This document shows positions 1 through 64,000 of a stretch of DNA of 64,000 bases, one piece after another; within the stretch, counting starts at the first letter, position 1; every line of letters begins with the position of its first letter. Where the stretch lies: the sequence record MN850595.1; one strand, written 5' to 3'. The notes below the pieces were generated by a model. That model was not told the origin of the DNA, made no database searches, and saw nothing but the letters and a program-made list of their open reading frames with translations. A program made the position numbers and the translations under genes. Source of the stretch: Escherichia phage naswa.

Positions 1-1
1 T

Positions 2-223
2 TTCTTCATTTATGTCAACGATAAGGCTGGATTCTTCCATGACGACGGAGAGTTGCCGTATGAAATCTATGAACTTGTAGAGGCTTGCCATCGTGGAGAT
101 GCGGAGTTGTTTGGCCTACGGCTGAAAAGCGGTAAATTCTTCTATCAAGATGAGTGCATGAATCTTCATAACTTTGTAGAGGGAACTTGCAACGATGGAG
201 AGATTTTGGCACACTACGATTAA
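2..223 (+). CDS. 3' end of a gene entering from upstream of the window (hypothetical protein, partial)
   Basis: Open frame without stops from window start to TAA at 221-223; followed by terminator hairpin. Confidence 0.4.
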   Translation, partial: FFIYVNDKAGFFHDDGELPYEIYELVEACHRGDAELFGLRLKSGKFFYQDECMNLHNFVEGTCNDGEILAHYD

Positions 224-235
224 TTTCTAAGACCT

Positions 236-262
236 CCCCCGCTTCGGCGGGGATTTTCTATT
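236..262 (+). terminator. Rho-independent terminator
   Basis: GC hairpin CCCCGC-ttcg-GCGGGG followed by T-rich run. Confidence 0.55.
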
Positions 263-272
263 TGGAGTCATT

Positions 273-773
273 GTGAAAATTAAGATCTTTGCTATTATTT
301 TGAGCGCACTTTTATCGCTGCCTGTTGTTGCAGCACCAAAACAAAAAGTATATCATACTTGCAAGCCCTCAGATACTAAGGAAAACATTCTGGCATGCAA
401 TATCTACAGGGAGGCTAGAGGGGATGGCACGATGGGTATGCTGGCATCAGGGTTTGCCACACTAAACAGGAAATCTCACCCCAAATACCCAGACACTATA
501 AGAAAGATTGTCTACCAACCTAACCAGTTTTCGTGGACAAACCACGGCAAAACTTTTAAGGTGACAGAAAAAGATTCATGGGATCACGCTAAAAGTCTTG
601 CAAAGATGCTTCTAAAGGTCTATAATAACAACCATGTTGCATACATGGCTATGGACATAACAGGTGGAGCAACACACTACCATACAACCAAAGTACGACC
701 GAAATGGGCAAAAAAGATGCAGAGGACAGCTCAATTCGGGAGTCATATCTACTACAAGGAGCGCAATAAATGA
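273..773 (+). CDS. Secreted cell wall hydrolase, SleB-like (Hydrolase_2 domain)
   Basis: N-terminal signal peptide; motif CNIYREARGDG...LNRKSHPKYPDTIRKIVYQPNQFSW typical of SleB-type hydrolases; GTG start with GGAG RBS. Confidence 0.7.
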   Translation: MKIKIFAIILSALLSLPVVAAPKQKVYHTCKPSDTKENILACNIYREARGDGTMGMLASGFATLNRKSHPKYPDTIRKIVYQPNQFSWTNHGKTFKVTEKDSWDHAKSLAKMLLKVYNNNHVAYMAMDITGGATHYHTTKVRPKWAKKMQRTAQFGSHIYYKERNK

Positions 774-2752
774 TTGTAAACAGTAATGAAACTAAAGCAG
801 TACTAACCGGAAATATGGAGGTCACCAGGGGCTCAATTTCTCTGAACAAAGAGACTTTTGGGCTAATCATTAAAGGGATTTACGAAGATAAGGTGCTGGC
901 AAGCTGCCGTGAACCAATCTTCAATGCTGTGGACTCCCATGTTGAGTCTGGACGGGGTGATGTACCGATCATCATTCACTCTCCTACAGACCTTGAACCA
1001 TACTTCTTTGTGCAGGACGTTGGATTGGGCATGTCGGAAGAGATGGTCCGCAACACTTTCATGAACCTCGGGGAGTCAACCAAGCGCAACAGCAACGCTC
1101 TGGTAGGTAATAAAGGTGTAGGTTCAAAGGCCCCGTTCAGCATGGTGGACACTTTCGATGTGATCAGTGTGCACAACGGTGTTGAAAGCACATATCTGTT
1201 GTTCTTGGATCAGGGTATCCCAAACGTTACCAAGATCCGCGAGCGAAAGACTGAAGAGCACAACGGGGTAAAAGTTCAGTTCCATGTTAAGAAAGAGCAT
1301 GTTCTGAAATATCGCACTGCTATTGCGTCATGCCTACGCTATGCAAAGTTTCCGTTTACCGTTACCGACCCTATGACCAGTAAGATGCTGGAAGGTGACA
1401 AGGTTGAGGCGCAGTATCGCTACGAGAAAGATGGTTGGAAAATGACTATCCTGAAAGGTTATACCAGCTCTGATGAGAGCCGTGTGGTGATGGGACACCA
1501 ACCTTACCGCTCTAAGTTTCTGGAAACATTGACAGACTACCCTGCAATCTGTGTAGAGATCCCTATCGGGGATTGCAATATTAACCCTGGGCGCGAATGG
1601 ACCATAGAGGGGCACGACGATGGTGGATTCCAGGATCGCCTGGAGGCCTTTGTCAAAGAAGGTATACGTCTTCGTGGGGCAGAAGTTGTTGCGGAATTGG
1701 AGACAGCAAAAACATCCTCAGAAGCACGTGAGATGATGAAGAACAGTGGAGTGTTCGGACACATCTTCGGCAAAAACTTTATGTGGAACCGTTGGGAAGA
1801 AACAGGGCTTGGCGACTTAGGCGATTGTGAAATTTTCGCTGGCGGCTTAAATAAAGGCCGCATAGGCTATGCTCGTTACGGAAAGTCGGAGTTCTTACGA
1901 GGTGTATACCTTGTATTTAACGACGGAGACGGCAAATATAACCGAAATAAGTGTAACTACTTAAGCGAGATCACCGGACGCAACGTTTTCTATTGCCGTA
2001 ACACGGATCTGATGGAAGAGTTTAAAGAAGCGGCACACCACCCGTTCTTTGCAGATACGGTCAAATTGTTATCAGAGCTCCCTCGCCGTCCTGTAAAGAA
2101 AGGTGAAACAAAAACTCACTATGAGCCAGGGTATTGGGTTAAAAAACTTGAGAAAGATGGTTACTTCCGTCGTGAGCGTATTACTAAGGCAGAGTTCAAG
2201 AAGATTAAGCACTGCATTCCTTATGAGGGTGATATCCAACGTGGAAGTTGTTGGCTGGGACAGCTAAGTAACATCTACCAGCAAAATTATGACCGTGTGC
2301 GTGCGGCACTCCAGATTCCTGAAGGGGAAGATCTGTACCTGGTATCAGAATCTCGTCTGCTTTGGACTGATCCTGATTGCCAGTATGTTACAGAGAAAAA
2401 TGTGGAACATTTGTTGAAAGAGGACGCCTGGAAATTCTTACTGACTCGCGCAGCAAATGAAACTTCATATGACAGCCTGTATAGACAATTAGGGAAAATT
2501 ATCCCCATGCAAGATTTTGGAAATTATCGGCCACATTTCCACAAGTGGGAAGGTAACACCGCGTGGAAGCACAGTGAGCTAAATCATCGTGCCAAAATCT
2601 TAATCGCCAACCGAGTCAAGTGCGGGAAGGCCTATATTGCAAGATTGGAAAAGAAATATCCACTTTTGAAGCATGTGGGCTTGAAATATTGGGACACTCC
2701 TGCTATGATTGAATACCGTGAACTGATCGACGCAAAGAATAACACCAAATAA
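770..2752 (+). CDS. rIIA: rIIA-like protein (GHKL/HATPase-like N-terminal domain)
   Basis: Motifs VQDVGLGMSEE and GNKGVGSKAPFSMVDTFDVISVHNG align with T4 rIIA N-terminal region; ATGA overlap with upstream gene. Confidence 0.8.
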   Translation: MIVNSNETKAVLTGNMEVTRGSISLNKETFGLIIKGIYEDKVLASCREPIFNAVDSHVESGRGDVPIIIHSPTDLEPYFFVQDVGLGMSEEMVRNTFMNLGESTKRNSNALVGNKGVGSKAPFSMVDTFDVISVHNGVESTYLLFLDQGIPNVTKIRERKTEEHNGVKVQFHVKKEHVLKYRTAIASCLRYAKFPFTVTDPMTSKMLEGDKVEAQYRYEKDGWKMTILKGYTSSDESRVVMGHQPYRSKFLETLTDYPAICVEIPIGDCNINPGREWTIEGHDDGGFQDRLEAFVKEGIRLRGAEVVAELETAKTSSEAREMMKNSGVFGHIFGKNFMWNRWEETGLGDLGDCEIFAGGLNKGRIGYARYGKSEFLRGVYLVFNDGDGKYNRNKCNYLSEITGRNVFYCRNTDLMEEFKEAAHHPFFADTVKLLSELPRRPVKKGETKTHYEPGYWVKKLEKDGYFRRERITKAEFKKIKHCIPYEGDIQRGSCWLGQLSNIYQQNYDRVRAALQIPEGEDLYLVSESRLLWTDPDCQYVTEKNVEHLLKEDAWKFLLTRAANETSYDSLYRQLGKIIPMQDFGNYRPHFHKWEGNTAWKHSELNHRAKILIANRVKCGKAYIARLEKKYPLLKHVGLKYWDTPAMIEYRELIDAKNNTK

Positions 2753-2762
2753 GGAGACAGCT

Positions 2763-3968
2763 ATGATTTTCATCTACGAACATTTCAAAACTCGTAAAGA
2801 AGCACGCGACCGCCGTGCAGAACTTGAGAAGAAGGGTTTCACATGTGCTATTGAGAAAGGTACTACAACATGGACACTGGCAGTAGGTGCCCCAGAGCTG
2901 TTTGATCCTGACCGAGACAGTGTCTGCTATACCCGTGAGGATTTTGAAACCCGCGAAGAGGCCCGTTTATTCCGCTACGGACTGGAAGACAACGGTAAGT
3001 ACGCCATGATCTTAGATTCAGGTGAAGGTTCCGTTAAACGTTGGGGCGTGGTATACCCACTGTGTGTTGTTCACGGTGTGGGGGTCACTGGGGTAGCAAT
3101 CAAGTCAGAAGAACCTTTAGTAGAAGTCAAAGATCCGGTGCTGGAAGTGGTGAGCAGTGTGTCTCAGCAACAGTCTCGAAGCATCGAGCCTTTGGTAGTT
3201 ATTTGCGGGGAACTCCTCCAGATCACCTGCAACGAAGGCATTTTTGAAATTCGCCGCAGCGAAAGTGAGGAAGTTTACCAGAAAGTCTTCGACCATATTT
3301 CTGTTCAGGAATATGATGAGGCAATTGGTGAAATCCTTGTCTGGCTGGAACGCAAGAATGAGTTCACCACACTTGCAGACAACCTGATCATGAAAGATGG
3401 TAAGCTCTACTACTACGGTGTAGAGATGCGATCCACCATTGCAAAGAAAATTGAGGAAGATTATGTAGATGGAACACTGGACGACCGATATGTTAAATTC
3501 CTTGTCCGTCTGCTACGCAACCCGTCTGCAAAATCTGTGAACATGCTCTACGATTTCATGCAGGCTAATGACATCCAGGTTGCAGAAGATGGTCGAATCA
3601 TTTGCTATAAGGGGGTTCAGTTTAACGGGAGCAGGTGGGTGGATTGGCACAGCGGTAAAGTTCCACAATACCAGGGTGCTTTTGTGTCCATGCCTCGTAA
3701 CTTTGTAGAAGATGATCCGGAAGCTGCGTGTTCTTATGGCCTGCACTGCGCCAGCAAAGAGTATGCAGCGGGCTATGGCACTGTAATGATGGTTATGGTT
3801 GACCCTGCGGATGTGGTTAGTGTGCCATACCAACACAACAGTGCTAAGTGCCGTGCATGCCGCTACGAAATAGTAGCAGCACCGGAATCACGCAAAGATG
3901 GCGATCCGATTGAATACGTAGTTGACCGTGATGGTAACATCATCGACATTATCTACGAGGAGGCGTAA
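2763..3968 (+). CDS. rIIB: rIIB-like protein
   Basis: C-terminal region NPSAKSVNMLYDFMQANDIQVAEDG...MPRNFVEDDPEAACSYGLHCASKEY...VDPADVVSVPYQHNSAKCRACRYEIV parallels T4 rIIB; AAGGAGA RBS. Confidence 0.75.
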   Translation: MIFIYEHFKTRKEARDRRAELEKKGFTCAIEKGTTTWTLAVGAPELFDPDRDSVCYTREDFETREEARLFRYGLEDNGKYAMILDSGEGSVKRWGVVYPLCVVHGVGVTGVAIKSEEPLVEVKDPVLEVVSSVSQQQSRSIEPLVVICGELLQITCNEGIFEIRRSESEEVYQKVFDHISVQEYDEAIGEILVWLERKNEFTTLADNLIMKDGKLYYYGVEMRSTIAKKIEEDYVDGTLDDRYVKFLVRLLRNPSAKSVNMLYDFMQANDIQVAEDGRIICYKGVQFNGSRWVDWHSGKVPQYQGAFVSMPRNFVEDDPEAACSYGLHCASKEYAAGYGTVMMVMVDPADVVSVPYQHNSAKCRACRYEIVAAPESRKDGDPIEYVVDRDGNIIDIIYEEA

Positions 3969-5338
3969 TGGAAAAAGGGCAGTATGACGTAGGCACAGAT
4001 GCTGCCCTCATTGCAATCATGAGTGGTGAGAATGTCTTCGTTTCAGGACCTGCAGGTTGTGGGAAGACGTATCTCATCAACATGATCCAGTCAATGTATG
4101 GAGACTCTTGCATAACGGTTGCCCCGACAGGGGTAGCCGCTTTAAACGTTAATGGAGCAACAGCACACCGAACATTCGATCTTGCAGCAGGTGTGAGCAT
4201 GGAGTCGGACTGGACCGCAATAAGGGCAAAAACAGCAAAGCCTTTGAAAAGCAAGGCATTTACCATCCTAATTATCGATGAAATCTCTATGATCCGTGCT
4301 GATAAGTTTATAGAGATGGATAGGAAACTCCGCTTCCTTCGAAAAAATGACAAACCTTTCGGAGGCATACAGGTCATATTGTTTGGCGATTTTTACCAGG
4401 CACCTCCTGTTGTCTCTTCTATGGAGAAGGAAGCCTACTTCAACTTCTACCATACGGACCTGTGTTGCTACACCGAATCTTGGAAAGAGCTTGACCTCCA
4501 CAACATAGCCCTAATAGATCAGTTCCGACAGGAGTCTATTCGATTTGCCACAATGCTTAACTGTGTTCGTGAGGGTCGTCGCATAAAAGAGGTTGTAGCA
4601 GAACTTAATGCTCGCTGTTACAAAGGTGGTGTACCAACAGATGCTCTCACAATTTGCGCCACCAACAAACAAGCAGAGGAAGTAAACAGAAGGTTCTATG
4701 ATGCCATCAACGCCCCAGAGAAGGTATACACTGGTGAAATGAAGGGTAAGTTTCCCTCCACCCTGCCAGTTGAGCAGGAGATGAAGTTGAAAATTGGCAT
4801 GAAAGTTATGATAACCGCCAACGATGTTGACCCGACGCACAAAGTACCTTATTATGTTAACGGAACACGTGCCACAATTGTTAAATTTAAGAACAAGGCG
4901 GTGGTGGTAGAGCTTGAAGATGGAACACAGGTTGACATAGAGCAGAGGTTGTGGGAGAATAACGAGTATAAGCCCTCTCAGAGATACAACATTGCAGAAA
5001 GGAAGATGGAGAAGTTTATAGAGAGGGTAGTGATTGGGTCATACAAGCAACTTCCTCTGAAATCTGGGTACGCCGTAACATCTCATAAAAGTCAAGGACT
5101 TACGCTAGATTGTTACAACCTAGACCTTGGAAAGAACGGAGCTTTCTCTCCTGGGATGACGTATGTCGCTTTGAGTAGAGTTAAGACAATACAAGGAATA
5201 AACTTGTTGCGTCCCCTAAGAGAAGTTGACATTATTGTTGACCCGCGAGTAGTAGAGTTTTACAATACAACATTCCCTGACTTAGACAAAATTGTCAGGA
5301 AAGATTTTGAAACCAGAGCAGAAGAGGGGGACGTATGA
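3968..5338 (+). CDS. Dda-like SF1B DNA helicase (RecD/Pif1-like)
   Basis: Walker A VSGPAGCGKT, Walker B IIDEISMI, C-terminal SHKSQGLTLD motif. Confidence 0.75.
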   Translation: MEKGQYDVGTDAALIAIMSGENVFVSGPAGCGKTYLINMIQSMYGDSCITVAPTGVAALNVNGATAHRTFDLAAGVSMESDWTAIRAKTAKPLKSKAFTILIIDEISMIRADKFIEMDRKLRFLRKNDKPFGGIQVILFGDFYQAPPVVSSMEKEAYFNFYHTDLCCYTESWKELDLHNIALIDQFRQESIRFATMLNCVREGRRIKEVVAELNARCYKGGVPTDALTICATNKQAEEVNRRFYDAINAPEKVYTGEMKGKFPSTLPVEQEMKLKIGMKVMITANDVDPTHKVPYYVNGTRATIVKFKNKAVVVELEDGTQVDIEQRLWENNEYKPSQRYNIAERKMEKFIERVVIGSYKQLPLKSGYAVTSHKSQGLTLDCYNLDLGKNGAFSPGMTYVALSRVKTIQGINLLRPLREVDIIVDPRVVEFYNTTFPDLDKIVRKDFETRAEEGDV

Positions 5339-5676
5339 GTTTGTGGAGAAATATCGTTAACTACGTGTGTGGCAATCCGACTCCTGAAGAGAAGGATGTT
5401 GTGATTCACGATTTTACTAAAAGATCTCGTGAAAAAGATCTACTGCTAACAAAGGTGACTGATAAAGATCCTGCAGTAGGGGACTGGGCAGGTTTTGCGT
5501 TTACATCGGACAAATACACCTTTAACAAAGGTGACTACCTTGTTGTGGATTTTAACGAAGACATTGAGGGTGCTGAACCTTACTATCAAACCCTTATTGT
5601 TGCAGGGTGTGTTAATCTCTCTGCAGGTATGCACAGTTTGATTCTTTTTGAGCTTGACTCTGAAGACCTTGAGTAG
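5335..5676 (+). CDS. Hypothetical protein
   Basis: 113 aa ORF overlapping helicase stop; no recognisable motif. Confidence 0.5.
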   Translation: MSLWRNIVNYVCGNPTPEEKDVVIHDFTKRSREKDLLLTKVTDKDPAVGDWAGFAFTSDKYTFNKGDYLVVDFNEDIEGAEPYYQTLIVAGCVNLSAGMHSLILFELDSEDLE

Positions 5677-5737
5677 TAAGATGTGAGTATAAAGGGGAGG
5701 CACTCCTCCCCACAAAAACTAAGGAGAGCACCAAACG

Positions 5738-7063
5738 ATGAGTAAAACCAAATTAGAACTAACCTGGATAGGTAAAAACGAGCGCAAAAAGTTAGAGCCG
5801 CACATTTTGTTAGAAGATTCTAGCAAGTCTTACCACAGCCAGAAAGTGACCGAAAACGATATTTTTGATAATAAACTGATTTTTGGAGATAACTTATTAG
5901 CATTGAAGGCGCTAGAGCAAGAGTATGCAGGCAAAGTGAAGTGTGTTTACATAGACCCGCCATTCAATACCGGGAGGGCTTTTGAGCACTACGATGATAG
6001 CCTGGAGCATTCCATTTGGCTGGGCTTAATGAGGGATAGGTTAGAAATAATTCGTAATCTTCTAAGTGATGATGGGGTAATATTCGTTCACTTAGATGAT
6101 TGCGAAATGGCGTATTTAAAAGTTTTGATGGACGAGATTTTTGGTCGTGCAAATCAGTTAAATACCATATCGATGACCACAAATTCCCCTTCGGGATTTA
6201 AGGCAACAGGAGCCACAGTTTTCTCCACAGCAAACTTTTTGCTTGTATATGCAAAAGATCGCACCCAGAAACCGCTTAATAAAATCTATATACCTAAAGG
6301 GTACGATACAGGATATAACAAATACCTATTAAACCCGGATGACCATTATAAAAATTGGACGTGGTGCAGTATTGCCGATGCGTTTGCAAAGGCCAATGGC
6401 TATAAGGATGCAAAAGAAGCCAAGAAAAAACTGCCTGACACATTCGATGATGAATTAGCACAATTCGCAATTGATAATGCAGAACGTGTATTTCAATCTG
6501 TTGCAATTGGTGGTGGTGCTAAAATAAAGAGAAAAGAAACTATCGAGAAGTCAAAGAAAGATAGGGATAAGGTTTATGTACATCCAAATGAGGATGTTGA
6601 AGGATTTTATATCGCAAATGGTAGGCAAATGGTCTTTTACTCCAATAGGCTTTTGGAAATTGACGGTGAGATGCAACCTGCGGAACTAATAACTGATGTT
6701 TGGACAGACATTAGTTGGAATGGAATAGCAAATGAAGGCGGCGTTAGTTTCAAAAATGGGAAAAAACCAGAAGCGCTTTTGAAGCGGATTTTCGAAATGT
6801 GTACGCGAGAAGGCGATTTGGTATTGGATTCATTCGGTGGTTCGGGAACTACTGCTGCTGTAGCTCACAAGATGAAAAGACGTTGGATCTCAATCGAGCT
6901 AGGTGATCATTGTCATACCCATATTATTCCGCGCTTGGAAAAAGTGATCGATGGCGAAGATCAAGGTGGTATTTCTAAGTCTGTAAGCTGGCAAGGTGGT
7001 GGTGGCTTCCGTTATTACAAACTCACCCCGGCCTTAGTTGCGAAAGATAAGTCTGATCAATAA
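5738..7063 (+). CDS. DNA methyltransferase, beta-class N6-adenine/N4-cytosine type (Mod-like, orphan)
   Basis: Motif IV DPPFNTG precedes motif I FGGSGTT; HSIWLGLMRDRL region typical of PF01555-type MTases; 5' hairpin plus CA-rich leader and AAGGAGA RBS. Confidence 0.75.
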   Translation: MSKTKLELTWIGKNERKKLEPHILLEDSSKSYHSQKVTENDIFDNKLIFGDNLLALKALEQEYAGKVKCVYIDPPFNTGRAFEHYDDSLEHSIWLGLMRDRLEIIRNLLSDDGVIFVHLDDCEMAYLKVLMDEIFGRANQLNTISMTTNSPSGFKATGATVFSTANFLLVYAKDRTQKPLNKIYIPKGYDTGYNKYLLNPDDHYKNWTWCSIADAFAKANGYKDAKEAKKKLPDTFDDELAQFAIDNAERVFQSVAIGGGAKIKRKETIEKSKKDRDKVYVHPNEDVEGFYIANGRQMVFYSNRLLEIDGEMQPAELITDVWTDISWNGIANEGGVSFKNGKKPEALLKRIFEMCTREGDLVLDSFGGSGTTAAVAHKMKRRWISIELGDHCHTHIIPRLEKVIDGEDQGGISKSVSWQGGGGFRYYKLTPALVAKDKSDQ

Positions 7064-7076
7064 AGAGTACAATCAA

Positions 7077-7382
7077 ATGATGAAACGTTATAAACCATAC
7101 ACTTTTGAAATCGATTTCGAACTTGACGATATGTTCACTGTGGAAGCTCAGGCAGTTGTCCAGTTGCCAGACCCAGAGTGTCGTGATTCTGATGTTGACT
7201 ATTATGGATTTAGACAGATCACTGATGTGCATGTTTACCACAACGGTGAAGAGGTGGACTTCCACCAATTGCCAAACGATATGCGCCACTCAATTTACAA
7301 ACGTGCAGCCCGTGAACTAGAGTCCTATCTGGATGCAGCGACGACAGCAGCTGCATTTGCTGAAGAAGTGGGAGGTTTCTGA
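7077..7382 (+). CDS. Hypothetical protein
   Basis: ORF; start moved to first ATG after MTase stop. Confidence 0.45.
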   Translation: MMKRYKPYTFEIDFELDDMFTVEAQAVVQLPDPECRDSDVDYYGFRQITDVHVYHNGEEVDFHQLPNDMRHSIYKRAARELESYLDAATTAAAFAEEVGGF

Positions 7383-7777
7383 TGATTACAGGTGTGAAGA
7401 TTATCCAATACCACTTAACCAAATTGGAAGATGCTGAAAAAGAGCTTGCAGAAGTTCTAAATAGTGGATATACTTTGCTATCATGCGCCTGCTCAGACAC
7501 CTACGCTGTGTGGACACTTATCCGGAAGGAGGAGCCTGCAGGGATCTTGGTGCCAAACCCTAAGATTATCAGTGAAGTGGATGACTGCTCTCAGGACGGC
7601 CTGTCAGAAGACTGGGAAGCATGGGAAGGTGGTGAAAACCCTGCACCAGGTAAGTGGGTAAAATACAAACTACGTAGCGGTGCACAGCACGCTGGATACT
7701 CTGATAACCTGGACTGGAGTCATTCTTCACCGGAATCATTGGTAAGTGCATATGATATCGTTGCTTTTCAGGAATAA
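7382..7777 (+). CDS. Hypothetical protein
   Basis: 131 aa ORF, start overlaps upstream stop. Confidence 0.5.
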   Translation: MITGVKIIQYHLTKLEDAEKELAEVLNSGYTLLSCACSDTYAVWTLIRKEEPAGILVPNPKIISEVDDCSQDGLSEDWEAWEGGENPAPGKWVKYKLRSGAQHAGYSDNLDWSHSSPESLVSAYDIVAFQE

Positions 7778-7789
7778 GGAGAGAGTGTT

Positions 7790-8272
7790 ATGTCAGATTT
7801 TATGTGGAAAGTAGGTTATGCCTCTCCTGAAATGTGCGAGGCTTGCTTTGTAAAAATAGGCCGCGAGGATATTGACAAAGTGATCTTTAAGTTTCGTGAT
7901 GTATCTGTGATCGGCAACCGAGTGCTTAAGCACTTAAAGAATCTGAAGCTCACCAAAAAGAAGTTCTTCGGACTTTTCGAAGAGAAAGTTGATGCTTGGA
8001 CCCATTGCATTCAGGAAGCTAAATCTCACTACAGTGCTATCGTTACCCCAGAACGGGTAGCCAAGATGGAAGGATTCATCAACAGCACAGAGTTTGAGTG
8101 CCTAAAGGCTGCCCTTAATAGTTATCCAAAGTGCCTCAAACACCTTGACAAGTATGTAGAAAAGGATGGGGAAATGTATCTCACCCTGGACGCATATTAT
8201 GAGATGCAAGAAATTTTAAATTTAGATTTGACATTGGTATCCACCGAGTATACAATAGGTATCCGGGTTTAA
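7790..8272 (+). CDS. Hypothetical protein
   Basis: 160 aa ORF with AAGGAGAGAG RBS. Confidence 0.55.
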   Translation: MSDFMWKVGYASPEMCEACFVKIGREDIDKVIFKFRDVSVIGNRVLKHLKNLKLTKKKFFGLFEEKVDAWTHCIQEAKSHYSAIVTPERVAKMEGFINSTEFECLKAALNSYPKCLKHLDKYVEKDGEMYLTLDAYYEMQEILNLDLTLVSTEYTIGIRV

Positions 8273-8277
8273 CACTA

Positions 8278-8305
8278 GGCCCTGCCCGAAAGGGTGGGGC
8301 TTTTT
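8278..8305 (+). terminator. Rho-independent terminator (hairpin GCCCTGCCC-gaaa-GGGTGGGGC + T5)
   Basis: Perfect GC hairpin followed by TTTTT; same 22-bp hairpin recurs at 18424. Confidence 0.65.
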
Positions 8306-8323
8306 GCATTAGGAGACAGCAAA

Positions 8324-9088
8324 TTGAAATTTATCTACAAAGAACACTACCACAAAGGTGTTGTGTGGAGTCTATTTGACGGGTCTGGTGGTGCAGTCAT
8401 TGACTGGGCAAAAGCTGGGTACCTGTGCCTGTGCTTTAATGCAGAAGGCGCTGATCACGGCAGTTATGCAGAGGTTATAACCGATCATCCCAACATTCAC
8501 TATGTGGATTATTGGATTGACCCATGGTTCCCTCAGGAAACTTTTTGCATGTACCCAGCTCCAGACTTTATTCTTGCATTTCCTCCGTGCACGCATTTAG
8601 CGGTATCAGGTGCTGCACATTTTAAGAAAAAGCTGGCTAAGGACCCTCTGATCCAAATTAATGCCGTAAAGGATGCTCGGGTTGCGGAAGAGCTGGGAGA
8701 GATTTACGATTGCCCGTGGCATGTAGAGAATCCTGTGGGTGTTATGTCCACACTGTGGCGCAAACCTGATTACCGTTTTCATCCTTCTGACTATGGTGGG
8801 TATTTACCGGAGGATGATGTAAACCCTTGGTTTCCTGAATTTATAGCTCCACGTGATGCCTATCCAAAAATAACTTGCGGCTGGATAGGTAATGGATTTA
8901 TAATCCCGCCCACAAAACCTGTCCCGCAAATAGTTGACGCGGTTAGCGGGTATTCTATGCAACACGCCAAGCTGGGTGGAAAGAGTGCAAGAACGAAGAT
9001 GATTCGAAGTCTCACACCACGTGGCTGGGCAAAAGCCGTATTCTTAGCAAACGAGCCTGTAGTAAGGAGCAGAATTAATGGGAAGTAA
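8324..9088 (+). CDS. Putative DNA (cytosine-5)-methyltransferase-like protein, short form
   Basis: Motifs in C5-MTase order: LFDGSGG (I), FPPCTHLAVSG (IV-like PC), HVENPVGV (VI ENV-like); start set to TTG after AGGAGA because track start lies inside terminator. Confidence 0.45.
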   Translation: MKFIYKEHYHKGVVWSLFDGSGGAVIDWAKAGYLCLCFNAEGADHGSYAEVITDHPNIHYVDYWIDPWFPQETFCMYPAPDFILAFPPCTHLAVSGAAHFKKKLAKDPLIQINAVKDARVAEELGEIYDCPWHVENPVGVMSTLWRKPDYRFHPSDYGGYLPEDDVNPWFPEFIAPRDAYPKITCGWIGNGFIIPPTKPVPQIVDAVSGYSMQHAKLGGKSARTKMIRSLTPRGWAKAVFLANEPVVRSRINGK

Positions 9089-11156
9089 ATTTATGGCATC
9101 TGCATACAACCGTTTCGGTGAGCCAAACCCGAAAGCAACTAAGTATAAAAGTGGGGGGAGTGTGAAACGAGACTATCGTGATGAAAAAGAAGTTGAAACT
9201 GTAGAGACTGTTTTAGAAAATACTAAAATTGTCCCTGTCCCACAACAAAATATCGGTCTGATGGCTGCACAATATTTTGGTGTGCGATCAGCATTGTCCC
9301 AAGAAGACGGTGTGACAGTCACTGCAACATATTTCCCATATTACGACCGCTACGGAAATCTGTCTGGTTTCAAAAAGCGTGACTGGACTATTCCTAAAGA
9401 GCAAAGGGGCCATTTCTCCGTTGTTGGCATCGTAAAGGCCAACTCCCAGATGTTTGGTCAAAAGCTGTGTGCATCTTCCAACAACCGTAAGCAGATTAAC
9501 GTTTGTGAGGGAGAAGGTGATGTTATTGCAGCATGGCAGGCTGCATATCAGATACAAGTAAAAGGGATTCTCACCAACGCTAAAGCCCCGGCAAAGGTGA
9601 AGCAGTGGGCTAAAGAGGTCCAGGACGGGATCGACGCAGTTATCAACGGTGGTGATCTGGCAGGAAAACCCTGCCTGCCTTTTGTTGGAATTAACTGTGG
9701 ATGTGCAAACGCAGTAGATACTTTTGCAAACAATGAGAAGTTTATCCGTAGCTATGGAACAGTTGTGCTGGCAATGGATAACGATGCAGCTAACGAGGTA
9801 GAGAAGCAAAAACACGTCATTAAAGGTGTTGAGGCCACGCACAATATCGCAGCATTTTTGATGTCTGATAACGTTTACCACGTAGAATACCCCGGTGAAG
9901 TAAATGACCCTGACGGTGTAAAAGATATCCGAGACATGCTGAAGGCTAAAAAGCTGGAAGATATTGTCAACATGTTCCGGCACCCTGTTAAATATGTGCC
10001 TGATGCTGTGTCGGATTTAGAAGACTTCTCTATCGAGTCTTTGCGGAAAAAGACTTCCAACGGGGTAGATATCAGTGCAGAGTTCCCAAAACTGCAAAAA
10101 ATGCTAAAAGGCTTGCACAAAGGGACACTTGTAATGCTTACAGGTCCATCAGGCGGCGGTAAAACAACCGTGGCTAAAAAACTGGAACACTGTATTGCAA
10201 GATACCTAATGGACCCGACATGCCCGAAGGCCGATGACTATGAAGAGGATGATCGTCTATGCATGATCCATCTTGAGGAGGATCCAGAGGAAGCAATTAA
10301 CTCCTTGTATGCAAACCAGTTAGGGTTTGATGTTAAAGAGTTTGTTGAAGATCCTAGCCAGTTTTTAACTGATCAAGAACACGCAGAGATTCACCAATCA
10401 TGGGCAAAAGCTGGAAAAATCAAAGTGTTCAAACATTTCGGGTCTATTCCGGTGGACGAGTTGATTACCAAGCTTAAGCAAATGGTTTGCCTGTACCATT
10501 GTCGTTATATTGTGCTGGATCACCTGTCCATGGTAATTTCAGGGCTTAATGTTAAGGATGAGCGAAAAGAACTGGACATGGCTATGACCCAACTGGCTGC
10601 GTTTTGTAAGCAGTTTAACGTGTTTATCTTGGTGATCGCTCACCTCAAACGTACAGAGATTGTGCCCCCTAAGGACAAGGATGGTAACCCATTACCTTTC
10701 TGGTATCCTGTGCGAAAAGAGAATTTGCGAGGATCGGCTGGGCTTGAACAGTTGAGTTGGGTAGTCATAGGTGTCGAGGCCGAAGAAATGGTGGATCGTT
10801 CTCGTGGACGTGTCCGTCTGGTAGGTCTTAAAAACCGTCCAGCAAAAACTTTAGGTATTGCTGACACTTTAGTTATGGATCCGCATACAGGTAAGTTCCA
10901 TGATGCCAGTAATTGGTACTGGGACAAAGAAATGCAGATGTTCACAGACGGAGAAGGTGGGGAGGTTGTTTGGAGACCTCAGGCTATGTTTGAGGATCAG
11001 GAGCATGCAGTTGTAGAAACACCTATGGGCAAGGTTGTGGCTGATAAGGTTGTAACACCCACTGTCAAGCCTATTGACACGCAGGAAGACCTCCAATACG
11101 ATGATCCATCCTCTGATCCGGTCCCTGGTTTTGAGGATGATGAAACACCTTTTTAA
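9078..11156 (+). CDS. Primase-helicase (TOPRIM primase domain fused to DnaB-like helicase)
   Basis: TOPRIM-like CEGEGD and MDNDAANE; Walker A LTGPSGGGKTT; DnaB-family helicase motifs; acidic C-terminal tail ending DDETPF. Confidence 0.8.
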   Translation: MGSKFMASAYNRFGEPNPKATKYKSGGSVKRDYRDEKEVETVETVLENTKIVPVPQQNIGLMAAQYFGVRSALSQEDGVTVTATYFPYYDRYGNLSGFKKRDWTIPKEQRGHFSVVGIVKANSQMFGQKLCASSNNRKQINVCEGEGDVIAAWQAAYQIQVKGILTNAKAPAKVKQWAKEVQDGIDAVINGGDLAGKPCLPFVGINCGCANAVDTFANNEKFIRSYGTVVLAMDNDAANEVEKQKHVIKGVEATHNIAAFLMSDNVYHVEYPGEVNDPDGVKDIRDMLKAKKLEDIVNMFRHPVKYVPDAVSDLEDFSIESLRKKTSNGVDISAEFPKLQKMLKGLHKGTLVMLTGPSGGGKTTVAKKLEHCIARYLMDPTCPKADDYEEDDRLCMIHLEEDPEEAINSLYANQLGFDVKEFVEDPSQFLTDQEHAEIHQSWAKAGKIKVFKHFGSIPVDELITKLKQMVCLYHCRYIVLDHLSMVISGLNVKDERKELDMAMTQLAAFCKQFNVFILVIAHLKRTEIVPPKDKDGNPLPFWYPVRKENLRGSAGLEQLSWVVIGVEAEEMVDRSRGRVRLVGLKNRPAKTLGIADTLVMDPHTGKFHDASNWYWDKEMQMFTDGEGGEVVWRPQAMFEDQEHAVVETPMGKVVADKVVTPTVKPIDTQEDLQYDDPSSDPVPGFEDDETPF

Positions 11157-11214
11157 TGTTTAACAAAGAGTGGGAGGGGTAGTACAACCGCCTCCCCTTT
11201 AAGGAGAACTGTAT

Positions 11215-13992
11215 ATGAGCATGTGGTCGTTCGATTTTGAGTCATCCGGTTTGCTGGAAGACCCAGATCTTTATTATCACTGCGGTCTGTTTAAAGAGCT
11301 GAATAAGAACCGTTTTATGCTGTTCCTTCCTCTAAATGACCGCACACACTACTCCGGGGAGGATATAGAAAAGGCTAAGAACTTCATTCTGGCAAAGAAA
11401 ACTCTTTATAAAGATTTTGAAGTTCGCATAGCAGATTTTTCGGAGTTGGAAGGTTGGCTTACAGGCAATTCTGACTGGTCACCAACAGCTTTGAACTGCC
11501 ATAACTGCTACAGTTATGACTTTATGCTGATGGAAAGATTATCCGGTATTCATTTTGATATGTTCCGTGATCCTAAATGCATGGGGACTATCAACGACCA
11601 CCAGGTTAACCTGTTTGATACGTTGGCGATGAGCAGAATCTTGTGGCCTGATCGCCCTTTACCAAAAGGTTGTCCGGACTCTGTATTCAACCCGGTTACT
11701 AAGAAAATGCAGCCTGTTGGTCCTCACGGCCTTATGGCATGGGGCTACGCCCTTGGTAACCAGAAAGTTCAAATTGATGACTGGCGCGATCTTCCGTTGT
11801 GGAAGTATGTGGATCGTGTATTCGAGGACGTTATCATCCAGGAGCTGCTCTGGAAAGAGCTGGTAGCGGAATCAAAAGGCGTATTCTACGGCAAATCTGA
11901 CATGCAGAACTTTATGTACGATCCAGCCAAAGAGAAGCCGAAAGGGTTCAAGAAAATCACCTGGAAGAACGCATTACGCCGAGGCATGCTGCAGCACTTC
12001 CTGATGGAGCTGCAGGCCCGTCAGGGTGTGTATTTCGACATAGATGGGGCTATTGCCTTACGTGACCGTTGCGATGCGTGGATGAAAGAGATCGCTGATC
12101 GTGTTGAACCTCAACTTCCTTTAAAAGAGTTGTCAATGTCTCAGCGGCCCAAGTTCCCTGAAAAGCCGTTTAACCAAGACGGGACAATCTCCAATAATGG
12201 TTGGAAATGGTTAAAAGATAAGCTTGGCTATCCTGTAGACATGAGCGCTTTAGAATTCAAAGCCCCGCCTAAGCGAGCATTTACCTCCACAGGAGATGTC
12301 AGCAAGATGGGGATAAAATGGTGCGAAGAGATGGGCTGCAAAGACCCCGACAAGATGGCTGATTTCTTGAGAGGTTATATTAAGGGCACCTCCACACCAC
12401 AACCTTTACCTAAAGAGCTGATGGATCAGGCAATAAGTGATCTGCAGCAGAAGCGAATGCCTGACTGCAAGATACCTATGAAAATCAGCAATCAGGACGA
12501 CATTAAGCGATACCTGATCAGTGCTGGTTGGCTTCCGACAATGTGGAGAACTAAGGATGTAACTAAGGACAGCAAGAAGAAAGCTCTACCTGATGCAGAT
12601 GTTGATGCACGAGTATATGCATACATGGACGAGCTTTTAGAGTCAGAGTATTGTGACCTAATTATCAACTTCTGGAACAAAACTGATGCTAAGTTTCAGA
12701 CAACAGTGCACAAGTTCCGAAGCTTTCCTAACTCCGAAAGGATTAAAAAGGAAGTGTTCGGGAAAATACGCAGAAAAGCCAGGGCACTTATTACTTCTCC
12801 GCAACTGAAAGATACGTTTGGACACCTATGTCCGAATCTTGAAAAATTGAACGGAGAGATGGCTAAAGATATCGTCTTGTGGTTATCATTGCGAAACCGC
12901 AGATCGGTCCTTGATCCAATCAAGGAGGATAAGGTTGATACTGGTCTTCTTAATCACCCACGTTTGAAGATTGACCATAAGCTTCCTGCTAAAAGCTCTG
13001 GATTAACAAACACTTCCCGACAGAAACACAGTATTTGTGCAAACATGCCTAAACCATCTCCTAAAGTGGTTATGGGTAAAGAGATGCGTAGCTTGTGGGG
13101 TGTTCCTCCTGGATACTTTGAGATCGGTATTGACGGGTCCAACTTAGAGCAGCTTATCGGGGCTTGGGGTGCCTTTGAGTTCGACAACGGCTTGTACTAT
13201 GATGTTGTAAGTAACGGAGACGCACACCAAAACAATGCTGAAGCATATACAAAAGTAGCAGGCAGAGAGGTGTCTCGTAACGACGGTAAACCTATCACGT
13301 ATGGGGTTATGTACGGGGCACAAAAAGATAAAGTTGCAGATATGCTGGATATCTCCCCAGAGTTGGGGCAAAGGGTGATCGATGCACTTTGGGATGCCAA
13401 CCCCGGTCTTAAGGGGCGCAAAGAGGATCTGGAGAAATTCTGGGAAGCAACAGGTAAGAAGTTTATCTACTCTTTTGATGGTCATGCTATCTGGACCCGA
13501 TCTAAACACTCTTTACTTAATGCATACCAACAAAATGGTGGTGCATCGCTGTGTGACTTAGTTGGGATACTCATGCACCACCAAATGGTGAAGCGTGGGT
13601 GGTACGATGAAGGTGTCCGTCGTATTATCTATTACCATGACGAATATCAGCTTCAAGTGCCTGACACACCGAAGTATAAGACTGTGTACACCTTCGACAC
13701 AATTGAAGAACTGGAAGCATTTAAGGCAGAGCAGGAAGCCAAACTTCATGTGTTCGACGGTCATAAGTACAAAAAGGTACGCAAGGATGAGGACGGAAAC
13801 GAAGTGGTTGACAGAGACGGAAACACGGTGTACGATCCTATCCTGAACGATGACGGAAAGCTTGAACTTATCTGGAGCCCTGTGGGTGAAATGGTGGTGC
13901 ATTGCTTCTGGCAAGCTTCTAAAATGATGGGAGTCCCGTTCCAGATCACAGGTGAATACTTGTGTGGTCGTAATTGGGGTGATTGTCACTAA
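11215..13992 (+). CDS. Family A DNA polymerase with 3'-5' exonuclease domain
   Basis: Exo motif FDFESSG near N-terminus; pol A motif B KPITYGVMYGAQ and motif C YYHDEYQ; AAGGAGA RBS. Confidence 0.85.
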   Translation: MSMWSFDFESSGLLEDPDLYYHCGLFKELNKNRFMLFLPLNDRTHYSGEDIEKAKNFILAKKTLYKDFEVRIADFSELEGWLTGNSDWSPTALNCHNCYSYDFMLMERLSGIHFDMFRDPKCMGTINDHQVNLFDTLAMSRILWPDRPLPKGCPDSVFNPVTKKMQPVGPHGLMAWGYALGNQKVQIDDWRDLPLWKYVDRVFEDVIIQELLWKELVAESKGVFYGKSDMQNFMYDPAKEKPKGFKKITWKNALRRGMLQHFLMELQARQGVYFDIDGAIALRDRCDAWMKEIADRVEPQLPLKELSMSQRPKFPEKPFNQDGTISNNGWKWLKDKLGYPVDMSALEFKAPPKRAFTSTGDVSKMGIKWCEEMGCKDPDKMADFLRGYIKGTSTPQPLPKELMDQAISDLQQKRMPDCKIPMKISNQDDIKRYLISAGWLPTMWRTKDVTKDSKKKALPDADVDARVYAYMDELLESEYCDLIINFWNKTDAKFQTTVHKFRSFPNSERIKKEVFGKIRRKARALITSPQLKDTFGHLCPNLEKLNGEMAKDIVLWLSLRNRRSVLDPIKEDKVDTGLLNHPRLKIDHKLPAKSSGLTNTSRQKHSICANMPKPSPKVVMGKEMRSLWGVPPGYFEIGIDGSNLEQLIGAWGAFEFDNGLYYDVVSNGDAHQNNAEAYTKVAGREVSRNDGKPITYGVMYGAQKDKVADMLDISPELGQRVIDALWDANPGLKGRKEDLEKFWEATGKKFIYSFDGHAIWTRSKHSLLNAYQQNGGASLCDLVGILMHHQMVKRGWYDEGVRRIIYYHDEYQLQVPDTPKYKTVYTFDTIEELEAFKAEQEAKLHVFDGHKYKKVRKDEDGNEVVDRDGNTVYDPILNDDGKLELIWSPVGEMVVHCFWQASKMMGVPFQITGEYLCGRNWGDCH

Positions 13993-14041
13993 TGTAAACT
14001 ATCAACACATGGAAGTGTTGTTGAGCAAAGAGGAGACTTTT

Positions 14042-14326
14042 ATGGTAGTAGAACCAACAAAAACATTTACATCCATGACTATTCCTGTTATTATGCAGGT
14101 GGAGTGTGTTCAGGTATCTCAAGTGTGGCCTGGCACCAAAATCCCGACAGGGCCTGATTTCTTTCAGGTTGGCAAAGTGTACAATGTCTGGAAGGCACCA
14201 GATTGTTACCCTTTCATCAAAGATGACCGTGGGATGCTGTGGTATCTTGGAAATGATTTGACACTGCACCTTGGGAATGCTATTATTGCAGTATTCAGAC
14301 TTAACAAGAAGGAGACTGATCAATGA
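14042..14326 (+). CDS. Hypothetical protein
   Basis: ORF; start set to ATG with AGAGGAGA RBS downstream of polymerase stop. Confidence 0.45.
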   Translation: MVVEPTKTFTSMTIPVIMQVECVQVSQVWPGTKIPTGPDFFQVGKVYNVWKAPDCYPFIKDDRGMLWYLGNDLTLHLGNAIIAVFRLNKKETDQ

Positions 14327-14550
14327 CGACTTTGGTTAAAGCTACCTTTGTAGAAGAAAAGATGACAGACCTGTCATTCTTTAAAGAAGGAAAGACCTAC
14401 GAGGTTTATTACGATAAAGCTCGTGCAAATAAAATGATTAAAGACGAGGAAGGGGTTGCCTGGTTTATCTCCCATCTGGCAAACGGTGAGTATCATATCT
14501 ACGGAACCACCCTGCTTGCCAAGTTTGTAGCTGTTGAAGAGGACCTATGA
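14323..14550 (+). CDS. Hypothetical protein
   Basis: 75 aa ORF, ATGA overlap with upstream gene. Confidence 0.5.
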   Translation: MTTLVKATFVEEKMTDLSFFKEGKTYEVYYDKARANKMIKDEEGVAWFISHLANGEYHIYGTTLLAKFVAVEEDL

Positions 14551-14741
14551 AAGTAAAGTATCTGGCTGAGGGTATGAGTAGGTATTTCACCCTTGGTGAA
14601 GAATATTGGCCATTTACAAGCAACGGCGATGTCTACGTGAAAGATAATTTCGGCACGCCATGGTTTTTGCACCCTAACGGGTTAGGGTATTCTATTTATC
14701 GCAGTGCAATGAGCGACACAACCCTTGCAGAGTTTGTATAG
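14547..14741 (+). CDS. Hypothetical protein
   Basis: 64 aa ORF, ATGA overlap. Confidence 0.5.
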   Translation: MKVKYLAEGMSRYFTLGEEYWPFTSNGDVYVKDNFGTPWFLHPNGLGYSIYRSAMSDTTLAEFV

Positions 14742-14751
14742 AGGAGGTAGA

Positions 14752-15123
14752 ATGTTAGTAAAAGGTACTCACACAGTCAAACAACGTATCGAAGTTGAGA
14801 TCGATGACTGCGAGCTGAAGCATATTTTACGGTCATGTTCCAACGTTTTGCTCCTTAGTATTCTCCAGGAGCGAGCGGAGAACGAGTTCTTAAATGCACT
14901 GGCAGGCCGCCCTGGTGATTTCTGTGTGCGTAAGCGTGGTGACAACAAGTCATGGCTGTGGGAGATAGACGCAGAATGGGATTACCATAAAAATGAGGGT
15001 ATAGATGAACCTATTCGTGAATTGACGGACAACGAGGTTCAGATGTACAATGAAGTTTGTCAGTGGGCAAAAAGTCAACAAACTTATCTTGATCCTTGGT
15101 GGATGATCGAAAATAGTCGTTGA
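14752..15123 (+). CDS. Hypothetical protein
   Basis: ATG preceded by GAGGAGG RBS; stop lies inside -35 of next promoter. Confidence 0.5.
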   Translation: MLVKGTHTVKQRIEVEIDDCELKHILRSCSNVLLLSILQERAENEFLNALAGRPGDFCVRKRGDNKSWLWEIDAEWDYHKNEGIDEPIRELTDNEVQMYNEVCQWAKSQQTYLDPWWMIENSR

Positions 15124-15199
15124 CAGGAAGTAAGATTAGATATAAGATGCTTCACACAAACAGAGCGTTGATTGTTTAACACTTAAGGAGACCGCTAAG

Positions 15200-15454
15200 A
15201 TGAAAATTACTCTGAAGCCAGAATGCGTTGAAAATGACCGAGCTTTTAAAGATTGCACAATCGGTGCAATTTATGAAGCAGAGTTTTGTGAGAACCCTTT
15301 GGTAAAAGCCCTTCTGGAAGAAGGAGCTCCTCTATCACAGGAAGAGCTTGATGAGTTGGAAAACTCAGCACAGTGCCTTACCTTTAAAGATGATGAAGGA
15401 GACTCTGTCTGGTGCACTGTTAATGAAGTAGTTTTTGTAAAACCTGAACATTAA
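15200..15454 (+). CDS. Hypothetical protein (paralog of 15518-15790)
   Basis: AAGGAGA RBS; shares KPxxxExDxAFxDCT and KDDxGD motifs with next gene. Confidence 0.55.
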   Translation: MKITLKPECVENDRAFKDCTIGAIYEAEFCENPLVKALLEEGAPLSQEELDELENSAQCLTFKDDEGDSVWCTVNEVVFVKPEH

Positions 15455-15457
15455 TGC

Positions 15458-15486
15458 TTGACAACAGTCATAGGGCCTACTATAAT
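15458..15486 (+). promoter_or_regulatory. Sigma70-like promoter (TTGACA-17-TATAAT)
   Basis: Perfect consensus hexamers with 17 nt spacer; -10 sits inside inverted repeat TAGGGCC/GGCCCTA. Confidence 0.6.
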
Positions 15487-15517
15487 GGCCCTATCAAAAC
15501 GAAAGGGGACCACAGCA

Positions 15518-15790
15518 ATGACCAAACAATATCAACGAATTAAAGCCAAGGTTAAGCCAGACTATCTGGAGAAGGACTCTGCTTTTCGGGACTGCACAGC
15601 TGACAAAGTTTACACAGGGGCCGTCCTGTTGAACGATGAACTTGAAGTAGATATTCTGGGTAAAGAGGCCACTATTAAGGACGACCAAGGCGATTATGTT
15701 TGCTGCACCACACGTGAGCTAGAAATCTTAGAATACTTCGGTGAAATCTTCACCTCTCTTGATGATTACTTAGATGATGAGGAAGCGTGA
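15518..15790 (+). CDS. Hypothetical protein (paralog of 15200-15454)
   Basis: Start moved to ATG downstream of promoter; RBS AAAGGGGA. Confidence 0.55.
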   Translation: MTKQYQRIKAKVKPDYLEKDSAFRDCTADKVYTGAVLLNDELEVDILGKEATIKDDQGDYVCCTTRELEILEYFGEIFTSLDDYLDDEEA

Positions 15791-16179
15791 TGAAAAATAT
15801 TTGGGATATCGATATCTTTGAAGCCTCTAAGCTTGATGGTGCTGATGGAGTGATTATGGTGTCTGATGGCAAAGCAACACTAACTTCCGGAGATATCATC
15901 TATGCCTTGGACGAGCTGGCGCTTCTGAAATCTACCGGTAACACTTTAGAGGAGCGTCTTCAAGGCTTCGCCTTCAAAGAAGGCACAAATACCGCCATGA
16001 TGTGCACCACACGGACAGTTCAAGTTGGTAACGGTGTCTATATGATCATTGCTGTGTGTCCTAAATTCAGCAACGTCAACAAAGATGATGCTGACGCTGT
16101 CAACGATGTGGTTGTTCTCTTCGTGGGTGACGCTATGGCAGATCTGATGAATGCAGGAGAAGCAGCAAATGAAGACTGA
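15787..16179 (+). CDS. Hypothetical protein
   Basis: 130 aa ORF, overlapping start/stop. Confidence 0.5.
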   Translation: MMKNIWDIDIFEASKLDGADGVIMVSDGKATLTSGDIIYALDELALLKSTGNTLEERLQGFAFKEGTNTAMMCTTRTVQVGNGVYMIIAVCPKFSNVNKDDADAVNDVVVLFVGDAMADLMNAGEAANED

Positions 16180-16471
16180 AAACATCACCCCCGCAGGGTT
16201 CTTAAAAGTATACCGTGAACTGCTATATACTACAGAGGACAGTGTTCTAGAGTATCCAGAATATCTTTTGCTGTATAAGTATCTGCAGGAGGCTGGTGAA
16301 AATCTGCCAGTTAGTGCAGAAGGTGGTCCGAACTGGATATACAGCGCATGGAGAAAGGTTGACATTCTCCCAGATCCAGGTAAAGATATGGTAGTTTGGC
16401 AGCTTATCAACAACATTGGGATTCCAATCTTTGATGAAGCTGTTAAAATCTATTTTGAACTTGACGATTAA
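16169..16471 (+). CDS. Hypothetical protein
   Basis: Start set to ATG after GCAGGAGA RBS. Confidence 0.45.
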   Translation: MKTENITPAGFLKVYRELLYTTEDSVLEYPEYLLLYKYLQEAGENLPVSAEGGPNWIYSAWRKVDILPDPGKDMVVWQLINNIGIPIFDEAVKIYFELDD

Positions 16472-16488
16472 TATCAGGAGACCTTAAG

Positions 16489-16734
16489 ATGACTGAAGTA
16501 GTTGCTCGCGCAGGACAGAAAGTACGTTGTGTTGAAGTAGGTTTTGGTGGCAAAGGGTGTCAAAACTTGACTCAAGGTAAGGAATACGCTGTTATTTCTG
16601 GTGGTGGCGACGAAAGTATTGTGTTCGAGGGCCACATCCTGGATGCTGAAAACTTTGAAATCTTTGACGACGATGGGGATCCGATCACCTGCCTGCTGGA
16701 CGGGAATTGGGGAACTTTCGAAGTGATTGGCTAA
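16489..16734 (+). CDS. Hypothetical protein
   Basis: 81 aa ORF with AGGAGA RBS. Confidence 0.5.
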   Translation: MTEVVARAGQKVRCVEVGFGGKGCQNLTQGKEYAVISGGGDESIVFEGHILDAENFEIFDDDGDPITCLLDGNWGTFEVIG

Positions 16735-16817
16735 CAAATACCTATTGTAATTTGCAGAAGGGGATGCTAAAATAGTGTCTCCTTCTATGTTGTTCAAATA
16801 AAATCGGAGATTCCATA

Positions 16818-17183
16818 ATGGAACAAATGAACGATCAAGCGTCGGTTGCGATGAACGAGCAAGAACAACCTCAAGAATTTTTCTTAGGGTTAAGTAAAGA
16901 TCAAGTGTCTCTTCTGCTAGTGCTTTCTTCTTTCATGGGAAGACTTCAGGAGCTCACACAACAACCAGAGGCTGAACAATTATTTCAAGCTCTGCGTGAA
17001 GAAGAAAAATATCGTCGTTTGGACTATGCCTTAGGTTGGGTAGCTCAACAACGAGATATGCTGATGGCCCTCTCTGGGACCACAAGTTTTGCAATGGGGC
17101 TGTTGGCTCAAGTTCAGGACAAATTAATTCAAGCAGGGTTTGCACACACGGCAAACACTAACGAAGAACAAGGAGACAAATAA
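16818..17183 (+). CDS. Hypothetical protein
   Basis: 121 aa ORF with GGAGA RBS. Confidence 0.5.
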   Translation: MEQMNDQASVAMNEQEQPQEFFLGLSKDQVSLLLVLSSFMGRLQELTQQPEAEQLFQALREEEKYRRLDYALGWVAQQRDMLMALSGTTSFAMGLLAQVQDKLIQAGFAHTANTNEEQGDK

Positions 17184-18409
17184 TGAGCGTTATTCAACAA
17201 TTCGCTAACCCGATGAATCCGCGTGAAACTGTTTTACTGGCTCACGGCATGATTAAACGTGTCAGCATCAAGCCTATCAAAGGTGCTGATCCTACAACAG
17301 GTATTAAAACCACTGTGTGGCAAGGTAAGAAAATTGAATCCAGCCACACCATCTCTTTACTGATTTCTGAACTGGATTCCTCTGATAACCTGCTTCAAGG
17401 TGGTGAAGAAGTTTGGATCAGCATGGGTGATAAGCTGCTTAAACCTGGTCATCAAGACTCTGTCTCTGTTAAAATTGATGACAAGTGGGAAACCGTAACG
17501 CCGGGATGGATCGTAAATATCCCTTTGAAGGCAAACGAGCATAACGGTAAGACCTATTACAAAGGCTCACTGGCTAAGATGGTCAAGCTGGGTGCAGGAG
17601 AGGCTCCAGCAGCGACTCAGCAGCAAAAACAGCAACAAGGTGCACAATCACAAGGCCAGAAGCAGAAACCTCAGCAGAATGCCAATCAGGACGTTTTACG
17701 CATCTATGGCGATGTGACTCAGATTGTTGGCAACGTGGTTACTGTTAATGACCACAAGATTGGCGAAGGTGCTATGGTTGTAACTGATGAGCAGCTTAAA
17801 GACCTGGTGGTAGGTGGTCGTGTTGCAGCCATTGTTGACAAAGACACCGGAAACATTATCAGTGGTTTCAAAGCCTACCCCCCTAAGGCAGAGAACGGCA
17901 CTCAAGGCTCCGGTGGCAAGCGTAAATCCTCTTACGACCCTATCGGTGTGGAAACGGGGCATAGCATCAATGCGTTGCAGATCATCCTGGATCGCGGGTT
18001 TAAGGTAGACGACCCACTGGGCGTGGCTAAAACACTGCACGTAGTCACCATTGAGCTTAAGAAAGAGTATGCTCAAGCCACCAACCGAACTGAAGATGAA
18101 GTAGGTGCCAGTGTCGGTAATGCGGTGTTGAACGCTTGTCGCCGTATTGACAAGAAAACGAAAGTTGATGATTTTGCAGCGGCAATTACTGCAGAAGCAA
18201 AAGATGTCTTGACTAATCTGGCTGAACCGTTGTACGATTGGATCAAGAACGGTGCTGGGTCAACTGACTATCAAGAACCCCAGGCTGCCAAACAGGAAGC
18301 AGCTCCACAGCAAAACACTGTAGACGCTCCTCCTGTAAATGATGAGGAAGATGACCCAATGGATCAGAATCCAGCACAGTATACCTTTGATGATGACATC
18401 CCTTTTTAA
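17183..18409 (+). CDS. SSB-like protein with Q-rich linker and acidic C-terminal tail (putative single-stranded DNA-binding protein)
   Basis: C-terminus DDDIPF matches the conserved SSB tail; Q/G-rich flexible linker; location in replication module; N-terminal fold not recognisable by eye. Confidence 0.45.
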   Translation: MSVIQQFANPMNPRETVLLAHGMIKRVSIKPIKGADPTTGIKTTVWQGKKIESSHTISLLISELDSSDNLLQGGEEVWISMGDKLLKPGHQDSVSVKIDDKWETVTPGWIVNIPLKANEHNGKTYYKGSLAKMVKLGAGEAPAATQQQKQQQGAQSQGQKQKPQQNANQDVLRIYGDVTQIVGNVVTVNDHKIGEGAMVVTDEQLKDLVVGGRVAAIVDKDTGNIISGFKAYPPKAENGTQGSGGKRKSSYDPIGVETGHSINALQIILDRGFKVDDPLGVAKTLHVVTIELKKEYAQATNRTEDEVGASVGNAVLNACRRIDKKTKVDDFAAAITAEAKDVLTNLAEPLYDWIKNGAGSTDYQEPQAAKQEAAPQQNTVDAPPVNDEEDDPMDQNPAQYTFDDDIPF

Positions 18410-18423
18410 CATCTAGTTAACAT

Positions 18424-18453
18424 AGCCCTGCCCGAAAGGGTGGGGCATTTTTG
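18424..18453 (+). terminator. Rho-independent terminator (same hairpin as 8278)
   Basis: GCCCTGCCC-gaaa-GGGTGGGGC followed by ATTTTT. Confidence 0.65.
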
Positions 18454-18471
18454 TATAAGGAGATCTGAAAA

Positions 18472-18888
18472 ATGACATTAGAAGATATCATTGTTAAGCC
18501 TGAGAACTATGACCAATACAACCTGTCAACTCAATCTGTAGACCTTGGATGCGCCACGGTCAGTGCGTGGCTGGTTAACGGAAAAGAGCTGGATAAATGC
18601 TTAGAAGCTCACATGTCTATTAACAAGTTTCTGGATGAAAATACTCACTGGCTTGAGGGTGCAGGCGTATATGCTTCATGGTTGGATAGTATGGGATTCG
18701 ACTACCAATCTGAAGAGGGGTGGTGGAGCTATTTAGCTATCTGTCCAGAGACGCTACAATGCTTCATGAAATATTCTGAAGATTTGGAGTACCGGGCGGT
18801 GGTTGATAGTGCTATTGCCCGTTATAGCCGTAAACCTTTTTCCCACGACATTAAAACTGTGGAAGAATTTGTTGAAGTTTTCTGTTGA
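18472..18888 (+). CDS. Hypothetical protein
   Basis: 138 aa ORF with AAGGAGA RBS. Confidence 0.5.
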   Translation: MTLEDIIVKPENYDQYNLSTQSVDLGCATVSAWLVNGKELDKCLEAHMSINKFLDENTHWLEGAGVYASWLDSMGFDYQSEEGWWSYLAICPETLQCFMKYSEDLEYRAVVDSAIARYSRKPFSHDIKTVEEFVEVFC

Positions 18889-18984
18889 CACAGATTGAAA
18901 GGTGTGCAATTATAACTTCATAGAACGGGAGGACGTGATGAACGAAGAAAACTGGGATGTATAACTAACAGGAGGCCACTGCCC

Positions 18985-19182
18985 ATGATTTATCGAATCC
19001 GTGTAAGAGAAGATGCACCAGGCTGTTACTTTGACTGGCGTGGGTGGTGGTTTATCCACCCAATGGATGGACTCACAGATAGAATGCTGGATGCTGCCCT
19101 TTACACAGATACCGACATAGAATATAATCTCTATCTGAAGGACGGTATAGATAACGGCCTGTTTGAAGCAATTCCTGTGTAA
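18985..19182 (+). CDS. Hypothetical protein
   Basis: 65 aa ORF with AGGAGG RBS; short uORF upstream. Confidence 0.45.
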   Translation: MIYRIRVREDAPGCYFDWRGWWFIHPMDGLTDRMLDAALYTDTDIEYNLYLKDGIDNGLFEAIPV

Positions 19183-19250
19183 GAGACTGTGATAGCTATG
19201 TTTTATGATCTTCCTGTAGCGCCACCACCTGTTGAACCAGGAGAACTAAG

Positions 19251-19676
19251 ATGATCTATGAAATGCCAAAACTGATTCGTGACGATGCCCAAAACGCTCA
19301 CACCATTATTATGGGCAAACGCATGGATATTATTTGTCATAAAGATTTCTGGGAAGGAAGTTACTTCACAGAGTATTTTGGTAAACTGGACAATGGTCTG
19401 CTGATCCAGTTCTACACCGATGCGGAAAACAACATTCCCTGGGAGTTCGAAACTGAAGATGTCCATAAACTTTTCACCTTCCTCGGTATTAAGGTTAAGG
19501 CCAAGTTTGAAGAAGGTGAGTGCGACGATTGTGGATTTTATGAGGTAACAGATTTCTACCTTCCTAGCGGTAAGAACCTTTACTATGAAAGCCACTTCGG
19601 TAACTCCAATATGCCACAGTGCTGGACTGAGTTTTTTGAAATTGCGGAAGAGGAGCTGGCTTACCGTGATTATTGA
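19251..19676 (+). CDS. Hypothetical protein
   Basis: 141 aa ORF with GGAGAA RBS. Confidence 0.5.
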   Translation: MIYEMPKLIRDDAQNAHTIIMGKRMDIICHKDFWEGSYFTEYFGKLDNGLLIQFYTDAENNIPWEFETEDVHKLFTFLGIKVKAKFEEGECDDCGFYEVTDFYLPSGKNLYYESHFGNSNMPQCWTEFFEIAEEELAYRDY

Positions 19677-20124
19677 TACTGTAGAGGGAGATTTAATCTC
19701 CCTTTTTAAGAGCGGTGCTGGTCACCTGATCCACGGTTGTAACTGCTTCCACACAATGGGCAAGGGTATAGCAAAACAGATTGCCCGTGAGTTTCCTCAA
19801 GCACTGTCAGCCGACAAAGAGACTAGATACGGTTGCCTAAGTAAACTGGGTGCGTTCTCCCGATGGGAGCACTTATCTCCGATAGGTATTGTCTACGGAA
19901 TCAATCTATATACCCAGTTCTACCCAGGACCTAATGCTGAGTATTTCTCAATCCTGAAAGGCTTTGAGCTAGTCAATGAAGTATTCAGCGGATCGACTTT
20001 ACCATTCTACATCCCTAAGATCGGGTGCGGCATAGGCGGTTTGAAGTGGGAACACGTAGAGGACGTTATTAACCTTGCCACTTTCGACATAGATATTGTC
20101 GTGGTGGAGTACAAAAAGTGTTGA
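19666..20124 (+). CDS. Macrodomain protein, TARG1/OARD1-like (putative ADP-ribose/O-acyl-ADP-ribose hydrolase)
   Basis: HGCNCFHTMGKGIAKQI and IPKIGCGIGGLKWEHV resemble TARG1 motifs HCISEDCRMGAGIAV and MPRIGCGLDRLQWENV; GTG start after GGAAGAGGAG RBS. Confidence 0.7.
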   Translation: MIIDTVEGDLISLFKSGAGHLIHGCNCFHTMGKGIAKQIAREFPQALSADKETRYGCLSKLGAFSRWEHLSPIGIVYGINLYTQFYPGPNAEYFSILKGFELVNEVFSGSTLPFYIPKIGCGIGGLKWEHVEDVINLATFDIDIVVVEYKKC

Positions 20125-20375
20125 CGACCATCTTCTGAGGTGATATAGTTTCCACGACAACTAAGAGAGGAGAGCACTGTGGAGACTAAAATCTTAATTC
20201 TTGCTGTGGTAGATACAACCGAAGGAGCTATATTCGAATCTGCAGGAGGGTATTTCTACCTACCATACGGAAAAAGAACTTCCGAGCCAAGTAAAGATTC
20301 AATCCTCAAAGTGTTCCCGTGTGCTTTCTGGCTGGAGATTTTGGTATAAGATTGCAGAGGATTTGGGAGAGAATT

Positions 20376-20570
20376 ATGAGAAACAAGAAAGAACTTTACT
20401 CCGGTGAGTGGATCAACGATCAACAGGTGGGAGAGGTAACCTGCTTCCGATGTTTTACCAGGTACAATCTTAAAACTGCACCAAAAAGTGTTCCAAAGAC
20501 TGACGGTTACTACATAAAAGAACCTCATTGCCCAAAATGTAAATGCCGATTGTACTGGAGCAATCTGTAA
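20376..20570 (+). CDS. Small zinc-ribbon protein
   Basis: CxxC...CxxC pattern (CFRCF...HCPKCKC); ATG with GGGAGAGA RBS. Confidence 0.45.
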   Translation: MRNKKELYSGEWINDQQVGEVTCFRCFTRYNLKTAPKSVPKTDGYYIKEPHCPKCKCRLYWSNL

Positions 20571-20574
20571 GAGG

Positions 20575-20602
20575 TTGACATCTGAAAACTGCAGTGTATA
20601 AT
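20575..20602 (+). promoter_or_regulatory. Sigma70-like promoter (TTGACA-16-TATAAT)
   Basis: Consensus hexamers upstream of 20634 ORF. Confidence 0.55.
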
Positions 20603-20633
20603 ATACGCATAAACTAACAGAGGGTGATGTATT

Positions 20634-20825
20634 ATGGTAATTTTTAACCGGGATGGTATCATAGTTAGACAGCACCCGTTCCTTGAATACTATCAAATTG
20701 AGCAATGGTGCTACGGGGATTGCAGTCACTCCTATGGGCAAAGTTGGGGATATCGTACAGTTTTTGAATCCACAGACCTTGACAAAGTAAAACAGAAAGT
20801 TTTAGAACTTCTTAACAACAAGTGA
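20634..20825 (+). CDS. Hypothetical protein
   Basis: 63 aa ORF downstream of consensus promoter. Confidence 0.4.
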   Translation: MVIFNRDGIIVRQHPFLEYYQIEQWCYGDCSHSYGQSWGYRTVFESTDLDKVKQKVLELLNNK

Positions 20826-20835
20826 GTATCGTGCC

Positions 20836-21168
20836 ATGGTAACATTGGAAAGACGTAAAGCTATTGCCGCCACACTGGCAGACATCTTTTGGGATTGTAA
20901 TTTAAAATCTACCCGAAATTGTGGTGCATCTGTAGATGTATTATTCCCACGGCCTACTATTGTTGCAATGGGCAACCTGCTCGATGTGGTATATGGAGCA
21001 TGGGACAAGGAAGGTGGATTCTATATCTGGCAACCTGACTACGGGACTTGGAAAGAGGTTAGTGGTTCTTCGGACTTCACTCCTGCAGTGGCTAAAATGG
21101 ATGGCTGGAAAATCTATGTCGGTAACGACATGGAACTGAAAGGCGAAATTGTTTACTGGTTACCTTAA
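20836..21168 (+). CDS. Hypothetical protein
   Basis: 110 aa ORF. Confidence 0.5.
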   Translation: MVTLERRKAIAATLADIFWDCNLKSTRNCGASVDVLFPRPTIVAMGNLLDVVYGAWDKEGGFYIWQPDYGTWKEVSGSSDFTPAVAKMDGWKIYVGNDMELKGEIVYWLP

Positions 21169-21189
21169 GAAAGTCCAGGAGATAAAGTT

Positions 21190-21435
21190 ATGAACAAAGG
21201 GTGGACATTTGTAGACGGCGTTAAAAACATGCCTCTAGGAAAGTATATTGTAGCCATGGCAGATGAGAATGGCAAGGTTGATTTCGGAGTTTGCGAGGTT
21301 GTTCTTGCAGGATCTGGTGACTATGCTCACAAAACTGGGATAATTAACGGTCATTTCTACTTTGATTACAACCCTGTTGTGGCGTATATGGCTATGCCAG
21401 AGTTCGAGCTCCCAAAGGAAGGTGCAGATGTTTAA
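21190..21435 (+). CDS. Hypothetical protein
   Basis: 81 aa ORF with AGGAGA RBS. Confidence 0.5.
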   Translation: MNKGWTFVDGVKNMPLGKYIVAMADENGKVDFGVCEVVLAGSGDYAHKTGIINGHFYFDYNPVVAYMAMPEFELPKEGADV

Positions 21436-21625
21436 GCTTAAATCTGCATGGAACATCGCTGTGGGGGACGAGATCCGTATCCCAGGTGGAAAGACCATTA
21501 TGAAAATATCTCGTATCGAGTACGAAGGTGATCGTGTATTTCATATCTTTGCAGAAGATGGTCGAGAAATTTATATACAGGCAGGCTCTCACATCTATAT
21601 TCGTAAGAAAGGGGAGGACAAATGA
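21428..21625 (+). CDS. Hypothetical protein
   Basis: Start set to ATG after GAAGGTG; overlaps upstream stop. Confidence 0.45.
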   Translation: MFKLKSAWNIAVGDEIRIPGGKTIMKISRIEYEGDRVFHIFAEDGREIYIQAGSHIYIRKKGEDK

Positions 21626-21951
21626 CAGAGATCATCATTTCAACTGCAGGGTATGTATTCCTGACAATCATTGCGCTGGCTATTCTGGTGGCGGTGTATG
21701 GATTTGTTATCCTTCCTATTCTTGAGACATTTAGTTTGTGTCGGTGTTGGAGAAAAGCTTACGGTCCACAACCATGGAAGGACTGGCCCCACCTGGTGCG
21801 CTTAGCGTTCTCTTATGCTTACGATCACTCCAGTAGTGCATGCATAACCGGATACCACGCCCACAACTGGAGCTGGGAAGGGTTGAGGAAATGGAATGTT
21901 ACAAAGACCATACCTCTGCGCATGTACAAACCTAAAAACAAAGACAACTGA
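21622..21951 (+). CDS. Hypothetical membrane protein
   Basis: N-terminal hydrophobic helix; ATGA overlap. Confidence 0.5.
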   Translation: MTEIIISTAGYVFLTIIALAILVAVYGFVILPILETFSLCRCWRKAYGPQPWKDWPHLVRLAFSYAYDHSSSACITGYHAHNWSWEGLRKWNVTKTIPLRMYKPKNKDN

Positions 21952-21984
21952 TACTTGAAAATTCCTGGCATATCAAGTATAAGG

Positions 21985-22450
21985 GGGATTTCTAAAATGG
22001 ATTTCCTCCTTTTGATATTTCACCGGGCTGGATATTTTAAAATTCTTAGAAAATCAGAAAATGGATCGAAAACTAAAATGGATTTTTCAGAGTAGGCGCG
22101 ACAAGCTGAATAGCTCATCCTATCGTTTGCACCATATTCCAGACCACCATTATAGATTTCCCACACATGCTAACCTCCCTCTACTAGAACTTCCTCCACT
22201 TACCCTTGACCTTCTATGGTAACAATCTAACCACTATCTTGAAGTTGCGGTGCAGCTTTCCAGGTACTCGATCTACTTTTCATTTCAGGGCTTGGATTTT
22301 CTGAAAATTTTTCTCGATAAATTTCTCAGTACTCGATCTGTTTTTCGTTTTCTGAATCGGATTTTCTGGAAATCGTTCCGGATCTCGACCTGAAATTTTT
22401 GGGGACGAAATCTATTTTTCGTTTTCAGAAATGGATTTTTAAAATTTCTA
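21985..22450. repeat. Iteron-like direct repeats (AAAATGGATTT units) plus ~55-bp tandem repeats
   Basis: At least four AAAATGGAT(T/C) units and two to three copies of a GTACTCGATCT...GGATTTTCTG unit. Confidence 0.6.
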
Positions 22451-22916
22451 TATGGGAATATTTTATGGGGCACTGTTTTATAGGAAATTGTTACGGAGGG
22501 TAATTAGCATGCTAATTAAATTTATTAAATGCGAGGGATTCTTATTTAGAATTTTGAATGATAATTATTCTCGTTTGCAGAATAACGGGCAGGCCCGGTG
22601 ATTGTCTCCCGGCCCCTGCTGCCCCGGCTTGTTATTATAGTATCACACAGGACAAAGAAGGCAAGGATTTTTTGCATAAATTTTTAAATGATAATGATAA
22701 CCGTTCTCATTTTATGAAGCGCCCATCCCCGGTGGTTGTCTCCCCCGTCACCGGTGCCTGCCGTCCTTTCGATAGGTATATTATGCCGCCTGGCGGGGCC
22801 GCTGTCAACACTTTTCAAAAAATTTTTCTAACCTGATGCGCTAACCGTTGCAACCTGGCGGGGCCAGCCTGGCAGGTCCGCACTATAAAGTAAACAGCTA
22901 CAGAAGAGGTACAAAA

Positions 22917-23075
22917 ATGAAAGGTAATGCTACTCGCCTGGGAAATGTAGTGATTAATGATACGGAAGCTATCGCCCTGGTTGAAAAGGTTATGGCGGGA
23001 GCGTTGGAACATAAAGAAGAGTACGAAAAAATGGTGGTTAACCTGGCGGGGGGCGGCAGGTGGATTCTATCATAA
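22917..23075 (+). CDS. Small hypothetical protein
   Basis: ATG with AGAAGAGG RBS downstream of TATAAAGTAAAC-type promoter element. Confidence 0.4.
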   Translation: MKGNATRLGNVVINDTEAIALVEKVMAGALEHKEEYEKMVVNLAGGGRWILS

Positions 23076-23094
23076 AAATAATTTAAAATAGTCG

Positions 23095-23123
23095 TTGACA
23101 ACAAGGTTAATCATGGTATTATT
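23095..23123 (+). promoter_or_regulatory. Sigma70-like promoter (TTGACA-17-ATTATT)
   Basis: Consensus -35, reasonable -10; track ORF start coincides with -35 so true start taken downstream. Confidence 0.45.
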
Positions 23124-23172
23124 ACCCTACAAGGTGAACAACACCGCACTAACCAGTAAAGAGGATAAATTT

Positions 23173-23370
23173 ATGAACGCATACGGGATCAAAGTACGTC
23201 GCAACACTCGCCAGGTGGTCACCAATCAAGTGATTTGCCGGGTGGATGTAACCATCAACAACGGGCAAGGCCTTTATAAATTTCGTCGCGGTCATAGCTA
23301 TACCCTGCAACAGCTTAATCGTTGCGCCCTGACAAAAGGTCAGATCAACCACTGGTTTAATAAAAAATAA
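23173..23370 (+). CDS. Small hypothetical protein
   Basis: ATG with AAAGAGGA RBS. Confidence 0.45.
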   Translation: MNAYGIKVRRNTRQVVTNQVICRVDVTINNGQGLYKFRRGHSYTLQQLNRCALTKGQINHWFNKK

Positions 23371-23373
23371 GTA

Positions 23374-23402
23374 TTGACATACAGTCCGACACCAAATACA
23401 CT
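23374..23402 (+). promoter_or_regulatory. Sigma70-like promoter (TTGACA-17-TACACT)
   Basis: Consensus -35 and spacing; followed by CA-rich leader. Confidence 0.5.
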
Positions 23403-23434
23403 AAAAGCACAAAAGACACTAAGAGGATAAAATC

Positions 23435-23833
23435 ATGAAAACCACTACCTTTAATTTTGATAATGCAGACTTTTCTTTTTCTGATGTCAAGAACTGCCGC
23501 CGTGATCGTGGATTTTACAAGGCTTATAATCTGGTGGGCCTGGACGATGACAATAATTTGCACGAAGTAGCTGAGATCCGGTATTATGCCGCCGCCAGCG
23601 GGAACACTCACTACTGCGTGTTTTGGATTCACGACAACAAGAACAATAAGTACGGTTATACTGGCGGCAAGGCGAGCGGTCACGGTTACGATAAAGCTAA
23701 CGCAGCACTTGAGAGCGCATTAAATGCTATGGGGATCACTGCCGACGGCTGGATCTACGAAGAAGAGTTTTTGTCGGCACTTGCTGACCACCTGGGCTAT
23801 AAAAAACACATTGTAACATGCGCCCACGAATAA
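23435..23833 (+). CDS. Hypothetical protein
   Basis: 132 aa ORF with AAGAGGA RBS and own promoter. Confidence 0.55.
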   Translation: MKTTTFNFDNADFSFSDVKNCRRDRGFYKAYNLVGLDDDNNLHEVAEIRYYAAASGNTHYCVFWIHDNKNNKYGYTGGKASGHGYDKANAALESALNAMGITADGWIYEEEFLSALADHLGYKKHIVTCAHE

Positions 23834-23915
23834 AAATCATTGACACGCTGCAAAATTTAAGTAAACTAGACACAAAAGGCGGGAATGTTTCCCGCCAGCA
23901 CAAAGGAAAAAGATC

Positions 23916-24311
23916 ATGAATAAGAACGTACGCCGCATCATGAACGAACTGGCAAACGATGAAAAAATTATTGATATGCATTTGGTCAACATTTGCCGCC
24001 GTTGTGTAACATATAACAACCGCGCCGCAAAAGCGCGTGAGATGAACGCAAAAGGCACCTTAAAGCCCTTTCAGGTGGTTGTAAAATCTATAACTAGCGC
24101 AGCAGGCCAGGCGCAGGACCACAACAACGAGAGCGCTAATATTGATCCGTCTTACGTAATGAAACGGATCCGGACTTGCAAGAATAAAGAGCAGGTATAT
24201 AACGTCATAGATTGGCTGGACTCCCTGGGCGATGTGGTTTACAATAGGTTTTCTGCAGCTATCGAGATCCAGCTTGACAGATTGGACGGGAAAGTACTAA
24301 AAACTTATTGA
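23916..24311 (+). CDS. Hypothetical protein
   Basis: 131 aa ORF; leader hairpin GGCGGGAA-TGT-TTCCCGCC then CA-rich tract and RBS. Confidence 0.55.
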   Translation: MNKNVRRIMNELANDEKIIDMHLVNICRRCVTYNNRAAKAREMNAKGTLKPFQVVVKSITSAAGQAQDHNNESANIDPSYVMKRIRTCKNKEQVYNVIDWLDSLGDVVYNRFSAAIEIQLDRLDGKVLKTY

Positions 24312-24315
24312 GTTT

Positions 24316-24358
24316 ATTTTTAGATGGCCTTGACACCAGGGCCATCAATAAAGTAAAC
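24316..24358 (+). promoter_or_regulatory. Conserved ~45-bp promoter module, copy 1
   Basis: TTATTTTTAGATGGCCTTGACACCAGGGCCATCAATAAAGTAAAC; -35 TTGACA inside 7-bp inverted repeat GATGGCC/GGCCATC. Confidence 0.55.
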
Positions 24359-24391
24359 TAACCACAGTTGAGCGGAAAAGGGGGCTTAAAG

Positions 24392-24511
24392 ATGAGCACT
24401 ACACGCCAGCACACAAAGGTAACCATCATCGTTTGCATCATTGGGTACATCCTGGCGCAAATGTTGATGGGTAGCGCCAACGGTGTCGCAAAATTTTTCT
24501 TAAACTTTTAA
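24392..24511 (+). CDS. Small membrane peptide (39 aa), not in ORF track
   Basis: ATG after GGGGG RBS downstream of module promoter; hydrophobic core VTIIVCIIGYILAQMLMG. Confidence 0.35.
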   Translation: MSTTRQHTKVTIIVCIIGYILAQMLMGSANGVAKFFLNF

Positions 24512-24512
24512 T

Positions 24513-24540
24513 TGACAAGCTAACTTAAATCGATATAATA
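24513..24540 (+). promoter_or_regulatory. Sigma70-like promoter (TTGACA-16-TATAAT)
   Basis: Consensus hexamers upstream of 24591 gene. Confidence 0.55.
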
Positions 24541-24590
24541 AGCACATAAACGGGAAAACTTCCCAGAACACACAAAAGGAGAAAAACACC

Positions 24591-24932
24591 ATGACTACTA
24601 TGACCGCCTCAGAAAAAGCTATGCAGATCGCTGAACTGAAAAAACAGATCGCAGACCTTGAGAATAAGATCGATAACTTTGAAATCGACGAGGACAAGTA
24701 CGACGAAAACTATGATGAATGGTTAGACGAGATCTACGGCGAAATTATGATCGGAAACATTTCTTTTCTTCCGTCGCGTATCCTCAAGGAGCTAGATCCT
24801 ATCGCTTACCGCTGCGGATTTAGCGACTACATCGACAGCCTGGATATTGAGGACGATGAAGAATACCAGGAATTACAGACAGAGTTAGAAGAAGCAAAAG
24901 AAGAGCTTGCGGAGCTGGAAGAAAACGAGTAA
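24591..24932 (+). CDS. Highly acidic small protein (possible DNA mimic)
   Basis: 113 aa, Asp/Glu-rich throughout; own promoter and AAGGAGA RBS. Confidence 0.55.
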   Translation: MTTMTASEKAMQIAELKKQIADLENKIDNFEIDEDKYDENYDEWLDEIYGEIMIGNISFLPSRILKELDPIAYRCGFSDYIDSLDIEDDEEYQELQTELEEAKEELAELEENE

Positions 24933-24933
24933 G

Positions 24934-24976
24934 CTTATTTTTAGATGGCCTTGACACCAGGGCCATCAATAAAGTA
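24934..24976 (+). promoter_or_regulatory. Conserved ~45-bp promoter module, copy 2
   Basis: Near-identical to 24316-24358. Confidence 0.55.
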
Positions 24977-25021
24977 AACTTTATACTGTTAACACTGAAC
25001 TAATGCATAGGAGTTAAAACC

Positions 25022-25267
25022 ATGGCAGCACTAATCACCAAATATTATGCCCCTACCAACACCAAAAGCGCCCGTATCATGGTAAAAGGCTTCGGACGTA
25101 AAAAGGTGTACACCTGGGATTATGCCTTAGACACGGAAGACAACTACACCAACGCAATGACCGATTTTATTAATGAACTAAATAAGCAGATCTTGACAAG
25201 TTATAAAGTGACCGATATTGCTTATATAGGTGAAGGCGGGATCTGTTTTGTAGGCATTGTGAAATAG
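25022..25267 (+). CDS. Hypothetical protein
   Basis: 81 aa ORF with AGGAG RBS. Confidence 0.5.
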   Translation: MAALITKYYAPTNTKSARIMVKGFGRKKVYTWDYALDTEDNYTNAMTDFINELNKQILTSYKVTDIAYIGEGGICFVGIVK

Positions 25268-25310
25268 TTATTTTTTCGGTGGTCCTGGTTGCAGGGCCAT
25301 CTATAAAGAT
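25268..25310 (+). promoter_or_regulatory. Promoter module, diverged copy
   Basis: T-run, GGTCCTG/CAGGGCC inverted repeat around TTGCAG, then CTATAAAGATAAT. Confidence 0.4.
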
Positions 25311-25341
25311 AATTTATTAACACCATGAAAGGAGAAAGTAC

Positions 25342-25695
25342 ATGATCAGCGGGGCAAGTTTTATTATTGGCGCTATTGCTACGGCTTTAATTGTAAATAA
25401 GATCCAGGATAAAAAGGAAAGAGGAAGTACCGCCCTTGCAGAATATCCATTTTGGGCATTCAACGATAACGAAGATTATATTATAAAGTATAAAAATAAA
25501 GAAGGTGACCAAGTAACACCGCGACCGATCCCGGCTTACAAAATGCAGGAAACACTATACCGCCTGGAGGCGGGAGGCGCAAAAATTGTAGACTTTTGGG
25601 GATACGACCACACAGATCAGGAAGTTATAAAGCGCCGTATCCGGGCTATTCAGGCCAATATTGAAGTTAGCAAGGGGGGAATATATGAAAATTAA
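25342..25695 (+). CDS. Hypothetical membrane-anchored protein
   Basis: N-terminal TM helix; GGAGA RBS. Confidence 0.5.
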   Translation: MISGASFIIGAIATALIVNKIQDKKERGSTALAEYPFWAFNDNEDYIIKYKNKEGDQVTPRPIPAYKMQETLYRLEAGGAKIVDFWGYDHTDQEVIKRRIRAIQANIEVSKGGIYEN

Positions 25696-25882
25696 TTTCG
25701 AGAAAATTGTAAAGCGCCCTCATGATTCCGAAGAGCTGCCAGAACGCCGCCAGCGTAACAATAAACTGAATAAGCCAAAAAGGTTTGGGAAGATCTGGCG
25801 TAATCATTATGATCGTAAATTGCCCGGCCTACTTTTGGAACGTGAACGACAGGCAGAACGATACCGCCATAAAGACAAATAA
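25685..25882 (+). CDS. Small basic protein
   Basis: Lys/Arg-rich 65 aa; GGGGGA RBS; followed by terminator. Confidence 0.4.
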   Translation: MKINFEKIVKRPHDSEELPERRQRNNKLNKPKRFGKIWRNHYDRKLPGLLLERERQAERYRHKDK

Positions 25883-25890
25883 CAACCAAC

Positions 25891-25918
25891 GCCCCGCCAT
25901 TGTGCGGGGCTTTTTATT
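25891..25918 (+). terminator. Rho-independent terminator
   Basis: GCCCCGC-cattgt-GCGGGGC followed by TTTTTATTT. Confidence 0.65.
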
Positions 25919-26063
25919 TCTATCCTACGAATAGCGCCCCTGGTTGGCCCCACAAACGCCACAAAAGCCCCTACCTATGCAATCCCCTTTCTTGACCTGA
26001 AAACAACGTCTAGGGCCGTTTTATGGCGTTAAAAATATTATTGACAGTGATTTTATTCAAAGC

Positions 26064-26092
26064 TTGACACCTTGGAATAGTCCGGATATACT
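26064..26092 (+). promoter_or_regulatory. Sigma70-like promoter (TTGACA-17-TATACT)
   Basis: Consensus hexamers; second TTGACA lies 20 bp upstream. Confidence 0.5.
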
Positions 26093-26123
26093 AACCACAT
26101 CAAAGCAAGAAGGAGTAAACGCC

Positions 26124-26384
26124 ATGCGTAAATTAAAAAATTTTGATAAAGTAGATGTTGTCCTGAATAATTTTTACTACTGCAATAATAAAGCCGTTTG
26201 GTGGCGTGATAGTTCCACCGATAAAGTTAAAGCGCGCTTTCTCCAGGGGCACTGGCAAGGCCGCCCAGTGATTAAAATCTTAGGGCAATTGGTAGCGTTT
26301 AAAAATTGCCACCGTGTTGACGACGTTGAAGATATTTTGAACATTTTACGCCACAATAATTTAAAAAATAGTGTTGACAAGTAA
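26124..26384 (+). CDS. Hypothetical protein
   Basis: ATG after AAGGAG RBS. Confidence 0.5.
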   Translation: MRKLKNFDKVDVVLNNFYYCNNKAVWWRDSSTDKVKARFLQGHWQGRPVIKILGQLVAFKNCHRVDDVEDILNILRHNNLKNSVDK

Positions 26385-26401
26385 GCCTCAATAAGTATAC
26401 T
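26374..26401 (+). promoter_or_regulatory. Sigma70-like promoter (TTGACA-16-TATACT)
   Basis: Consensus hexamers overlapping end of upstream gene. Confidence 0.5.
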
Positions 26402-26458
26402 TAAACACACAGGCGGGAAAACTTCCCGCCACTAACAAAGAAAATAGGAGAAAATATC

Positions 26459-27082
26459 ATGACCACCGTTAACATTACTACAGGTTACAATTTATCTTTC
26501 GACGTGCTGACCGACGAACAAAAAGAAAAAGCCGTTGAAATGGTCCGCGAAAGAGAAGAACACAGCGGGGATAATTTTTTTGCAGAAAGTGTAATTGAAT
26601 ACTATAAAGAATATGTTTTTCCAGAGTATGGCCTTGAAGATACCGAAGTACATTGGTCAGGCTTTTGGTGCCAGGGTGACGGCGCGTCAATCAGTGCGGA
26701 AAACGTGGATTTAGAAAAATTCTTGCGTAAAGTAAAGGCCCTGACCAAGTTCCGATCAATTCGTCACTTGTTCGGCACAATGCACGATGGCGAGCTATCC
26801 GCAAGTGTTGAGCGTGATCCATATAGCCGCTATAGTCACGAAAACACTGTAAGCGGGTACATCGATACTACATGGCTAGACCTGACCGCCAAACAAGAAA
26901 ATAAAGTGGAAGATCTGGAAGAGCTGATCACCGAGACGGTACGGGAGCTATCCCGCAAGGTTTACGTAGACCTGGAGGAGGCCTATCTTGAGCAATTTAC
27001 CGCCGAAAACTTGATCGGCCTTATCGAGGCAAATGATTGGCGGTTTGATGTGGATGAGCATGGCGAGATGAGTTTTTCATAA
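26459..27082 (+). CDS. Hypothetical protein (largest of the early small-gene array, 207 aa)
   Basis: Leader hairpin GGCGGGAA-AAC-TTCCCGCC then CA-rich tract and AGGAGA RBS; no recognisable motif. Confidence 0.55.
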   Translation: MTTVNITTGYNLSFDVLTDEQKEKAVEMVREREEHSGDNFFAESVIEYYKEYVFPEYGLEDTEVHWSGFWCQGDGASISAENVDLEKFLRKVKALTKFRSIRHLFGTMHDGELSASVERDPYSRYSHENTVSGYIDTTWLDLTAKQENKVEDLEELITETVRELSRKVYVDLEEAYLEQFTAENLIGLIEANDWRFDVDEHGEMSFS

Positions 27083-27171
27083 ATAAAGTGTTGCAATAAT
27101 CTAAAAACCTGCTATATTAAAACTCAAGGGGCAAGACGTTTGCCCCCACACAAAACAAAGAGGAAAACATC

Positions 27172-27552
27172 ATGAAAAACACTACTAAAGCTATTGACAC
27201 CGTCATGTTTAACCTGGTTACATTCCGTGAAGATATGAAAGATCTTCCTCGTGAAACAGTGTGCGACCATATCGAAAACTATCGCAAACTAATCAAAGAG
27301 TTGCCTTTAAAACGTGATCAATATGCGGCTAACGCCATGCTTAATGCCATGATCAAAAAGATGATCCAGTGTGATTTAACCCTGGCCTATGATTATGCAG
27401 GCGGTCGTTTTGCAGTATACAATCAGCCCGTGCCCGGTATGAGCACCACCGAAGAATTGCACGCGCTCAATCTAAAACAAGACGTGTGGGATAGTATGCC
27501 TCGCGTGGTGGTATGGGTAGAAAGCGGAAAGATTTACGGCGATAATTTTTAA
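27172..27552 (+). CDS. Hypothetical protein
   Basis: 126 aa ORF with own promoter, leader hairpin and AAGAGGA RBS. Confidence 0.55.
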   Translation: MKNTTKAIDTVMFNLVTFREDMKDLPRETVCDHIENYRKLIKELPLKRDQYAANAMLNAMIKKMIQCDLTLAYDYAGGRFAVYNQPVPGMSTTEELHALNLKQDVWDSMPRVVVWVESGKIYGDNF

Positions 27553-27616
27553 TCAGGTAGCAGGCGGCATATTTGCCGCCTTATTGTTAATCAGAACTGT
27601 AAAAGAGGTACATAGA

Positions 27617-27988
27617 ATGGAATTTATTATTTTGGCTGTATTTGTTGCCTTGTTCAACGCCTGGATCGCTGGCAAGATGGGTAGATCCGCCTTTTTATGG
27701 TTTATTATATCTATTTTCCTGGGGGTGGTTGCAACTATTGTACTTGTTATCCTTGCAATTGTTGACAAGGGGAATAATAGAAAGGGTAAAGTATTTTCAG
27801 ACCTGTACGACGCTCAAACGTTTGTCAACGCCTATTATAGTGATCTTCCAGTCTCCCTACGCTGCAGCCTGGCACAACAAGTTTTCGATGAGGCTAAAAC
27901 CAGAGATCAAGCCCATGAGATATGTTTAACTGAGGCGGATCGCCTATTTGAGAGGAATAGAAAATATGTGGGCCAACCGTTTAAATAA
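27617..27988 (+). CDS. Hypothetical membrane protein
   Basis: Two predicted TM helices; ATG after AAGAGG RBS. Confidence 0.5.
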   Translation: MEFIILAVFVALFNAWIAGKMGRSAFLWFIISIFLGVVATIVLVILAIVDKGNNRKGKVFSDLYDAQTFVNAYYSDLPVSLRCSLAQQVFDEAKTRDQAHEICLTEADRLFERNRKYVGQPFK

Positions 27989-28187
27989 TGCCACATTAAT
28001 TAATCCCTTTAGTGAAGATTTGAAGCCAGCCGCCTGGCGTGATGGATTCAATAACGAACGCTTTATTTTCAAGCCTGATCTTGAGGAATTTTATAACAAT
28101 GGATCGAACAACGACAGAGATAATTTTTCTTGTGGTGTGCGTAGTGATGGTACTCCTGGGGGCCATTGTAAACCACGTCACTACTAA
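27966..28187 (+). CDS. Hypothetical protein
   Basis: ATG after GAGAGGAA; overlaps upstream gene end. Confidence 0.4.
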   Translation: MWANRLNNATLINPFSEDLKPAAWRDGFNNERFIFKPDLEEFYNNGSNNDRDNFSCGVRSDGTPGGHCKPRHY

Positions 28188-28207
28188 CAGGGGGAAAGGG
28201 GGAGACG

Positions 28208-28327
28208 ATGACACCCAAGGATAAGCCCCGCACCGATAAGGCGCGCCGTGTTATGGTATGGCTTGAGATCATCGCCCTTGAAATATTGTTAGGGGTAGGG
28301 ATGTACTTTATCGCTGTAAGTAACTAA
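28208..28327 (+). CDS. Small membrane peptide (39 aa), not in ORF track
   Basis: ATG after GGGGGAG RBS; hydrophobic C-terminal half; followed by terminator. Confidence 0.35.
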   Translation: MTPKDKPRTDKARRVMVWLEIIALEILLGVGMYFIAVSN

Positions 28328-28330
28328 GAA

Positions 28331-28360
28331 CGGCCCCCCGATCATGGGGGCCTATCTTTT
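28331..28360 (+). terminator. Rho-independent terminator
   Basis: GGCCCCC-cgatcat-GGGGGCC followed by T-rich tract. Confidence 0.6.
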
Positions 28361-28464
28361 AAAAAAATTCTTCCGGGGTGTTGCAATCCGGTCCGGAATG
28401 TGGATAATAACAATCAACGGGGAGCTAATCCCCACCACCACAAAAACCAGAAAGGAGAAACAAA

Positions 28465-28665
28465 ATGAGCAACAATATCCGCGTTATTAACTTCAAAAAA
28501 GAAGAAAAAATTGCCGTGCTGATTGACGGTCAAGAAATCTTCAAGGGCGACTATGAAGATCATCAAACGGCGATTAGTATCACTCGCGTGATTGGTTACC
28601 ATAATTTTTACCCCCAAGGCGCTGAGGCAGCGGTTAAACGAATCAAAGAGATTGTAGGCCTGTAA
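28465..28665 (+). CDS. Hypothetical protein
   Basis: 66 aa ORF; leader hairpin, CA-rich tract, AAGGAGA RBS. Confidence 0.5.
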   Translation: MSNNIRVINFKKEEKIAVLIDGQEIFKGDYEDHQTAISITRVIGYHNFYPQGAEAAVKRIKEIVGL

Positions 28666-28667
28666 AA

Positions 28668-28710
28668 TTTATTTTTAGATGGCCTTGACTCCAGGGCCAT
28701 CAATAAAGTA
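28668..28710 (+). promoter_or_regulatory. Conserved ~45-bp promoter module, copy 3
   Basis: TTATTTTTAGATGGCCTTGACTCCAGGGCCATCAATAAAGTAAAT, one mismatch in -35. Confidence 0.5.
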
Positions 28711-28759
28711 AATTTAAACCCTGTTAAAAATACCACGCAGTTAACAAGGAGTGATAGAC

Positions 28760-29059
28760 ATGTTTATCCAGGCTAATAATCTTTATTTCTTTGATGGTCA
28801 GATCGTAGACGGCGTGGAGGTGGAAATCACCGGGTGCCCTGGCGGTCAGGTTATGACTTTTCGGAATAATGCCTTTGATGATTCTCATATCGTTATGAGA
28901 ATGGAAGTTAGTAAGCTGGATGACAAGAAAACACTTATCGACTATTCCGTCAAAGATCATCCAGACTACCACATGATCTATGGTGATTTGTGCATTGTTG
29001 ACCGTGACAAGGTTGGCGGCATTGTGATCGCTATTGTGAACGATGTTTTCTCAAACTAA
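28760..29059 (+). CDS. Hypothetical protein
   Basis: ATG after AAGGAG RBS. Confidence 0.5.
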   Translation: MFIQANNLYFFDGQIVDGVEVEITGCPGGQVMTFRNNAFDDSHIVMRMEVSKLDDKKTLIDYSVKDHPDYHMIYGDLCIVDRDKVGGIVIAIVNDVFSN

Positions 29060-29076
29060 TTTCAGCAGGTAATTTT

Positions 29077-29427
29077 ATGAAAGTAAAACTATATTACCTT
29101 AATGAGCTTAACCCCCTTGCCCAGGTCCGCGCCCTGGCTAATACCTTGATTTGTGAGAAATCTGTATATTGTGTTGAGCTTAACGCCATGCGTGAACGTC
29201 TCAAAGGTGGTTACTTTGACATCCATGCTGCAATCAACGGCCTGAATATAGAATTTATCCGCTTACGTAACAGCCGCCAGAATCTGGCAAGAATGGAACA
29301 AGATCCGGCCCACCTTCGTAAGCTGGTTATTGAAAATCATCTGATGTTTAATGCCGATGGTGATTATTACCATTTTCACCGTAAACGCTGGTACCGTAGC
29401 GGCAATATAGGAAAGAATGCAAAATAA
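29077..29427 (+). CDS. Hypothetical protein
   Basis: 116 aa ORF. Confidence 0.5.
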   Translation: MKVKLYYLNELNPLAQVRALANTLICEKSVYCVELNAMRERLKGGYFDIHAAINGLNIEFIRLRNSRQNLARMEQDPAHLRKLVIENHLMFNADGDYYHFHRKRWYRSGNIGKNAK

Positions 29428-29462
29428 GGCCCCTGGCAGGGCCTGCAGCGATATAATCACAT

Positions 29463-29496
29463 AAAGGCTATGCGGTTGCATAGCCTTTATTATTTT
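29463..29496 (+). terminator. Rho-independent terminator
   Basis: 11-bp stem AAAGGCTATGC-ggtt-GCATAGCCTTT followed by ATTATTTT. Confidence 0.65.
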
Positions 29497-29633
29497 GGCG
29501 TTACAGCGGCCCCCAAGGCGCTTAAAAAATTTTTAAAGAAGTACTTGCATCAAGTCCTACAATATGGATAATAAAGGGTGTCGGGGGGCGGTGAGGCCTC
29601 CAATCATTAACCGGATAGATAGGAGTTAAAACC

Positions 29634-29918
29634 ATGGCTATTGTTACCGTTGGCGATGTAGTGGAAATGGAAGCAAAATACTTAAAAGCGGGTATGCATA
29701 TCCTACGCAACGATCTTGAACTAGTCCTGACAATGGTTGACTATAACCCAGGGCAAGATTATCCAAGCATCGACTACTTTTTTGAGTATGTTGATGAAGA
29801 GTTGAAAGAGGATGAGGCCTATTGCGGTGAGTTCTGCAATTTCTTTTGTCCTGATGAGGTTGTAAAGGTTATCTATCAACCTGGCGTACCTTTCCCGCTG
29901 CACGCTATCAATAAATAA
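29634..29918 (+). CDS. Hypothetical protein
   Basis: 94 aa ORF with AGGAG RBS and upstream promoter-like TTGCAT/GATAAT. Confidence 0.5.
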   Translation: MAIVTVGDVVEMEAKYLKAGMHILRNDLELVLTMVDYNPGQDYPSIDYFFEYVDEELKEDEAYCGEFCNFFCPDEVVKVIYQPGVPFPLHAINK

Positions 29919-29981
29919 ACCTGGTGGGGCCGAAAAGGCCCCCTCCTGAAACTATGAAAAAATAAAGAGAGGTAAATCATC

Positions 29982-30215
29982 ATGATGGAACAAATTAAAC
30001 GCGCTGAGTCTATTAATGGCAATGTGATCTATTTTGTCAGCAAAAACGAAAAAGGCGTACCATATGCGGCGGTAATAGTACAACCTGACGGCGATTATTG
30101 GTTTACTGTATACGGATCTTATTCTTTCGGGCGTCCGGTTCATGATAGAATTTTGAAAGTAGCAAATCCGACCGGGAAAAATATCACAGCAGAAAAATTT
30201 TTTGAAAATAGTTGA
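29982..30215 (+). CDS. Hypothetical protein
   Basis: 77 aa ORF with AGAGAGG RBS. Confidence 0.5.
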   Translation: MMEQIKRAESINGNVIYFVSKNEKGVPYAAVIVQPDGDYWFTVYGSYSFGRPVHDRILKVANPTGKNITAEKFFENS

Positions 30216-30239
30216 CATGACCATATAAGACTGTAATAT
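30212..30239 (+). promoter_or_regulatory. Sigma70-like promoter (TTGACA-16-TAATAT)
   Basis: Consensus -35 overlapping upstream stop codon. Confidence 0.5.
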
Positions 30240-30291
30240 ATAAATCAAAGGGGGGCAACAAGCCCCACCAACCACAAAGAGGATAAAAATC

Positions 30292-30471
30292 ATGGCTATT
30301 ATTGCAAAGACTGAGATCGTAGGCTTAGATTCTATTCTCCTCGCATATGAGGAAGCTATAGAAATGTATGTGGTTTCCTATGGTGAGTATATTCGTGAAT
30401 ATAAATCTATTGATCTGGCTTTTGAATGTTATATTCGCCAGGTAAATAAAGCATATGATGATTATCGTTAA
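30292..30471 (+). CDS. Small hypothetical protein (59 aa), not in ORF track
   Basis: ATG after AAAGAGGA RBS, leader hairpin GGGGGC-aaca-GCCCC. Confidence 0.45.
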   Translation: MAIIAKTEIVGLDSILLAYEEAIEMYVVSYGEYIREYKSIDLAFECYIRQVNKAYDDYR

Positions 30472-30477
30472 AATAGT

Positions 30478-30505
30478 TTGACAACAATTACAAATCGGGT
30501 AGAAT
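30478..30505 (+). promoter_or_regulatory. Sigma70-like promoter (TTGACA-16-TAGAAT), paralogous module 1 of 3
   Basis: Consensus hexamers; downstream leader GTATTTCGTAGGGCGG shared with the 30970 module. Confidence 0.5.
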
Positions 30506-30556
30506 GTATTTCGTAGGGCGGCAATGATGCCGCTCACAACTAAAAGAGAGATCATC

Positions 30557-30751
30557 ATGGCGCTTAAAAAACTAACAAGCAATACTCGTTGGGATGAAAT
30601 CGACGGGGAAGTTTACATTTTTGCCCGTAAACCAGGGGATCAAAAATGGTCAAAGGCTTTTACTTGCCATCCTGCAACAATAGATCTGATAAAAAGTCAA
30701 GGACTACGTGAAGCAGTAGCAAGAAGTTTACTGATCCCTTGTAAAAATTAG
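30557..30751 (+). CDS. Small hypothetical protein
   Basis: ATG after AAAGAGAG RBS. Confidence 0.45.
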   Translation: MALKKLTSNTRWDEIDGEVYIFARKPGDQKWSKAFTCHPATIDLIKSQGLREAVARSLLIPCKN

Positions 30752-30752
30752 T

Positions 30753-30780
30753 TTGACAACAGTCAACAATCTGGTAAAGT
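30753..30780 (+). promoter_or_regulatory. Sigma70-like promoter (TTGACA-16-TAAAGT), paralogous module 2 of 3
   Basis: AGTTTGACAACA shared with module 1. Confidence 0.5.
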
Positions 30781-30828
30781 GTACTACATAGCGCGGGAAT
30801 ACTTCCCGCCATTAATGAGGGTAATTTA

Positions 30829-30966
30829 ATGAAAACTTTCAACGCAACAGCCTCGACAATTGGTTATATTATTACAGTACAAGCCGTGGATCTGGTAGCA
30901 GCAGCAAACAAGATTAAAAAGATGATTCCGCCAGGTAGTGAATTTTCCGTTTGGGAAGTAAAATAA
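30829..30966 (+). CDS. Small hypothetical protein (45 aa), not in ORF track
   Basis: ATG after TAATGAGGGTA RBS context shared with next gene. Confidence 0.4.
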   Translation: MKTFNATASTIGYIITVQAVDLVAAANKIKKMIPPGSEFSVWEVK

Positions 30967-30969
30967 ATC

Positions 30970-30997
30970 TTGACAATAGTTTATTACTTGATAGACT
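30970..30997 (+). promoter_or_regulatory. Sigma70-like promoter (TTGACA-16-TAGACT), paralogous module 3 of 3
   Basis: Consensus -35; leader duplicates that of module 1. Confidence 0.5.
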
Positions 30998-31049
30998 GTA
31001 TTTCGTAGGGCGGGGCAATAAGGCAACGCCCATTAATGAGGGTAGAATC

Positions 31050-31154
31050 ATGTTAGAGAAAATTTTCACGGTTGTAGTAGTTGGCCTGGCATTATCGGTT
31101 GGAGTGGTTGCAACTATGGCTAACATGATCCTATCTTCCCACGGTATCGGTTAA
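31050..31154 (+). CDS. Small membrane peptide (34 aa)
   Basis: ATG after AATGAGGGTAGAA RBS; single hydrophobic helix. Confidence 0.35.
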   Translation: MLEKIFTVVVVGLALSVGVVATMANMILSSHGIG

Positions 31155-31164
31155 GGTGAATCAA

Positions 31165-31380
31165 ATGATCACGAATAAGACAGGTAAAACAGAATTTTTA
31201 CGCGGCTTGCAAATAGGTAAGCCTGAGATCTGGCATTGCACTAAAACACCACGTGACGAAATGAAAGACTTCACCGCCACGCTGCAACGGGTAAAGATAT
31301 CCATCACGCAGAAAAAGGCCTTGATAGTGGTGGAAGGTGAGATCCCTCAAACCGTTGTTATAGTTGAGCGTACAGCATAG
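31165..31380 (+). CDS. Hypothetical protein
   Basis: ATG after AAGGTG RBS. Confidence 0.45.
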   Translation: MITNKTGKTEFLRGLQIGKPEIWHCTKTPRDEMKDFTATLQRVKISITQKKALIVVEGEIPQTVVIVERTA

Positions 31381-31471
31381 TTTAATTTATAGCGATACCT
31401 GAAAATTAACCAATAAATCATAAACAGGCGGTTACCGCCGCCTTAAACGTAGCAGAAAGAGGCTAGACACA

Positions 31472-31756
31472 ATGAAAAAGATGATCGCAGTAGTTGCCCT
31501 GGTTGTTGGACTTAATGCGCCTGTAATGGCTAAAGAGCTGGCAAAAGAGGTTAATCTAACGGATATCCATGCCGTCAATAAAATCGGGGTTACTTATCGC
31601 TTATGCCTTGCCGCTAAAACTTTTAATGACGGCACAACAGAGTACTACGGATTCGAGGGTATCCGGTGCGGTGAGCTTGCTCGCGACCTTAAGGAAGATC
31701 CAGACCTGGAAGATCTGCCCATCACCGTAAACGGTAAAGCTTACGTAAACCGTTAA
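31472..31756 (+). CDS. Small secreted protein (signal peptide)
   Basis: N-terminal MKKMIAVVALVVGLNAPVMA signal peptide; AGAGG RBS; leader hairpin GGCGG-tta-CCGCC. Confidence 0.55.
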   Translation: MKKMIAVVALVVGLNAPVMAKELAKEVNLTDIHAVNKIGVTYRLCLAAKTFNDGTTEYYGFEGIRCGELARDLKEDPDLEDLPITVNGKAYVNR

Positions 31757-31905
31757 CCGTGAAAAAGATAATCATTACCTTGGGGATTGTGGCGGGATCG
31801 CTGGCGCTCTTTCCCCTTATGGTTAGATATGTGCTGATCAGTATTGTCCTGGTGGTCAGTGATCTACTAGAAACGGTTGGCACCTTGTTTTAAAGAGCGA
31901 TAAAA

Positions 31906-32097
31906 ATGAATGTTGAACAAGTTAGAAAGGTATTGGCGGTACTGCGTTATCATAATCATAGAAAGGTCATAGACGATCCTGATTATGTTGATTCAAGTCT
32001 GGAAGAGGATACACTACAAGCCATAAGTAACATGCAAGAATTGCTAAAGCGCATGACAGAGAAAAACCGACCGGACTACATAGGCGAAAAAATATAA
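31906..32097 (+). CDS. Hypothetical protein
   Basis: 63 aa ORF, weak RBS. Confidence 0.4.
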   Translation: MNVEQVRKVLAVLRYHNHRKVIDDPDYVDSSLEEDTLQAISNMQELLKRMTEKNRPDYIGEKI

Positions 32098-32225
32098 TCC
32101 TTATTAACTAGAAAACAGGGCTTGCAATGGTCCTGTTTTTTGTTATACTTATTACACGGCAGGCACCTGGCGACGGGGGGAGACAATCACCGGGCCTGCC
32201 TGTCATATAAGAACTATAAAAACCG

Positions 32226-32254
32226 TTGACATCTGCCAGGTGGTGGGGTAACAT
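32226..32254 (+). promoter_or_regulatory. Sigma70-like promoter (TTGACA-17-TAACAT)
   Basis: Consensus -35 and spacing. Confidence 0.45.
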
Positions 32255-32308
32255 TTATCTTGAAGGGGCAAAAGTGCCCACACAACAACCAGAAGAGAGG
32301 AAAACATT

Positions 32309-32581
32309 ATGTCAAGCTGGATTAATCAAGAAGTCGAATCACGTTTTAATGCTATTTGGGATCTCATCGAAAAAGAGGACGGAACATCAAGCCCTTATCT
32401 CAATAATCTTGAATTCCATTTCGTGGAAGCGATGAACGCAGAACATGATCACGAAGGTGGTGCGGATGAGTTCGCTAAAGGGTATGGCTTCAACAATGCC
32501 AACGAAATGATCGAGGCGGTTGTACTCCAGGCTGAGGAAGATTATCAATTAAAAACGCTTGAATTCTGCCGCCGTAAGTAA
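32309..32581 (+). CDS. Hypothetical acidic protein
   Basis: 90 aa ORF; leader hairpin GGGGCA-aaag-TGCCC, CA-rich tract, AGAGAGGAAAA RBS. Confidence 0.5.
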   Translation: MSSWINQEVESRFNAIWDLIEKEDGTSSPYLNNLEFHFVEAMNAEHDHEGGADEFAKGYGFNNANEMIEAVVLQAEEDYQLKTLEFCRRK

Positions 32582-32641
32582 TAAGATAATGACACGGGCC
32601 AAAAGGCCCACTAATCAGAACCACACAAAGAGAGAAAGAAA

Positions 32642-32860
32642 ATGACAACCCGTAAAATTAAAGTTGTTTGCATTGAATCGACTGGGGGCGCTTTTGTAGT
32701 TGGTCAGGAATATAATGCGGTTTTAATGGGTACGGATTGGAAGGTTAAAGGCCTTAATGGTTACGAGTACGGCACTACTTGCGGCTTGCGTGGTCGAATC
32801 GGATACGTGAGTTTAGACAATAAAGAAAAATTTGTTTTCGACACCGTTGTGAGTAAATAG
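32642..32860 (+). CDS. Hypothetical protein
   Basis: 72 aa ORF; leader hairpin GGGCC-aaaa-GGCCC then CA-rich tract. Confidence 0.5.
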   Translation: MTTRKIKVVCIESTGGAFVVGQEYNAVLMGTDWKVKGLNGYEYGTTCGLRGRIGYVSLDNKEKFVFDTVVSK

Positions 32861-32938
32861 CATGAATTGCTAAAGACTGATCTGCGAACTGCTGTATTAT
32901 CAACTAATCAAAACGAACCGCATAAAGAGGAAAACATC

Positions 32939-33202
32939 ATGAAACGTCTGGATCAGCTTAAATTAGTTCAGTACATGGCCTACAGAATTCTTGAAGTCCA
33001 AAAAGGTAGCAAAAAAGAGGTTTGCGAGAAAGCTTATAAGATCTTTACTCGCAAAAAAGATGACTGGATGCTACGCCAGACCAAAAAATCCGATATCCTG
33101 GGGTACCTGGAAGAAGAGATCCGGCTTGAAGAACAAGAAGAGATCCGCCGCAGTGAGGCAGATTATCAGGCAGCTTGGGAAAACTGGATGAGCAACAAAT
33201 AA
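32939..33202 (+). CDS. Hypothetical protein
   Basis: ATG after AAAGAGGAAAA RBS. Confidence 0.5.
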   Translation: MKRLDQLKLVQYMAYRILEVQKGSKKEVCEKAYKIFTRKKDDWMLRQTKKSDILGYLEEEIRLEEQEEIRRSEADYQAAWENWMSNK

Positions 33203-33268
33203 TACAACAAGTTACGGTCAGGGGGGTAATAAAGCCCCTTGATCACATAAAAATTATGCTATCCCTGG

Positions 33269-33297
33269 TTGACAGGGATCGGCAGTTTTGCTATATT
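33269..33297 (+). promoter_or_regulatory. Sigma70-like promoter (TTGACA-17-TATATT)
   Basis: -35 embedded in inverted repeat ATCCCTG/CAGGGAT. Confidence 0.5.
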
Positions 33298-33346
33298 CTT
33301 TTTTGAAGGGGAGTTGTAAGAAAATTAACTAAGAGGTAAAAACACC

Positions 33347-33766
33347 ATGAACATTAAATCTAATAATCCGGCATATAGCTTTGATAACGCTTTTTGTCAC
33401 GGTCCGGCGGCGAAAGGATTCGAAATCGATGGTAAACTAATTATTGTCAATGTTGACGGGGAAGAGGTTGCAGTATATCCGGTGGCAGACGTTAAAAGCC
33501 GTCTACAATGCCGCATGGATGTTACCGCCTATCAGCTTGATCCGGTCCGCATAGTTGCCCTGGTCCTGGAAGAAGAAATTAAAGCCATGCACCATAGCAA
33601 CAGATTTATTGGTGACGCGCAGGATAATATGAAAGTATGCCGCCATAAAGTTAATGAAGTGCTTAAAGAGTACGGCTATAAAGATCTTATGATCAAACGC
33701 GAGGAAAAATTCCGCTACCGTAACGACCTGGCAAATCGGATTTTTGAAATATACGAATCATTATAA
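33347..33766 (+). CDS. Hypothetical protein
   Basis: 139 aa ORF with AAGAGG RBS; last gene of plus-strand block. Confidence 0.55.
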   Translation: MNIKSNNPAYSFDNAFCHGPAAKGFEIDGKLIIVNVDGEEVAVYPVADVKSRLQCRMDVTAYQLDPVRIVALVLEEEIKAMHHSNRFIGDAQDNMKVCRHKVNEVLKEYGYKDLMIKREEKFRYRNDLANRIFEIYESL

Positions 33767-33783
33767 TTTTTTAACTGAATTAT

Positions 33784-33810
33784 CAAGGGGCTTAGGCCCC
33801 TTTCTTTTTG
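33784..33810 (+). terminator. Rho-independent terminator
   Basis: AAGGGGC-tta-GCCCCTT followed by TCTTTTTG. Confidence 0.6.
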
Positions 33811-34429
33811 TCTGCTCTTCCCCCCCTACCATAAACGGCCCTACCTGGCAAGTGGAATAATTGACGAGCCATCAATCCCACACACTGTACAAATATACAT
33901 GGAAAATAACTATTGCATAATTTTTCATTGTGTGGTAGCAAGGCCATTTTTACCCGTTTTACCTTCCAAAATTGCACGTAATGCCGCTATTGCACAAATT
34001 TTAACCTGATGCACATCTCCAATATCTTGTCAACAACTAAAAATCTTTATAAGTCATGCACTTACATAACCACAAAAGCGTGTTCTACGTGAAAAATCGA
34101 GTATAACTATAGCCGCCAGATCTCAGAATTTACGTACGCTCACCAGTCTATAGCCTGCTAAGTATTTATTCCAACCATAGAATAACGGAATAGTCAATAC
34201 CTGCATAAAATAATTATTCGTGTAAACTGCATAACATAAATCGGCTAGGATGTCAACATTTTTCGTAAACAGCTCGAAATTATAACGGTGAGTTATAATA
34301 AACAGAGAAATCTTTAGTCGTCTAATGTTTACTGTACATTACTATACTGACTGGAATCATTAGATGACTAAGAGAAAGATAAGAAATCATTAACAATGCA
34401 ATTGTTTTATTCGTAACAATAAGGCAACT

Positions 34430-34680
34430 ATGCAAACGAATGGCATGGCGCGACGGAGTCGCGACATAATATAAAAGCAGTAACCATCACCCCCGTGATA
34501 GTTTGTCTGCAAACTATTAATCAGATCATAGTTGCCTTGTATTTAGTTAATCATGACATAACAAGCAGGGCAACTATAGATCTGCTAATAGTTGCCCTGC
34601 TTTTATATTATGTCATGCTAATTATAATCAGTGCGATTATTGTCATGTATAATTATTGTCATGCAAACGAATGGCATGGC
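34430..34680. repeat. 20-bp direct repeat ATGCAAACGAATGGCATGGC (34430-34449 and 34661-34680) flanking a nested ~64-bp palindrome (34553-34616)
   Basis: Exact 20-bp repeat 231 bp apart; ATGACATAA...GCAGGGCAACTAT-10 nt-ATAGTTGCCCTGC...TTATGTCAT; ATTATTGTCATG also repeated. Confidence 0.6.
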
Positions 34681-34692
34681 TGATTATCGGTG

Positions 34693-34788
34693 TGTAAACA
34701 GTCAATCATGTAAATGGTTAGCATGTGAACAATCAGGAATGTAAACAATCCAGTGTGTAAACTAATAGGTGTGTAAAAGTGTCATGTT
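34693..34788. repeat. Six tandem iterons with 16-bp periodicity (core TGTAAAC)
   Basis: TGTAAAC/TGTAAAT/TGTGAAC units starting at 34693, 34709, 34724, 34740, 34756, 34772. Confidence 0.65.
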
Positions 34789-36265
34789 GTGTCAGTTAGG
34801 TCACATTATGTCAGACAAGTTTTTCTCCTCTTTGTCAAGTGCTGCATGAAAAATTTACAAGCTTGTATGGTAGCATTTTTGCGGCCCTGTTTACATTCAG
34901 GAGTGTATGTATAATCCTTGGTGTGTGGGCGTTTAGACGTCTAGACGGTTGGAAGTATGCAGGTCAATATCTAATCTATTGGCTGCTAACTATATCCCAC
35001 ACAAATGATAAGAAATATAATTGTTATATGCGTAAACTGTAACTCATGTTATCAATCCCTGTATGTATCGCCAGTGGTGCGCATAATGGGTATTATGTTA
35101 AATTGCCCGTAATGATAACTATTCTCACAATGATAGGTATTCTCATTCACCCCCACAAGATAGGTTGCAAATGTTGTGCCACTGTGTGAACGGCCTAGCC
35201 TATTAATTTGCCTCACTGCCTTGATATTTGAGAATTGTTATAAGAATGAGAAGTATTCCCATTTCGTCCGCCTGGCAGCACTCCAGTCGCTACCGGCTCC
35301 TGACAGGGCAGCTCTCCTGTAGGTCAGGTCAAAATCGTGGTAGAATTGGGCCTATTCAGATATTTCTGGCTGACTCTTCAGGTCTGTGTGAGAAAAGCCA
35401 ACCTTTCCGGCGGCGGGGAGGGGTCAATTAAAAAATTTACGTGGTGTATGAAGCGCTCTTCAGGTAAGGCAGGTATTATGTGATGAAACCCTCTTCAGGC
35501 AATGATATTTGTGGGTGTGATATTTGCTGGAAAGCCAGATATGACGGGACTCCCGGCGGGGCAGGGGTAGTACAGACAGGGAAAATATGGGGGATGTAGT
35601 TGGGGAAATTGATCAGGCAGGTAGAGTATGGAATATGTTACAAGTATGTTAAATATGGAGGTTGAATATCTGCAGGATTTGTGTGTAAAATCAAAGACTT
35701 AAGTGGTGTTGTGGTATTTTCTATAAATAATTCAAGTTTAATAGGTAATATTTGTCTCTATCCACTTTGTGTGGTAAACAGATTCAGATGAAATTGGTTT
35801 ACAAGTGTATACATAATATACAAATTAAAGATACAAGAAACCCCCCTCCCCCTTCGGCTACCATTCACCTTTTCCTCTGACTGGTACTTAAACACTTATT
35901 CAGACTCTTCAGGTTATCACCCATATATCATATGGCAGTGACTGGTGTCCTCCGGCCCCTCTTTCGTCACCCGTCCGCTTCGCCATGCTAATGCCATAGC
36001 CAATGGTTCGGTTGTTCACCCTGTTCACTCAGGTGTATCTCCATACCCCTTCAAACCGAAGAGAACAGAAAACCCGAATTACTCGGTAAAAGAAAAGAGA
36101 AGAACTTAATTTTATCAGGATAGGCAAGAATGTCAAGGCATGACTGCTCACTAAACAAGCAAACAGTCATGTGTGGTAGGTAAGTGATTGTGGTGGTAGG
36201 AAATTTAGTTGAAAGATGTGTTATAGGTGCGCTTCCAGCACTTTAGCCGGGCAGCTAATTGTGTG

Positions 36266-36481
36266 TCAGTCTAGCGGTTCATCCTCTACTTCACTGAAAT
36301 CAATGTTCATGGTCTCTTCCCAACCATCGATCTCAGCACAAGAGTGGAGTTCTTTAGGGTTTACTCCCAAAGCCTCAGCAACAGAGTCTATATTTAACAC
36401 CTCTGGCAGGTATGATTCATCGAATTCAAGGTAAATCAGGCCACGAGTGTTGTCAGCTCCACCAAATATCTCTATCTTCAT
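36266..36481 (-). CDS. Small acidic protein
   Basis: 71 aa Asp/Glu-rich ORF; last gene of minus-strand block. Confidence 0.45.
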   Translation of the reverse strand: MKIEIFGGADNTRGLIYLEFDESYLPEVLNIDSVAEALGVNPKELHSCAEIDGWEETMNIDFSEVEDEPLD

Positions 36482-36602
36482 AAAATCTCCTCTGGGAATG
36501 AGAGTGTGAACAGGGTTTTATACGTTCCAATGCACAAGAATTATACACGTTTGCCTCTTCAGGCCATGCTTTAGCATGAGGAACCTGTGTGGGCTCGGTG
36601 CT

Positions 36603-36815
36603 TCATAGTCTACCACCTCTGAACTCTTCGTGCTCAGGCATAATAGAGAACCAGATATCTACGATGTCCTCCCACGTCAGGTCATCAGCCTCAGGATCTG
36701 TCTGGGACGAAGATGAAGAGTCCTCAGAATCTAAGTTTCCCTCTTTAACTGGCTCATCCAAGGGACATATGGTCACTCCTTCGGATGTCTCTTCAGATGC
36801 ATGTGTGTTGATCAT
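36603..36815 (-). CDS. Small acidic Ser/Asp/Glu-rich protein
   Basis: 70 aa ORF, ATGA overlap with upstream small ORF. Confidence 0.45.
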   Translation of the reverse strand: MINTHASEETSEGVTICPLDEPVKEGNLDSEDSSSSSQTDPEADDLTWEDIVDIWFSIMPEHEEFRGGRL

Positions 36816-36913
36816 GTTCCACCCGTGAGTATTCCGGCAACAGCCGCTATGGAAGTAATGATCATCAGGATCACCACTAAAACTTCAGACAATGTTCTCA
36901 TTGTGTATTCCAT
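36812..36913 (-). CDS. Small membrane peptide (33 aa), not in ORF track
   Basis: ATG after GGAGAA RBS and CA-rich leader downstream of consensus promoter; hydrophobic LVVILMIITSIAAVAGIL. Confidence 0.4.
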   Translation of the reverse strand: MEYTMRTLSEVLVVILMIITSIAAVAGILTGGT

Positions 36914-36933
36914 ATTCTCCAAACTGTGTGTGG

Positions 36934-36962
36934 ATACTATCACGGGAGCGGTAATGTGTCAA
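36934..36962 (-). promoter_or_regulatory. Sigma70-like promoter on minus strand (TTGACA-17-TAGTAT)
   Basis: Reverse-complement consensus hexamers upstream of small ORF at 36913. Confidence 0.5.
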
Positions 36963-37119
36963 CAGCAACGCCGCGAGGGTTTGGTTAAAATCCGAGCGTA
37001 TGGTGATTTGGGTCAAAACGGACGTGCGTTCTCGCTACGCTCGAAAGAGAGACTTGTTTGTAGAAAGCTCTTAAACGCTCTGTAACGAGATTATCTGTCC
37101 AAGGTATGCAATCGTGCAC

Positions 37120-37150
37120 CAAATAAAGAAAAGGACGCCACAGAGCGTCC
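37120..37150 (-). terminator. Rho-independent terminator (minus strand)
   Basis: GGACGC-loop-GCGTCC hairpin followed on minus strand by TTTTCTTTATTT. Confidence 0.55.
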
Positions 37151-37175
37151 TAGGTGTCTTAAATTTGATATTTTG

Positions 37176-37487
37176 CTATACCCATGAGGGCTTATCAAGG
37201 TTGGAGTAGCTGAAAGGTGTCAAAAGGTGACTGTCAAAATCCCTCAAACTATCCAAATCTTTTTCCTCGTCCTGACACCATCTGTGCCTACATTTATTGT
37301 TGTAGTGCATAGAATGCATAGCGTTCTGCAACTTAACAGGTACAAGTGATTCAGGAGTAGATAGTATTGTTGGGTATGCCAGAACCACCTCAAACAGTGG
37401 AAACACATCGAAACTAAAGTCTACCTCTGCAGAGGTTGATGGCATGTAGGAGTATTTAGCCGCCTTTGTAGACATAATCCACCTCAC
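37176..37487 (-). CDS. Hypothetical protein
   Basis: 103 aa ORF. Confidence 0.5.
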   Translation of the reverse strand: MRWIMSTKAAKYSYMPSTSAEVDFSFDVFPLFEVVLAYPTILSTPESLVPVKLQNAMHSMHYNNKCRHRWCQDEEKDLDSLRDFDSHLLTPFSYSNLDKPSWV

Positions 37488-37810
37488 ACAGGTTTGATAA
37501 TACCTTTACCGAATAACTCTTCGTATCTAATCTTATCCGGATCCCACTCCTGGATAATTTCGAAGACAATATCCAACCCAGGGATAATCACTTCTCCAGT
37601 GTCAAGTTTGGCAAGAACAAAACCAGAAGGTTGAATGGTTTCCCAGTTACGACGATTGGAATAGAAGACCTCAAAAATATCACCGACCTTGATCTGTTGA
37701 TCAAGATGTTCAAGATTCTCTTTCATATAGACGCAGCGGATTTTTCGTGCAGGCCATAGACCGCCTGCATCACGCTCATTCAATTCTTTTACAGTGATTG
37801 GTATACCCAT
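37484..37810 (-). CDS. Hypothetical protein
   Basis: 108 aa ORF with GAAGGAGA RBS. Confidence 0.5.
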   Translation of the reverse strand: MGIPITVKELNERDAGGLWPARKIRCVYMKENLEHLDQQIKVGDIFEVFYSNRRNWETIQPSGFVLAKLDTGEVIIPGLDIVFEIIQEWDPDKIRYEELFGKGIIKPV

Positions 37811-37830
37811 CTCAAATCTCCTTCATAGAT

Positions 37831-37857
37831 AGTAAAAAGAGGGGCCCAAGCCCCTCT
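37831..37857 (-). terminator. Rho-independent terminator (minus strand)
   Basis: AGAGGGGC-ttgg-GCCCCTCT hairpin followed on minus strand by TTTTACT. Confidence 0.55.
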
Positions 37858-37865
37858 CTTTGTCA

Positions 37866-38171
37866 TTATTCTACAGAGCGTTTGAACAGAATGTCTGCCT
37901 CAGACATGTGCTCAACCTCTTCTTCGATTTTAGCGCGACGTTTTTCAGCCTCATAGCGAATATCGAACTCGGTAGCCACCAGAGATTTGATGAATTTAGG
38001 AGAATACAGGTGATCCTGCTTCTCAACGAGAATGATATCCTTAATGGCATCTTTCAGATCTTTAATCTGAAGTTGGAGTTCTACCAGTTCTTCGATTGTT
38101 TTGCGAAGGCGATCACGCTCTGCAGTGTCAGAAGGAAGAGAGGTGAACAGTTCAACTTTAGATTTAGCCAT
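37866..38171 (-). CDS. Hypothetical coiled-coil protein
   Basis: 101 aa, heptad-like charged repeats; AAGGAGA RBS. Confidence 0.5.
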   Translation of the reverse strand: MAKSKVELFTSLPSDTAERDRLRKTIEELVELQLQIKDLKDAIKDIILVEKQDHLYSPKFIKSLVATEFDIRYEAEKRRAKIEEEVEHMSEADILFKRSVE

Positions 38172-38199
38172 CGTAAGAGTCTCCTTATGTTGTTTTAAA

Positions 38200-38451
38200 T
38201 TAACGTTCTACAAAAATACCGTTCAGTTCAATAACCAGGAATTTCTGGTCTTCACTATCGTCTCGTGCCAGCACCTCACAGACGTATCGGTCATCCCCAT
38301 CATCATCGCAGTCAAATACAAGACTGAGGACTTTATCATGGTAAACCTTCGCCACTACCGCCTCGTAAGTATTGCCGATTGTGAATCCAAGATAATCTCC
38401 GATGCATTTGACAACAACATGGTCTCCAGCATTTAAGTCAATCTTCGTCAT
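38200..38451 (-). CDS. Hypothetical protein
   Basis: Start set to ATG (MTKIDL) after AAGGAG RBS. Confidence 0.5.
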   Translation of the reverse strand: MTKIDLNAGDHVVVKCIGDYLGFTIGNTYEAVVAKVYHDKVLSLVFDCDDDGDDRYVCEVLARDDSEDQKFLVIELNGIFVER

Positions 38452-38578
38452 TACTGCGCTCCTTGGGTAATAATACTGTATGTAAAACTTTAACCAGAGA
38501 TGTGAATAACGCCCCAAAACACACCGATAGCGCTAAAACAGACAAGGCCATCATTAAAGCTTCAGTAAAATCAGTCAT
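38438..38578 (-). CDS. Small membrane peptide (46 aa), not in ORF track
   Basis: ATG after AGAGGTGAGG; TM-like ALMMALSVLALSVCFGALF; overlaps next gene start. Confidence 0.3.
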   Translation of the reverse strand: MTDFTEALMMALSVLALSVCFGALFTSLVKVLHTVLLPKERSNDED

Positions 38579-38606
38579 TCCTCACCTCTTGTTAGTCACT
38601 ATACTA

Positions 38607-38870
38607 TCATTTATCCTTGTCGTCAAGAACTTTTTTAAATCTTTCAGGGATATCTCCCGTTCTTAGATAGTTCATGACCTCGCAAGGTTCCCACTTGAAT
38701 TTCTTACAGAGCAGGGCGGCTGAGATTGTTTCATTGCGAAAAGAAAGGATATTAATATCCCATTCTGAGAACCCCAACTTCCGAAGGGTAGCTACAGAAA
38801 TCCTCACCGCAACCCAGCAGCAAAAACATGCAACAAACGCCACTGCTATAACCCACATCAGGATGTTCAT
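38607..38870 (-). CDS. Hypothetical membrane protein
   Basis: N-terminal TM helix; GAGGTG RBS. Confidence 0.5.
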   Translation of the reverse strand: MNILMWVIAVAFVACFCCWVAVRISVATLRKLGFSEWDINILSFRNETISAALLCKKFKWEPCEVMNYLRTGDIPERFKKVLDDKDK

Positions 38871-38959
38871 ACAAGCACCTCACTGAAATACAAGACACAG
38901 TGTTAAGGTTACTGACCAGCAAATAATTAGCAGGACCATTGCAACCTTGGCAAGATTTA

Positions 38960-39247
38960 TCATAGTGCCTCTAAGATTTCATATCCTTCAGGTCGAAATA
39001 CAAGCCACTCCGTGGCTCCGTTTGGTCGATACGCTTTATACAGAACAACCTGATCTCGGCACATGCACATGGCTACATAGTTTTCATCCACACCTGCAGC
39101 CTGCATTGCAGCTTCTTCTCCGGCAACTGCTTTGCTTACAACCTCCTTAGTAGGCAGGTGTGCGATCAGCTCGTCACCATCATTAATTCCAAAATGGCTG
39201 AGTTCTCCATTGGTATCTTTAATCTTAATCTTAACCAGATCTTTCAT
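38960..39247 (-). CDS. Hypothetical protein (possible divergent member of paralog family A)
   Basis: 95 aa; C-terminal EGYEILEAL resembles family A C-termini. Confidence 0.5.
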   Translation of the reverse strand: MKDLVKIKIKDTNGELSHFGINDGDELIAHLPTKEVVSKAVAGEEAAMQAAGVDENYVAMCMCRDQVVLYKAYRPNGATEWLVFRPEGYEILEAL

Positions 39248-39576
39248 TAGTCTTCCTCCAGGTTCAAAGGCCCTAAGATTTCATATGCCAGATTAGAAGT
39301 TACCAGAGGGTCTTCTGCATCTTTAGTATTATACCACCCGTGAATAACCAGAGTCCCACTCTGTTTCATATCTAACTGGAACTGTTCTGCAGTTTCCTCA
39401 TCCATCTCTAAGATCTCCATAAGGTACTTGATGTTAGGAAGGTATGCAGCTGTTACAGTTCCCTCCACCAAACCTTCGGGCCAACCTACATCCGGATGAC
39501 AAGTAGGAACCAGATTAGTCAGCTTAATAGTGTACGCTTTTTCTGCACGAGCCTTCAGTAACGGGTCAATCTTCAT
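39247..39576 (-). CDS. Hypothetical protein (possible family A member)
   Basis: 109 aa; MKI N-terminus, VIHG core, AYEILG C-terminal motif. Confidence 0.5.
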   Translation of the reverse strand: MKIDPLLKARAEKAYTIKLTNLVPTCHPDVGWPEGLVEGTVTAAYLPNIKYLMEILEMDEETAEQFQLDMKQSGTLVIHGWYNTKDAEDPLVTSNLAYEILGPLNLEED

Positions 39577-39926
39577 TATTCGTCCTCCTCTTCGGTGCCT
39601 GCTTCCAGTAATAAGTTAAGAATATCTTCTGCACAAGGTTCATAGAACTCTTGGCCTTCATTATCGATGATTTTGTAGTCATCTCCACGAATAATCAGGG
39701 GATCACTCTCAAAATTATCGAGACCTTTAACAACGACAACACGATCGATTGCCATCATTGTAAGAACTTTATCGACATCTTCCTCTGCTACACCATACTG
39801 CAGCAGAATGTCTTTGGTAGGAGGAACAGCATCCACCACAACGCCGTTACCAAAACCTTCTGGAAGTTTAGCTAAAATATCTTCCGGAACCACATTCACA
39901 TCAAAACCGGTAATTTCTACTTTCAT
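39576..39926 (-). CDS. Paralog family A small protein
   Basis: MKVEITG N-terminus, VVVVKGLD core, acidic C-terminus. Confidence 0.5.
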   Translation of the reverse strand: MKVEITGFDVNVVPEDILAKLPEGFGNGVVVDAVPPTKDILLQYGVAEEDVDKVLTMMAIDRVVVVKGLDNFESDPLIIRGDDYKIIDNEGQEFYEPCAEDILNLLLEAGTEEEDE

Positions 39927-40187
39927 TTACAGCACCTCTTCGTCAACTACTTCATAAAAATGGCCTGGGATTGCAATAGCGTTCTCACCTTCACCTACAA
40001 ACACAGTTCCGTCAAGAATCAACATCATAAGAATTTCTGTAATATCCTCTTCCGGAACGTTGCCAAAACCTTTAATCAGCTCGTAGGTTGGAATATTTAC
40101 CTCTAAGATGTCACCATCTTTAGAACGGAAATCAACACCGTCCTGAATCTCTGCCGTTTCAAGGTTTTTCAACTTAATCTTCATCAA
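39927..40187 (-). CDS. Paralog family A small protein
   Basis: MMKIKL N-terminus; C-terminal FYEVVDEEV. Confidence 0.5.
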   Translation of the reverse strand: MMKIKLKNLETAEIQDGVDFRSKDGDILEVNIPTYELIKGFGNVPEEDITEILMMLILDGTVFVGEGENAIAIPGHFYEVVDEEVL

Positions 40188-40263
40188 TCGGTCTCCTGTC
40201 TTGTTAAGATGAAGGTATTATTTCACACAGGGTTGGCGTTGTCAACACCTGTGTGCAAGAAAA

Positions 40264-40659
40264 TTACTGAAACAGTGCGGATAAATTACCTTCTGGTGGG
40301 AACTTATCTGCCAAAAACGGTGTTAGCACAGTAGCCTTCTGAAGATCTGGGGTCCACTCGTTGTTCAGAACATCCCAGTAGTACGCAATGTTGCTGTGTG
40401 GGTGCCGCATTACGAACTTTTTCCCTTCGTAGTCATCTGAAACCTCTACAGAAGAAATAACAACAGAATCTTCAAGGGTTTCTTCATAGAAAGATCCGCC
40501 TTCAAATTTCCAACGAGATGCAAGAGCCCCTGCCTTGAACGCTGCAGATAACGGACTGTCGGCAAGAACATACATTTCTTGCACTCTGTCGCTGCGATCT
40601 TTGCTTCTTACGTTGTATACAGTATCTGAGCTATACTCAACACGGTATAGGCTTACCAT
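40264..40659 (-). CDS. Paralog family B protein
   Basis: Shares FVMRHPHSNIAYYWDVLNNEWTP with 42471-42869 (FVIVHPDSRVKHYWNARTKTWTP). Confidence 0.55.
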   Translation of the reverse strand: MVSLYRVEYSSDTVYNVRSKDRSDRVQEMYVLADSPLSAAFKAGALASRWKFEGGSFYEETLEDSVVISSVEVSDDYEGKKFVMRHPHSNIAYYWDVLNNEWTPDLQKATVLTPFLADKFPPEGNLSALFQ

Positions 40660-40991
40660 TACCGCACCTCCTCAATAACTTCCACATCTGAACCCACCAC
40701 AAATGCAAAAGGACAGGTTTCATGAAAGACATCCGGATCTCCGCCAAGCTTGCTAACAATTTCTCCACCACTAATAAACACAAGCTCACCGATATTCATC
40801 AGATTGCTGAAATAGTACCCATAATGATTAAAGAATGCAGCAGGGTCAGGTAGACTAGTAGCCTCAAGCACTACATCGGTTGAGGTTACTTTCTTATCAT
40901 AACCTCTCGCCTTTTGAGATGCAAGATCTGCAGAATCCTCAGGAGACCGGAGATGCACAGGAATTGTTTCACCAATAAAGCGTACTTTCAT
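40659..40991 (-). CDS. Paralog family A small protein
   Basis: Start taken at MKVRFIGE; core LVFISGGE; C-terminal DVEVIEEVR. Confidence 0.5.
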   Translation of the reverse strand: MKVRFIGETIPVHLRSPEDSADLASQKARGYDKKVTSTDVVLEATSLPDPAAFFNHYGYYFSNLMNIGELVFISGGEIVSKLGGDPDVFHETCPFAFVVGSDVEVIEEVR

Positions 40992-40995
40992 ATTA

Positions 40996-41259
40996 TCACC
41001 CAACAACCATAGCTTCAAAAGGAGTCATGAACGAATAAACGGCATCATCATCTGCTTCAGGGAATGCTCCCAAAGACTTCATGTCTGAGCCCTTGACAAA
41101 TACAAGGTTTTGATCAAAAGCTTCTTGGGGGTCAATCCGATACATATTTCGTAGAATATTACTTACCTCCTCATCAAGAGGTGAGTATGCTGTGCACGTT
41201 TTTCCGATCAAGCTTTGAGAATCAGGGTATCCACCTGAAGTTTTAAAATAAACAATCAT
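40996..41259 (-). CDS. Paralog family A small protein
   Basis: Core LVFVKGSDMKSLGA matches family motif. Confidence 0.5.
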   Translation of the reverse strand: MIVYFKTSGGYPDSQSLIGKTCTAYSPLDEEVSNILRNMYRIDPQEAFDQNLVFVKGSDMKSLGAFPEADDDAVYSFMTPFEAMVVG

Positions 41260-41350
41260 ATAATATCACCTCTGGTAAGAGATTGGGATTCCTTTCCCAC
41301 AAATAATTACAAATCTTACTTAGCGAGGAAGTATGCTAATCCAAGCAGGA

Positions 41351-41620
41351 TTATTCCTCTACAATCTCATACACATCAGGAGTTACAATCAACTCTTCTC
41401 CATTACCAGGTGCAACAAACACCACCAAACCCTCAGGTGTGTGCTTTTTAGCCATCTCGATAACATCTTCTCGCAGAGCTGGCTCCATCAGATCAAAACC
41501 TTCACCCAGGGCATCACGAACCACCTTCATATAGTCCACTGGTTGTGCTTCAACAATCATGCCTTCAACCAGACCACAATTTTTGTCTGCCAGCTCAGTT
41601 TTGAATAATTTAATTTTCAT
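41351..41620 (-). CDS. Paralog family A small protein
   Basis: MKIKLF N-terminus; C-terminal DVYEIVEE. Confidence 0.5.
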   Translation of the reverse strand: MKIKLFKTELADKNCGLVEGMIVEAQPVDYMKVVRDALGEGFDLMEPALREDVIEMAKKHTPEGLVVFVAPGNGEELIVTPDVYEIVEE

Positions 41621-41646
41621 TTAGAGGTCTCCTCAATTATTTGATA

Positions 41647-41748
41647 TTAATAGCCGTAACCTAACACATTAACTACAACTGCGATTGCAAACATAATTTC
41701 AAAGCATGCAATCTCTACATTTGGGACTAATTTCTTAATCACACCCAT
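41647..41748 (-). CDS. Small membrane peptide (33 aa), not in ORF track
   Basis: ATG after GAGGTG RBS just downstream of hpf; hydrophobic FEIMFAIAVVVNVLGYGY. Confidence 0.35.
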   Translation of the reverse strand: MGVIKKLVPNVEIACFEIMFAIAVVVNVLGYGY

Positions 41749-41757
41749 TGTAGCACC

Positions 41758-42078
41758 TCATTCTCCAAAGTCAATCTTTACTTTGCCTTTCCCCTTACCT
41801 TTCTTTCCACCGCATTTAGCCAGCTGACGTGCTGCAACATCTACCATACGGTCAGTTGCCTCGTAAGCATCACTGCCTTTAGCCTTGGCAATAACTTCTT
41901 TTCCAGAATTGTCAAAAATGAACGCCATAACTTCCTGGTGATCATTTTCAACTTTTACACTCACACGTGCATAGTTAACAGAGGGATGTAAACGCTCCAG
42001 CTTGGACATTTTGCGGGAAATAAAAGATACCATACCTTCTGTGATTTCTACATTGTTGCCAGTGATTTCAATTTGCAT
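41758..42078 (-). CDS. hpf: Ribosome hibernation-promoting factor homolog (HPF/RaiA family)
   Basis: MQIEITGNNVEITEGM...LERLHPSVNYARVSVKVE parallels bacterial HPF N-terminus MQLNITGHNVEIT; AAGGA RBS. Confidence 0.8.
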   Translation of the reverse strand: MQIEITGNNVEITEGMVSFISRKMSKLERLHPSVNYARVSVKVENDHQEVMAFIFDNSGKEVIAKAKGSDAYEATDRMVDVAARQLAKCGGKKGKGKGKVKIDFGE

Positions 42079-42162
42079 AACGTGTTCCTTTTAAGGAAGA
42101 GGGAATAACTATCTCTCTTTGAAAACAATGATACTAAATCTGAAGCGTTGTGTCAACAGTTT

Positions 42163-42453
42163 TTACAGCTTGTTGTCGATAGTTTTTAAAATATCCACAG
42201 CAAGATCTGCCATTTTTCGAACATACTCTGCAAACTCAACAGGATCCTTGATCAAAGAATTCACAGGGTCGTACCCTAGAGCGTTTAAAATGGCTGCAGC
42301 ATCTACAACCTTCTCATCATTTGCGAAGATCTCTCCGTCAAACTTGTAGGTCCATTTTGAGTCAACCTTAGCAGAGCAGGGTTTGTCCATGCTTGTTACA
42401 CCATCGTCTTTAAACTCTCCTGCGTTATCAATATTTAGAATTAAATCCATCAT
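42163..42453 (-). CDS. Hypothetical protein
   Basis: 96 aa ORF. Confidence 0.5.
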   Translation of the reverse strand: MMDLILNIDNAGEFKDDGVTSMDKPCSAKVDSKWTYKFDGEIFANDEKVVDAAAILNALGYDPVNSLIKDPVEFAEYVRKMADLAVDILKTIDNKL

Positions 42454-42470
42454 GGTGACACCTCACTGTT

Positions 42471-42869
42471 TCAGTTTAGCTTTTCTTCAACAACCCCATA
42501 ACTTGGGGCAGAGTCAAGAGCTTTCTGGTTTAAAAGTGGCGTAGCAGAATCTGCAAACGGTGTCCAAGTTTTTGTTCTGGCATTCCAGTAATGCTTCACT
42601 CTGGAATCTGGATGCACTATAACAAAAACTTTTTCACTTGTCAACACATTAATTTCTTCTACACCCTTGCTGATAATTTCTCCGTCATAGCCCCCAGTCT
42701 GGTATCCTTCGTACCAGGTTCTTGCATAGGCATAGCCAGCCTGCCAGCATGCAGCCTCCTCCGAGGTGGAGACTACGTAGAAGTCTTTCTCAAATTCCGG
42801 AATACGCCCTTGCTTTACGCTCCAAGCTCCGCGAATTTTCATTGTTACTTTGAAAAGCTTGTTCTTCAT
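42471..42869 (-). CDS. Paralog family B protein
   Basis: Shares conserved C-terminal block with 40264-40659. Confidence 0.55.
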   Translation of the reverse strand: MKNKLFKVTMKIRGAWSVKQGRIPEFEKDFYVVSTSEEAACWQAGYAYARTWYEGYQTGGYDGEIISKGVEEINVLTSEKVFVIVHPDSRVKHYWNARTKTWTPFADSATPLLNQKALDSAPSYGVVEEKLN

Positions 42870-42870
42870 A

Positions 42871-43125
42871 CTACCGCTCTACAATCTCTACATCTGTTCC
42901 TACACCGAAGGCATAGTAATGTTCTTCCCCAAAGTAATACTTGGGGACACCCGCTTTGATCAGATCTAACCCGCGAATAAATACCACACCGTGTGATACA
43001 GTGGAATGCTTCTGACGCACAGGATCGTTGTCAGGCAACCATTCAAAGTACACCGCAGGTACAACCTTTCCCTTCAGGAAGGATTGTCCCAAGTAGACGT
43101 TAGAATCAAGAATTTTAACCTTCAT
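42871..43125 (-). CDS. Paralog family A small protein
   Basis: MKVKIL N-terminus, VVFIRGLDLIKAG core, DVEIVER C-terminus. Confidence 0.55.
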   Translation of the reverse strand: MKVKILDSNVYLGQSFLKGKVVPAVYFEWLPDNDPVRQKHSTVSHGVVFIRGLDLIKAGVPKYYFGEEHYYAFGVGTDVEIVER

Positions 43126-43342
43126 TCTCGTCCTCCACTATCTCTACATCCTCACCAAGGGCAAAGTTGTAGGTCCACTGGCTGTCAAAGCAGTCCTGAG
43201 ATGCACCAGCGGCAATAAGATCTGCACCTTTTATTTTTAAAAGGTCAGGATAATCTTCGTTAGGGATAGCGGTAAACACTTTCCCCACTAAGGGCTCCTG
43301 ACCAATATAGAAGCTTGAATCTAAAACTTTAACTTTCATCAA
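43115..43342 (-). CDS. Paralog family A small protein
   Basis: MKVKVL N-terminus, LLKIKGADLIAAG core, DVEIVED C-terminus. Confidence 0.55.
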   Translation of the reverse strand: MMKVKVLDSSFYIGQEPLVGKVFTAIPNEDYPDLLKIKGADLIAAGASQDCFDSQWTYNFALGEDVEIVEDENEG

Positions 43343-43626
43343 CGGTCTCCCTCAGGCGGTTGTGGGACGTAAACACTGTTACGAATATCGTCAGCAGTGT
43401 AGTAATAAGTGGTTCCAACCCTATCTCGGGCTGCAATGTACTCTGCTATACCAGCAAGTGCCATTGATTTGGTGGCGTATCTTCCCCACTCGTTAGCTCC
43501 CCAGTAGAATTTAGACCAGTAGGGAATAAGACCGAACAAATATACCTTTTGACGAACTTCCCAGTAAGTGCCTTTTCCGACAAGTTTAAACTCTACTTCA
43601 CTACTGTTAATCTTTTTCATTATCAA
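43339..43626 (-). CDS. Hypothetical protein
   Basis: 95 aa ORF, ATGA overlap. Confidence 0.5.
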   Translation of the reverse strand: MIMKKINSSEVEFKLVGKGTYWEVRQKVYLFGLIPYWSKFYWGANEWGRYATKSMALAGIAEYIAARDRVGTTYYYTADDIRNSVYVPQPPEGDR

Positions 43627-43919
43627 TCTCCCTCTACCGTGGTCGGATTGTCAGTAAGAAATTGAGCATTGGCTGGAGGCACGCCTGACATTTTCCACAC
43701 AACCATAAGTTTATAACCAGGCACTCTATTAAGTGCAGATCGAGTAGAGTTTGTGCACGTATACTTTCGCTTTCCAAACCCGTTCTCCATCATAATCCAG
43801 TACCCAGTATCTTTGTCACCAGGTATCGGTAGACCACCTTCATCAACCCACTGAATTGACCACGGCACGATGGCTACAGCTTTATATTTAAACTTTTTAA
43901 ACCACTCAAAAAGTTTCAT
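43623..43919 (-). CDS. Hypothetical protein
   Basis: 98 aa ORF. Confidence 0.5.
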   Translation of the reverse strand: MKLFEWFKKFKYKAVAIVPWSIQWVDEGGLPIPGDKDTGYWIMMENGFGKRKYTCTNSTRSALNRVPGYKLMVVWKMSGVPPANAQFLTDNPTTVEGD

Positions 43920-44014
43920 AATTCAGCCCCGCATAGACATAATCACTATAAACAGGCAAACAATGAATCCGAATGCCACGCCACCCATAAACGTTAATAT
44001 TGATGCAATCATAG

Positions 44015-44200
44015 TCAATCAGCCTCGCCTGGCAACTCTTCTACCTTAACATGCCGAAAAGTGTTACCGTAATGGTTGATCCATGACATCAGCTCACTTT
44101 CTTGCTCTTCCTCTGGGATGAACTCTCGAATACTGACAAGTTTTAAGAAAACCCAATCACAATCTGCACCCATTCTACCAGACAGACAATAGTGCTTCAT
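44015..44200 (-). CDS. Hypothetical protein
   Basis: Start set to ATG after GGGAGGG RBS. Confidence 0.4.
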   Translation of the reverse strand: MKHYCLSGRMGADCDWVFLKLVSIREFIPEEEQESELMSWINHYGNTFRHVKVEELPGEAD

Positions 44201-44219
44201 AAAAACCCTCCCGCCCGGT

Positions 44220-44414
44220 TTAGAATATTGCTTCTTCCATTGCGCCTGAGAGCAACAAAGAGGTGATCTGGCTAACATTCATCTCAGACTCTACTTCCTC
44301 CCCTTTGAAAGGTTCGCGGCAGAATAGGACTGTTTCAGGACTTTTACTTCGAACAATATAATACAAATCATTCAATGTGTTGTAGTAATAAGTGTTAAAA
44401 CGTAAGTTTTTCAT
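44220..44414 (-). CDS. Hypothetical protein
   Basis: 64 aa ORF. Confidence 0.4.
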   Translation of the reverse strand: MKNLRFNTYYYNTLNDLYYIVRSKSPETVLFCREPFKGEEVESEMNVSQITSLLLSGAMEEAIF

Positions 44415-44698
44415 TTTCTAGTCCTCTTCTTAGATTTTTGGGGAGAAACGCTTTCTGCAATACGAGACAGACGTTCTTCTGAAGCCTTACCTACTCCAGG
44501 TTTTTTGAGTGGATTATCTTTATGACCACAATCCAACTGGATATTGGATACCTCTCCAACTTTGTAAGTCAATTCTAGCAAAAGGTTGTCGTCCTTGTCA
44601 AATGTTTTTACGATAAATTTTTTATCGTTCTCCTGAACTTCATATCTGGTACCTGCAGTATACAGCATGGTGCCATCAGCATAGGATATCCAAATCAT
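44411..44698 (-). CDS. Hypothetical protein
   Basis: 95 aa ORF, ATGA overlap. Confidence 0.5.
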   Translation of the reverse strand: MIWISYADGTMLYTAGTRYEVQENDKKFIVKTFDKDDNLLLELTYKVGEVSNIQLDCGHKDNPLKKPGVGKASEERLSRIAESVSPQKSKKRTRK

Positions 44699-45042
44699 TG
44701 AGCCTCCTTTTGCTGCAACAGCATTAACTCTTTGTTAGAAATCTTTACTGCTGTTTTTATTGTTCCATCTTCACGAAACCACGACCAGAACTCTACAGTG
44801 TCACCACTATCAAGTAAAGCATGCCCATGGTAAAAATCTTTGTCCTTAGACAGTTTCTCATCTATATCTGCATCAACACATTCGTGATCCATAGCATTTT
44901 GCCTGAACGCATCGGTTATGCCAATGCACGCCTTGCTCTCAAGACTGGTATATCCGATATCTTTTAATTCAGTTTCCCAAGTCCAGTACCCTATAAAAGC
45001 TAAAACAGCTACCCACAGTAATAACGTTTTAATCTTTGGCAT
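44695..45042 (-). CDS. Hypothetical exported or membrane-anchored protein
   Basis: N-terminal hydrophobic signal-anchor LLLWVAVLAFIGYW. Confidence 0.5.
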   Translation of the reverse strand: MPKIKTLLLWVAVLAFIGYWTWETELKDIGYTSLESKACIGITDAFRQNAMDHECVDADIDEKLSKDKDFYHGHALLDSGDTVEFWSWFREDGTIKTAVKISNKELMLLQQKEAQ

Positions 45043-45104
45043 TCTCTCTACCTCTTTCTTAGTTTATTTCACTATGGCACATCCTTTGTGCCATATCTCA
45101 ACTA

Positions 45105-45575
45105 CTACTTAAATAGTAGTTCAAAATAGTGCAAAATTAACAGAAGTTGAACTACACCTAGTGCAACGGCGAGTATGTTAATCTTAGAATCGAAAAACTT
45201 CTTAACTTTTACTCTAAAAGGTTCCTTAATGTCCTTTACGATCCTATCTATAGATGACCTCATATCTCTGATTACCATCCTGAACATTAAAGACGGATGC
45301 TCCCCCATCTCTGTAACGGAATCGAAAACATACTCTCTTCGGTCATAAGGGCCGCCAGCTCTGCGTATTAACCTCTCCACAGAGACCTCGAACGTCACAC
45401 CTGTAACGTAATCATCTATAACAAGTCGTGACGGGTCTTTACCTTTACTATCAAGAGGTATCAAAGTTATCTTTCCAGATTTTGTTAAAATTTCCCCTTT
45501 TTCAAGCAAGGTGTACCAATGCTCTCTGCCAAGACTGTTGAGGCACGTTTTTACATATTTAACAAACATCGTCAC
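45105..45575 (-). CDS. Hypothetical protein with C-terminal TM helix
   Basis: 156 aa; hydrophobic C-terminus ILAVALGVVQLLLIL. Confidence 0.5.
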   Translation of the reverse strand: MTMFVKYVKTCLNSLGREHWYTLLEKGEILTKSGKITLIPLDSKGKDPSRLVIDDYVTGVTFEVSVERLIRRAGGPYDRREYVFDSVTEMGEHPSLMFRMVIRDMRSSIDRIVKDIKEPFRVKVKKFFDSKINILAVALGVVQLLLILHYFELLFK

Positions 45576-45757
45576 CCCTCATCGCACGTCTGATATAACC
45601 ACTCTATAAAATCTTGATACCATTCGCCCTCTGAGCGCTCCGTAGGCCAATAATCTTCACCCTCTCGTGCATTAAAATCTGAGTATTCAACTTTCCACTC
45701 CTTTACCAGCTCGTGGAGAAGGTTTTCAGCCTGCTCTAAAGATTTATTTTTTACCAT
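45572..45757 (-). CDS. Hypothetical protein
   Basis: Start set to ATG after AAGGAGA RBS. Confidence 0.45.
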   Translation of the reverse strand: MVKNKSLEQAENLLHELVKEWKVEYSDFNAREGEDYWPTERSEGEWYQDFIEWLYQTCDEG

Positions 45758-45976
45758 TGCTGTCTCCTTTTTCAAGATAGTTATACATCAGAACTGCACC
45801 ACCTAAGATGGCTACCAGTAACAATACCCCAGATAGCATCTCAATAAACATGGCTTGAAACACTGGAAGGCCTCCCTAAATTAACGCACCATTTTAAATA
45901 CATGCTCTTTTCCCATAAAGGTGCCTGGCTAAGATCTGCGTAGAACGCAATCTCTTTAAGAACAGTATAAACAGTT

Positions 45977-46213
45977 TTAGGTGCGGTCTCCATCCCTACC
46001 CTCCTTTTTCTCCTTACGGATATTCTTGTAGTAATCAACCAGGCACATTATCACGATGAAGATAACAACAGGCCAAAAAGGTGCAGCAGTGATGATGGTG
46101 ATAAAATCATCAAACTTCACCCTTCGTCTGGACACGATGCATACACCTGTCAAGAATACCGCTGTTATAACGGACATTACCAGGTAACCTATTAGCACAA
46201 CATTTATACTCAT
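45977..46213 (-). CDS. Hypothetical membrane protein
   Basis: Two TM-like segments; AAGGGAGGA RBS. Confidence 0.5.
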   Translation of the reverse strand: MSINVVLIGYLVMSVITAVFLTGVCIVSRRRVKFDDFITIITAAPFWPVVIFIVIMCLVDYYKNIRKEKKEGRDGDRT

Positions 46214-46243
46214 TGGTCCTCCCTTTGTAGGTTAAATTGTATA

Positions 46244-46777
46244 CTACAAATGGCAACTGAGGGTGTCAAGAAAATTATCCCGTTCTTTCTCAGAGTTTTC
46301 ATGGGTGTAGCTGAAAAACATATCGAGAATAACCTTATTGATATATTCCAGCTCCTCTGTGTTCAGATGCTTAGCAGGATCTACAATGACATCCCAAATA
46401 TCATACAGACCACACTCATGATACCCATAACGCCACTCAATTGTCAAGCTGAGCGGCAAATCTTTACCGTCACAAACAACCTTCCATCTACATATGTTGG
46501 TATCTGGTCGTATCTGTGCACGGTACACCTGTACAAAATCCAATTTGAATTTGAGGTACTCGTCATACAATTTAAGCACAAAGCTCTCGATTTGTGGAGA
46601 CACTTTTGCAGCAAACTGTGCGTATTTGTACTTGCACTGGATGATCTTTCTGCGTTTTGCAGTTAAATTTTTTGCCGCCAGTTGTTCTTCAGTGTATCTC
46701 CACCTACGATCAACAAACGCAACAGGGTCTTTGTCCCCATAGAGGTCTTCCCAGTTAATCAGAAGCATACCTGTCAC
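46244..46777 (-). CDS. Hypothetical protein
   Basis: 177 aa ORF. Confidence 0.55.
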   Translation of the reverse strand: MTGMLLINWEDLYGDKDPVAFVDRRWRYTEEQLAAKNLTAKRRKIIQCKYKYAQFAAKVSPQIESFVLKLYDEYLKFKLDFVQVYRAQIRPDTNICRWKVVCDGKDLPLSLTIEWRYGYHECGLYDIWDVIVDPAKHLNTEELEYINKVILDMFFSYTHENSEKERDNFLDTLSCHL

Positions 46778-47007
46778 TCCTCCACAACTTCAAGGCCTTT
46801 ACCGCCTCGCTCTGGCAGATTACTTAAAGATAGGTAATACATATAATCAGGAGAGATCCTGCCAGACTCTGCACCTGCAGCTAGTAAATCCTTCCCTTTA
46901 ACCAGGACAACATTCTCGTTTGCAGATAGCCGTTTTGCTTCCACAATTTTACCAACACAGTCAACCAAGGAAGGGTACCCTAAATCTGTAAGAAATTTAA
47001 CTTTCAT
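46774..47007 (-). CDS. Paralog family A small protein
   Basis: MKVKFL N-terminus, VVLVKGKDLLAAG core, GLEVVEE C-terminus. Confidence 0.55.
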   Translation of the reverse strand: MKVKFLTDLGYPSLVDCVGKIVEAKRLSANENVVLVKGKDLLAAGAESGRISPDYMYYLSLSNLPERGGKGLEVVEE

Positions 47008-47046
47008 GCTACCTCCTGCTTCTACCGTCCCTGGTAAGATAAATTA

Positions 47047-47448
47047 TTACTGAACAGAGCGCGGGGCTAGGAAGGATAACTCTTCTAAAGAGAAGATTTC
47101 ATTTCCTACCACCCAAGTTGCTGGATCATCTGGGTCAACAGGCTGGATAATCATTACCTCATCCGCCTCGCACACACGTTTCCCACCTATAGTAGCGGAG
47201 TCAGCCACTAGCATACGAGGCTCTTCAGAAATGCACAGGTAACCTCCTCGGCCCACTGTTCCTTCCACAGGATCCTGCCCTTTGACCACAATGAATACCT
47301 TCTCTCCTGTGGCGATATTACTTTGCACACTAACAGTTTGACCAACTTTAGATGTACCGATCTTGGTGGCTTCAAACATTAAATCCCGAATTACTGTTGC
47401 ATAGTTGCCGGACACTTTCTTACCTTCTTTAGTAATCTCAATCTTCAT
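47047..47448 (-). CDS. Hypothetical protein (possible extended family A member)
   Basis: MKIEIT N-terminus and KVFIVVKGQD core. Confidence 0.5.
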   Translation of the reverse strand: MKIEITKEGKKVSGNYATVIRDLMFEATKIGTSKVGQTVSVQSNIATGEKVFIVVKGQDPVEGTVGRGGYLCISEEPRMLVADSATIGGKRVCEADEVMIIQPVDPDDPATWVVGNEIFSLEELSFLAPRSVQ

Positions 47449-47720
47449 AATCTAGGCTCCTTAAATGAATCTATGTAATCAATTAAATCCCAAGCATCGC
47501 GATGGGCTGTCAGAGGGTATACTTCTCCGAGAGGGATCATAGCAATAAGTCTATCAAAAACCCAGTCTGGACGCAACATTTTATGGTGATATTCCCACTC
47601 ACCTTCCACAGATTTTTTCTGAGTGATCAGGATCTCTGTGTAGTGTTTCGACTGTCTTGAGTAGATTGAAAATGACTTGTACATAAATGACCCCCTCTTG
47701 TTGAAAACAACAATACACAA
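47445..47720 (-). CDS. Hypothetical protein
   Basis: 91 aa ORF. Confidence 0.5.
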   Translation of the reverse strand: MCIVVFNKRGSFMYKSFSIYSRQSKHYTEILITQKKSVEGEWEYHHKMLRPDWVFDRLIAMIPLGEVYPLTAHRDAWDLIDYIDSFKEPRL

Positions 47721-48005
47721 CTACCAGGTTACTGTCAAGTAGGCAACCGTATTATTTTTCTCTGGGGAGATGCCAACAACATCTACCTGCAGACCTCCTG
47801 CCCTTAAATCTCCAACAATGTGCGGGAAGTAATCTGAGAGATGCGATGGTAGATTTATCGAAAATCCGCACCCCAGAAAGCCTGCTAACGCTTTATTTTG
47901 TATCTCCCCTACAATCGCATCATAAATAGAGTTAAGCTCGTCAGGAAGCGTTACAGGACGTTTTAGCGCTAACTGGTGTAATTTGTCCTTAGCACTCATT
48001 TTCAT
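47721..48005 (-). CDS. Hypothetical protein
   Basis: Start set to ATG with ATGA overlap on methyltransferase stop. Confidence 0.45.
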   Translation of the reverse strand: MKMSAKDKLHQLALKRPVTLPDELNSIYDAIVGEIQNKALAGFLGCGFSINLPSHLSDYFPHIVGDLRAGGLQVDVVGISPEKNNTVAYLTVTW

Positions 48006-48535
48006 TTCAGGTCTACCTCTGGAGGTGCCAACCACATAAATGGCGGCAAGTCTAAACGGTTTTTCTTATCCCAGACAAAATATGCATATGCTTGCCCGTC
48101 AGTTCTGCCATTTGATTGAAAAGATGGACGCTTAGATATTGTGATCACAGTGGTAGGTGCATTATCAAGCCACCATTCAAATCTGGCTTTGCTTTCCAGA
48201 AAATTAAGACGCAAAAGCATAATAACTACGTCAGCATCTTTCAACGCCTTGTCTACAAACTCACGAGCCAAACTGTATGGTGGGTTGGTGATAATACAGT
48301 CAACATGGTTGTATTCTGTATTCAGATAGTCAACACCTTCTTGGATTTCTCCCCATGCAGATCCTAACGGCATACGTGAGTAGAACACACCTGAGGCACT
48401 ATTCCTGCAAGGCTCTAAATAGGTCCAGTCTTCTGGGAACGGAATAAGGTCATACAGCCCTTCTGCACACCACTCCGGTGTCACATACTCATCGTAAGCG
48501 TTACGTTGTTCATCAGGTTTTCTAGCACAAGTCAT
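48002..48535 (-). CDS. Small DNA N6-adenine methyltransferase-like protein (NPPY motif)
   Basis: Catalytic-type motif IITNPPY; GGAGA RBS; follows ClpP-like terminator. Confidence 0.6.
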   Translation of the reverse strand: MTCARKPDEQRNAYDEYVTPEWCAEGLYDLIPFPEDWTYLEPCRNSASGVFYSRMPLGSAWGEIQEGVDYLNTEYNHVDCIITNPPYSLAREFVDKALKDADVVIMLLRLNFLESKARFEWWLDNAPTTVITISKRPSFQSNGRTDGQAYAYFVWDKKNRLDLPPFMWLAPPEVDLK

Positions 48536-48550
48536 GCAAATCTCCAGATC

Positions 48551-48576
48551 ATAAAAGCCCTCCGAAGAGGGCTTTA
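48551..48576 (-). terminator. Rho-independent terminator (minus strand)
   Basis: AAAGCCCTC-ttcg-GAGGGCTTT hairpin followed by TTTTAT on minus strand. Confidence 0.6.
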
Positions 48577-48586
48577 GAATTAATGT

Positions 48587-49636
48587 TTAAGCTTCTTCGA
48601 CAATTCCTGCACCCAGGATTTTTTCATTGAGCTCTTTTGCTGTTTTAATAATATTGTCCACCAGACGCTTGCGAGTCTTATCTTTTACCTTAACCTCTTC
48701 ACCGCCGTTCAGGGTTGTCTTCAATTGGGACAGAATGTCTTGAAGTTCAACGACAGAGAATCGCTGCAGATCTTCTGAAGTAATCTCACTCAGGGCAATT
48801 CTGACGGTCTCGCCACTTTCCATCTGCAGATTCAGGAACACAGTGTGAACATCACCTTTCGAACCACCCGCTTTTGCAGATTCAACAGCATGAACTAACT
48901 CATCTAAAGATGTGCACTGGTGAATCTCCGGAAGACCTGCTTCACCTAACACGCCTTCTTCATCACCTTTTGCCAGAAGCTTTTTCGGTTTTTGTCCGTT
49001 CTGGATGCGTTGTATGTTGCCTTCATCCAGAATAATAGCTCCAGTGCGTGCTGCCAGCTCTTCTCCGTCCAACCACACTTCGCCACCAGCTGTGATGGAT
49101 GCGATCTCATCTTCTGTCAGCACCCCACCGTAGTATTTTTCGATCAGGCGTTCAAAACGTTTTTTCCAGTAGCTGACCTGAGTATTCATGTTCACACCGT
49201 TACCATAAGTGCCACCTTGATAGTAGTGGAACATAAACTCTGTGTCCGGAGCCACAGTACGTTCTTTACAACCAAGCCATAAGATTGTTCCAGCAGAGCA
49301 GCACATCCCTTCAGCATGTGCAACAACGCTTGCCTGAGACTCTCGGAATGCCTGCAGATAAGCCATTGCAATGTGCACGCAACCCCCAGGGCTATTGATG
49401 ATCACCCGAATGCTTTCTTCCGGCTGAGCCATACGGATCGTCTGCAGACGAGACATATGATCTTGTAAGTCTTCCAAATCGTCGATATAAAGAACGTGGT
49501 CAACAACAGGTGTTGGGTAGCTGTATGTTTCCATGATACCGCCCGGCATACCAAACATTTTATTACTCATAGGTTCGAAACCGTTCTGTTTTTCTTTCAT
49601 GCCGTGTACCATGGTTCTGCGAGGTGTTAAATTCAT
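48587..49636 (-). CDS. ClpP-like serine protease with ~150 aa C-terminal extension
   Basis: INSPGG motif, Ser in GMCCSAG, His in FMFHYY; AAGGA RBS. Confidence 0.7.
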   Translation of the reverse strand: MNLTPRRTMVHGMKEKQNGFEPMSNKMFGMPGGIMETYSYPTPVVDHVLYIDDLEDLQDHMSRLQTIRMAQPEESIRVIINSPGGCVHIAMAYLQAFRESQASVVAHAEGMCCSAGTILWLGCKERTVAPDTEFMFHYYQGGTYGNGVNMNTQVSYWKKRFERLIEKYYGGVLTEDEIASITAGGEVWLDGEELAARTGAIILDEGNIQRIQNGQKPKKLLAKGDEEGVLGEAGLPEIHQCTSLDELVHAVESAKAGGSKGDVHTVFLNLQMESGETVRIALSEITSEDLQRFSVVELQDILSQLKTTLNGGEEVKVKDKTRKRLVDNIIKTAKELNEKILGAGIVEEA

Positions 49637-49696
49637 GAGAAATCCTTAATATTGGAAGTTGAAAGCTATTTATTTAAACCTGATTCACATTTACCT

Positions 49697-50008
49697 TTAT
49701 TTAGCAATCACTATGGAATACTTACGATTGTCAGAAGCATCACAACTCAATGATTGCCAGTCTACCACATACCACGTATCATTGTCAACAATTACTTTAT
49801 CGCCTGTTCTGTAGCAAGTGCTGCTTTCAATAATTCGAGACTCGATAAAGAATCTGTGTCGGCGCTCACGTAGCAACGCTAAGTTAATTATATTACCACC
49901 GCTGTCCTTGGTCCACACATTCTTGGATCCCTTATTTGCCAAAATTGTCTCGCCGTTATAGACAAACAGGCAGTATATTTTATTCAGTTTCTCTTGTATT
50001 GTAGCCAT
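49697..50008 (-). CDS. Hypothetical protein
   Basis: 103 aa ORF downstream of minus-strand consensus promoter. Confidence 0.5.
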   Translation of the reverse strand: MATIQEKLNKIYCLFVYNGETILANKGSKNVWTKDSGGNIINLALLRERRHRFFIESRIIESSTCYRTGDKVIVDNDTWYVVDWQSLSCDASDNRKYSIVIAK

Positions 50009-50036
50009 ACTGTCCTTCTCTCTGTTTTGTCCGATA

Positions 50037-50065
50037 ATAATATCTAAAGCTTACCTATTTGTCAA
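50037..50065 (-). promoter_or_regulatory. Sigma70-like promoter on minus strand (TTGACA-17-TATTAT)
   Basis: Reverse-complement consensus hexamers. Confidence 0.55.
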
Positions 50066-50109
50066 CAACTGTTTTAGATATTTAAGGGTGGAATAACCAC
50101 CCTTCTGTA

Positions 50110-50898
50110 TTACTCGGAAACAGGGGTCCAAATATGATTTGCACGATCCTCAATAAGATTGAGTGCGATTTGACGACCCAACCCGGAACGAACGACATCG
50201 TCTGGACTATCAAAGCTGATCATTCCAACCTCAGGATCTGGATGACGAGTAAAGAAATCCGTCACCCATGCAAGGCCAGATTTACCAGGGATGTCACGTT
50301 GGCTATTATCACCCATAATTACAAGGGTGGCTTGATCAGAGATCCTTGTGATAATTGACAACATTTCTTCAGGGTTAGTTTGCTGTGCCTCGTCAATCAG
50401 GACAAAGCATCGCTCATCGAAACTACGACCACGAATGCTTTCAACTTCACAAATCTCGATACGACTGTTCTGACCGTCTCCCAGCATTGCGGCAAAAGCA
50501 CCTTTGCCAACACGACGACAAATCGTGTCCATCATGCTTCGAAGATAGGGCCACAGTTTCTGCATTGCATTTCCGGGTTTAAATCCTGAAGTCTTTCCTG
50601 TCTGGACGTAAGGACGTGCAACAATGATCTTATCAATCTCGTTCTTACGCAGAAGATCACCTGCATATGCAGATGCCATAAATGTCTTACCGGATCCAAA
50701 CACACCGTTTACAATAATAATCTTACGTGACCCTAGATAATCAAGATACTTTTGCTGCTTCTTATTCATTGGTCGGAGAGCTGGAGCGGTGTGCTCTCTT
50801 TCGTCAGCAAATTTCTCAGCAGCCTTACGCAGGCGATCAGATTTGCGAGCCTCTCTAGCTTCATCACGCATGCGTTTTGTTTCTTTAGCTCGACCCAT
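50110..50898 (-). CDS. phoH: PhoH-like ATPase
   Basis: Walker A GVFGSGKT, VLIDEAQQ, MGDNSQRDIP motifs; AAGGAG RBS. Confidence 0.8.
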   Translation of the reverse strand: MGRAKETKRMRDEAREARKSDRLRKAAEKFADEREHTAPALRPMNKKQQKYLDYLGSRKIIIVNGVFGSGKTFMASAYAGDLLRKNEIDKIIVARPYVQTGKTSGFKPGNAMQKLWPYLRSMMDTICRRVGKGAFAAMLGDGQNSRIEICEVESIRGRSFDERCFVLIDEAQQTNPEEMLSIITRISDQATLVIMGDNSQRDIPGKSGLAWVTDFFTRHPDPEVGMISFDSPDDVVRSGLGRQIALNLIEDRANHIWTPVSE

Positions 50899-50936
50899 GT
50901 TGGGACTCCTTTCAGATTGAGATGTGCCAAGTACTT

Positions 50937-51287
50937 TTACTGCAACAGTTTTTCAATAGCCGCTTCCATGCTGCTTGCAACAGCCTGAACTCGGATATTC
51001 ATCTCTTCTTGGTGGATCAGCTCCTTAAGCTCTTTAATGGTAAATTCTTTAGAGAAACCTTCCACCATAATCTTGTGCAAGGCTTCTTGCGTGTCTACTT
51101 GCAAGAACTTTTCCAGTTTGTTGGCAGAGGCTTCTAAATCAGCCCGAATACGAGGGTCATCTGTGCGATTCAGCATTAGGCGTAAGCCATCAAGATTAGT
51201 AGAAATAGCATCTGCATGTTGAGTAACTAACCGTGGCAAAATGAGATCTACAAACTTATTAGCCAAATCGATACGTTCTTGTGTCAC
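50937..51287 (-). CDS. Hypothetical alpha-helical protein
   Basis: 116 aa ORF, GTG start overlapping upstream small ORF stop. Confidence 0.5.
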   Translation of the reverse strand: MTQERIDLANKFVDLILPRLVTQHADAISTNLDGLRLMLNRTDDPRIRADLEASANKLEKFLQVDTQEALHKIMVEGFSKEFTIKELKELIHQEEMNIRVQAVASSMEAAIEKLLQ

Positions 51288-51397
51288 TGTTGCACCCCCT
51301 CTTCATCTTCATGATGTTTCTTTTCACGCTTGTGTTTTTTCTTAAGCTCAAGCGCAATCTCTTTCTTGTACGCCTTCTTCAAGGCTTTTTTAGCCAT
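51284..51397 (-). CDS. Small lysine-rich basic peptide (37 aa), not in ORF track
   Basis: ATG 5 nt after GAGGAGGTG RBS, downstream of consensus promoter; MAKKALKKAYKKEIALELKKKHKREKKHHEDEEGVQQ. Confidence 0.4.
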   Translation of the reverse strand: MAKKALKKAYKKEIALELKKKHKREKKHHEDEEGVQQ

Positions 51398-51426
51398 TTG
51401 GCACCTCCTCTGCTTTCATTACGACA

Positions 51427-51456
51427 ATTATAACCGACTTAACAAAGCTTTGTCAA
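51427..51456 (-). promoter_or_regulatory. Sigma70-like promoter on minus strand (TTGACA-18-TATAAT)
   Basis: Reverse-complement consensus hexamers just downstream of nrdG. Confidence 0.55.
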
Positions 51457-51459
51457 CGA

Positions 51460-51933
51460 TTAGTCAACCTGAACCCAACCATCTGCTACCTTTTTAAACA
51501 TTCTTTGGTTATCACTGCCTCTAAAGGGTTTTTTGGTGGGGTTATCTTTTTCGTACTTACCGTCCATAATGTAATCAACACTATCTTTAATGTAATCGGG
51601 GACTTCTTCAAACAAATACCCTGTGTACACCCAGATAGTTTTTGTGTTGCCGAAGTGTTCACGGATAGCGCGAATGATCGAGTACATACCATCAATATTG
51701 TAAGGCGCTAAAGGTTCGCCACCGCATAATGTAACGCCAGTAATGTGTTTCGGCTCTATAGAGTGAAGTATACTCTCAATAGTGTCATTTGTTAACGGTT
51801 CCCCTTTAGCTGGTGACCAAACACTTTTGTTTTGGCAACCGACGCAGTGATGTGGGCAACCAGAACAGAACACCGTTGTCCTAATGCCTGGGCCGTCAAC
51901 CATGCTACACTCTATAATATTAACAACATTCAT
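51460..51933 (-). CDS. nrdG: Anaerobic ribonucleotide reductase activating protein (radical SAM)
   Basis: DGPGIRTTVFCSGCPHHCVGCQN motif. Confidence 0.8.
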   Translation of the reverse strand: MNVVNIIECSMVDGPGIRTTVFCSGCPHHCVGCQNKSVWSPAKGEPLTNDTIESILHSIEPKHITGVTLCGGEPLAPYNIDGMYSIIRAIREHFGNTKTIWVYTGYLFEEVPDYIKDSVDYIMDGKYEKDNPTKKPFRGSDNQRMFKKVADGWVQVD

Positions 51934-52166
51934 TCCTTATCCTCTTTTAGGTAAGGATATTCAGGCCCACAATAAGCTCTATCCAAGAAAACAGCTTCTT
52001 CCCCTCTGGAATCAGTAGATCTATAATACCCATCACCATGGTAACTAACGAACCAGTGGCACCCATCATCGCTTTCTACTGTTGTGGCTCTGTCCGAATG
52101 AAAGATAATTTCGTAATCCTTACCGAATGTAAACCATCTGTTAGCTTTTACACAGACACCTATCAT
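51930..52166 (-). CDS. Hypothetical protein
   Basis: 78 aa ORF, ATGA overlap with nrdG. Confidence 0.45.
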   Translation of the reverse strand: MIGVCVKANRWFTFGKDYEIIFHSDRATTVESDDGCHWFVSYHGDGYYRSTDSRGEEAVFLDRAYCGPEYPYLKEDKE

Positions 52167-52317
52167 AAGGAACCTCTCTTCTGTGATGTGCTTCTATTCA
52201 AGATAAACCTATAAAAGTCCATTTGATGAAGCCGTATAACTTTTTATACTTACGCTTCAGTGCTAACAATTTTATCTTGATTTTCTTGATAGATTTCCGC
52301 ATTTCGACCCCTTATGC

Positions 52318-52434
52318 TTATAAGTACTCCGCATCGCATTCAGGGCAATGCCAAATAAAATCGTCCAGTGCCTTGCACCAACGAAGATTGCAACGACAAC
52401 CACACTTGCAAATTTTATAAATACCTGATGACAT
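52318..52434 (-). CDS. Small Cys-rich zinc-ribbon peptide (38 aa), not in ORF track
   Basis: ATG after GGAGG RBS; CKCGCRCN...CPEC pattern. Confidence 0.35.
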   Translation of the reverse strand: MSSGIYKICKCGCRCNLRWCKALDDFIWHCPECDAEYL

Positions 52435-52486
52435 ACTGCACCTCCTTAGTTAATAGCATGTTTAAGATATGCATATCTTTCTACAA

Positions 52487-53419
52487 TCATTTACCACAAA
52501 TCTTCTTGTATACCTCTTCTACCGTGTCAAACACTTCAGGCCTGTAGTAGAAAAACTCAGTGCTACCGTCAAATTTTACAGGAAAGTTTATTTTATACTT
52601 GCTCAAGGCCTTATGCACAGATTTTTCTAAATCTACCATGTTTTGAGTTGATCCGCTCCATGTTTTTACTACGTGAAGAGTGTGGACACCTGCGCCAGAT
52701 TTACGAGCACTGTTAAGCACCTCATTTTTCCTCCTGTGCATTTTAACGCATACACCGATTTTCATAAGTGTTGGCACTTCTAAGTCATCAACCATAATGT
52801 AGAGTTTACCGTACTCATGAGATAAGAATCCATTTTGTGCGCATTTACAGCAGCCACGACCACTTTTTAGGTTATTAGGTTTAGCAGACCACTTATACCT
52901 ACAAATTTTGCACCTACATTGCACTTTTGTGTTATCATTGGCAATTTTCTCTAATATTTCTATGTCTGGGTTGGCTTTGTGGATAATTGCAGCGTGCTCC
53001 TTATGGGTTAACGCTTGACTTTTCCCACGTCTTAAGTCATAGCACTCTGGGCAGCCGTTTCTTTGGTATAAGTGGTTTTCAGGGTATTGTTCAAACACAC
53101 CGTGTTCAGGGCAAACAATTTTTACAGGCGTTCTCATGTTCGCATATTTGACTAATGAGTAATCGTACTTGTCCCCATGAACAGCCATAGCCTCTTTTAT
53201 GAACTCTTCAGTGTTCTTTTTCGCTGACCCACCACACCTTGGACAACCATGATTCTTGAAAGCATGTGCCACAGGGGTTTGCCAGAACTCACCGTGCTCA
53301 GGACAAATTATACACACAGGTGTCTTGTTGTTTTTATACTCCACTTTGAAGTAATCATATTTGTCACCATGTATAGTCTGAGCTTTTTCTATAAACTCTT
53401 CGGTTGTTAGTCTTCTCAT
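52487..53419 (-). CDS. Putative homing endonuclease-like protein (tandem zinc-binding modules + T5orf172-like C-terminal domain)
   Basis: Three repeats of IHGDKYDY...CPEHGxFxQxP..H....GCPxC; C-terminal KIGVCVK...GSTEFF resembles T5orf172 domain; sits between nrdD and nrdG. Confidence 0.5.
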   Translation of the reverse strand: MRRLTTEEFIEKAQTIHGDKYDYFKVEYKNNKTPVCIICPEHGEFWQTPVAHAFKNHGCPRCGGSAKKNTEEFIKEAMAVHGDKYDYSLVKYANMRTPVKIVCPEHGVFEQYPENHLYQRNGCPECYDLRRGKSQALTHKEHAAIIHKANPDIEILEKIANDNTKVQCRCKICRYKWSAKPNNLKSGRGCCKCAQNGFLSHEYGKLYIMVDDLEVPTLMKIGVCVKMHRRKNEVLNSARKSGAGVHTLHVVKTWSGSTQNMVDLEKSVHKALSKYKINFPVKFDGSTEFFYYRPEVFDTVEEVYKKICGK

Positions 53420-53532
53420 TACCAGACCAGACCCTTCCGCTATTCACTTTATATTGCATACTATAGAAAAGAGGAATAGAAGTCAATAAAAACAAAAAAA
53501 AATGAGAGCATCCTTGCTCTCCACCTCTTTCC

Positions 53533-55671
53533 TTATTTACTCAACGGACAACAGTCTACATTCCCAACATGTTTAACACGTTCGATAACCTCTGCTTGTT
53601 TACCTGTGTTATACGGCCTACTGTTCGGGCTGGAGAGATAGCCAGACACTCTTCGGATCACTGAGATATATTGTTCATCGTGGCATCCGCACGCAGGGCA
53701 GCAGAACCCTTTAGCTGTTGCACTGAACTCACCAGAGAAACCACACTTGAGACATTTATCCACAGGTTGGTTAATACCAAAATACATAATGTGTTTATAC
53801 CCGAAGTCAACAAGAGCCTCTAAAGCATCAAGGTTGTTTTTCAGGTTAGGTGTCTCTACGTATCCGATGTTGCCACCGGAGGAGATCATAGCAAAACCTT
53901 CCTCATACTCCCACTTATCAAAAGGAGAGCTATTGATCCATACTGGCTGATGGAAACTGTTGGTGAGATATTCATGCTCGTGCTTTAACACTTCTGGATA
54001 TTCACGATCCAGACAGGTTGCAGCTTTATAGCATAGACTCTCAGAAGGAGTGCCGTACAAGCTAAATGCTAGTCTACTTTCCTTCTTGTATCGCTCACAA
54101 GCATCTCTCATGTGCTGAAGGATTCCAAGAGCTAAAGCCTTGTCACCTTCTCTGCCCAAAATCTGACAGGTTTCATACACACCAATGTACCCAATGCTGA
54201 TGGAAGCGTACCCGTCATAGAAGAGTTTATCAATACTTTCTTCAGGATCCAGGCGAGCAAGAGCGCCTTCACACCACATGATGGGGTTCTGCCCTGCCTT
54301 TGTTCCTTTTAGACGGTTAACCCTTACAAGGTGAGCCTCGTATGCAAGATCCAAGTATTCGTCAAGAACTGCAAAGAAATCAACACCTTCCGTCTTAGCT
54401 TTTGCCGCAATCATTGGCAGGTTAAGGCTAACAACGCCTAAGTTAAATCTGCCAAGGTATTTCTCCTCGCCTGTTTCCAAGTCATTGTATTTGCTAAGAA
54501 AACTCCTGCAACCCATGCTAGTTACTTTGCCATCTGTCGAGCCTGTCACTTTTCTATTTAGTGGTACAGATACGAAGTCAGGATAGATACGTTCTGCACA
54601 GCATTCCAGAGCTAATCGTTTCAAATCATAGTTAGGATCCCCAGGGTTCATGTTGACACCCTCTTCCAGGAAGAACAGCACTTTAGGGAACACAGGTGTG
54701 ATACGTTCTTCACCAAGACCCATTTTGTGGACTTTCAGGTAGTTTTTGGTAATCATTCTACCAAAGACCGAGGTATCCAGTCCTAAACTCAATGTGATGA
54801 ATGGAGTTTGCCCGTTGACAGAAGTTAACGTGTTGATTTGATAGAGCAAAGTCTGCATGCTGTCAAATACGTCTTTATCTGTCATTTGCATTGCAACAGT
54901 TTCAGCATCCGGCAACCAATGTTCCTGGCAAAATTTAAGGTTCTTCTCATAGGTTGCTTCAGCATACTGTGCCAGATAATGATCAATATGGCTCATAGTC
55001 TGACCACCATATTGAGCACTAGCTACCGCACTAGAGATTTGGCTAAGGATTGTTGTTGCAACCCCTATTGACTTCGGCTTACTGACATGGGCGTTACCAA
55101 TGTTGAATCCGTTTTCCAACATATCTGGATAATTTACCAAACAACAGTTTGTTAACGGACTGATCAAGTAGTCAAGATCATGCACATGGATGAATCCTTT
55201 ATTGTGCTCTTCGGAGACACGGTCTGGCAGGATCTGTGTTGATGCAAGGTGTTTGCTAAGAATACCTGCAAGCAGGTCGCGATGAGTGTGTACATGATTA
55301 GTAGGCTTATTTGCGTTTTCTTTTGTAAATTCATCACAAGTTCGATCCAAGAAGCCACTAATATCTGCAAGCAGTTTTCCACCTGCCTCTCTGTTATTAT
55401 CTCTTGTCTGTCTATACTGGATGTATTCTCTGGCTGCACATTTTAAACCCATATCCATAAGAGCATCTTCAACAAGGATATGGATATTTTTTACAGAGAT
55501 CGTGCACTGGTCGGTTGGTAGATTGTTAGCAACAACTTCATTAACCGCGCAGGCGATCCGGTAAGCTTCTTCTTCAGTATGTCCAGACTCAAGTAAGGCG
55601 GACTCTGCCGCCTTGATCACCTTAATTCCGTTATAGAACTCTTCTCTACCGTCCCGTTTTACAACTTTCAC
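53533..55671 (-). CDS. nrdD: Anaerobic ribonucleoside-triphosphate reductase (class III)
   Basis: N-terminal ATP-cone MKVVKRDGREE; C-terminal Cys cluster CLKCG...CCPACGC and glycyl-radical region RRVSGY. Confidence 0.85.
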   Translation of the reverse strand: MKVVKRDGREEFYNGIKVIKAAESALLESGHTEEEAYRIACAVNEVVANNLPTDQCTISVKNIHILVEDALMDMGLKCAAREYIQYRQTRDNNREAGGKLLADISGFLDRTCDEFTKENANKPTNHVHTHRDLLAGILSKHLASTQILPDRVSEEHNKGFIHVHDLDYLISPLTNCCLVNYPDMLENGFNIGNAHVSKPKSIGVATTILSQISSAVASAQYGGQTMSHIDHYLAQYAEATYEKNLKFCQEHWLPDAETVAMQMTDKDVFDSMQTLLYQINTLTSVNGQTPFITLSLGLDTSVFGRMITKNYLKVHKMGLGEERITPVFPKVLFFLEEGVNMNPGDPNYDLKRLALECCAERIYPDFVSVPLNRKVTGSTDGKVTSMGCRSFLSKYNDLETGEEKYLGRFNLGVVSLNLPMIAAKAKTEGVDFFAVLDEYLDLAYEAHLVRVNRLKGTKAGQNPIMWCEGALARLDPEESIDKLFYDGYASISIGYIGVYETCQILGREGDKALALGILQHMRDACERYKKESRLAFSLYGTPSESLCYKAATCLDREYPEVLKHEHEYLTNSFHQPVWINSSPFDKWEYEEGFAMISSGGNIGYVETPNLKNNLDALEALVDFGYKHIMYFGINQPVDKCLKCGFSGEFSATAKGFCCPACGCHDEQYISVIRRVSGYLSSPNSRPYNTGKQAEVIERVKHVGNVDCCPLSK

Positions 55672-55946
55672 TTTTTCTCTCCAAAACCATTCTTAACAAA
55701 AGAGATGAAATCGTCGGCACCGCCTATATGGACACTGTCAAGATCGCTTTCTAAGAAGATCTGCGGCAACGTTCTGGGGACAATTGGACTGCACTTCTCA
55801 ATAAGCTCTTCTTTTGTGTAGCCCTCGCCAAGTGTCTTATATACAAAAGGCAGACCTTTGCTGATTGCAAATTCTTTTGCTCTGACACAATGTGGGCAGT
55901 TATCCTTACCGTAAATGATGATGAAAAAAGATTTTTCGCAGCTCAT
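55668..55946 (-). CDS. Glutaredoxin-like protein
   Basis: CPHC active-site motif in IIIYGKDNCPHCVRAKEF; GGGAG RBS. Confidence 0.7.
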   Translation of the reverse strand: MSCEKSFFIIIYGKDNCPHCVRAKEFAISKGLPFVYKTLGEGYTKEELIEKCSPIVPRTLPQIFLESDLDSVHIGGADDFISFVKNGFGEKK

Positions 55947-55949
55947 ATA

Positions 55950-57038
55950 TTAAAACTCCCAAATTTCTTCTTCAGCGTCGTTAACAGTTGTGTTGACGCG
56001 GTAGTCAGTGTTCGACATTTCTTGGTTCGCCGTCTGTTGTAATGAAGGTTTCATCCACACCTGCATAAACGGTAGCGGGTCCTTTGTTGGCGGCACAAAG
56101 TCTTTGTCGATGTCGTAGTAATCATAAATCGGTGAGCAGTTATAGTCAACCCACTCTTTAAGCAACGGTGAGTTAAGACCTATAATCGCTCTTCCTTCGC
56201 TGAAAATATAGTCACTCCAACCGTACTCTTTGGTTCGTACTTCATCAAGAATCTCTTTTAACTCCCCCTTTATCTCAAGGAAGCTTTTCTCCCATGCGGG
56301 ATCATTAAGCAAGATATCAATGATGGCAAAATCACCTTTCGAATGTAGCATTTCGTCAAGCATGATTTTTTGAACAAGCTGCGCCACCTGAACAAAGATA
56401 CCCTGTTCAGCTACTGCGAAAGTGCATGCAAAACTTGCAATAAACTCAATACTTTCCAGAGCTAAAAGCGCAAAAAGCGCTCTAAGAATGCATTTCCGCA
56501 CAATATCTTCTTCAACACTAGAAGGATCCAGGCGGTATTTTGCACCAATAACCTCAAGCTCTTGCATGTATTTGACAATAACGCCGGATCTGCTCAGAAC
56601 GTTTTGGTTTTCCTGAATCTCTTCTATAATCTCACGGGCATTGGGGAGGCATTGTCTAACAATCTCTGAGTAAGTTAGTGCGTGAAGAACTTCAATCTCT
56701 GACTGTTTCATCAATAGAGTGAAAAGCTCACTATTAGTGATGAATGGTGAAAAGAGGCAGATGATCGATCTTGCCGCAACGCTATCAGCCTCCCATTGCC
56801 ACATCAAGGTCTGCACCATCACGTCATAAGTTGACTTTGAGCATGTTACAAAATCTGAAATAGATTGCGACAAATCCACTTCATCCTCTGCCCAATCTTG
56901 CTCTTTTTGTTTTTTGTATAGTTCAAACAGTTGTGGATATTTTTTGTTGATAGAGTCGTACATACCCATTTGCTGTCCCAGAAACAGCGGATAGTCACCA
57001 GTTTTATGAGCGGTGTTCTCAGCATTAAATACAGCCAT
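55950..57038 (-). CDS. nrdB: Ribonucleotide reductase small (beta) subunit, class I
   Basis: Length and ferritin-like fold signature; start set to ATG after AGAGG RBS downstream of nrdA hairpin. Confidence 0.8.
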   Translation of the reverse strand: MAVFNAENTAHKTGDYPLFLGQQMGMYDSINKKYPQLFELYKKQKEQDWAEDEVDLSQSISDFVTCSKSTYDVMVQTLMWQWEADSVAARSIICLFSPFITNSELFTLLMKQSEIEVLHALTYSEIVRQCLPNAREIIEEIQENQNVLSRSGVIVKYMQELEVIGAKYRLDPSSVEEDIVRKCILRALFALLALESIEFIASFACTFAVAEQGIFVQVAQLVQKIMLDEMLHSKGDFAIIDILLNDPAWEKSFLEIKGELKEILDEVRTKEYGWSDYIFSEGRAIIGLNSPLLKEWVDYNCSPIYDYYDIDKDFVPPTKDPLPFMQVWMKPSLQQTANQEMSNTDYRVNTTVNDAEEEIWEF

Positions 57039-57049
57039 TATTCTACCTC

Positions 57050-57070
57050 TAAAATGGGGCCGAAGCCCCT
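57050..57070 (-). terminator. Intercistronic hairpin or attenuator between nrdA and nrdB (minus strand)
   Basis: GGGGC-ttcg-GCCCC followed by ATTTT on minus strand. Confidence 0.45.
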
Positions 57071-57076
57071 TTAAAA

Positions 57077-59392
57077 TTATAGTGCACAGCTTTCGCAATA
57101 CGGATCTTCAACTGAACTATCTGCAATCAAAGGATAGTTCTTTCTGGTTTCATCTTCAGCCTGTTTCTTGGCATGAAGTTCCTCTGCCAAGGAGTCACCA
57201 GCACCAACCCTAGAGTTTAAATAATACCATGTCTTCATCCCGAATTTAGTGGCACGGATAAGGTACCCTAACTGCTCCTTCATTGAAATTTTACCATCTT
57301 TCAACTTGGTGTAGTCTATGTATAAATCCGCGCTGATTGCCTGACCTGTGAATTTTTGAATCACGGCATACATATCGATCATGTCGTTAGTATCAACGTC
57401 CCAAGCCGAGGTGTAATACTCTTTCAACTCATCATAGTCAGGAACGATAAACAGCACCTGCCCTTGTGGCGACTTTTTAAAGATAATGTGCTCACGGACA
57501 GGATAAACCCCGTTAGTGGTGTTTGTTGCCAGCGAAGAGCTTTCATTAGGCATATATGCTTCAAGAACGCTATTACGTAGCCCACCATTCTCAATGATTT
57601 CTTTACGTAACCCTTCCCAATCCTGTTTAAGAGAAGGATCTTTCACCACGCTATCGACCTCTTTGTTATAGGTGTCGATTGGTAACCAACCTTCTGGATA
57701 TTTTGTTTTATGCATCCACTCGCAGACACCACGCTCTTTTGCCAACCGTAAACTTGCCTTATGCAAGCTGTAGCTGTGAAGTTCTGCAAGATCGTGAACA
57801 AGCTGTTTACTTTCAGGAGACCCGTAAGTAACCTTATGGCTGGCAATAAAATGTGCAACATTGGTAAGGCCAACCCCGATGGATCTGCGTTTTTTAACTG
57901 TGCTTTCCATATTTTCATACGGATATGTCATGATTTCCATAACATTGTCAATCATAAGCACCGTATAGTATGCAACATCCTCATACTCCTCTGGAGTAAC
58001 CCTCCCAGCTACAAGAGATGACAGGAAGCACAATGCAACCTCACCATCATCAACATCGTACTTGAAGATATTACGCATATCTGAATAGCCTTTTGTCGGG
58101 AGGGCTATTTCTGCACACAGGTTGCTTGAATAGATCACATCTTTAAAAGGTGTATGTCTATTCATCTCATCTGTCCAGTATACGTACAGCCTTCCCACCT
58201 CAGTACGCTGCGTGATCAGCTCAACAGCAAGATCTCTAGCCCGGATCCATGTCTTAGGAATACTGTCATCTTTAGCAATACGCTCAACCTCTGCATCGAA
58301 CTCCTCCATAGACATGGTGAAGATACCCTCATGCAGTTGAGGAGCGTGCTTATAAGAAACAAGCATCCAATCTAAATTCTTAGCCACACGGTTGATAAAC
58401 GACCTATTAATACCGATGGAGTAGTCCATGGTGTTGATTCTTTTTGAAGCAACAGTCATAGGGTTTCTCAAACGGATTAGCTCATCAATCTGCGGGTCCA
58501 GTGCAAGGAATGATACTGTTGCAGAACCGCCACGTGATTGTTGTCTGTTCTCCTTAACACCAGCATCAATACCTCGATAATATGGAATCTTACCCATGTG
58601 TTTAATAGTGTTACCGCGAACACCATCACCTGCAGATCTTGATGATAAATAGTAGCCGATACCTGCTTGGTTAACCGTCATTGTGTACGCAACTTCACGT
58701 GCCACACCAATAGATTTTGCTGTATCGTCAGCTTTTATTACACAACAAGATGCATACCCTGTCTTACCTGTGCGCAGCCCGTTTAAGTACGGTGTCGGGG
58801 CATTGATCTTTAAGTCGGACAGATAAGTGTATAATTTTACAACATCGTTGATACGACGTTCTTTCGGCATATTCTTCATGACAGCCATTGCTATCCCCAT
58901 AAACATCATCTGGGGAGATTCAAACAAGGTGTCTTTAAGAGTATCCTTGATCCCGTATTTGTCGCGAAACTGTTTAAGGACTGCATAGCCATAACCGAGA
59001 TCTTTACTGTGGTCAATAACAGCGTCTAAAGTGTTTAGCTCGGTAAAGCTATATCCCATATCCTCCCAATACCCTTTCTCAACCATGTCGTTGTAAAATG
59101 ATGGTAAGGAAGGGATCTTTGTAAACCCTCCAAAAGCCTCTTTATAAATCTGACCAATAAGAACACGACCAGCCATACGGGAATGTGCTTCGTCTTTACG
59201 GCTAACACAGGAGTCTATGATAGCTTGGTTAACTTCTTTGGTTGTACATCCATCATACAGTCGTTTGTATGCATCCAGTGCAATATGTGACCAATTGCCG
59301 TTACCGTCGTCACCGAAAATAGCTGCCTTATTTAAACGTTCTGGATCGAATGCCACTTCACATCCGTTGCTTTTAATTACCTTGGTGATCAA
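57077..59392 (-). CDS. nrdA: Ribonucleotide reductase large (alpha) subunit, class I
   Basis: ATP-cone start ITKVIKSNG; active-site region SSNLCAEIALPT; C-terminal CESCAL; TTG start after GGAGGAAG RBS. Confidence 0.85.
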   Translation of the reverse strand: MITKVIKSNGCEVAFDPERLNKAAIFGDDGNGNWSHIALDAYKRLYDGCTTKEVNQAIIDSCVSRKDEAHSRMAGRVLIGQIYKEAFGGFTKIPSLPSFYNDMVEKGYWEDMGYSFTELNTLDAVIDHSKDLGYGYAVLKQFRDKYGIKDTLKDTLFESPQMMFMGIAMAVMKNMPKERRINDVVKLYTYLSDLKINAPTPYLNGLRTGKTGYASCCVIKADDTAKSIGVAREVAYTMTVNQAGIGYYLSSRSAGDGVRGNTIKHMGKIPYYRGIDAGVKENRQQSRGGSATVSFLALDPQIDELIRLRNPMTVASKRINTMDYSIGINRSFINRVAKNLDWMLVSYKHAPQLHEGIFTMSMEEFDAEVERIAKDDSIPKTWIRARDLAVELITQRTEVGRLYVYWTDEMNRHTPFKDVIYSSNLCAEIALPTKGYSDMRNIFKYDVDDGEVALCFLSSLVAGRVTPEEYEDVAYYTVLMIDNVMEIMTYPYENMESTVKKRRSIGVGLTNVAHFIASHKVTYGSPESKQLVHDLAELHSYSLHKASLRLAKERGVCEWMHKTKYPEGWLPIDTYNKEVDSVVKDPSLKQDWEGLRKEIIENGGLRNSVLEAYMPNESSSLATNTTNGVYPVREHIIFKKSPQGQVLFIVPDYDELKEYYTSAWDVDTNDMIDMYAVIQKFTGQAISADLYIDYTKLKDGKISMKEQLGYLIRATKFGMKTWYYLNSRVGAGDSLAEELHAKKQAEDETRKNYPLIADSSVEDPYCESCAL

Positions 59393-59619
59393 TTTGCTTC
59401 CTCCACTTCATCAACGTATTTATCAAGGCAGGTATCAGTATCTTGCTGGATAAAGGTATCCTCTTCTACAGAGATATTTATAATTTTGCCTGTATACTCG
59501 TCATAATAAACATCATCATACATTTTAATATCGTTTGTCAGGCCGTTGAACCAAAGCCAACCAACATACTCTGACCGACTTGCAAAACCAAGATCCTTCC
59601 ACTTGGAGTTATGACTCAT
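59389..59619 (-). CDS. Hypothetical protein
   Basis: Start set to ATG after AAGGTGGTGA RBS. Confidence 0.45.
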   Translation of the reverse strand: MSHNSKWKDLGFASRSEYVGWLWFNGLTNDIKMYDDVYYDEYTGKIINISVEEDTFIQQDTDTCLDKYVDEVEEAN

Positions 59620-59629
59620 CTTCACCACC

Positions 59630-60130
59630 TTAGCTTTCAATACCGAATAATTTTTCCAGGCGATGCAGATCTTCAAAATTGAAAGGTTCATCAACAATAT
59701 GAATATCTTCAGCCTTTTCAGATTGTTTTGTATACTTTCTTACATTAACACGATCCTCTACAGGAATATCATACGGAAGATCTTGAACAAGCATTGCCTC
59801 ACCAGGTGCTTTATCCACATCTAAAATATCTACACCGTTATACATTTGCGGGTATCTAAAGTCTGCACGCATGACACCAGCAAATACATCTGCCTTTCGA
59901 TAATGTGTTGGCTTATTTTTGCATCGAACGTTTTTTCCACGAAGAACATCAATACTTTTTAAATCAAACCCTACGGCAAAGAGTGCAGCTCGGAGACCGT
60001 TTCGTGTGCGAACGTTAAACCCGGGAACGGTAGATAGGAAATCCAAAGTAACTGAAATAAATGTCTTTTTAGGAATCATAACATTACTCATATCTGTCTC
60101 CATTTCTGGCTCACCAACAAAGTGAGCCAT
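59630..60130 (-). CDS. Hypothetical protein
   Basis: 166 aa ORF. Confidence 0.5.
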   Translation of the reverse strand: MAHFVGEPEMETDMSNVMIPKKTFISVTLDFLSTVPGFNVRTRNGLRAALFAVGFDLKSIDVLRGKNVRCKNKPTHYRKADVFAGVMRADFRYPQMYNGVDILDVDKAPGEAMLVQDLPYDIPVEDRVNVRKYTKQSEKAEDIHIVDEPFNFEDLHRLEKLFGIES

Positions 60131-60189
60131 TATTATAGATTATCTAATACTATTAGTCAACACAAAAGTTACCTATCGCTGTGATAGGA

Positions 60190-61173
60190 TTAACCTTTTA
60201 CGAAGTGGTTATTAAGCAGTTGTCTGTGCTGAACCCACCCACAAAAGTTGGCAGACCAGAATTTACCATCACGGTCTTGATGGGTTACACCTTCCTGCCA
60301 AGTACTGATGTCTTGTGTGATTTCACATGAAGACAGGTAGTAGTTTAAACGTTCCATTGCGTTATCGTGATCCATAGGTGTTGCCTGGTGCTCGTAAGGG
60401 CTTGCATGAATACGATCCCCACCAATCAATTTTTTAGCCACACTGTCTGCCTTTTCAAACGTGCTGTCAATATTTCGATAAGATACTTGTGCACAGCAAC
60501 TAGCACTGATAGACAGAGCTTCTTTAGTATCGAGAATGCAGAGCTTTCCTTCTGTGTCACGTACAGCGTAGTTAAACTCCCCGTCCAAATAAACGTGCTC
60601 TACATATGGAGTGTGCCATTGACCCGGTTTAAGGATTTCAGGAGTGCTATTCACAAGAGCCTCCCACATACAATTAGCTAACATCTGAATCGTAGGATCC
60701 GCATCGTGCCAGCAACGGAGGTGGAAAAAATTATTCCACTCGGTGCTTGTTACAACTGTTTTCATGCGCTGAAAAGGCTCCACTAAGCGGTTACATACTT
60801 GCTTATGGTAACCAGCAAGGGCAAACTTCTCTGCATGCCAAGCGGCGTTTTTTGCAGCTTCTTTCCAAAACTCTTCCGGAGTTAGCTCCATATCAGTGTA
60901 CTCTACACGGATCTTTTGATCGTGTTCCCCACCATCTTCCATTCCTCGCTTATTTACACCGAAGCGAACTGGCATTGCCGGATTCTCCACAATCTGTTGC
61001 AGCATCTTTCCGACAGGCACTGCACGGGAAGACATGGCGTTTCGGCTGAACACTCGGTGCGTCATAAGCTCTGAGTGAATAATTCGAGGATACTCTAGCT
61101 CAAAAGTGGTGATGCGCTTACCTTTCTCGGAAATGCTGTCAGCAATGATCTTTGCAGTGCACAGTTTTAGCAT
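60190..61173 (-). CDS. ThyX-family (flavin-dependent thymidylate synthase-like) protein with C-terminal extension
   Basis: FELEYPRIIHSELMTHRVFSRNAMSSRA aligns with the ThyX RHR...S.R signature (first Arg replaced by Thr); AAGGAGAG RBS. Confidence 0.6.
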   Translation of the reverse strand: MLKLCTAKIIADSISEKGKRITTFELEYPRIIHSELMTHRVFSRNAMSSRAVPVGKMLQQIVENPAMPVRFGVNKRGMEDGGEHDQKIRVEYTDMELTPEEFWKEAAKNAAWHAEKFALAGYHKQVCNRLVEPFQRMKTVVTSTEWNNFFHLRCWHDADPTIQMLANCMWEALVNSTPEILKPGQWHTPYVEHVYLDGEFNYAVRDTEGKLCILDTKEALSISASCCAQVSYRNIDSTFEKADSVAKKLIGGDRIHASPYEHQATPMDHDNAMERLNYYLSSCEITQDISTWQEGVTHQDRDGKFWSANFCGWVQHRQLLNNHFVKG

Positions 61174-61373
61174 TATTTAGCTCTCCTTGTCTTAATTTTG
61201 GAAATTTCGTCTGGGTTTATGTTGGCCTTAAATGCAAGGTATCTGTTGAACATATCGGAGCACATGTCTTGGGTGATCCTGGAGGCATACACCAGCTTAC
61301 CTCCCAGATCATACACCTCTAGCCAGTCACCGTATCTGACTACAGGATCGCCACCTTTAGAACATCTGCCCAT
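61173..61373 (-). CDS. Hypothetical protein
   Basis: 66 aa ORF. Confidence 0.45.
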   Translation of the reverse strand: MGRCSKGGDPVVRYGDWLEVYDLGGKLVYASRITQDMCSDMFNRYLAFKANINPDEISKIKTRRAK

Positions 61374-61374
61374 T

Positions 61375-61968
61375 TCAAATACCTTCTAAAAACTTTCCTA
61401 TTTTATACCAGCTATTAGCGGTATAGTCAACACTGACCTTTAACTCCTCAAATTGCTCATAAGGCGTATCTTTTAGGATTTTAATAACTTCAGGGCGTGA
61501 AGCGAATTGGTTCAGGTATTCATGCCTGTCGTCAATTATAACATCTACAGCCACATTTCCCTTGAAATGCGTGGCGTAGAAGCCGTGACCCTGGGTGTGA
61601 TCGTCCAGATCCATAAAATCACTAGTCCAACGCTTTAAGAACCTTGATTTAGATGCAAGGTGACCTTTCTTGCATACCGAGATAAATGCAAGCTTGTGAC
61701 CACGAGCCACCAAATCTTTCATAACCTCAATAGCCCCATCTTCAGGCTTAAGAAAGTCGTAGAGGAACGGGTCACTCCAGAAATCAAAAGGCCCTATGAT
61801 GTTTTCTTTGGGGCGATCAGGCCAATACTTTGACAGATCGTAATACATTAACCCATTAGAAGGTTTAGTGACTGTCTTACTGGCTGGACCATATAAACGC
61901 TCCAACCACTCCCACCATGCTGTTCCTGAATCTACCAGTGTCAAATCTACATCAATACCGATTAACAT
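61375..61968 (-). CDS. HAD-superfamily hydrolase, putative 5'(3')-deoxyribonucleotidase
   Basis: N-terminal DxDxT motif IGIDVDLTLVD. Confidence 0.45.
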   Translation of the reverse strand: MLIGIDVDLTLVDSGTAWWEWLERLYGPASKTVTKPSNGLMYYDLSKYWPDRPKENIIGPFDFWSDPFLYDFLKPEDGAIEVMKDLVARGHKLAFISVCKKGHLASKSRFLKRWTSDFMDLDDHTQGHGFYATHFKGNVAVDVIIDDRHEYLNQFASRPEVIKILKDTPYEQFEELKVSVDYTANSWYKIGKFLEGI

Positions 61969-62579
61969 TCTTCTTGGGCCTCTTTAGCATCAATATACTT
62001 GCACACAATCTCCGATGCACATTCCCAAGGTGCACCTTCAGGGTTTACAACATCGAACTCAATTCCTTTTATTCCGTTCTTTTCCAGACTTAGATAGGTT
62101 CTGGAATCATTTCCCCAGTCATATCCGACACGGTGAATACGGAACAACAACAGATCTCCACCTGTGCTGTACGCGTACTCGCTAAGGCATGCCAGCTCCT
62201 CTTTGAATCCACCATCGGAGTAAACAACAACCCCTTTACCTTTAGGGAAATCTTTCTTCAAAGATGCGACTGCGGCTTTACCGAAAGCATCTTCACCAAA
62301 GATAGGTTTAATCAGATTTTCACTACAATGGATCATCCATTCTCGCGGAGAAACATGCTTACCGTCTATCATTAAGAAAGGGCAAGGCTCTTCTTTGTAG
62401 TGGCGGTCATAAAGTGCATTCCAGAGTTGAGGAGTTACACCAGCTGCCTTAATTGCCACACTGAAGAGCATCTCCTTAACCTCACGGTGGTGTGAGTTAG
62501 GAATAGCTTCCAACAAGAGATCTGCAATGTGATCCTTACCACTGCTGGGTGGGGCGTTAAGAACAATAATATCCATCAA
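61962..62579 (-). CDS. Deoxynucleoside monophosphate kinase-like protein
   Basis: P-loop-like APPSSGKDHIADLL resembles T4 gene 1 dNMP kinase GVKRSGKDTTADFI. Confidence 0.55.
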   Translation of the reverse strand: MMDIIVLNAPPSSGKDHIADLLLEAIPNSHHREVKEMLFSVAIKAAGVTPQLWNALYDRHYKEEPCPFLMIDGKHVSPREWMIHCSENLIKPIFGEDAFGKAAVASLKKDFPKGKGVVVYSDGGFKEELACLSEYAYSTGGDLLLFRIHRVGYDWGNDSRTYLSLEKNGIKGIEFDVVNPEGAPWECASEIVCKYIDAKEAQEEC

Positions 62580-62779
62580 AAACCTCCGTGGTATTCTTCA
62601 ACTGCATCAATAATACTTTTACACTTATCTACCAGCTCGTTAGCCACTACAGCATCGTCTTCCCAAACAGCTTCCTCGATCTGATCAAGCAATGATCGCA
62701 TCTTACCCATCATTTCTGGGATAAAGTCTTCTGAAAAGCTGTCTGGAATTGTTAACTTTAGTGTCATTGCGTTCTCCAA
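62576..62779 (-). CDS. Hypothetical acidic protein
   Basis: 67 aa ORF, ATGA overlap. Confidence 0.45.
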   Translation of the reverse strand: MENAMTLKLTIPDSFSEDFIPEMMGKMRSLLDQIEEAVWEDDAVVANELVDKCKSIIDAVEEYHGGF

Positions 62780-62794
62780 TCATACTATGCGTTA

Positions 62795-63253
62795 TTAGAA
62801 GTTTGTTTTTACACGTCCCTTTTCATCAACCTCGTTGTTGGCTAGAAGCGTTACAAAGTCTGTGAAACGGACATGAAGAACTCTTTTCTTATCAAGGTAT
62901 CCTAAAGCCACCCCTGAGAAATTTAGCATCAAAGGGGCTAAAGAAGCTCTGGCACTGAAATGCTGTTGTTCTACCCTTCCAACACCCTTAGTGTAGGATG
63001 GGTTAAGATTGTAAGTTCTGAATCCCAGTTTTGTTGGAGCTTTAGAATTAAAAACAACTTTATAGCGTTTCTTACTCAACTTATGCTCCAGGATAAGCAT
63101 TCCCTTATCACCCTTGATAAGTTGAAAATCTGTAAAGTGCTCTTTTAATACGAAAGGTAGTGCCAGTCCCATCGCCTGCCCCCTTTGTACCGCTGTCTCA
63201 CCAAAAGCTTTTGCATCAGTAAGTTCTTTGGTCAAGTCTATGCTTTTGATCAT
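62795..63253 (-). CDS. Hypothetical protein
   Basis: 152 aa ORF overlapping methyltransferase 3' end. Confidence 0.45.
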   Translation of the reverse strand: MIKSIDLTKELTDAKAFGETAVQRGQAMGLALPFVLKEHFTDFQLIKGDKGMLILEHKLSKKRYKVVFNSKAPTKLGFRTYNLNPSYTKGVGRVEQQHFSARASLAPLMLNFSGVALGYLDKKRVLHVRFTDFVTLLANNEVDEKGRVKTNF

Positions 63254-64000
63254 ACCTAGTCTCCAAAATGTATTGTAGTTCTTTCTTACCTATACTCTTC
63301 ATTCCGGCAGTCTTACCTGCTTCTTCTTGAAAAGAAGAATAGCATTCAGCAAACACTCTGTCAACACCGTCAACTAAAGATTTTATGAAATATGTTGATT
63401 CTTCAGATTTTGGGTCATCCTCCCCCAATACTTTTCCAGCATTATACCCAACACGTCTTACACAGAAGTCGTAGTCATCTGGAGTGCTAAAAGAAAATAA
63501 CTTATTCTCCCCAATCTCTACAGGATCCCTGTTGCACGCCTTTTTCTCCCAAATTTGGAAAACACACGGCACGTCATAAGGTTTGCCATTAAGTAGAAAC
63601 GAGTTCTTAGGGCACCTTTCACTGTAGACAAGGTGCATAGACATGTCCAGTTTGTTTGCAAAAAATATTTTTTCAAATGTCCGTGGCAAGATGAAGGCTA
63701 TAGCCCCTCCAAGCTCTAGCAATGATGCACAATGGTTAAAGAATTTGCAAGCTAAAGATGAATTCTTGCCAAATGGTGGGTTACCTATGAAGACATCTGC
63801 CTTGGGATGCACCTCCAAGAAGTTTGCCTGAATGCACGGTGTTGGTCCTTCAAATTCAGGATCTGGTACCAGATCGTAAGACAATATCTCTGAAAATAGT
63901 TTTGAAAAAGAACCCCTTCCAGCAGAAGGCTCAACGTATGCACAATTTCCATACTTATCTTTTACTTTACCAACAAGATATTCTGCATACTCAGGGTTTG
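63216..64000 (-). CDS. DNA N6-adenine methyltransferase (gamma-class), 5' end beyond window
   Basis: Open frame continues without stop to window edge; motif I EPSAGRGSF lies upstream of track start and precedes motif IV NPPF. Confidence 0.6.
   Translation of the reverse strand, partial: NPEYAEYLVGKVKDKYGNCAYVEPSAGRGSFSKLFSEILSYDLVPDPEFEGPTPCIQANFLEVHPKADVFIGNPPFGKNSSLACKFFNHCASLLELGGAIAFILPRTFEKIFFANKLDMSMHLVYSERCPKNSFLLNGKPYDVPCVFQIWEKKACNRDPVEIGENKLFSFSTPDDYDFCVRRVGYNAGKVLGEDDPKSEESTYFIKSLVDGVDRVFAECYSSFQEEAGKTAGMKSIGKKELQYILETRYDQKHRLDQRTY

Follow-up and report, generated by a model that had tools for sequence, protein, structure and literature searches.

Why would a phage carry dozens of small genes in a row, and what is the element that recurs in front of so many of them? 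The window (the whole 64-kb stretch of DNA analysed) belongs to a Vequintavirus, an rV5-like E. coli phage, with 99.7% identity to EmilHeitz/Bas49, and the locus (Table 1) is a hyperplastic accessory-gene array in which small genes are carried on repeated, self-contained expression cassettes. The array described by the first-pass annotation is largely real, although overstated in places. Its counterpart in rV5 is roughly genes 164-195; the rV5 promoters and four of the array's terminators were already tabulated in 2013, and the earlier reading missed both this tabulation and the comparison with PeSL elements. All 32 open reading frames (ORFs) lie on the + strand between 22,917 and 33,766 and encode 34-207 aa, in line with the earlier count of about 30. 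Each of the 30 ORFs scanned (all except g24 and g27) matches a PHROG family, and for this reason the array ORFs are taken to be real conserved phage genes. A Shine-Dalgarno match precedes 30 of the 32, as expected from the purine-rich ribosome-binding sites noted before. Eight ORFs start no more than 20 nt behind the preceding gene, and in about seven cases the spacer contains no good promoter.

Table 1 Features of the array, all on the + strand (promoter scores are matches out of 12)
Feature	Position	Details
Whole accessory early-gene array	22837..33810	32 small ORFs, six terminator-bounded blocks
g1, 52 aa	22917..23075	PHROG 21957, E 2e-27; unannotated in EmilHeitz
A-run length difference	23025	within g1
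g2 promoter	23095..23122	TTGACA-16-TATTAT, 11/12, no hairpin
g2, 65 aa	23173..23370	pI 11.0; PHROG match
g3 promoter	23374..23402	10/12, short CA-rich leader, no hairpin
g3, 132 aa	23435..23833	PHROG 7028
g4 class A cassette	23840..23915	10/12, CA tract, Shine-Dalgarno; 53.8 bits
g4 cassette hairpin	23878-23896	GGCGGGAA-TGT-TTCCCGCC
g4, 131 aa	23916..24311	basic; PHROG match
g5 class B cassette	24311..24359	49-nt repeat, family D1; hairpin 24323-24346 encloses -35
g5, 39 aa	24392..24511	hydrophobic peptide; PHROG match
g6 class A cassette	24512..24590	12/12, hairpin 24551-24566; 45.9 bits
g6, 113 aa	24591..24932	pI 4.1; coiled coil suggested by sequence
g7 class B cassette	24932..24980	family D1, 98% copy of 24311-24359
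g7, 81 aa	25022..25267	PHROG match
g8 class B cassette	25266..25314	degenerate, 71% copy, hairpin 25278-25301
g8, 117 aa	25342..25695	hydrophobic N-terminal segment; PHROG match
g9, 65 aa	25685..25882	T7 gp1.1 homologue, PF08200; overlaps g8 end
Intrinsic terminator after g9	25891..25919	8 T in 9 nt past stem
g10 promoter	26064..26092	11/12, no hairpin
g10, 86 aa	26124..26384	basic; PHROG match
g11 class A cassette	26374..26458	11/12, hairpin 26412-26430; 54.1 bits
g11, 207 aa	26459..27082	pI 4.5; missing in YP-6
g12 class A cassette	27091..27171	9/12 (TTGCAA), hairpin 27128-27146; 33.4 bits
g12, 126 aa	27172..27552	PHROG match
Terminator-like hairpin after g12	27562..27588	rV5 t184
g13, 123 aa	27617..27988	membrane protein; EmilHeitz annotation 'putative holin'
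g14, 73 aa	27966..28187	overlaps g13 end; PHROG match
g15, 39 aa	28208..28327	membrane peptide; PHROG match
Intrinsic terminator after g15	28332..28360	rV5 t181
g16 class A cassette	28381..28464	9/12, hairpin 28419-28433, long CA tract; 23 bits
g16, 66 aa	28465..28665	PHROG match
g17 class B cassette	28666..28714	family D1, 94% copy, hairpin 28678-28701
g17, 99 aa	28760..29059	pI 4.5; PHROG match
g18, 116 aa	29077..29427	lacks its own spacer and promoter
Second hairpin ahead of g18 terminator	29427-29444	
Intrinsic terminator after g18	29461..29496	rV5 t177
g19 leader hairpin	29583..29601	only weak promoter upstream
g19, 94 aa	29634..29918	pI 4.2; PHROG match
Intergenic hairpin before g20	29926..29942	GGGGCC-GAAAA-GGCCCC, no promoter, no U tract
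g20, 77 aa	29982..30215	phi92 gp247 match
g21 class A cassette	30212..30291	10/12, hairpin 30250-30269; 48.1 bits
g21, 59 aa	30292..30471	pI 4.4; missing in YP-6
g22 class A cassette	30478..30556	11/12, hairpin 30516-30535; 64.1 bits
g22, 64 aa	30557..30751	PHROG 20168; unannotated in EmilHeitz
g23 class A cassette	30753..30828	10/12, hairpin 30793-30809; 69.3 bits, best hit
g23, 45 aa	30829..30966	PHROG match
g24 class A cassette	30970..31049	10/12, hairpin 31008-31031; 49.6 bits
g24, 34 aa	31050..31154	membrane peptide
g25, 71 aa	31165..31380	begins 10 nt past g24; PHROG match
g26 leader hairpin	31427..31439	no recognisable promoter
g26, 94 aa	31472..31756	signal-peptide-like N-terminus; PHROG match
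g27, 44 aa	31759..31893	membrane peptide; starts with GTG (ATG in EmilHeitz)
g28, 63 aa	31906..32097	PHROG match
Intrinsic terminator after g28	32112..32144	
g29 class A cassette	32226..32308	10/12, hairpin 32266-32279, long CA tract; 35.7 bits
g29, 90 aa	32309..32581	pI 4.4; PHROG match
g30 leader hairpin	32596..32609	GGGCC-AAAA-GGCCC; weak promoter TTGAAT-17-TAAGAT ahead
g30, 72 aa	32642..32860	
g31, 87 aa	32939..33202	PHROG match
g32 promoter	33261..33297	11/12; hairpin 33261-33279 overlaps -35
g32, 139 aa	33347..33766	last array gene, conserved in Phapecoctavirus; PHROG match
Intrinsic terminator closing array	33785..33809	rV5 t164

What drives these genes? Sites that agree with TTGACA-N16-18-TATAAT at 10 or more of the 12 positions number 15 on the + strand of the array and 0 on the - strand, compared with 2.1 ± 1.5 (maximum 7) in dinucleotide shuffles; 14 of the 15 are intergenic, and the -10 hexamer sits 31-57 nt ahead of the start codon. 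The 20 nt upstream of -35 are 74% A+T versus 58% region-wide, and no array spacer contains the rV5 late-promoter motif. The conclusion that host-type sigma-70 promoters drive the array genes holds, but the statement that nearly every ORF has its own went too far, as 17 of 32 do at a threshold of at least 9/12.

The full cassette, comprising promoter, GC hairpin, A/C-rich tract and Shine-Dalgarno site, is found at 10 ORFs. In this class A arrangement stems of 5-9 bp follow ten promoters, and the 5' base of the hairpin lies 9-12 nt past -10 in 10/10 window cassettes; across 39 cassettes from three genera the core stem begins about 10 nt past -10 (6-12 nt for MFE stems). The tract between hairpin and Shine-Dalgarno site is A 46.5%, C 34.9%, G 8.5% and T 10.1% (81% A+C), which differs from the array region (A 32.5%, C 19.4%, G 23.0%, T 25.1%; each p ≤ 6e-4) and agrees with the CA-rich leader first reported. 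The conserved 5' hairpin proposed with it applies only to this subset: five or six hairpins (g5, g7, g8, g17, g32 and perhaps g1) enclose or overlap -35 instead, and those of the class B cassettes would not occupy the transcript 5' end. The g19, g26 and g30 leaders have a hairpin with a weak promoter or none, and hairpins without a recognisable promoter stand in the spacers of g20 and g26. The hairpin is missing from seven array promoters and from all promoters in the rest of the genome (non-array promoters in the window have leaders of 20-26 nt), so it is dispensable for early expression as such.

Is the hairpin peculiar to the array, and is it sequence or structure that is conserved? At E < 0.01, a covariance model (R1) picks out the 10 array cassettes and no other site in the window, and it has no hit in the other 76 kb of EmilHeitz; the cassette is thus confined to the array within the ~140-kb genome. 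Phapecoctavirus and phi92 carry the cassette in their corresponding arrays as well, and the stems there show compensatory changes. Among 64 distinct cassettes, whose sequences are related and whose alignment was fitted to the structure, pairs changed on both sides fill 48 cells versus 20.3 ± 3.2 in shuffles (0 of 500), and the covariation score reaches 0.232, whereas shuffles give 0.111 and slid controls no more than 0.10. Pair 48-60 of the cassette alignment is GC in 32 cases and CG in 17, and three lineages place three different hairpins at one position upstream of orthologous g12. It is therefore the structure of the cassette hairpin that is conserved, not its sequence. G.U cells (24) only slightly exceed A.C/C.A cells (18) in the stem alignment, so the structure may act on either strand.

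One hypothesis is that the class A hairpin simply ends transcription as an intrinsic terminator. This was rejected, as the 9 nt past its stem contain 0-3 T, compared with 5-8 T for the six true terminators; however, a reporter assay showed strong termination at one PeSL stem-loop of T4-like phages. The + strand carries only six hairpin-plus-U-tract terminators (3' of g9, g12, g15, g18, g28 and g32), and for this reason the array transcripts are nested, not the independent units first proposed from these terminators: most genes start their own transcript and have a 3' end in common with downstream genes. Transcripts from successive promoters would read on to one of the six common terminators.

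How might the non-terminating hairpin contribute? In class A, the most frequent form, the order runs from an A/T-rich tract through a near-consensus sigma-70 promoter, GC hairpin and A/C-rich, G/U-poor spacer to a strong Shine-Dalgarno site, and the promoter would be read by unmodified host RNA polymerase, giving early expression. Transcription usually starts 6-8 nt after -10, and from such a start the promoter geometry would place the hairpin about 2-5 nt from the transcript 5' end. In RNA it may act as a stabilising and insulating 5'-terminal stem-loop, which would impede both RppH and 5'-end-dependent cleavage by RNase E and would shield the unstructured leader and the ribosome-binding site from any influence of the ORF that happens to follow. 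There is precedent for mRNAs stabilised by secondary structure at the 5' end.

The only recognisable array product is g9, which is homologous to gp1.1, an early protein of T7 (Pfam PF08200, E 2.6e-11, 44.2 bits, cut-off 21), and which the first-pass annotation had counted among unrecognisable products; its view stands for the others, which match only PHROGs of unknown function. Matches to virion or housekeeping families, identities that the earlier reading had set against itself, were found for none of the array products, and none matches anti-defence families in Pfam, NCBIfam or solved structures; the text of the rV5 paper does not name the array equivalents among virion proteins. The analysis speaks neither for nor against the host-takeover or anti-defence role first proposed. 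The largest product, g11 (207 aa), has a confident predicted fold (pLDDT 87) for which no characterised structural relative was found, and g3 has no match among solved-structure sequences. The protein descriptions given earlier were accurate, with six acidic proteins (pI 4.1-4.5), one predicted signal peptide (g26) and small hydrophobic peptides (g5, g15, g24, g27). The searchable literature yielded neither transcript nor phenotype data on this phage group. The organisation is that expected for early genes, as first suggested: the sigma-70 promoters, lack of the late-promoter motif, gp1.1 homologue and variable gene content support accessory early status, and early, dispensable host-directed functions are a sensible guess for the 32 proteins.

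Close relatives differ in the gene content of the array. In YP-6, promoter-to-promoter junctions account for the absence of g21 and g11 (for g21, 30217 is joined to 30478, between the two -35 hexamers), g18 is missing in Mangalyan, typing phage 4 and ECML-10, and gene order is shuffled in the Schickermooser array. Missing in five of six fetched Vequintavirus relatives, g30 has 90.9% nucleotide identity to Phapecoctavirus Schickermooser; g20 has 91.7% to phi92 gp247 and stands elsewhere in the Phapecoctavirus array order, g12 is also found in phi92 (gp227) and Phapecoctavirus, and both have g22 homologues. Nucleotide identity of array genes with Stephanstirmvirinae is 84-92%; for the primase/polymerase segment one record lies at 80-90%, and the other matches below 90% all lie at 60-80%.

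Homology breakpoints between relatives fall at cassettes: of 40 unique breakpoints, 34 map to spacers or no more than 12 nt from a gene end (31% expected, p = 1.7e-12), and a recurrent one (32106/32138) lies at the terminator after g28. Such spacer enrichment is partly expected from selective loss of crossovers inside genes. Chimeric cassettes also exist, with promoter halves 98%, 95% and 93% identical versus 31-42% downstream and different genes in different phages; the promoter half of the g24 cassette is 98% identical to the cassette driving the g22 homologue in Schickermooser. We hypothesize that cassettes offer short stretches of homology for recombination, by which single genes are deleted, inserted, reordered or exchanged, an exchange that would extend between Vequintavirinae and Stephanstirmvirinae. 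The cassette probably drives strong early expression and serves as a joint for single-gene swaps among related phages.

Taken as a whole, a cassette-driven accessory array with 5' hairpins and recombination joints is the explanation that we favour, with reasonable though by no means full confidence. The array cassettes behave as described for the PeSL cassettes of T4-like phages, and comparison with these elements explains the repeated cassette better.

The segment from 22,860 to 33,810 matches Escherichia phage EmilHeitz (Bas49) along its whole length with 99.7% identity; position 60,868 of EmilHeitz corresponds to window position 1. Many other Vequintavirus genomes are 93–97% identical to the segment. 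The segment holds an array of 32 small ORFs, numbered g1 to g32 in order, that stands between the blocks collected in the table below. In rV5 numbering the array runs roughly from gene 195 down to gene 164, which the rV5 paper places at the far end of the long transcription unit '10-1-238-164'. For the equivalent of the array that paper tabulates eight promoters (P164, P168, P174, P185, P186, P192, P194 and P195) and four terminators (t164, t177, t181 and t184), and the promoter and terminator map is in this sense already known from rV5. The leader hairpin, the CA-rich leader and the cassette repeats find no mention in the rV5 paper, and literature searches returned no transcriptome, start-site map or functional study of the array in Vequintavirinae. 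The gene-free 2.4 kb between the converging blocks corresponds to the 'non-coding' box of the rV5 map, is the point at which the database records of many relatives open, and carries four ATAGTTGCC(C/T)TG motifs arranged as inverted pairs. Elsewhere, three tandem-like repeats of 65–74 nt cover the tiny annotated ORFs bas49_0102 and bas49_0103, which for this reason may not be genes.

Positions of the array, its neighbouring blocks and individual elements in window coordinates
Feature	Position	Strand
Replication genes (rIIA/B, helicases, primase, DNA polymerase)	1–22,000	+
Three tandem-like repeats over bas49_0102 and bas49_0103	22,254–22,440	
Structured element, inverted copy	~22,720–22,810	−
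Accessory array, g1–g32	22,837–33,810	+
g1	22,917–23,075	+
g11	26,459–27,082	+
g22	30,557–30,751	+
Promoter in the g28 terminator hairpin, with structured element	32,122–32,215	+
Gene-free stretch	33,810–36,200	
Four motifs in inverted pairs	34,414–34,605	
Small genes and nucleotide-metabolism genes, converging on the array	36,200–64,000	−

All 32 ORFs lie on the + strand and encode 34–207 aa. Each of the 30 ORFs scanned matches a PHROG family at E ≤ 2e-27, and the array ORFs are therefore conserved phage genes. A Shine-Dalgarno match accompanies 30 of the 32, which bears out the ribosome-binding sites described in the first-pass annotation. At a threshold of at least 10 of 12 consensus positions, 15 sigma-70 promoters are found on the + strand of the array and none on the − strand, compared with 2.1 ± 1.5 (maximum 7) in 200 dinucleotide shuffles. 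Fourteen of these 15 promoters are intergenic, the distance from −10 to start codon being 31–57 nt, and A+T content reaches 74% in the 20 nt upstream of −35 (17 promoters) versus 58% in the region. Promoters are thus present far beyond chance, but the earlier statement that nearly every ORF has its own holds for only about half of them: 17 of 32 have one at 9 of 12 positions or better, eight ORFs lie within 20 nt of the preceding gene, and for about seven the spacer holds no good promoter. Hairpins followed by a U tract number only six on the + strand, after g9, g12, g15, g18, g28 and g32. These terminators are real, but the independent transcription units proposed on their account give way to six terminator-bounded blocks with nested starts. 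The rV5 late motif was absent from every array spacer in a motif scan. The anatomy first described for the array is, in short, real and far beyond chance, and was overstated in its extent.

Inspection of the spacers reveals two arrangements of promoter and hairpin. In the class A cassette, a sigma-70 promoter is followed by a GC hairpin downstream of −10, an A/C-rich leader and a Shine-Dalgarno site; ten promoters have this form (g4, g6, g11, g12, g16, g21–g24 and g29), with the first paired base 9–12 nt after −10. Comparable hairpin leaders with a weak promoter or none precede g19, g26 and g30, and hairpins also occur in the promoterless spacers before g20 and g26. The class B cassette occurs four times as a direct repeat of 49 nt (g5, g7, g8 and g17), and its hairpin encloses the −35 element; the g32 promoter has a similar arrangement, and a stem over −35 is found in five or six cassettes in all. 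The conserved 5' hairpin of the first-pass annotation therefore stands for the ten class A promoters and the g19, g26 and g30 leaders, but not at every gene, and in class B it lies over −35. Its CA-rich leader is confirmed by composition: between hairpin and Shine-Dalgarno site the sequence is 46.5% A, 34.9% C, 8.5% G and 10.1% T, compared with 32.5, 19.4, 23.0 and 25.1% in the region. As a separate observation, leader hairpins that lack a U tract are annotated as terminators at positions 3871–3885 and 10218–10236 of the EdH4 locus and in phage ASO2A.

The cassette is even more uniform in the equivalent arrays of the Phapecoctavirus Schickermooser and of phage phi92, where it takes the form TTGACA-N16/17-TAnnnT-GTATCACATAG followed by GGCGGGAA-loop-TTCCCGCC or GGGCGGCA-loop-TGCCGCTC, with a purine- or A/C-rich leader 3' of the hairpin. 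A covariance model was built from 39 cassettes of these two phages and the window. At E < 0.01 with filters off it recovers only the ten array cassettes from the 64-kb window and has no match in the other 76 kb of the EmilHeitz genome; applied to the window and seven related loci, eight sources in all, it detects 73 copies, each in coding-strand orientation. BLAST searches with one cassette give matches confined to records of the Vequintavirinae and Stephanstirmvirinae type. Rfam returned no match for the whole window at the gathering threshold and, at a permissive threshold, one chance-level match (E = 0.7) in 22.0–36.5 kb. Promoters elsewhere in the window have leaders of 20–26 nt and no hairpin. 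The contrast in leader folding energy between array and non-array promoter-like sites is weak (p = 0.03) because many of the latter lie inside genes, and the model search is the better test.

Several further features of the sequence deserve description. Sigma-70-like promoters at 10 of 12 positions or better occur throughout window positions 1–22000 and 36000–64000, mostly on the coding strand of each block; those beyond 36 kb lie on the − strand except for four on +, and two − strand matches are found near 21–23 kb. Homopolymer lengths differ from EmilHeitz at 23025 (inside g1), 24376, 25674 and 29582 (in the g19 leader hairpin), and at the G-run at 25674 g8 and g9 are separate here where EmilHeitz has one fused 179-aa ORF; these differences may be sequencing errors or real tract variation. 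Two ORFs that EmilHeitz leaves unannotated, g1 (a match to PHROG 21957) and g22 (a match to PHROG 20168), each carry a Shine-Dalgarno site; the class A cassette of g22 is complete, and g1 has no more than a weak and degenerate promoter. The hairpin of the g28 terminator contains a promoter, TTGCAA-16-TATACT, which is followed by a strongly structured element of ~60 nt (MFE −24 kcal/mol, z = −3.1). A similar, inverted copy of 45 nt stands behind an 11/12 promoter at 22808 on the − strand, such that g1–g28 are bracketed by + and − copies, and a 29-aa ORF is annotated over the + copy in EmilHeitz. Rfam has no match for either element; the pair may represent small RNAs or an inversion substrate.

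Comparison of the cassettes indicates that the structure of the hairpin is conserved rather than its sequence. In an alignment of 64 distinct rows guided by the covariance model, and hence fitted to a structure among related sequences and leaning towards what was modelled, 81.6% of cells pair. Pairs kept through changes on both sides occupy 48 cells versus 20.3 ± 3.2 after shuffling (0 of 500 shuffles), and the covariation score is 0.232 versus 0.111 shuffled, with six slid controls at most 0.10. Pair 48–60, for example, is GC in 32 rows and CG in 17, and pair 49–59 is AU in 47 and GC in 10. G.U cells (24) are only slightly above A.C/C.A cells (18), and one stem position is G.T in 16 of the 64 cassettes, a finding that speaks more for an RNA helix than for a symmetrical DNA site. 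Loops are 3–6 nt long and variable in sequence. RNAalifold predicted no structure from a plain MAFFT alignment of 39 cassettes because the stems are out of register, and the model-guided alignment was used instead. Independently of the model, the orthologous g12 gene has three different upstream stems in the same place in three lineages and no upstream stem in a fourth, more distant relative; a scan of viral contigs for orthologous g12 leaders found only five loci.

Comparison of the array with six Vequintavirus relatives and two Stephanstirmvirinae places the cassettes at the joints between exchanged segments. Of 40 unique homology breakpoints, 34 fall in spacers or no more than 12 nt from a gene end (expected 31%; p = 1.7e-12), an enrichment that is partly expected because selection removes crossovers inside genes. 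Phage YP-6 lacks g21, with 30217 joined to 30478 at a junction between two −35 hexamers, and lacks g11, where the join of 26376 to 27081 runs from the g11 promoter to that of g12. Gene order is altered in Schickermooser, whose match to g23 comes before its match to g22 and in which g20, g21 and g30 find their matches in other places. In the g24 cassette the promoter half has 98% identity to that of the cassette driving the Schickermooser homologue of g22, but the two cassettes are unrelated in their downstream halves (33%), and two further chimeric pairs have promoter halves at 93% and 95% and downstream halves at 31% and 42%; the crossovers therefore lie where start region and hairpin are common to both cassettes. 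The g18 indel extends from one gene end to another and uses no cassette. Array genes are 84–92% identical to Stephanstirmvirinae at the nucleotide level, whereas the primase/polymerase segment matches one record at 80–90% and all other records below 90% at 60–80%, which points to recent exchange of array genes between the subfamilies. What is new here is a cassette family that is confined to the array, common to two subfamilies, marked by compensatory hairpin changes and used as a recombination joint.

How would such a cassette work during infection? Host RNA polymerase with sigma-70 would start at each promoter soon after infection, a timing suggested by the promoter type and by the lack of the rV5 late motif in the spacers. 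With a start at the usual 6–8 nt after −10, the class A hairpin would begin about 2–5 nt into the transcript. RppH and the 5' sensor of RNase E require single-stranded 5' ends, and E. coli mRNAs are stabilised by 5' secondary structure (PMC3997798). On this ground we infer that the class A hairpin may act as a 5'-terminal stabiliser with an insulating effect on the leader, a role whose chances we judge to fall a little short of evenly balanced. The hairpin would keep the A/C-rich leader and the ribosome-binding site from pairing with whichever ORF comes next, and the 40–70 nt of conserved cassette would offer stretches of homology through which recombination moves single genes. In T4, RNase E is stimulated by Srd. 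A Srd homologue is reported in the rV5 paper and an anti-sigma factor is annotated in EmilHeitz; given RNase E stimulation of the Srd type, one may speculate that a protective 5' tag would make sense. A further and unlikely proposal is that rV5-like and phi92-like phages possess a dedicated portable gene-cassette system, in which the hairpin is both the crossover site and an RNA tag against 5'-end-dependent RNase E decay. Single early genes would then move as cassette-bounded units between co-infecting phages of the two subfamilies, via mini-circles of the PeSL (promoter-early stem-loop) type or via short-homology crossovers in the start region and hairpin, and the phage itself may boost RNase E decay, as the Srd homologue reported for rV5 would allow.

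The position of the hairpin invites other explanations. One hypothesis, put forward and in part demonstrated for PeSL stem-loops, is that the hairpins are terminators or attenuators that limit read-through from upstream promoters and thereby leave each gene to be transcribed chiefly from the promoter in front of it. The PeSL211/210 stem-loop cut lacZ expression about as much as rrnB T1, several of the hairpins described here are labelled terminators in EdH4 and related records, and a hairpin in the promoterless spacers before g20 and g26 would suit this role. However, class A hairpins lie downstream of their own promoter at a fixed distance, where they would stop their own transcript, and the 9 nt 3' of their stems contain 0–3 T, with A/C-rich sequence following, versus 5–8 T at the six real terminators. 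With no U-rich tract, class A hairpins do not fit the sequence pattern of intrinsic terminators, and we consider a main role in limiting read-through unlikely. An alternative hypothesis is that the inverted repeat acts in DNA, as an operator a short way 3' of the presumed start site through which a dimeric phage or host regulator shuts the genes off jointly after the early phase. A palindrome at a fixed distance from −10 that overlaps the predicted start region is in the classic repressor position, the element is confined to one co-regulated gene set, and a putative transcriptional regulator and an anti-sigma factor are encoded elsewhere in the genome. Yet the arms differ while staying complementary (GGCGGGAA, GGGGCAA, GGGGA, GGGCGGCA and GGGCC), compensatory changes are well above shuffle expectation, loops vary in length and sequence, and the G.T position breaks a DNA palindrome but not an RNA helix, all of which makes an operator rather improbable. 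Least probable, and to our minds scarcely credible, is that the hairpins serve the opposite strand, on which several of them precede a T/G-rich run and would stop antisense transcription into the array. A terminator scan does pick out eight of the array's leader or intergenic hairpins, including six in class A, as terminator-like on the − strand (26430–26412 followed by TGTGTGTTTA and 23896–23878 followed by TTTTGTGTCT, for example), but the array has no − strand promoter at 10 of 12 positions or better, the convergent − strand genes end 2.4 kb away, and the corresponding flank in Stephanstirmvirinae (GTATCACATAG) is not T-rich in antisense. RNase III sites were also considered and are ruled out by stems of only 5–9 bp.

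A separate hypothesis concerns the cargo and not the cassette: that the array is a host-takeover or anti-defence island whose cassettes serve only to express inhibitors at once. This view is compatible with early-expression modules that double as recombination joints, and it accords with host-type promoters, small genes whose presence varies between close relatives, exchange between subfamilies and an early timing suggested by promoter type and lack of the late motif. The products include six acidic proteins and several membrane peptides, in agreement with the first-pass annotation, and none falls in a virion or housekeeping family; likewise, none of the rV5 equivalents is among the virion proteins named in the text of the rV5 paper. 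All 30 scanned ORFs match PHROG families of unknown function. The one Pfam match above threshold among 30 ORFs assigns g9 to Phage_1_1, the family of the T7 protein gp1.1, which is made early and has no assigned function. NCBIfam gave no match for the ten largest products, and g11, g3 and g32 have no match among sequences of solved structures. Against the island stands the outcome of the proposed profile-HMM check, in which no product matched an anti-defence or host-inhibitor family in Pfam, PHROGs or NCBIfam, and the structure of g11 resembles none that has been characterised. Literature searches yielded no data on toxicity, escape or expression, and early genes of an accessory kind can also be devoted to superinfection exclusion or metabolism, or have no measurable effect. 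A host-takeover or anti-defence role is a reasonable guess, and an island devoted to it is plausible though somewhat less so than the contrary. By structure modelling, g11 is predicted to be a well-folded acidic protein of 207 aa with invariant SGFWxQGDGAS and RYSHEN motifs, and its homologues at ~60% identity are found on E. coli contigs of 350–360 kb. The 'YeeU-like antitoxin', 'acetyltransferase', 'phosphonoacetaldehyde hydrolase' and 'holin' of other records found no support in our searches.

If cassettes of this kind do double as joints, the idea that regulatory cassettes act as recombination joints that shuffle accessory genes, developed for PeSLs (PMC2839356, PMC4122927), would hold beyond the T4-like phages for a second group of large coliphages unrelated to them and would suggest a general solution for large virulent phages. 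The covariance model would then provide a sequence handle for the fast-evolving early accessory genes of this phage group, which are natural candidates for host-takeover and counter-defence screens; choosing genes in this way would be analogous to regulatory-sequence-guided discovery in archaeal viruses. The cassette would also represent a compact natural expression module for E. coli, made up of a strong promoter, a 5' hairpin, an unstructured leader and a ribosome-binding site, and it appears able to serve many unrelated ORFs. For the present the gain is modest because the rV5 promoters and terminators are already tabulated and the proteins are uncharacterised.

Several known systems share features with the array. 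As in the lambda nut sites, a short GC hairpin lies just downstream of an early promoter and some loops are A-rich (GAAAA, AAAA), but the element is found here at many promoters rather than two, and a lambda-type nut/boxB is ruled out by loops conserved in neither sequence nor length and by the lack of boxA. As in an integron array, the genes all point one way and form small, exchangeable units of one gene and an associated imperfect inverted repeat. Integron attC sites are much longer than 13–24 nt. An attC identity is ruled out for the repeats here, which at 13–24 nt are too short, with no integrase among the annotated or scanned products; moreover, the promoters belong to the units, and exchange looks like homologous recombination between cassettes. 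The T7 class I genes (including 1.1) and the early ORF clusters of T4 are likewise small, mostly dispensable genes read by host RNA polymerase. The T7 early genes, however, form a single RNase III-processed transcript from three promoters, whereas many genes here have their own promoter and no stem is of RNase III size. The T7 gene 10 leader carries a 5' stem-loop. The 5' UTRs of ompA and papA are 5'-terminal stabilising stem-loops (PMC3997798). By its promoter geometry the class A cassette would resemble these leaders, with a stable hairpin a few nucleotides from the presumed 5' end, ahead of an unstructured leader and a strong ribosome-binding site, but it is a repeated family that heads at least ten genes rather than a single leader.

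The closest likeness is to the PeSL cassettes that T4-like phages carry in their hyperplastic regions (Arbiol et al. 2010, PMC2839356; Comeau et al. 2014, PMC4122927). In both, an A/T-rich tract, a near-consensus sigma-70 promoter, a G/C stem-loop and a Shine-Dalgarno site are repeated before small uncharacterised ORFs and concentrated in the most variable segment of the genome; the stem-loop occupies several positions, including over −35 and downstream of −10; and indels, replacements and gene displacements between relatives end at cassettes. The early promoters are matched here by sequence, with 15 where shuffling gives 2.1, all significant model matches lie in spacers of the variable array, and rearrangements end at cassettes, as breakpoints, promoter-to-promoter deletions and chimeras attest. 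The differences are of lineage and form. PeSLs have been described only in T4-like phages, and a literature search found the term only in the two T4-phage papers and in two passing mentions, whereas the phages here are not T4-like but belong to the Vequintavirinae and, for the related arrays, to the Stephanstirmvirinae. One form dominates here, with a stem ~10 nt after −10 and presumably inside the transcript, followed by an A/C-rich leader, and its stems lack a U tract and are separate from the true terminators. Terminator activity and mini-circles have been demonstrated for PeSLs. At the level of sequence, all the features that define PeSLs are present here, and by this measure the array cassettes are a variant of the PeSL kind.

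Follow-up and report, generated by a model that had tools for sequence, protein, structure and literature searches.

The early RNase III sites of phage T7 (R0.3, R0.5, R1, R1.1 and R4.7) are intercistronic hairpins of the sense strand, about two helical turns long, with a 2x3 internal loop, a G+C-rich upper stem of 9–10 bp and a loop of 3–5 nt. Two of them, R0.5 and R1, which follow genes 0.4 and 0.7, begin at the upstream stop codon. In the retroregulation of int by sib in phage lambda, an RNase III hairpin just past the coding region decides the fate of the upstream message; there, as in other double-cut RNase III hairpins, both strands are cut and the upstream mRNA is destabilised. For RNase III reactivity, a distal box with UA/UG beside the loop-closing pair is a positive determinant, and G-C or C-G at position 2 or position 4 of the proximal box is an antideterminant (PMC1540722). 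In the PeSLs (promoter-early stem-loops) of the T4-type phages RB49 and phi1, a GGGG...CCCC stem-loop with demonstrated terminator activity precedes an AT-rich block and a promoter (PMC2839356, PMC4122927). The module described here lies in a 64,000-nt stretch (the window) of Escherichia phage naswa (MN850595.1). Unlike T7, its carrier is not a T7-like podovirus but a 140-kb rV5-like myovirus that uses the host RNA polymerase, and the sites reported are predicted from sequence. We think it likely that the module is a sense-strand RNA hairpin of the T7 early RNase III type, which would probably serve to cut and stabilise early messages, and that any promoter function is at most secondary. A search of the literature found no transcript-end, transcription start site or RNase III study for any Vequintavirus.

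A 49-nt module at four intercistronic junctions

A repeat search of the window identified a 49-nt module in four copies, three near-identical (A, 24311–24359; B, 24932–24980; and D, 28666–28714) and one diverged (C, 25266–25314), all on the + strand. Identity within the family is 98% for B, 94% for D and 71% for C; A, B and D are 94–100% identical and their flanking sequences are unrelated. The 24-nt core GATGGCCTTGACACCAGGGCCATC occurs exactly at 24323 and 24944 and with one mismatch at 28678, and was expected in none of 100 shuffles. A covariance model of the module matched just these four copies in the window, and a search of the whole genome (~140 kb) of the near-identical Vequintavirus EmilHeitz returned the same four and no others. 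The element is present at the same four positions in 120 database genomes. The original prediction of a fourfold module with one diverged copy is therefore borne out, its start coordinates being correct to 1–2 nt.

The early region has many intercistronic junctions, but the module occupies only four, confined to 4.4 kb; each copy lies at, or no more than one base from, the upstream stop codon and 27–45 nt from the downstream start codon. Module A begins with the final A of the TGA (24309–24311) of ORF 23916–24311 and is followed by an ORF from 24392, and module B begins with the final A of the TAA (24930–24932) of ORF 24591–24932 and is followed by an ORF from 25022. Module C overlaps the TAG (25265–25267) of ORF 25022–25267, with the next ORF starting at 25342, and module D begins one base past the TAA (28663–28665) of ORF 28465–28665, with the next ORF starting at 28760. 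A terminator scan of the window found no terminator ahead of any module, and all four lie inside a block of genes on the + strand.

Fold, strand specificity and covariation of the hairpin

On the + (sense) strand, modules A–D adopt one common two-turn hairpin (-21 to -25 kcal/mol, z -4.9 to -7.9) that comprises a lower stem of 10 bp, a 2x3 internal loop, an upper stem of 10 bp and a tetraloop. In module A (-25.1 kcal/mol, z -7.9), the lower stem pairs 24311–24320 with 24350–24359, the internal loop is formed by UA (24321–24322) and AAU (24347–24349), and the upper stem pairs 24323–24332 with 24337–24346 below the loop ACAC. The hairpin of module B (-21.1 kcal/mol, z -4.9) is as in A, and that of module D (-23.6 kcal/mol, z -6.2) has the loop ACUC and, as the second pair of the lower stem, an A-U in place of G-C. 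Module C has the loop GUUG and the internal loop UC/UAU in a fold identical to that of the other copies. The + strand is the coding strand of this gene block, and only on this strand is the hairpin stable, module C giving -22.4 kcal/mol on + as compared with -8.1 on -. Scores of the module covariance model show the same asymmetry, with 71–82 bits on + across the copies (A, 80.2; C, 70.7; D, 81.6) and 29–42 bits on - (A, 42.4; C, 28.9). The 7-bp inverted repeat GATGGCC/GGCCATC noted originally is real, but it is merely the centre of a far longer dyad in which the 10-bp stem stands on a second, A/U-rich stem of 10 bp.

Covariation was assessed in 50 module copies (30 distinct sequences) from 14 phage loci. 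Across these, 98.3% of pair cells are paired, a level matched by 0 of 500 shuffles, and the paired share falls to 33–58% when the partners are slid by 1–3 columns. The 2x3 internal loop is present in every one of the 50 copies. Double changes occur at four lower-stem pairs, one of which appears as UA, GU, AU and GC; the changes in the upper stem are all wobble-compatible, and lower-stem position 7 is a U·G pair in 29 of the 30 distinct sequences. In module C, TTGACA has become CTGGTT, yet 20 of 20 pairs are kept, with three changes in the upper stem that each yield a G·U or G-C pair and two double compensatory changes in the lower stem. The loss of the -35 hexamer with retention of the full hairpin holds in all 13 loci that have copy C, and compensatory double substitutions also separate the phages within the C lineage. 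No copy that kept the hexamers and lost the hairpin was found among the 50 copies from the 14 phages. Stem substitutions, which are either transitions compatible with G·U pairing in RNA or double compensatory changes, preserve the fold on the sense strand only and degrade the symmetry of the DNA dyad.

These data bear on the view that the module is a functionless repeat whose similarity reflects recent duplication and gene conversion alone. The close identity of A, B and D amid unrelated flanks and the documented recombination between copies (see below) are consistent with this, but the pairing of copy C at 71% identity, the compensatory doubles within its lineage and the occupation of the same positions in 120 genomes are not, and a functionless repeat, which covariation already disfavours, is extremely improbable.

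Promoter-like hexamers and recombination between copies

Three of the modules contain sigma-70-like hexamers on the + strand, with TTGACA, an 18-nt spacer and TAAACT in A (24330–24359) and B (24951–24980), each with 10 of 12 consensus matches, and TTGACT-N18-TAAATT in D (28685–28714), with 9 of 12. A promoter scan of module C found no -35 hexamer and no equivalent promoter-like site. Matches of such quality are frequent in this sequence, at 62 as compared with 38 expected by shuffling. The original prediction placed TTGACA in the loop of the inverted repeat, which is correct for ACA; in the RNA of module A, TTG belongs to the paired bases of the upper stem, and the -10-like hexamer supplies the 3' strand of the lower stem.

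It had been proposed that the module is an early sigma-70 promoter with its -35 element inside a DNA inverted repeat that acts as the operator for a dimeric regulator of host or phage. Apart from the hexamers and the T-run upstream of them in A, B and D, this proposal draws on the recurrence of TAAACT in the -10 position of P194 in the rV5 paper and of a further promoter predicted at 23840, on the abundance of consensus early promoters in the region and on loop bases 1 and 2, AC, which extend TTG to TTGAC and hardly vary in A, B and D, whereas loop bases 3 and 4 vary. The conservation of AC would fit some selection for the -35 hexamer. Most hexamer bases are also paired bases, however, the distal box and closing pair already account for TTG, and the sixth -35 base varies between A, T and C among phages. 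The 18-nt spacer is less favourable, the -10 matches at four of six positions, and the module is among neither the 33 promoters nor the 20 terminators predicted in the rV5 genome paper. The sigma-70-like hexamers of three copies stand, but a primary promoter role is not supported, as copy C lacks the -35 in every phage examined and keeps the hairpin with compensatory change. The stem transitions, which keep G·U pairing in RNA and break the DNA dyad, count against an operator; in copy C only 7 of 10 upper-stem pairs are Watson-Crick, and the - strand folds as weakly as noted above. The conserved dyad, 49 nt with a fixed 2x3 interruption, is also much beyond the need of an operator at a -35 element. 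On balance, the promoter-operator proposal is unlikely. The palindromes reported at other promoters are present, at 15458 (TTGACA, with ATAGGGCC/GGCCCTAT around TATAAT) and at 33269 (ATCCCTG/CAGGGAT overlapping TTGACA), and are short single stems, different in kind from the module.

The suggestion that the copies recombine is supported by phages ime, magaca and ECP32, which have the upstream flank of copy A, a single module and the downstream flank of copy B. The absence from these three relatives of exactly the 621 bp from A to B indicates that module copies also recombine. The cassette concerned (24360–24931 between the modules, with the junction inside the module) contains, on the + strand, a 39-aa ORF (24392–24511), a consensus promoter (24512–24539), a 5' hairpin and a 113-aa ORF (24591–24932).

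Such indels among close relatives, produced by homologous recombination between neighbouring copies, are described for PeSLs, which are likewise short, conserved composite intergenic repeats beside small, uncharacterised genes in a plastic early region. A terminator-promoter cassette of this type, in which the stem-loop would halt upstream transcription and the promoter restart it, would also suit the combination of a stem-loop, sigma-70-like hexamers and an A/T-rich part, and the rV5 record gives RB49 homologues for several rV5 early genes. In PeSLs, however, the AT-rich region, the -35 and the -10 are separate from the stem-loop and come after it, whereas the hexamers of the module are within an interrupted two-turn hairpin, of which there are just four copies in 4.4 kb. 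In addition, AAUAAAG and not a U-run follows the G+C-rich stem. The test for intrinsic terminators flagged the modules on neither strand, with AAUAAAGUAAAC after the stem on +, UAAAAAUAA after it on - and no U-run; the T-run sits 5' of the stem on both strands. True terminators of the same region differ, such as the one at 25891–25910, which is followed by TTTTT. We consider a PeSL-type cassette very unlikely.

Resemblance to T7 sites and proposed processing

The modules share with the T7 sites the features set out at the beginning, including the start at a stop codon, and several details. The internal loop UA/AAU of A, B and D is that of R1, and UC/UAU of module C is that of R0.3, R0.5 and R1.1. 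In both groups, a U·G pair occupies the second position below the loop, and the lower stem ends in AGU...ACU pairs. Overall sequence homology is absent, the lower stem is a regular, almost pure A/U helix in the modules but mixed and irregular in T7, and the sigma-70-like hexamers within three of the hairpins are a further difference. A covariance model built solely from six T7 sites was searched without filters against both window strands, and its top four matches, all full length and on +, were the four modules (A, 18.2 bits, E 0.061; B, the highest, 20.7 bits, E 0.012; C, 17.4 bits, E 0.1; D, 19.6 bits, E 0.025); because the modules are paralogues, these individually modest E values of 0.012–0.1 amount to about one independent observation. 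Its best match in the remaining 90 kb of genome sequence had an E of 0.49. Conversely, the module model ranked R1 first and R0.3 second in T7 bases 1–14000. A strict rule for the architecture matched only the four modules in the 128 kb of window strands, recovered five T7 sites and gave one background match in 100 kb of PVP-SE1 strands. The 81-aa gene that follows module B has a homologue in a T7-like Klebsiella phage, and that homologue is preceded by a T7-type site (44.9 bits, E 3.6e-10) which, like the modules, begins at the stop codon on its upstream side.

The distal box reads U·G, U-A and a closing G-C, as in R1.1, in the 22 distinct sequences of A, B and D. In copy C (8 distinct sequences), C-G replaces U·G, so that the canonical distal box is found at three of the four sites. 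In the proximal box of A, B and D, position 2 is A-U and position 4 is an A·A mismatch, not G-C, both of them acceptable; in copy C, position 2 is G·U, which brings a purine 2-amino group to that site. Both departures of copy C are of a kind that would reduce the reactivity of the R1.1 model substrate. Positions 1 and 3 of the proximal box are not as in R1.1. The predicted cut is 11 positions from the tetraloop (the 10-bp upper stem and one loop position). As an internal consistency check, the T7 cleavage coordinates, which we take to be those of Dunn and Studier (1983), each equal the end of the upper stem + 3.

The departure of copy C from the canonical distal box is one point for a sense-strand hairpin that acts without RNase III, either as a barrier to 3' exonucleases once RNase E has cut the A/U-rich leader or as the site at which an RNA-binding protein or nuclease encoded by the phage controls the genes on either side. 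RNase E typically acts on A/U-rich flanks of this kind, and the fold, strand specificity, covariation and position after a stop codon would suit any structured intercistronic RNA. A barrier, however, needs no conserved 2x3 loop, no UA/AAU and UC/UAU shared with T7, no U·G/U-A distal box and no second 10-bp stem, and the reciprocal matches of the two models are specific to RNase III sites. This alternative is rather doubtful, although it deserves more weight than the others.

If the module is a T7-type RNase III site, it would be read within polycistronic early transcripts from the + strand and its hairpin bound by host RNase III. A single cut would then be made, restricted to the 3' strand because of the internal loop, directly past the 3-nt loop strand, between ...GGCCAUC-AAU and AAAGUAAAC...; on the T7-type architecture, the predicted cuts fall after 24349 (A), 24970 (B), 25304 (C) and 28704 (D), all on +. 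Unlike the lambda sib hairpin, the module would thus protect the upstream message by a hairpin at its 3' end and free the downstream cistron with a short, defined leader. TTGACA and TAAACT in three copies may add a moderate promoter that restarts transcription just beyond the hairpin, a secondary and unproven contribution. At the DNA level, the near-identical copies act in addition as 46–49-bp patches of homology for the gain and loss of gene cassettes by recombination.

Structure and setting of the repeated module

The repeat finder places four members of a 49-nt family on the + strand: modules A (24311–24359), B (24932–24980), C (25266–25314, a diverged copy with 71% identity) and D (28666–28714). 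A 24-nt core is present at three positions, none with more than one mismatch, and was found in 0 of 100 shuffles. The original prediction of a near-identical module with one diverged copy is thus borne out, and its start coordinates were correct to 1–2 nt. A covariance model built from the four modules (the module model) identified no further copy in the window, searched with filters off, or in the full genome of Escherichia phage EmilHeitz (Bas49, MZ501062.1), an rV5-like myovirus of the genus Vequintavirus that also carries four. The 7 kb around the modules is 99.9% identical to EmilHeitz and 93–97% identical to about 120 further Vequintavirus records. By BLAST the module is restricted to this genus, with 120 records that usually contain three close copies and a diverged one each. 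A pattern scan of IMG/VR for CAGGGCCATCNATAAAG returned 18 stretches, with real modules only in two rV5-like contigs; the other stretches are chance matches. Seventeen records named 'Campylobacter phage' (MG0656xx) are 94–96% identical to rV5-like coliphages over this region; two of them (A12a and A147) carry an UNVERIFIED mark, and this identity suggests mislabelled or contaminant genomes.

The modules lie in an early region, a long run of small genes on the + strand, of unknown function and with many consensus sigma-70 promoters. The first base of each module falls in the stop codon of the preceding ORF or within one base of it (TGA 24309–24311 for A, TAA 24930–24932 for B, TAG 25265–25267 for C and TAA 28663–28665 for D), and the next start codon follows the module end by 27–45 nt. 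Modules A, B and C are intercistronic with no terminator upstream of them, the first terminator-like site being at 25891. This site (25891–25910) and another at 28332–28352 are G+C-rich 7-bp hairpins that are terminator-like on both strands; the first is followed by TTTTT on the + strand and is probably the end of the transcription unit that holds modules A–C, and the second is upstream of the small ORF that precedes module D. Three to four tandem T-rich repeats of ~65–74 nt (families D3 and D6) without a convincing ORF occupy 22254–22440, immediately 5' of the early gene cluster. At the junction of the + strand early block with a − strand block, ~2.4 kb (~33770–36215; EmilHeitz 94636–97081) contain no annotated gene and probably correspond to the 'non-coding' box of the rV5 map.

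As + strand RNA, all four modules adopt one common fold that comprises a 10-bp lower stem with a U-rich 5' strand and an A-rich 3' strand, an internal loop with 2 nt in its 5' strand and 3 nt in its 3' strand, and a G+C-rich 10-bp upper stem with a tetraloop on top. The folding energies are −21 to −25 kcal/mol (z-scores −4.9 to −7.9). The 7-bp inverted repeat that was thought to enclose the −35 hexamer is present but is merely the middle of this much larger dyad: the TTG of TTGACA is paired and its ACA is in the loop, and the −10-like TAAACT forms the end of the lower stem. Module C has CTGGTT in place of TTGACA, and therefore no −35 element, and retains 20 of 20 pairs; its upper stem has three changes (an A facing U is replaced by G, a C facing G by U, and a U facing G by C) and its lower stem two double compensatory changes. 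The fold of module C is far more stable on the + strand than on the − strand (−22.4 versus −8.1 kcal/mol), and the module model scores 71–82 bits on the + strand and 29–42 bits on the − strand.

In 14 Vequintavirus loci, which contribute 50 copies of the module (30 distinct sequences), pairing is kept in 98.3% of pair cells, a value reached in 0 of 500 shuffles; sliding the partners by 1–3 columns leaves 33–58% paired. One lower-stem pair occurs as UA, GU, AU and GC, and the module C lineage has more compensatory changes (U-A to C-G, and A-U to G·U to G-C). None of the 50 copies keeps the hexamers and loses the hairpin. This conservation of pairing argues that the object under selection is the sense-strand RNA structure, and neither a DNA palindrome nor primarily a promoter. 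The proposed operator-like control is not supported because the stem substitutions ruin the symmetry of the DNA and leave the RNA pairing intact.

Resemblance to the early RNase III sites of phage T7

Processing of early messages by RNase III is textbook knowledge for T7 and its relatives. The T7 early precursor, about 7000 nt long, has five RNase III signals (review PMC3867540). When folded, the early sites R0.3, R0.5, R1, R1.1 and R4.7 comprise a lower stem, a 2x3 internal loop, an upper stem of 9–10 bp and a loop of 3–5 nt, the same plan as the modules. The internal loop of modules A, B and D, UA/AAU, is that of R1, and that of module C, UC/UAU, is shared with R0.3, R0.5 and R1.1. The T7 cleavage coordinates, reportedly 890, 1468, 3138, 5887 and 13892 (Dunn and Studier, 1983), each lie 3 nt past the end of the upper stem, consistent with a cut directly after the 3-nt loop strand.

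The similarity holds in both directions. On T7 bases 1–14000 with filters off, the module model ranked R1 first and R0.3 second, both at full length. A covariance model from six T7 RNase III sites (the T7-site model), run with filters off on both window strands, gave the four modules as its top four matches, on the + strand and at full length (E 0.012–0.1); in the remaining 90 kb of EmilHeitz the best match had an E of only 0.49. A strict architecture rule (upper stem of at least 9 bp, loop of 3–6, internal loop exactly 2x3 and lower stem of at least 8/10) selected the four modules and nothing else in 128 kb of window strands, and five RNase III sites plus one other match in T7. The relaxed scan (lower stem of at least 7/10, any internal loop) was too noisy for use. 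In the early region of PVP-SE1, a phage of the sister genus Seunavirus, no T7-type site was found, so the element appears to be restricted to its genus; the architecture rule gave a single match in 50 kb of PVP-SE1 (100 kb of strands), inside a coding region. A weak 33-nt match to the T7-site model (15.6 bits) lies at 62588–62620, equivalent to EmilHeitz 22765–22797. The window-to-EmilHeitz offset is 60,177 at this match versus 60,868 at the modules, so that EmilHeitz would carry ~690 bp absent from the window, somewhere between 28.7 and 62.5 kb. ORF 25342–25695 also differs, being split in the window and fused (540 nt) in EmilHeitz; the window therefore comes from a close relative of EmilHeitz and not from that very record.

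RNase III substrates span about two helical turns, and internal loops in them limit cutting to one strand, so that a protective 3' hairpin is left. The distal box UA/UG adjoins the loop-closing pair, the cut must be separated from the tetraloop by at least 11 bp, and G-C is disfavored at positions 2 and 4 of the proximal box (PMC1540722). In modules A, B and D, U·G and U-A are followed by the closing G-C and the tetraloop, the same order as in T7 R1.1; position 2 of their proximal box is A-U and position 4 is A·A, and 11 positions lie between the predicted cut and the loop. In module C the distal box contains C-G and position 2 of the proximal box is G·U, so this site may be weaker.

These features suggest that the modules are RNase III processing signals of the phage early messages. 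Going by the fold and its strand, the covariation, the placement and the similarity to T7 sites, we predict that host RNase III would cut each once, after AAU in modules A, B and D (after 24349, 24970 and 28704, respectively) and after UAU in module C (after 25304). The 3' hairpin left on the upstream message would slow exonucleases, and the cut would free the downstream cistron. In the literature searched, no paper was found that ties RNase III or mapped transcription starts to Vequintavirus. Relative to known RNase III signals there would be two twists, the promoter-like hexamers inside the hairpin and the use of the element as a recombination point.

Promoter and terminator readings

The original prediction treated the module as a promoter. 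Modules A, B and D do carry the hexamers, matching TTGACA-N18-TAAACT at 9–10 of 12 positions; an 18-nt promoter spacer is usable, and the loop bases AC are conserved, with variation at the sixth −35 base. For these reasons a moderate restart promoter just downstream of the hairpin is possible in A, B and D, although we consider it the less probable case. Against a general promoter role, module C lacks a −35 element and selection appears to act on the RNA hairpin. A hairpin promoter of the N4 type, read by a virion RNA polymerase, was rejected: such promoters have 5–7-bp stems and 3-nt loops, and EmilHeitz has no annotated polymerase of this kind. An intrinsic or bidirectional terminator was also rejected, since on each strand the T-run precedes the stem instead of following it. 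The module is absent from the 33 promoters and 20 terminators of the rV5 paper. Rfam at a permissive threshold over 20–36 kb gave sub-threshold chance matches only on the modules (rhtB sRNA, 23 bits versus a gathering score of 55).

Other promoters had been said to carry core elements within palindromes. These palindromes exist but are short single stems of another kind, not two-turn interrupted hairpins: an 8-bp stem around TATAAT at 15458–15495 and a 7-bp stem overlapping TTGACA at 33261–33297 (z about −3.3). Neither matches either RNase III model. A second repeat family consists of consensus early promoters, TTGACA-N16-TAnAnT (30470–30525, 30745–30800 and 30962–31017), each with a conserved 8-bp hairpin of the form GGCGGGAA(nnn)TTCCCGCC ~10 nt downstream; the hairpins lie at 23878–23896, 24551–24565, 26412–26430 and 30793–30815. 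This hairpin (−14.6 kcal/mol, z −3.5 to −6.2) would sit at the extreme 5' end of the transcripts and looks like a 5' stabilizing stem-loop.

Recombination between modules and possible movement of early genes

The suggestion of recombination between module copies is supported by phages ime, magaca and ECP32, in which the upstream flank of A is joined through one module to the downstream flank of B, and exactly the 621-bp A-B cassette (a 39-aa ORF, a consensus promoter and a 113-aa ORF) is absent. At the DNA level the modules would thus have a second role as recombination points. PeSL cassettes of T4-type phages likewise exchange cassettes by recombination between copies, but PeSLs are built otherwise, with a terminator stem-loop followed by a separate AT-rich block and promoter (PMC2839356).

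The 81-aa gene downstream of module B (ORF 25022–25267) has a 35%-identical homologue, CDS0008, in the early region of the 40-kb Klebsiella phage phi1_146030 (PP889480.1), which, like T7, encodes both a single-subunit RNA polymerase and a serine-threonine kinase. A T7-type site precedes CDS0008 (2106–2157 of the locus, 44.9 bits, E 3.6e-10) and begins at the stop codon of CDS0007. Seuratvirus, Nonagvirus and Pseudomonas phages carry homologues of the 81-aa gene too, so that it is a widely travelled early gene. No significant site was found near the homologues in Seuratvirus Skure and Pseudomonas phage PPpW-4, and a related-locus search with the 81-aa ORF returned two rV5-like contigs only. It is conceivable, but in our judgment improbable, that the module is a portable dual unit in which an RNase III site and a restart promoter share the same 49 bases and make every small early gene an insulated, separate message irrespective of its neighbors, the DNA identity of the unit serving as a crossover for gene swapping, and that gene-plus-site units move between unrelated coliphage groups, as the Klebsiella homologue of the 81-aa gene might illustrate.

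The rV5-like myoviruses are a large group, much used in phage therapy and biocontrol and represented in the BASEL collection. A perfect TTGACA in an intergenic repeat need not imply a promoter; if the RNase III reading is confirmed, the likely annotation of these repeats would be corrected, as they would be neither promoters nor terminators in the usual sense, and exact transcript ends would be predicted for four early genes. Confirmation would also point to a common RNase III code (a 2x3 loop, UA/AAU or UC/UAU, and a UA/UG box) in unrelated phages of one host, and, after the PeSLs of T4-type phages, would provide a second case in which regulatory repeats also serve as recombination points that shuffle small early genes.

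Follow-up and report, generated by a model that had tools for sequence, protein, structure and literature searches.

The open reading frame (ORF) at positions 24591-24932 of Escherichia phage naswa (record MN850595.1; the whole stretch analysed, 64,000 nt, is referred to as the window) is, judging from its sequence, a genuine gene and not a chance ORF, since its product recurs unchanged in Escherichia phage EmilHeitz, matches the family phrog_9294 and is related to more distant proteins of unrelated phages, with identities as low as ~35-40%. It encodes a member of a large, uniformly acidic family for which Pfam, NCBIfam, PADLOC and PHROGs offer no annotation and no structural relative has been solved. 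The protein most resembles the small acidic early anti-defence or DNA-mimic proteins, but its architecture differs and no homology to them was found. It represents a credible DNA-mimic candidate which is cheap to test.

The acidic gene and its surroundings

A preliminary description of this stretch had claimed a product of 113 aa dominated by Asp and Glu and preceded by its own consensus promoter, and both statements were confirmed. Asp and Glu account for 36 of the 113 residues (31.9%), next to 9 Lys and Arg, with a net charge of -27 and a computed pI of ~4.05. The acidic run quoted at that time, EDDEEYQELQTELEEAKEELAELEENE, corresponds to residues 87-113. The two strands of the window contain 166 ATG-initiated ORFs of 60 aa or more, and the computed pI of this product ties with the lowest of them. 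Within the listed 25 ORFs of lowest pI, its Asp/Glu fraction is the highest and its net charge the second most negative, after that of a 362-aa ORF at -28. Most of the charge falls on two segments, residues 31-50 (net -9) and 84-113 (net -15); the segments 1-30 (net -1) and 51-83 (net -2) are close to neutral. The traits of the DNA-mimic class, i.e., small size, very low pI and much Asp/Glu, are found in the 113-aa product and also family-wide.

The promoter (Table 1) lies within the 79-nt gap 3′ of an upstream 39-aa ORF and is one of three perfect 12/12 matches on the plus strand of the window. The palindrome that follows it, GGGAA-N3-TTCCC, is present four times on the plus strand of the window (23881-23893, 24552-24564, 26415-26427 and 30795-30807), in all cases 13-15 nt 3′ of a sigma-70-like -10 hexamer (shuffle expectation 0.18). 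It could serve as a shared 5′-leader hairpin for mRNA stability or as the operator of a dimeric regulator at some early promoters. Additionally, a 45-nt intergenic repeat, for which the number of copies expected by chance is 0, consists of a hairpin (GATGGCC/GGCCATC) with a TTGACA hexamer in its loop, and its two exact copies bracket a cassette formed by the 39-aa ORF and the acidic ORF. This arrangement is reminiscent of T4-type phages, in which promoter stem-loop cassettes shuffle early genes.

Over 2 kb around the gene, the sequence is 99.9% identical to EmilHeitz (Bas49, an rV5-like Vequintavirus) and 96-99% identical to ~110 further Vequintavirus records, and the protein itself is 100% identical to the hypothetical protein bas49_0110 of EmilHeitz. 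The gene is located inside a long series of small unannotated same-strand ORFs with frequent near-consensus sigma-70 promoters, and the opposite strand carries a second block of small unannotated ORFs with such promoters. This appears to be the usual layout of an early region transcribed by the host polymerase, from which we infer early timing of expression in this phage. The early blocks hold ~100 unannotated genes, several of which are also strongly acidic. The neighbouring genes and the other acidic ORFs gave no Pfam matches, and every PHROG matched is of unknown function. Four small acidic ORFs of the minus-strand block (39576-39926, 36266-36481, 36603-36815 and 43115-43339; net charge -10 to -21, pI ~4.05) are candidates for a decoy-type function no less valid than the product of 24591-24932. 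Another plus-strand gene, 26459-27082, encodes a 207-aa protein of phrog_5162 (unknown function) with a conspicuous WSGFWCQGDGASI motif and without a Pfam match. Of the genes further upstream, the 264-aa ORF contains motifs that are suggestive of a C5-methyltransferase.

Table 1. Positions of the gene, its control elements, its predicted domains and selected other genes in the window.
Feature	Position	Strand	Remarks
PIF1-like helicase	3968-5338	+	
N6_N4 DNA methyltransferase	5738-7063	+	PF01555, E = 4e-42
264-aa ORF	8294-9088	+	FDGSGG and FPPC motifs by eye; no Pfam match
45-nt intergenic repeat, upstream copy	24314-24358	+	exact match to 24935-24979; 10/12 promoter-like site
Sigma-70 consensus promoter of the acidic ORF	24512-24539	+	TTGACA-16 nt-TATAAT, 12/12 match
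Palindrome / 5′-leader stem-loop GGGAAAACTTCCC	24552-24564	+	13 nt after the -10 hexamer
Shine-Dalgarno sequence AAGGAG	24576-24581	+	9 nt upstream of the ATG; read off the sequence
CDS of the acidic protein	24591-24932	+	113 aa, ATG start, TAA stop; equals EmilHeitz bas49_0110 / QXV78012.1; phrog_9294
N-terminal amphipathic heptad helix	24606-24674	+	residues 6-28; roughly charge-neutral
Conserved core mini-domain	24690-24839	+	residues 34-83; from alignments A1-A3, AlphaFold2 models and core profile
C-terminal hyper-acidic heptad helix	24858-24923	+	residues 90-111; 11 acidic, 1 basic; lineage-specific, not in 64-aa members
45-nt intergenic repeat, downstream copy	24935-24979	+	begins 3 nt after the stop codon of the acidic ORF
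45-nt intergenic repeat, third copy	28669-28713	+	2 mismatches

Conservation and distribution of the core domain

The match of the acidic protein to phrog_9294 extends over its full length (E = 2e-53), and its core matches phrog_9396 and phrog_37123 at about 1e-10. On the basis of sequence comparison, these three families, all without functional annotation, are the sole memberships that can be demonstrated. A word-indexed protein search yielded 71 relatives, and the aligned relatives share a motif of ~45 aa, YDxxLDExYGxvxIxGxxFxxSRxLKELDPIAYRCGFSDYxD. The near-invariant residues of this core (Y41, D46, S62, L65, E67, D69, P70, I71, A72, Y73, C75, G76, D79 and Y80) are all present in the naswa protein. 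Four acidic positions, D46, E67, D69 and D79, are conserved at 90% or above; the most conserved residues are otherwise mostly non-acidic (Y41, S62, L65, P70, I71, A72, Y73, C75, G76 and Y80). The acidic flanks differ in sequence and length across the family or are missing, and the terminal heptad helices are lineage-specific. Some relatives consist of 64 aa and comprise the core only (P0054-P0057), and the hyper-acidic C-terminal helix is dispensable in many members. The acidic runs vary across the aligned relatives, and the conserved part is the largely non-acidic core motif.

Run against 1.84 billion cluster representatives, a profile of the core matched 3,719 at E <= 1e-3, of which 1,529 also passed E <= 1e-10; at 50% identity, the family thus numbers no fewer than 3,719 clusters. 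Most of the matching proteins are 50-150 aa long and few are multi-domain. All of the 146 newly sampled representatives are net-negative (median -22 at 107 aa), the core by itself contributing about -10 over 53 aa and the flanks, which are not homologous to each other, about -0.24 charges per residue. Since core and flanks are net-negative in 146 out of 146 cases, negative charge is selected family-wide and is not a quirk of one member. Marine proteins were found with two or three tandem copies of the core, and one protein of 712 aa also contains DUF3849, the only fusion partner that reached significance. In a set of larger proteins (P0072-P0081, 211-837 aa), two or three core copies, N-terminal in most, are followed by unrelated modules; AETFGAE-like linkers recur between the modules, and most of the larger ones have a C-terminal hydrophobic anchor. 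By sequence, these proteins look like polyproteins or polyvalent effectors with repeated cleavage-site-like linkers.

A tblastn search of the core against 50,697 phage records matched 200 of them. While 114 are Vequintavirus-type at 90% identity or above, the 86 distant matches are from Pseudomonas PAK_P1/PAK_P3-like, Vibrio, Klebsiella, Serratia, Proteus, Providencia, Microbacterium and Clavibacter phages, and a BFVD structure search added Gordonia and other phages. Among the listed matches with an annotated feature, all are hypothetical or unnamed proteins. A plasmid scan gave one match, a 137-kb Vequintavirus-like record, and a strict-pattern scan of 185,579 species genomes gave one locus, in a cyanobacterial MAG. 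Because each of these two scans yielded a single match, the core family seems to be essentially confined to virulent phages.

With regard to genome position, homologues lie within the first 2-3 kb of two Autographiviridae, where they belong to the first genes after the terminal repeat and are close to, or preceded by, annotated host-type promoters. Providencia phage PS3 encodes two paralogues within its first 3.2 kb, gp02 and gp05 (1683-1886 and 2931-3131; net -12 each), which are both among the first genes after the terminal repeat, gp02 being directly 3′ of an annotated host-type promoter. In Proteus phage PM75 the homologue is gene 002 (2149-2364), with a DNA methylase ~1 kb downstream. This left-end position in phiKMV-like phages is analogous to that of T7 gene 0.3. 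In marine phage contigs the homologue resides in a small-ORF array adjoining the terminase and portal block, and in a PAK_P3-type Pseudomonas phage it is gene 86 (132 aa, net -28), likewise in a small-ORF array; for the related phage PAK_P4, RNA-seq assigned gp080-gp124 to the early region (PMC5563952). No conserved neighbour gene was evident in the loci examined. A literature search found no paper on the core family, and a CRISPRi-ART study that included the Vequintavirus EdH4 used this phage only for capsid and rII knock-downs. Taken by itself, the core family is a cleanly defined domain family without structural genomics coverage.

Predicted structure and comparison with known DNA mimics

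AlphaFold2, supplied with a 43-sequence alignment, returned a confident model (pLDDT 91, pTM 0.68) with helices at residues 6-28 and 34-49, a beta-hairpin at 52-59 and helices at 61-68, 70-83 and 90-111. In the naswa protein, the core, composed of the acidic helix 34-49, the beta-hairpin and two helices, is thus placed between two terminal heptad helices. Hydrophobic residues follow a 3-4 spacing in both the N-terminal (I13, L16, I20, L23, I27, F30) and the C-terminal helix (Y92, L95, L99, A102, L106, L109). According to the model, these helices most likely pair as an intramolecular antiparallel hairpin, and the core would then sit at the end of a stalk made of two antiparallel heptad helices. 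Fold searches with the model matched neither a solved structure nor a known DNA mimic.

Similarity to known DNA mimics or anti-restriction proteins was absent at the level of sequence, profile and fold. Searches of Pfam, NCBIfam and PADLOC gave sub-threshold matches only, and the best E-value of the PDB sequence and profile searches was 0.18. Matches such as those to GvpG, FlxA, STAT_alpha, HalX, LmuB and the SbcC-like phrog_77 were below threshold, lay on the heptad helices and were dismissed as coiled-coil noise. The database names "gas vesicle protein GvpG", "Zn-ribbon protein" and "SbcCD ATPase subunit", under which some homologues are listed, are likewise artefacts of this sort.

ArdA (PF07275) is acidic, of comparable size and shows a short local resemblance, DYQAYGRD versus DPIAYRCG in the core. 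It was neither among the best 25 of 30 Pfam matches of the full protein at E <= 1 nor among those of 25 core sequences at E <= 10, and PDB searches by phmmer and hmmsearch did not list 2w82 (ArdA) among their matches. Since sArdN and sArdC, DNA mimics of ~60 aa which have about one third of the length of full ArdA, block type I restriction-modification (R-M) (PMC12548430), and in view of the resemblance just mentioned, a direct profile comparison was built. The hhalign probability for alignment A3 was 0.3% against a single ArdA sequence and 0.1% against a 19-sequence alignment of the ArdA C-domain, A4 (E = 0.5, 8 columns), the 8 columns being exactly DPIAYRCG and DYQAYGRD. Homology to the ArdA C-domain, which had been prompted by a visual P-S...D-x-x-A-Y likeness, was rejected at this probability of 0.1%.

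T7 gp0.3 (Ocr), a DNA-mimic inhibitor of type I R-M and also of BREX as well as a trigger of PARIS, is a very acidic protein of 117 aa with an acidic C-terminal tail and is the first gene expressed from host promoters. The naswa protein is similarly small and very acidic, including its C-terminal end, but shares neither sequence nor fold similarity with Ocr, which is an all-helical elongated dimer, whereas a mini alpha/beta core plus heptad hairpin is predicted here. Another T7 protein, gp5.9, has a length of 52 aa. This acidic (pI 4.0) coiled-coil DNA mimic inhibits RecBCD (PMC9836394) and is also reported to inhibit MukBEF (PMC7617805). With gp5.9 the naswa protein has in common a pI of ~4.0, its nature as a small phage protein and heptad helices with outward Asp/Glu. 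However, gp5.9 forms a coiled-coil dimer of parallel helices, which a short beta-sheet braces, and lacks a conserved globular core, while the two heptad helices of the naswa protein belong to one chain, flank the core and are most likely antiparallel. PDB sequence and fold searches revealed no similarity to gp5.9 or Gam.

Restriction of carrier phages and possible functions

EmilHeitz, which encodes the identical protein, and its relative CarlMeissner were challenged with R-M systems in the BASEL study (Table 2; PMC8594841). The main text of this study describes the Vequintavirinae as "exceptionally susceptible" to R-M, which could be taken as a refutation of an anti-restriction function; this argument was dropped, as the raw efficiencies of plating (EOPs; S1 Data, S5 Table) show that the statement holds for type II and partly for type III systems, not for type I. 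Since the EOP is ~1 with 14-17 EcoKI sites, compared with 1e-4 to 1e-5 for phages with 3-7 sites, some mechanism of type I evasion must exist in EmilHeitz-like phages. The window itself contains 10 EcoKI and 4 EcoAI-type sites. Escape from type IA and type IB systems specifically points to a decoy of the Ocr or ArdA type or to some other countermeasure directed at type I enzymes, and the type-I-only escape of EmilHeitz is in this respect Ocr-like. The strong restriction by EcoRI and EcoRV implies that any anti-restriction role is limited to type I, and the partial resistance to type III systems might be explained by the N6_N4 methyltransferase. No annotated type I countermeasure gene was found in the genome region examined. 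The specific escape of the carrier phage from type I systems without such an annotated gene makes the idea of the preliminary description more concrete. Nevertheless, the phi92-like phages Bas60-62, with 12-14 EcoKI sites, also plate at an EOP of 0.1-0.7 on EcoKI (PMC8594841), and tblastn gave no Escherichia-phage match to the core outside the Vequintavirus group of 90% identity or above, phi92-like phages included. The case for the acidic ORF as the cause of type I escape is circumstantial.

Table 2. Published plating of Vequintaviruses and reference phages on hosts with R-M systems.
Phage	System	Sites	EOP	Source
EmilHeitz (Bas49)	EcoKI	17	0.57-1.2	BASEL raw data (PMC8594841)
EmilHeitz	EcoCFT_I	5	0.7-1.25	PMC8594841
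EmilHeitz	EcoRI		~1e-3	PMC8594841
EmilHeitz	EcoRV		below 1e-13	PMC8594841
EmilHeitz	type III systems		0.1-0.8	PMC8594841
CarlMeissner (Bas48)	EcoKI / EcoCFT_I	14 / 4	behaves like EmilHeitz	PMC8594841
Bas01	EcoKI	3	~1e-4	same hosts, PMC8594841
Bas02	EcoKI	7	~1e-5	same hosts, PMC8594841
Bas01-03	EcoCFT_I	5-7	4e-4 to 1e-2	PMC8594841

Based on these observations, we tentatively propose, at limited confidence, that the protein acts as a stoichiometric nucleic-acid-like decoy against a host DNA-binding enzyme. The acidic ORF would be transcribed by the host RNA polymerase promptly after DNA entry, and the product would occupy the DNA-binding surface of the enzyme and thereby keep it off the phage DNA. 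Target specificity might come from the conserved non-acidic face of the small rigid core, and phosphate-like contacts from the acidic helix 34-49 and the C-terminal helix, with the linkers being Asp/Glu-dense as well. Among candidate targets, type I R-M enzymes (EcoKI and EcoAI families) would be the most concrete, since phages with the identical protein escape both families despite many sites. RecBCD-type nucleases or nucleoid/SMC proteins could be targeted by the same mechanism, as such targets are inhibited by the acidic coiled coil of gp5.9.

The anti-restriction proposal of the preliminary description is upheld in part. It is favoured by the composition and small size of the protein, its promoter, the family-wide acidity and the left-end homologues, by the precedents of gp5.9 and sArdN/sArdC, and by the escape of the carrier phage from type I R-M despite many sites. 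On the other side, no similarity to known mimics was found, the acidic runs highlighted at that time turned out to be the variable part of the family, EcoRI and EcoRV restrict the carrier phages strongly, and phi92-like phages without a core match escape EcoKI. For a decoy in general speak also the four acidic core positions conserved at 90% or above and the existence of tandem-copy and polyvalent-protein fusions. Arguments against a decoy in general are, likewise, the mostly non-acidic character of the conserved residues, the missing homology to mimics, the ~100 other early genes, the methyltransferase and the phi92-like escape.

The same conservation pattern would suit a different function, the main rival of the decoy, which we rate as somewhat unlikely: through specific protein-protein contacts, the product would inhibit or modulate a host factor that is not one of the DNA-binding enzymes of defence. 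Examples of such a factor would be RNA polymerase or a sigma factor, proteases, and proteins of metabolism or cell division. Here, the invariant non-acidic face of the core would act and the charge would be incidental, contributing to solubility, mini-protein folding or electrostatic steering. In line with this, conservation is strongest in the non-acidic residues of SRxLKELDPIAYRCGFSDY while the acidic flanks vary or are absent, the predicted fold is like that of no DNA mimic, all neighbours are of unknown function, and phage early regions are typically dominated by host-takeover genes. Yet solubility alone hardly explains the uniform negative charge in the 146 representatives, in their flanks and in tandem copies, and, as suggested by the model, the conserved non-acidic set may largely be needed just for the folding of 45 aa (helix caps S62 and D69-P70, core hydrophobics, turn glycines). 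If, instead, the protein is a DNA mimic directed against RecBCD-type nucleases, or against H-NS or MukBEF, the incoming linear genome would be protected or freed. RecBCD inhibitors are known with T7 gp5.9 and lambda Gam, and nucleoid/SMC inhibitors with T4 Arn and gp5.9. The spread of the family over virulent phages of Proteobacteria and Actinobacteria fits such a near-universal target, the annotated genes of the region examined include no RecBCD or end-protection function, and gp5.9 sets the precedent that an acidic coiled coil suffices (PMC9836394). We nonetheless consider this improbable: PDB searches by sequence and by fold showed no likeness to either gp5.9 or Gam, and the presumed intramolecular antiparallel hairpin differs from the parallel gp5.9 dimer.

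The promoter-plus-palindrome cassette which the acidic ORF has in common with three other early units suggests coordinated regulation, and acidic coiled-coil proteins commonly chaperone basic partners. Both points would agree with a phage-internal role, either as an acidic chaperone or regulator of a basic phage protein or as a regulator of early-expression timing. We give such a role little chance, as the family spans phages with unrelated replication and transcription machineries (rV5-like, phiKMV-like, PAK_P1/P3-like, marine and actinophages); moreover, no conserved neighbour is evident in the loci examined, and the multi-domain fusions point to the host and away from a phage-specific partner. 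Returning to the decoy, a bolder version of it would be that the ~45-aa "DPIAYRCG" core is a new widespread modular decoy, deployed by itself, mounted on coiled-coil stalks, repeated in tandem or embedded in polyvalent proteins, and at the same time the factor that renders Vequintaviruses immune to type IA and IB systems despite 9-17 EcoKI sites; that both hold together seems quite unlikely to us.

Should the decoy reading be wrong, the gene would be one more acidic early gene, yet one belonging to a well-defined domain family. If it is true, the protein would explain an overlooked BASEL phenotype, the full resistance of Vequintaviruses to both type I systems tested. It would further serve as a very small scaffold on which inhibitors of DNA-binding enzymes could be engineered, and as a marker from which the host range of therapeutic rV5-like phages could be predicted, and it would assign a function to thousands of "hypothetical" small phage genes at once. 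If the core is indeed a modular decoy, the anti-restriction DNA mimics would gain a new fold and, with it, what is probably their most numerous family.
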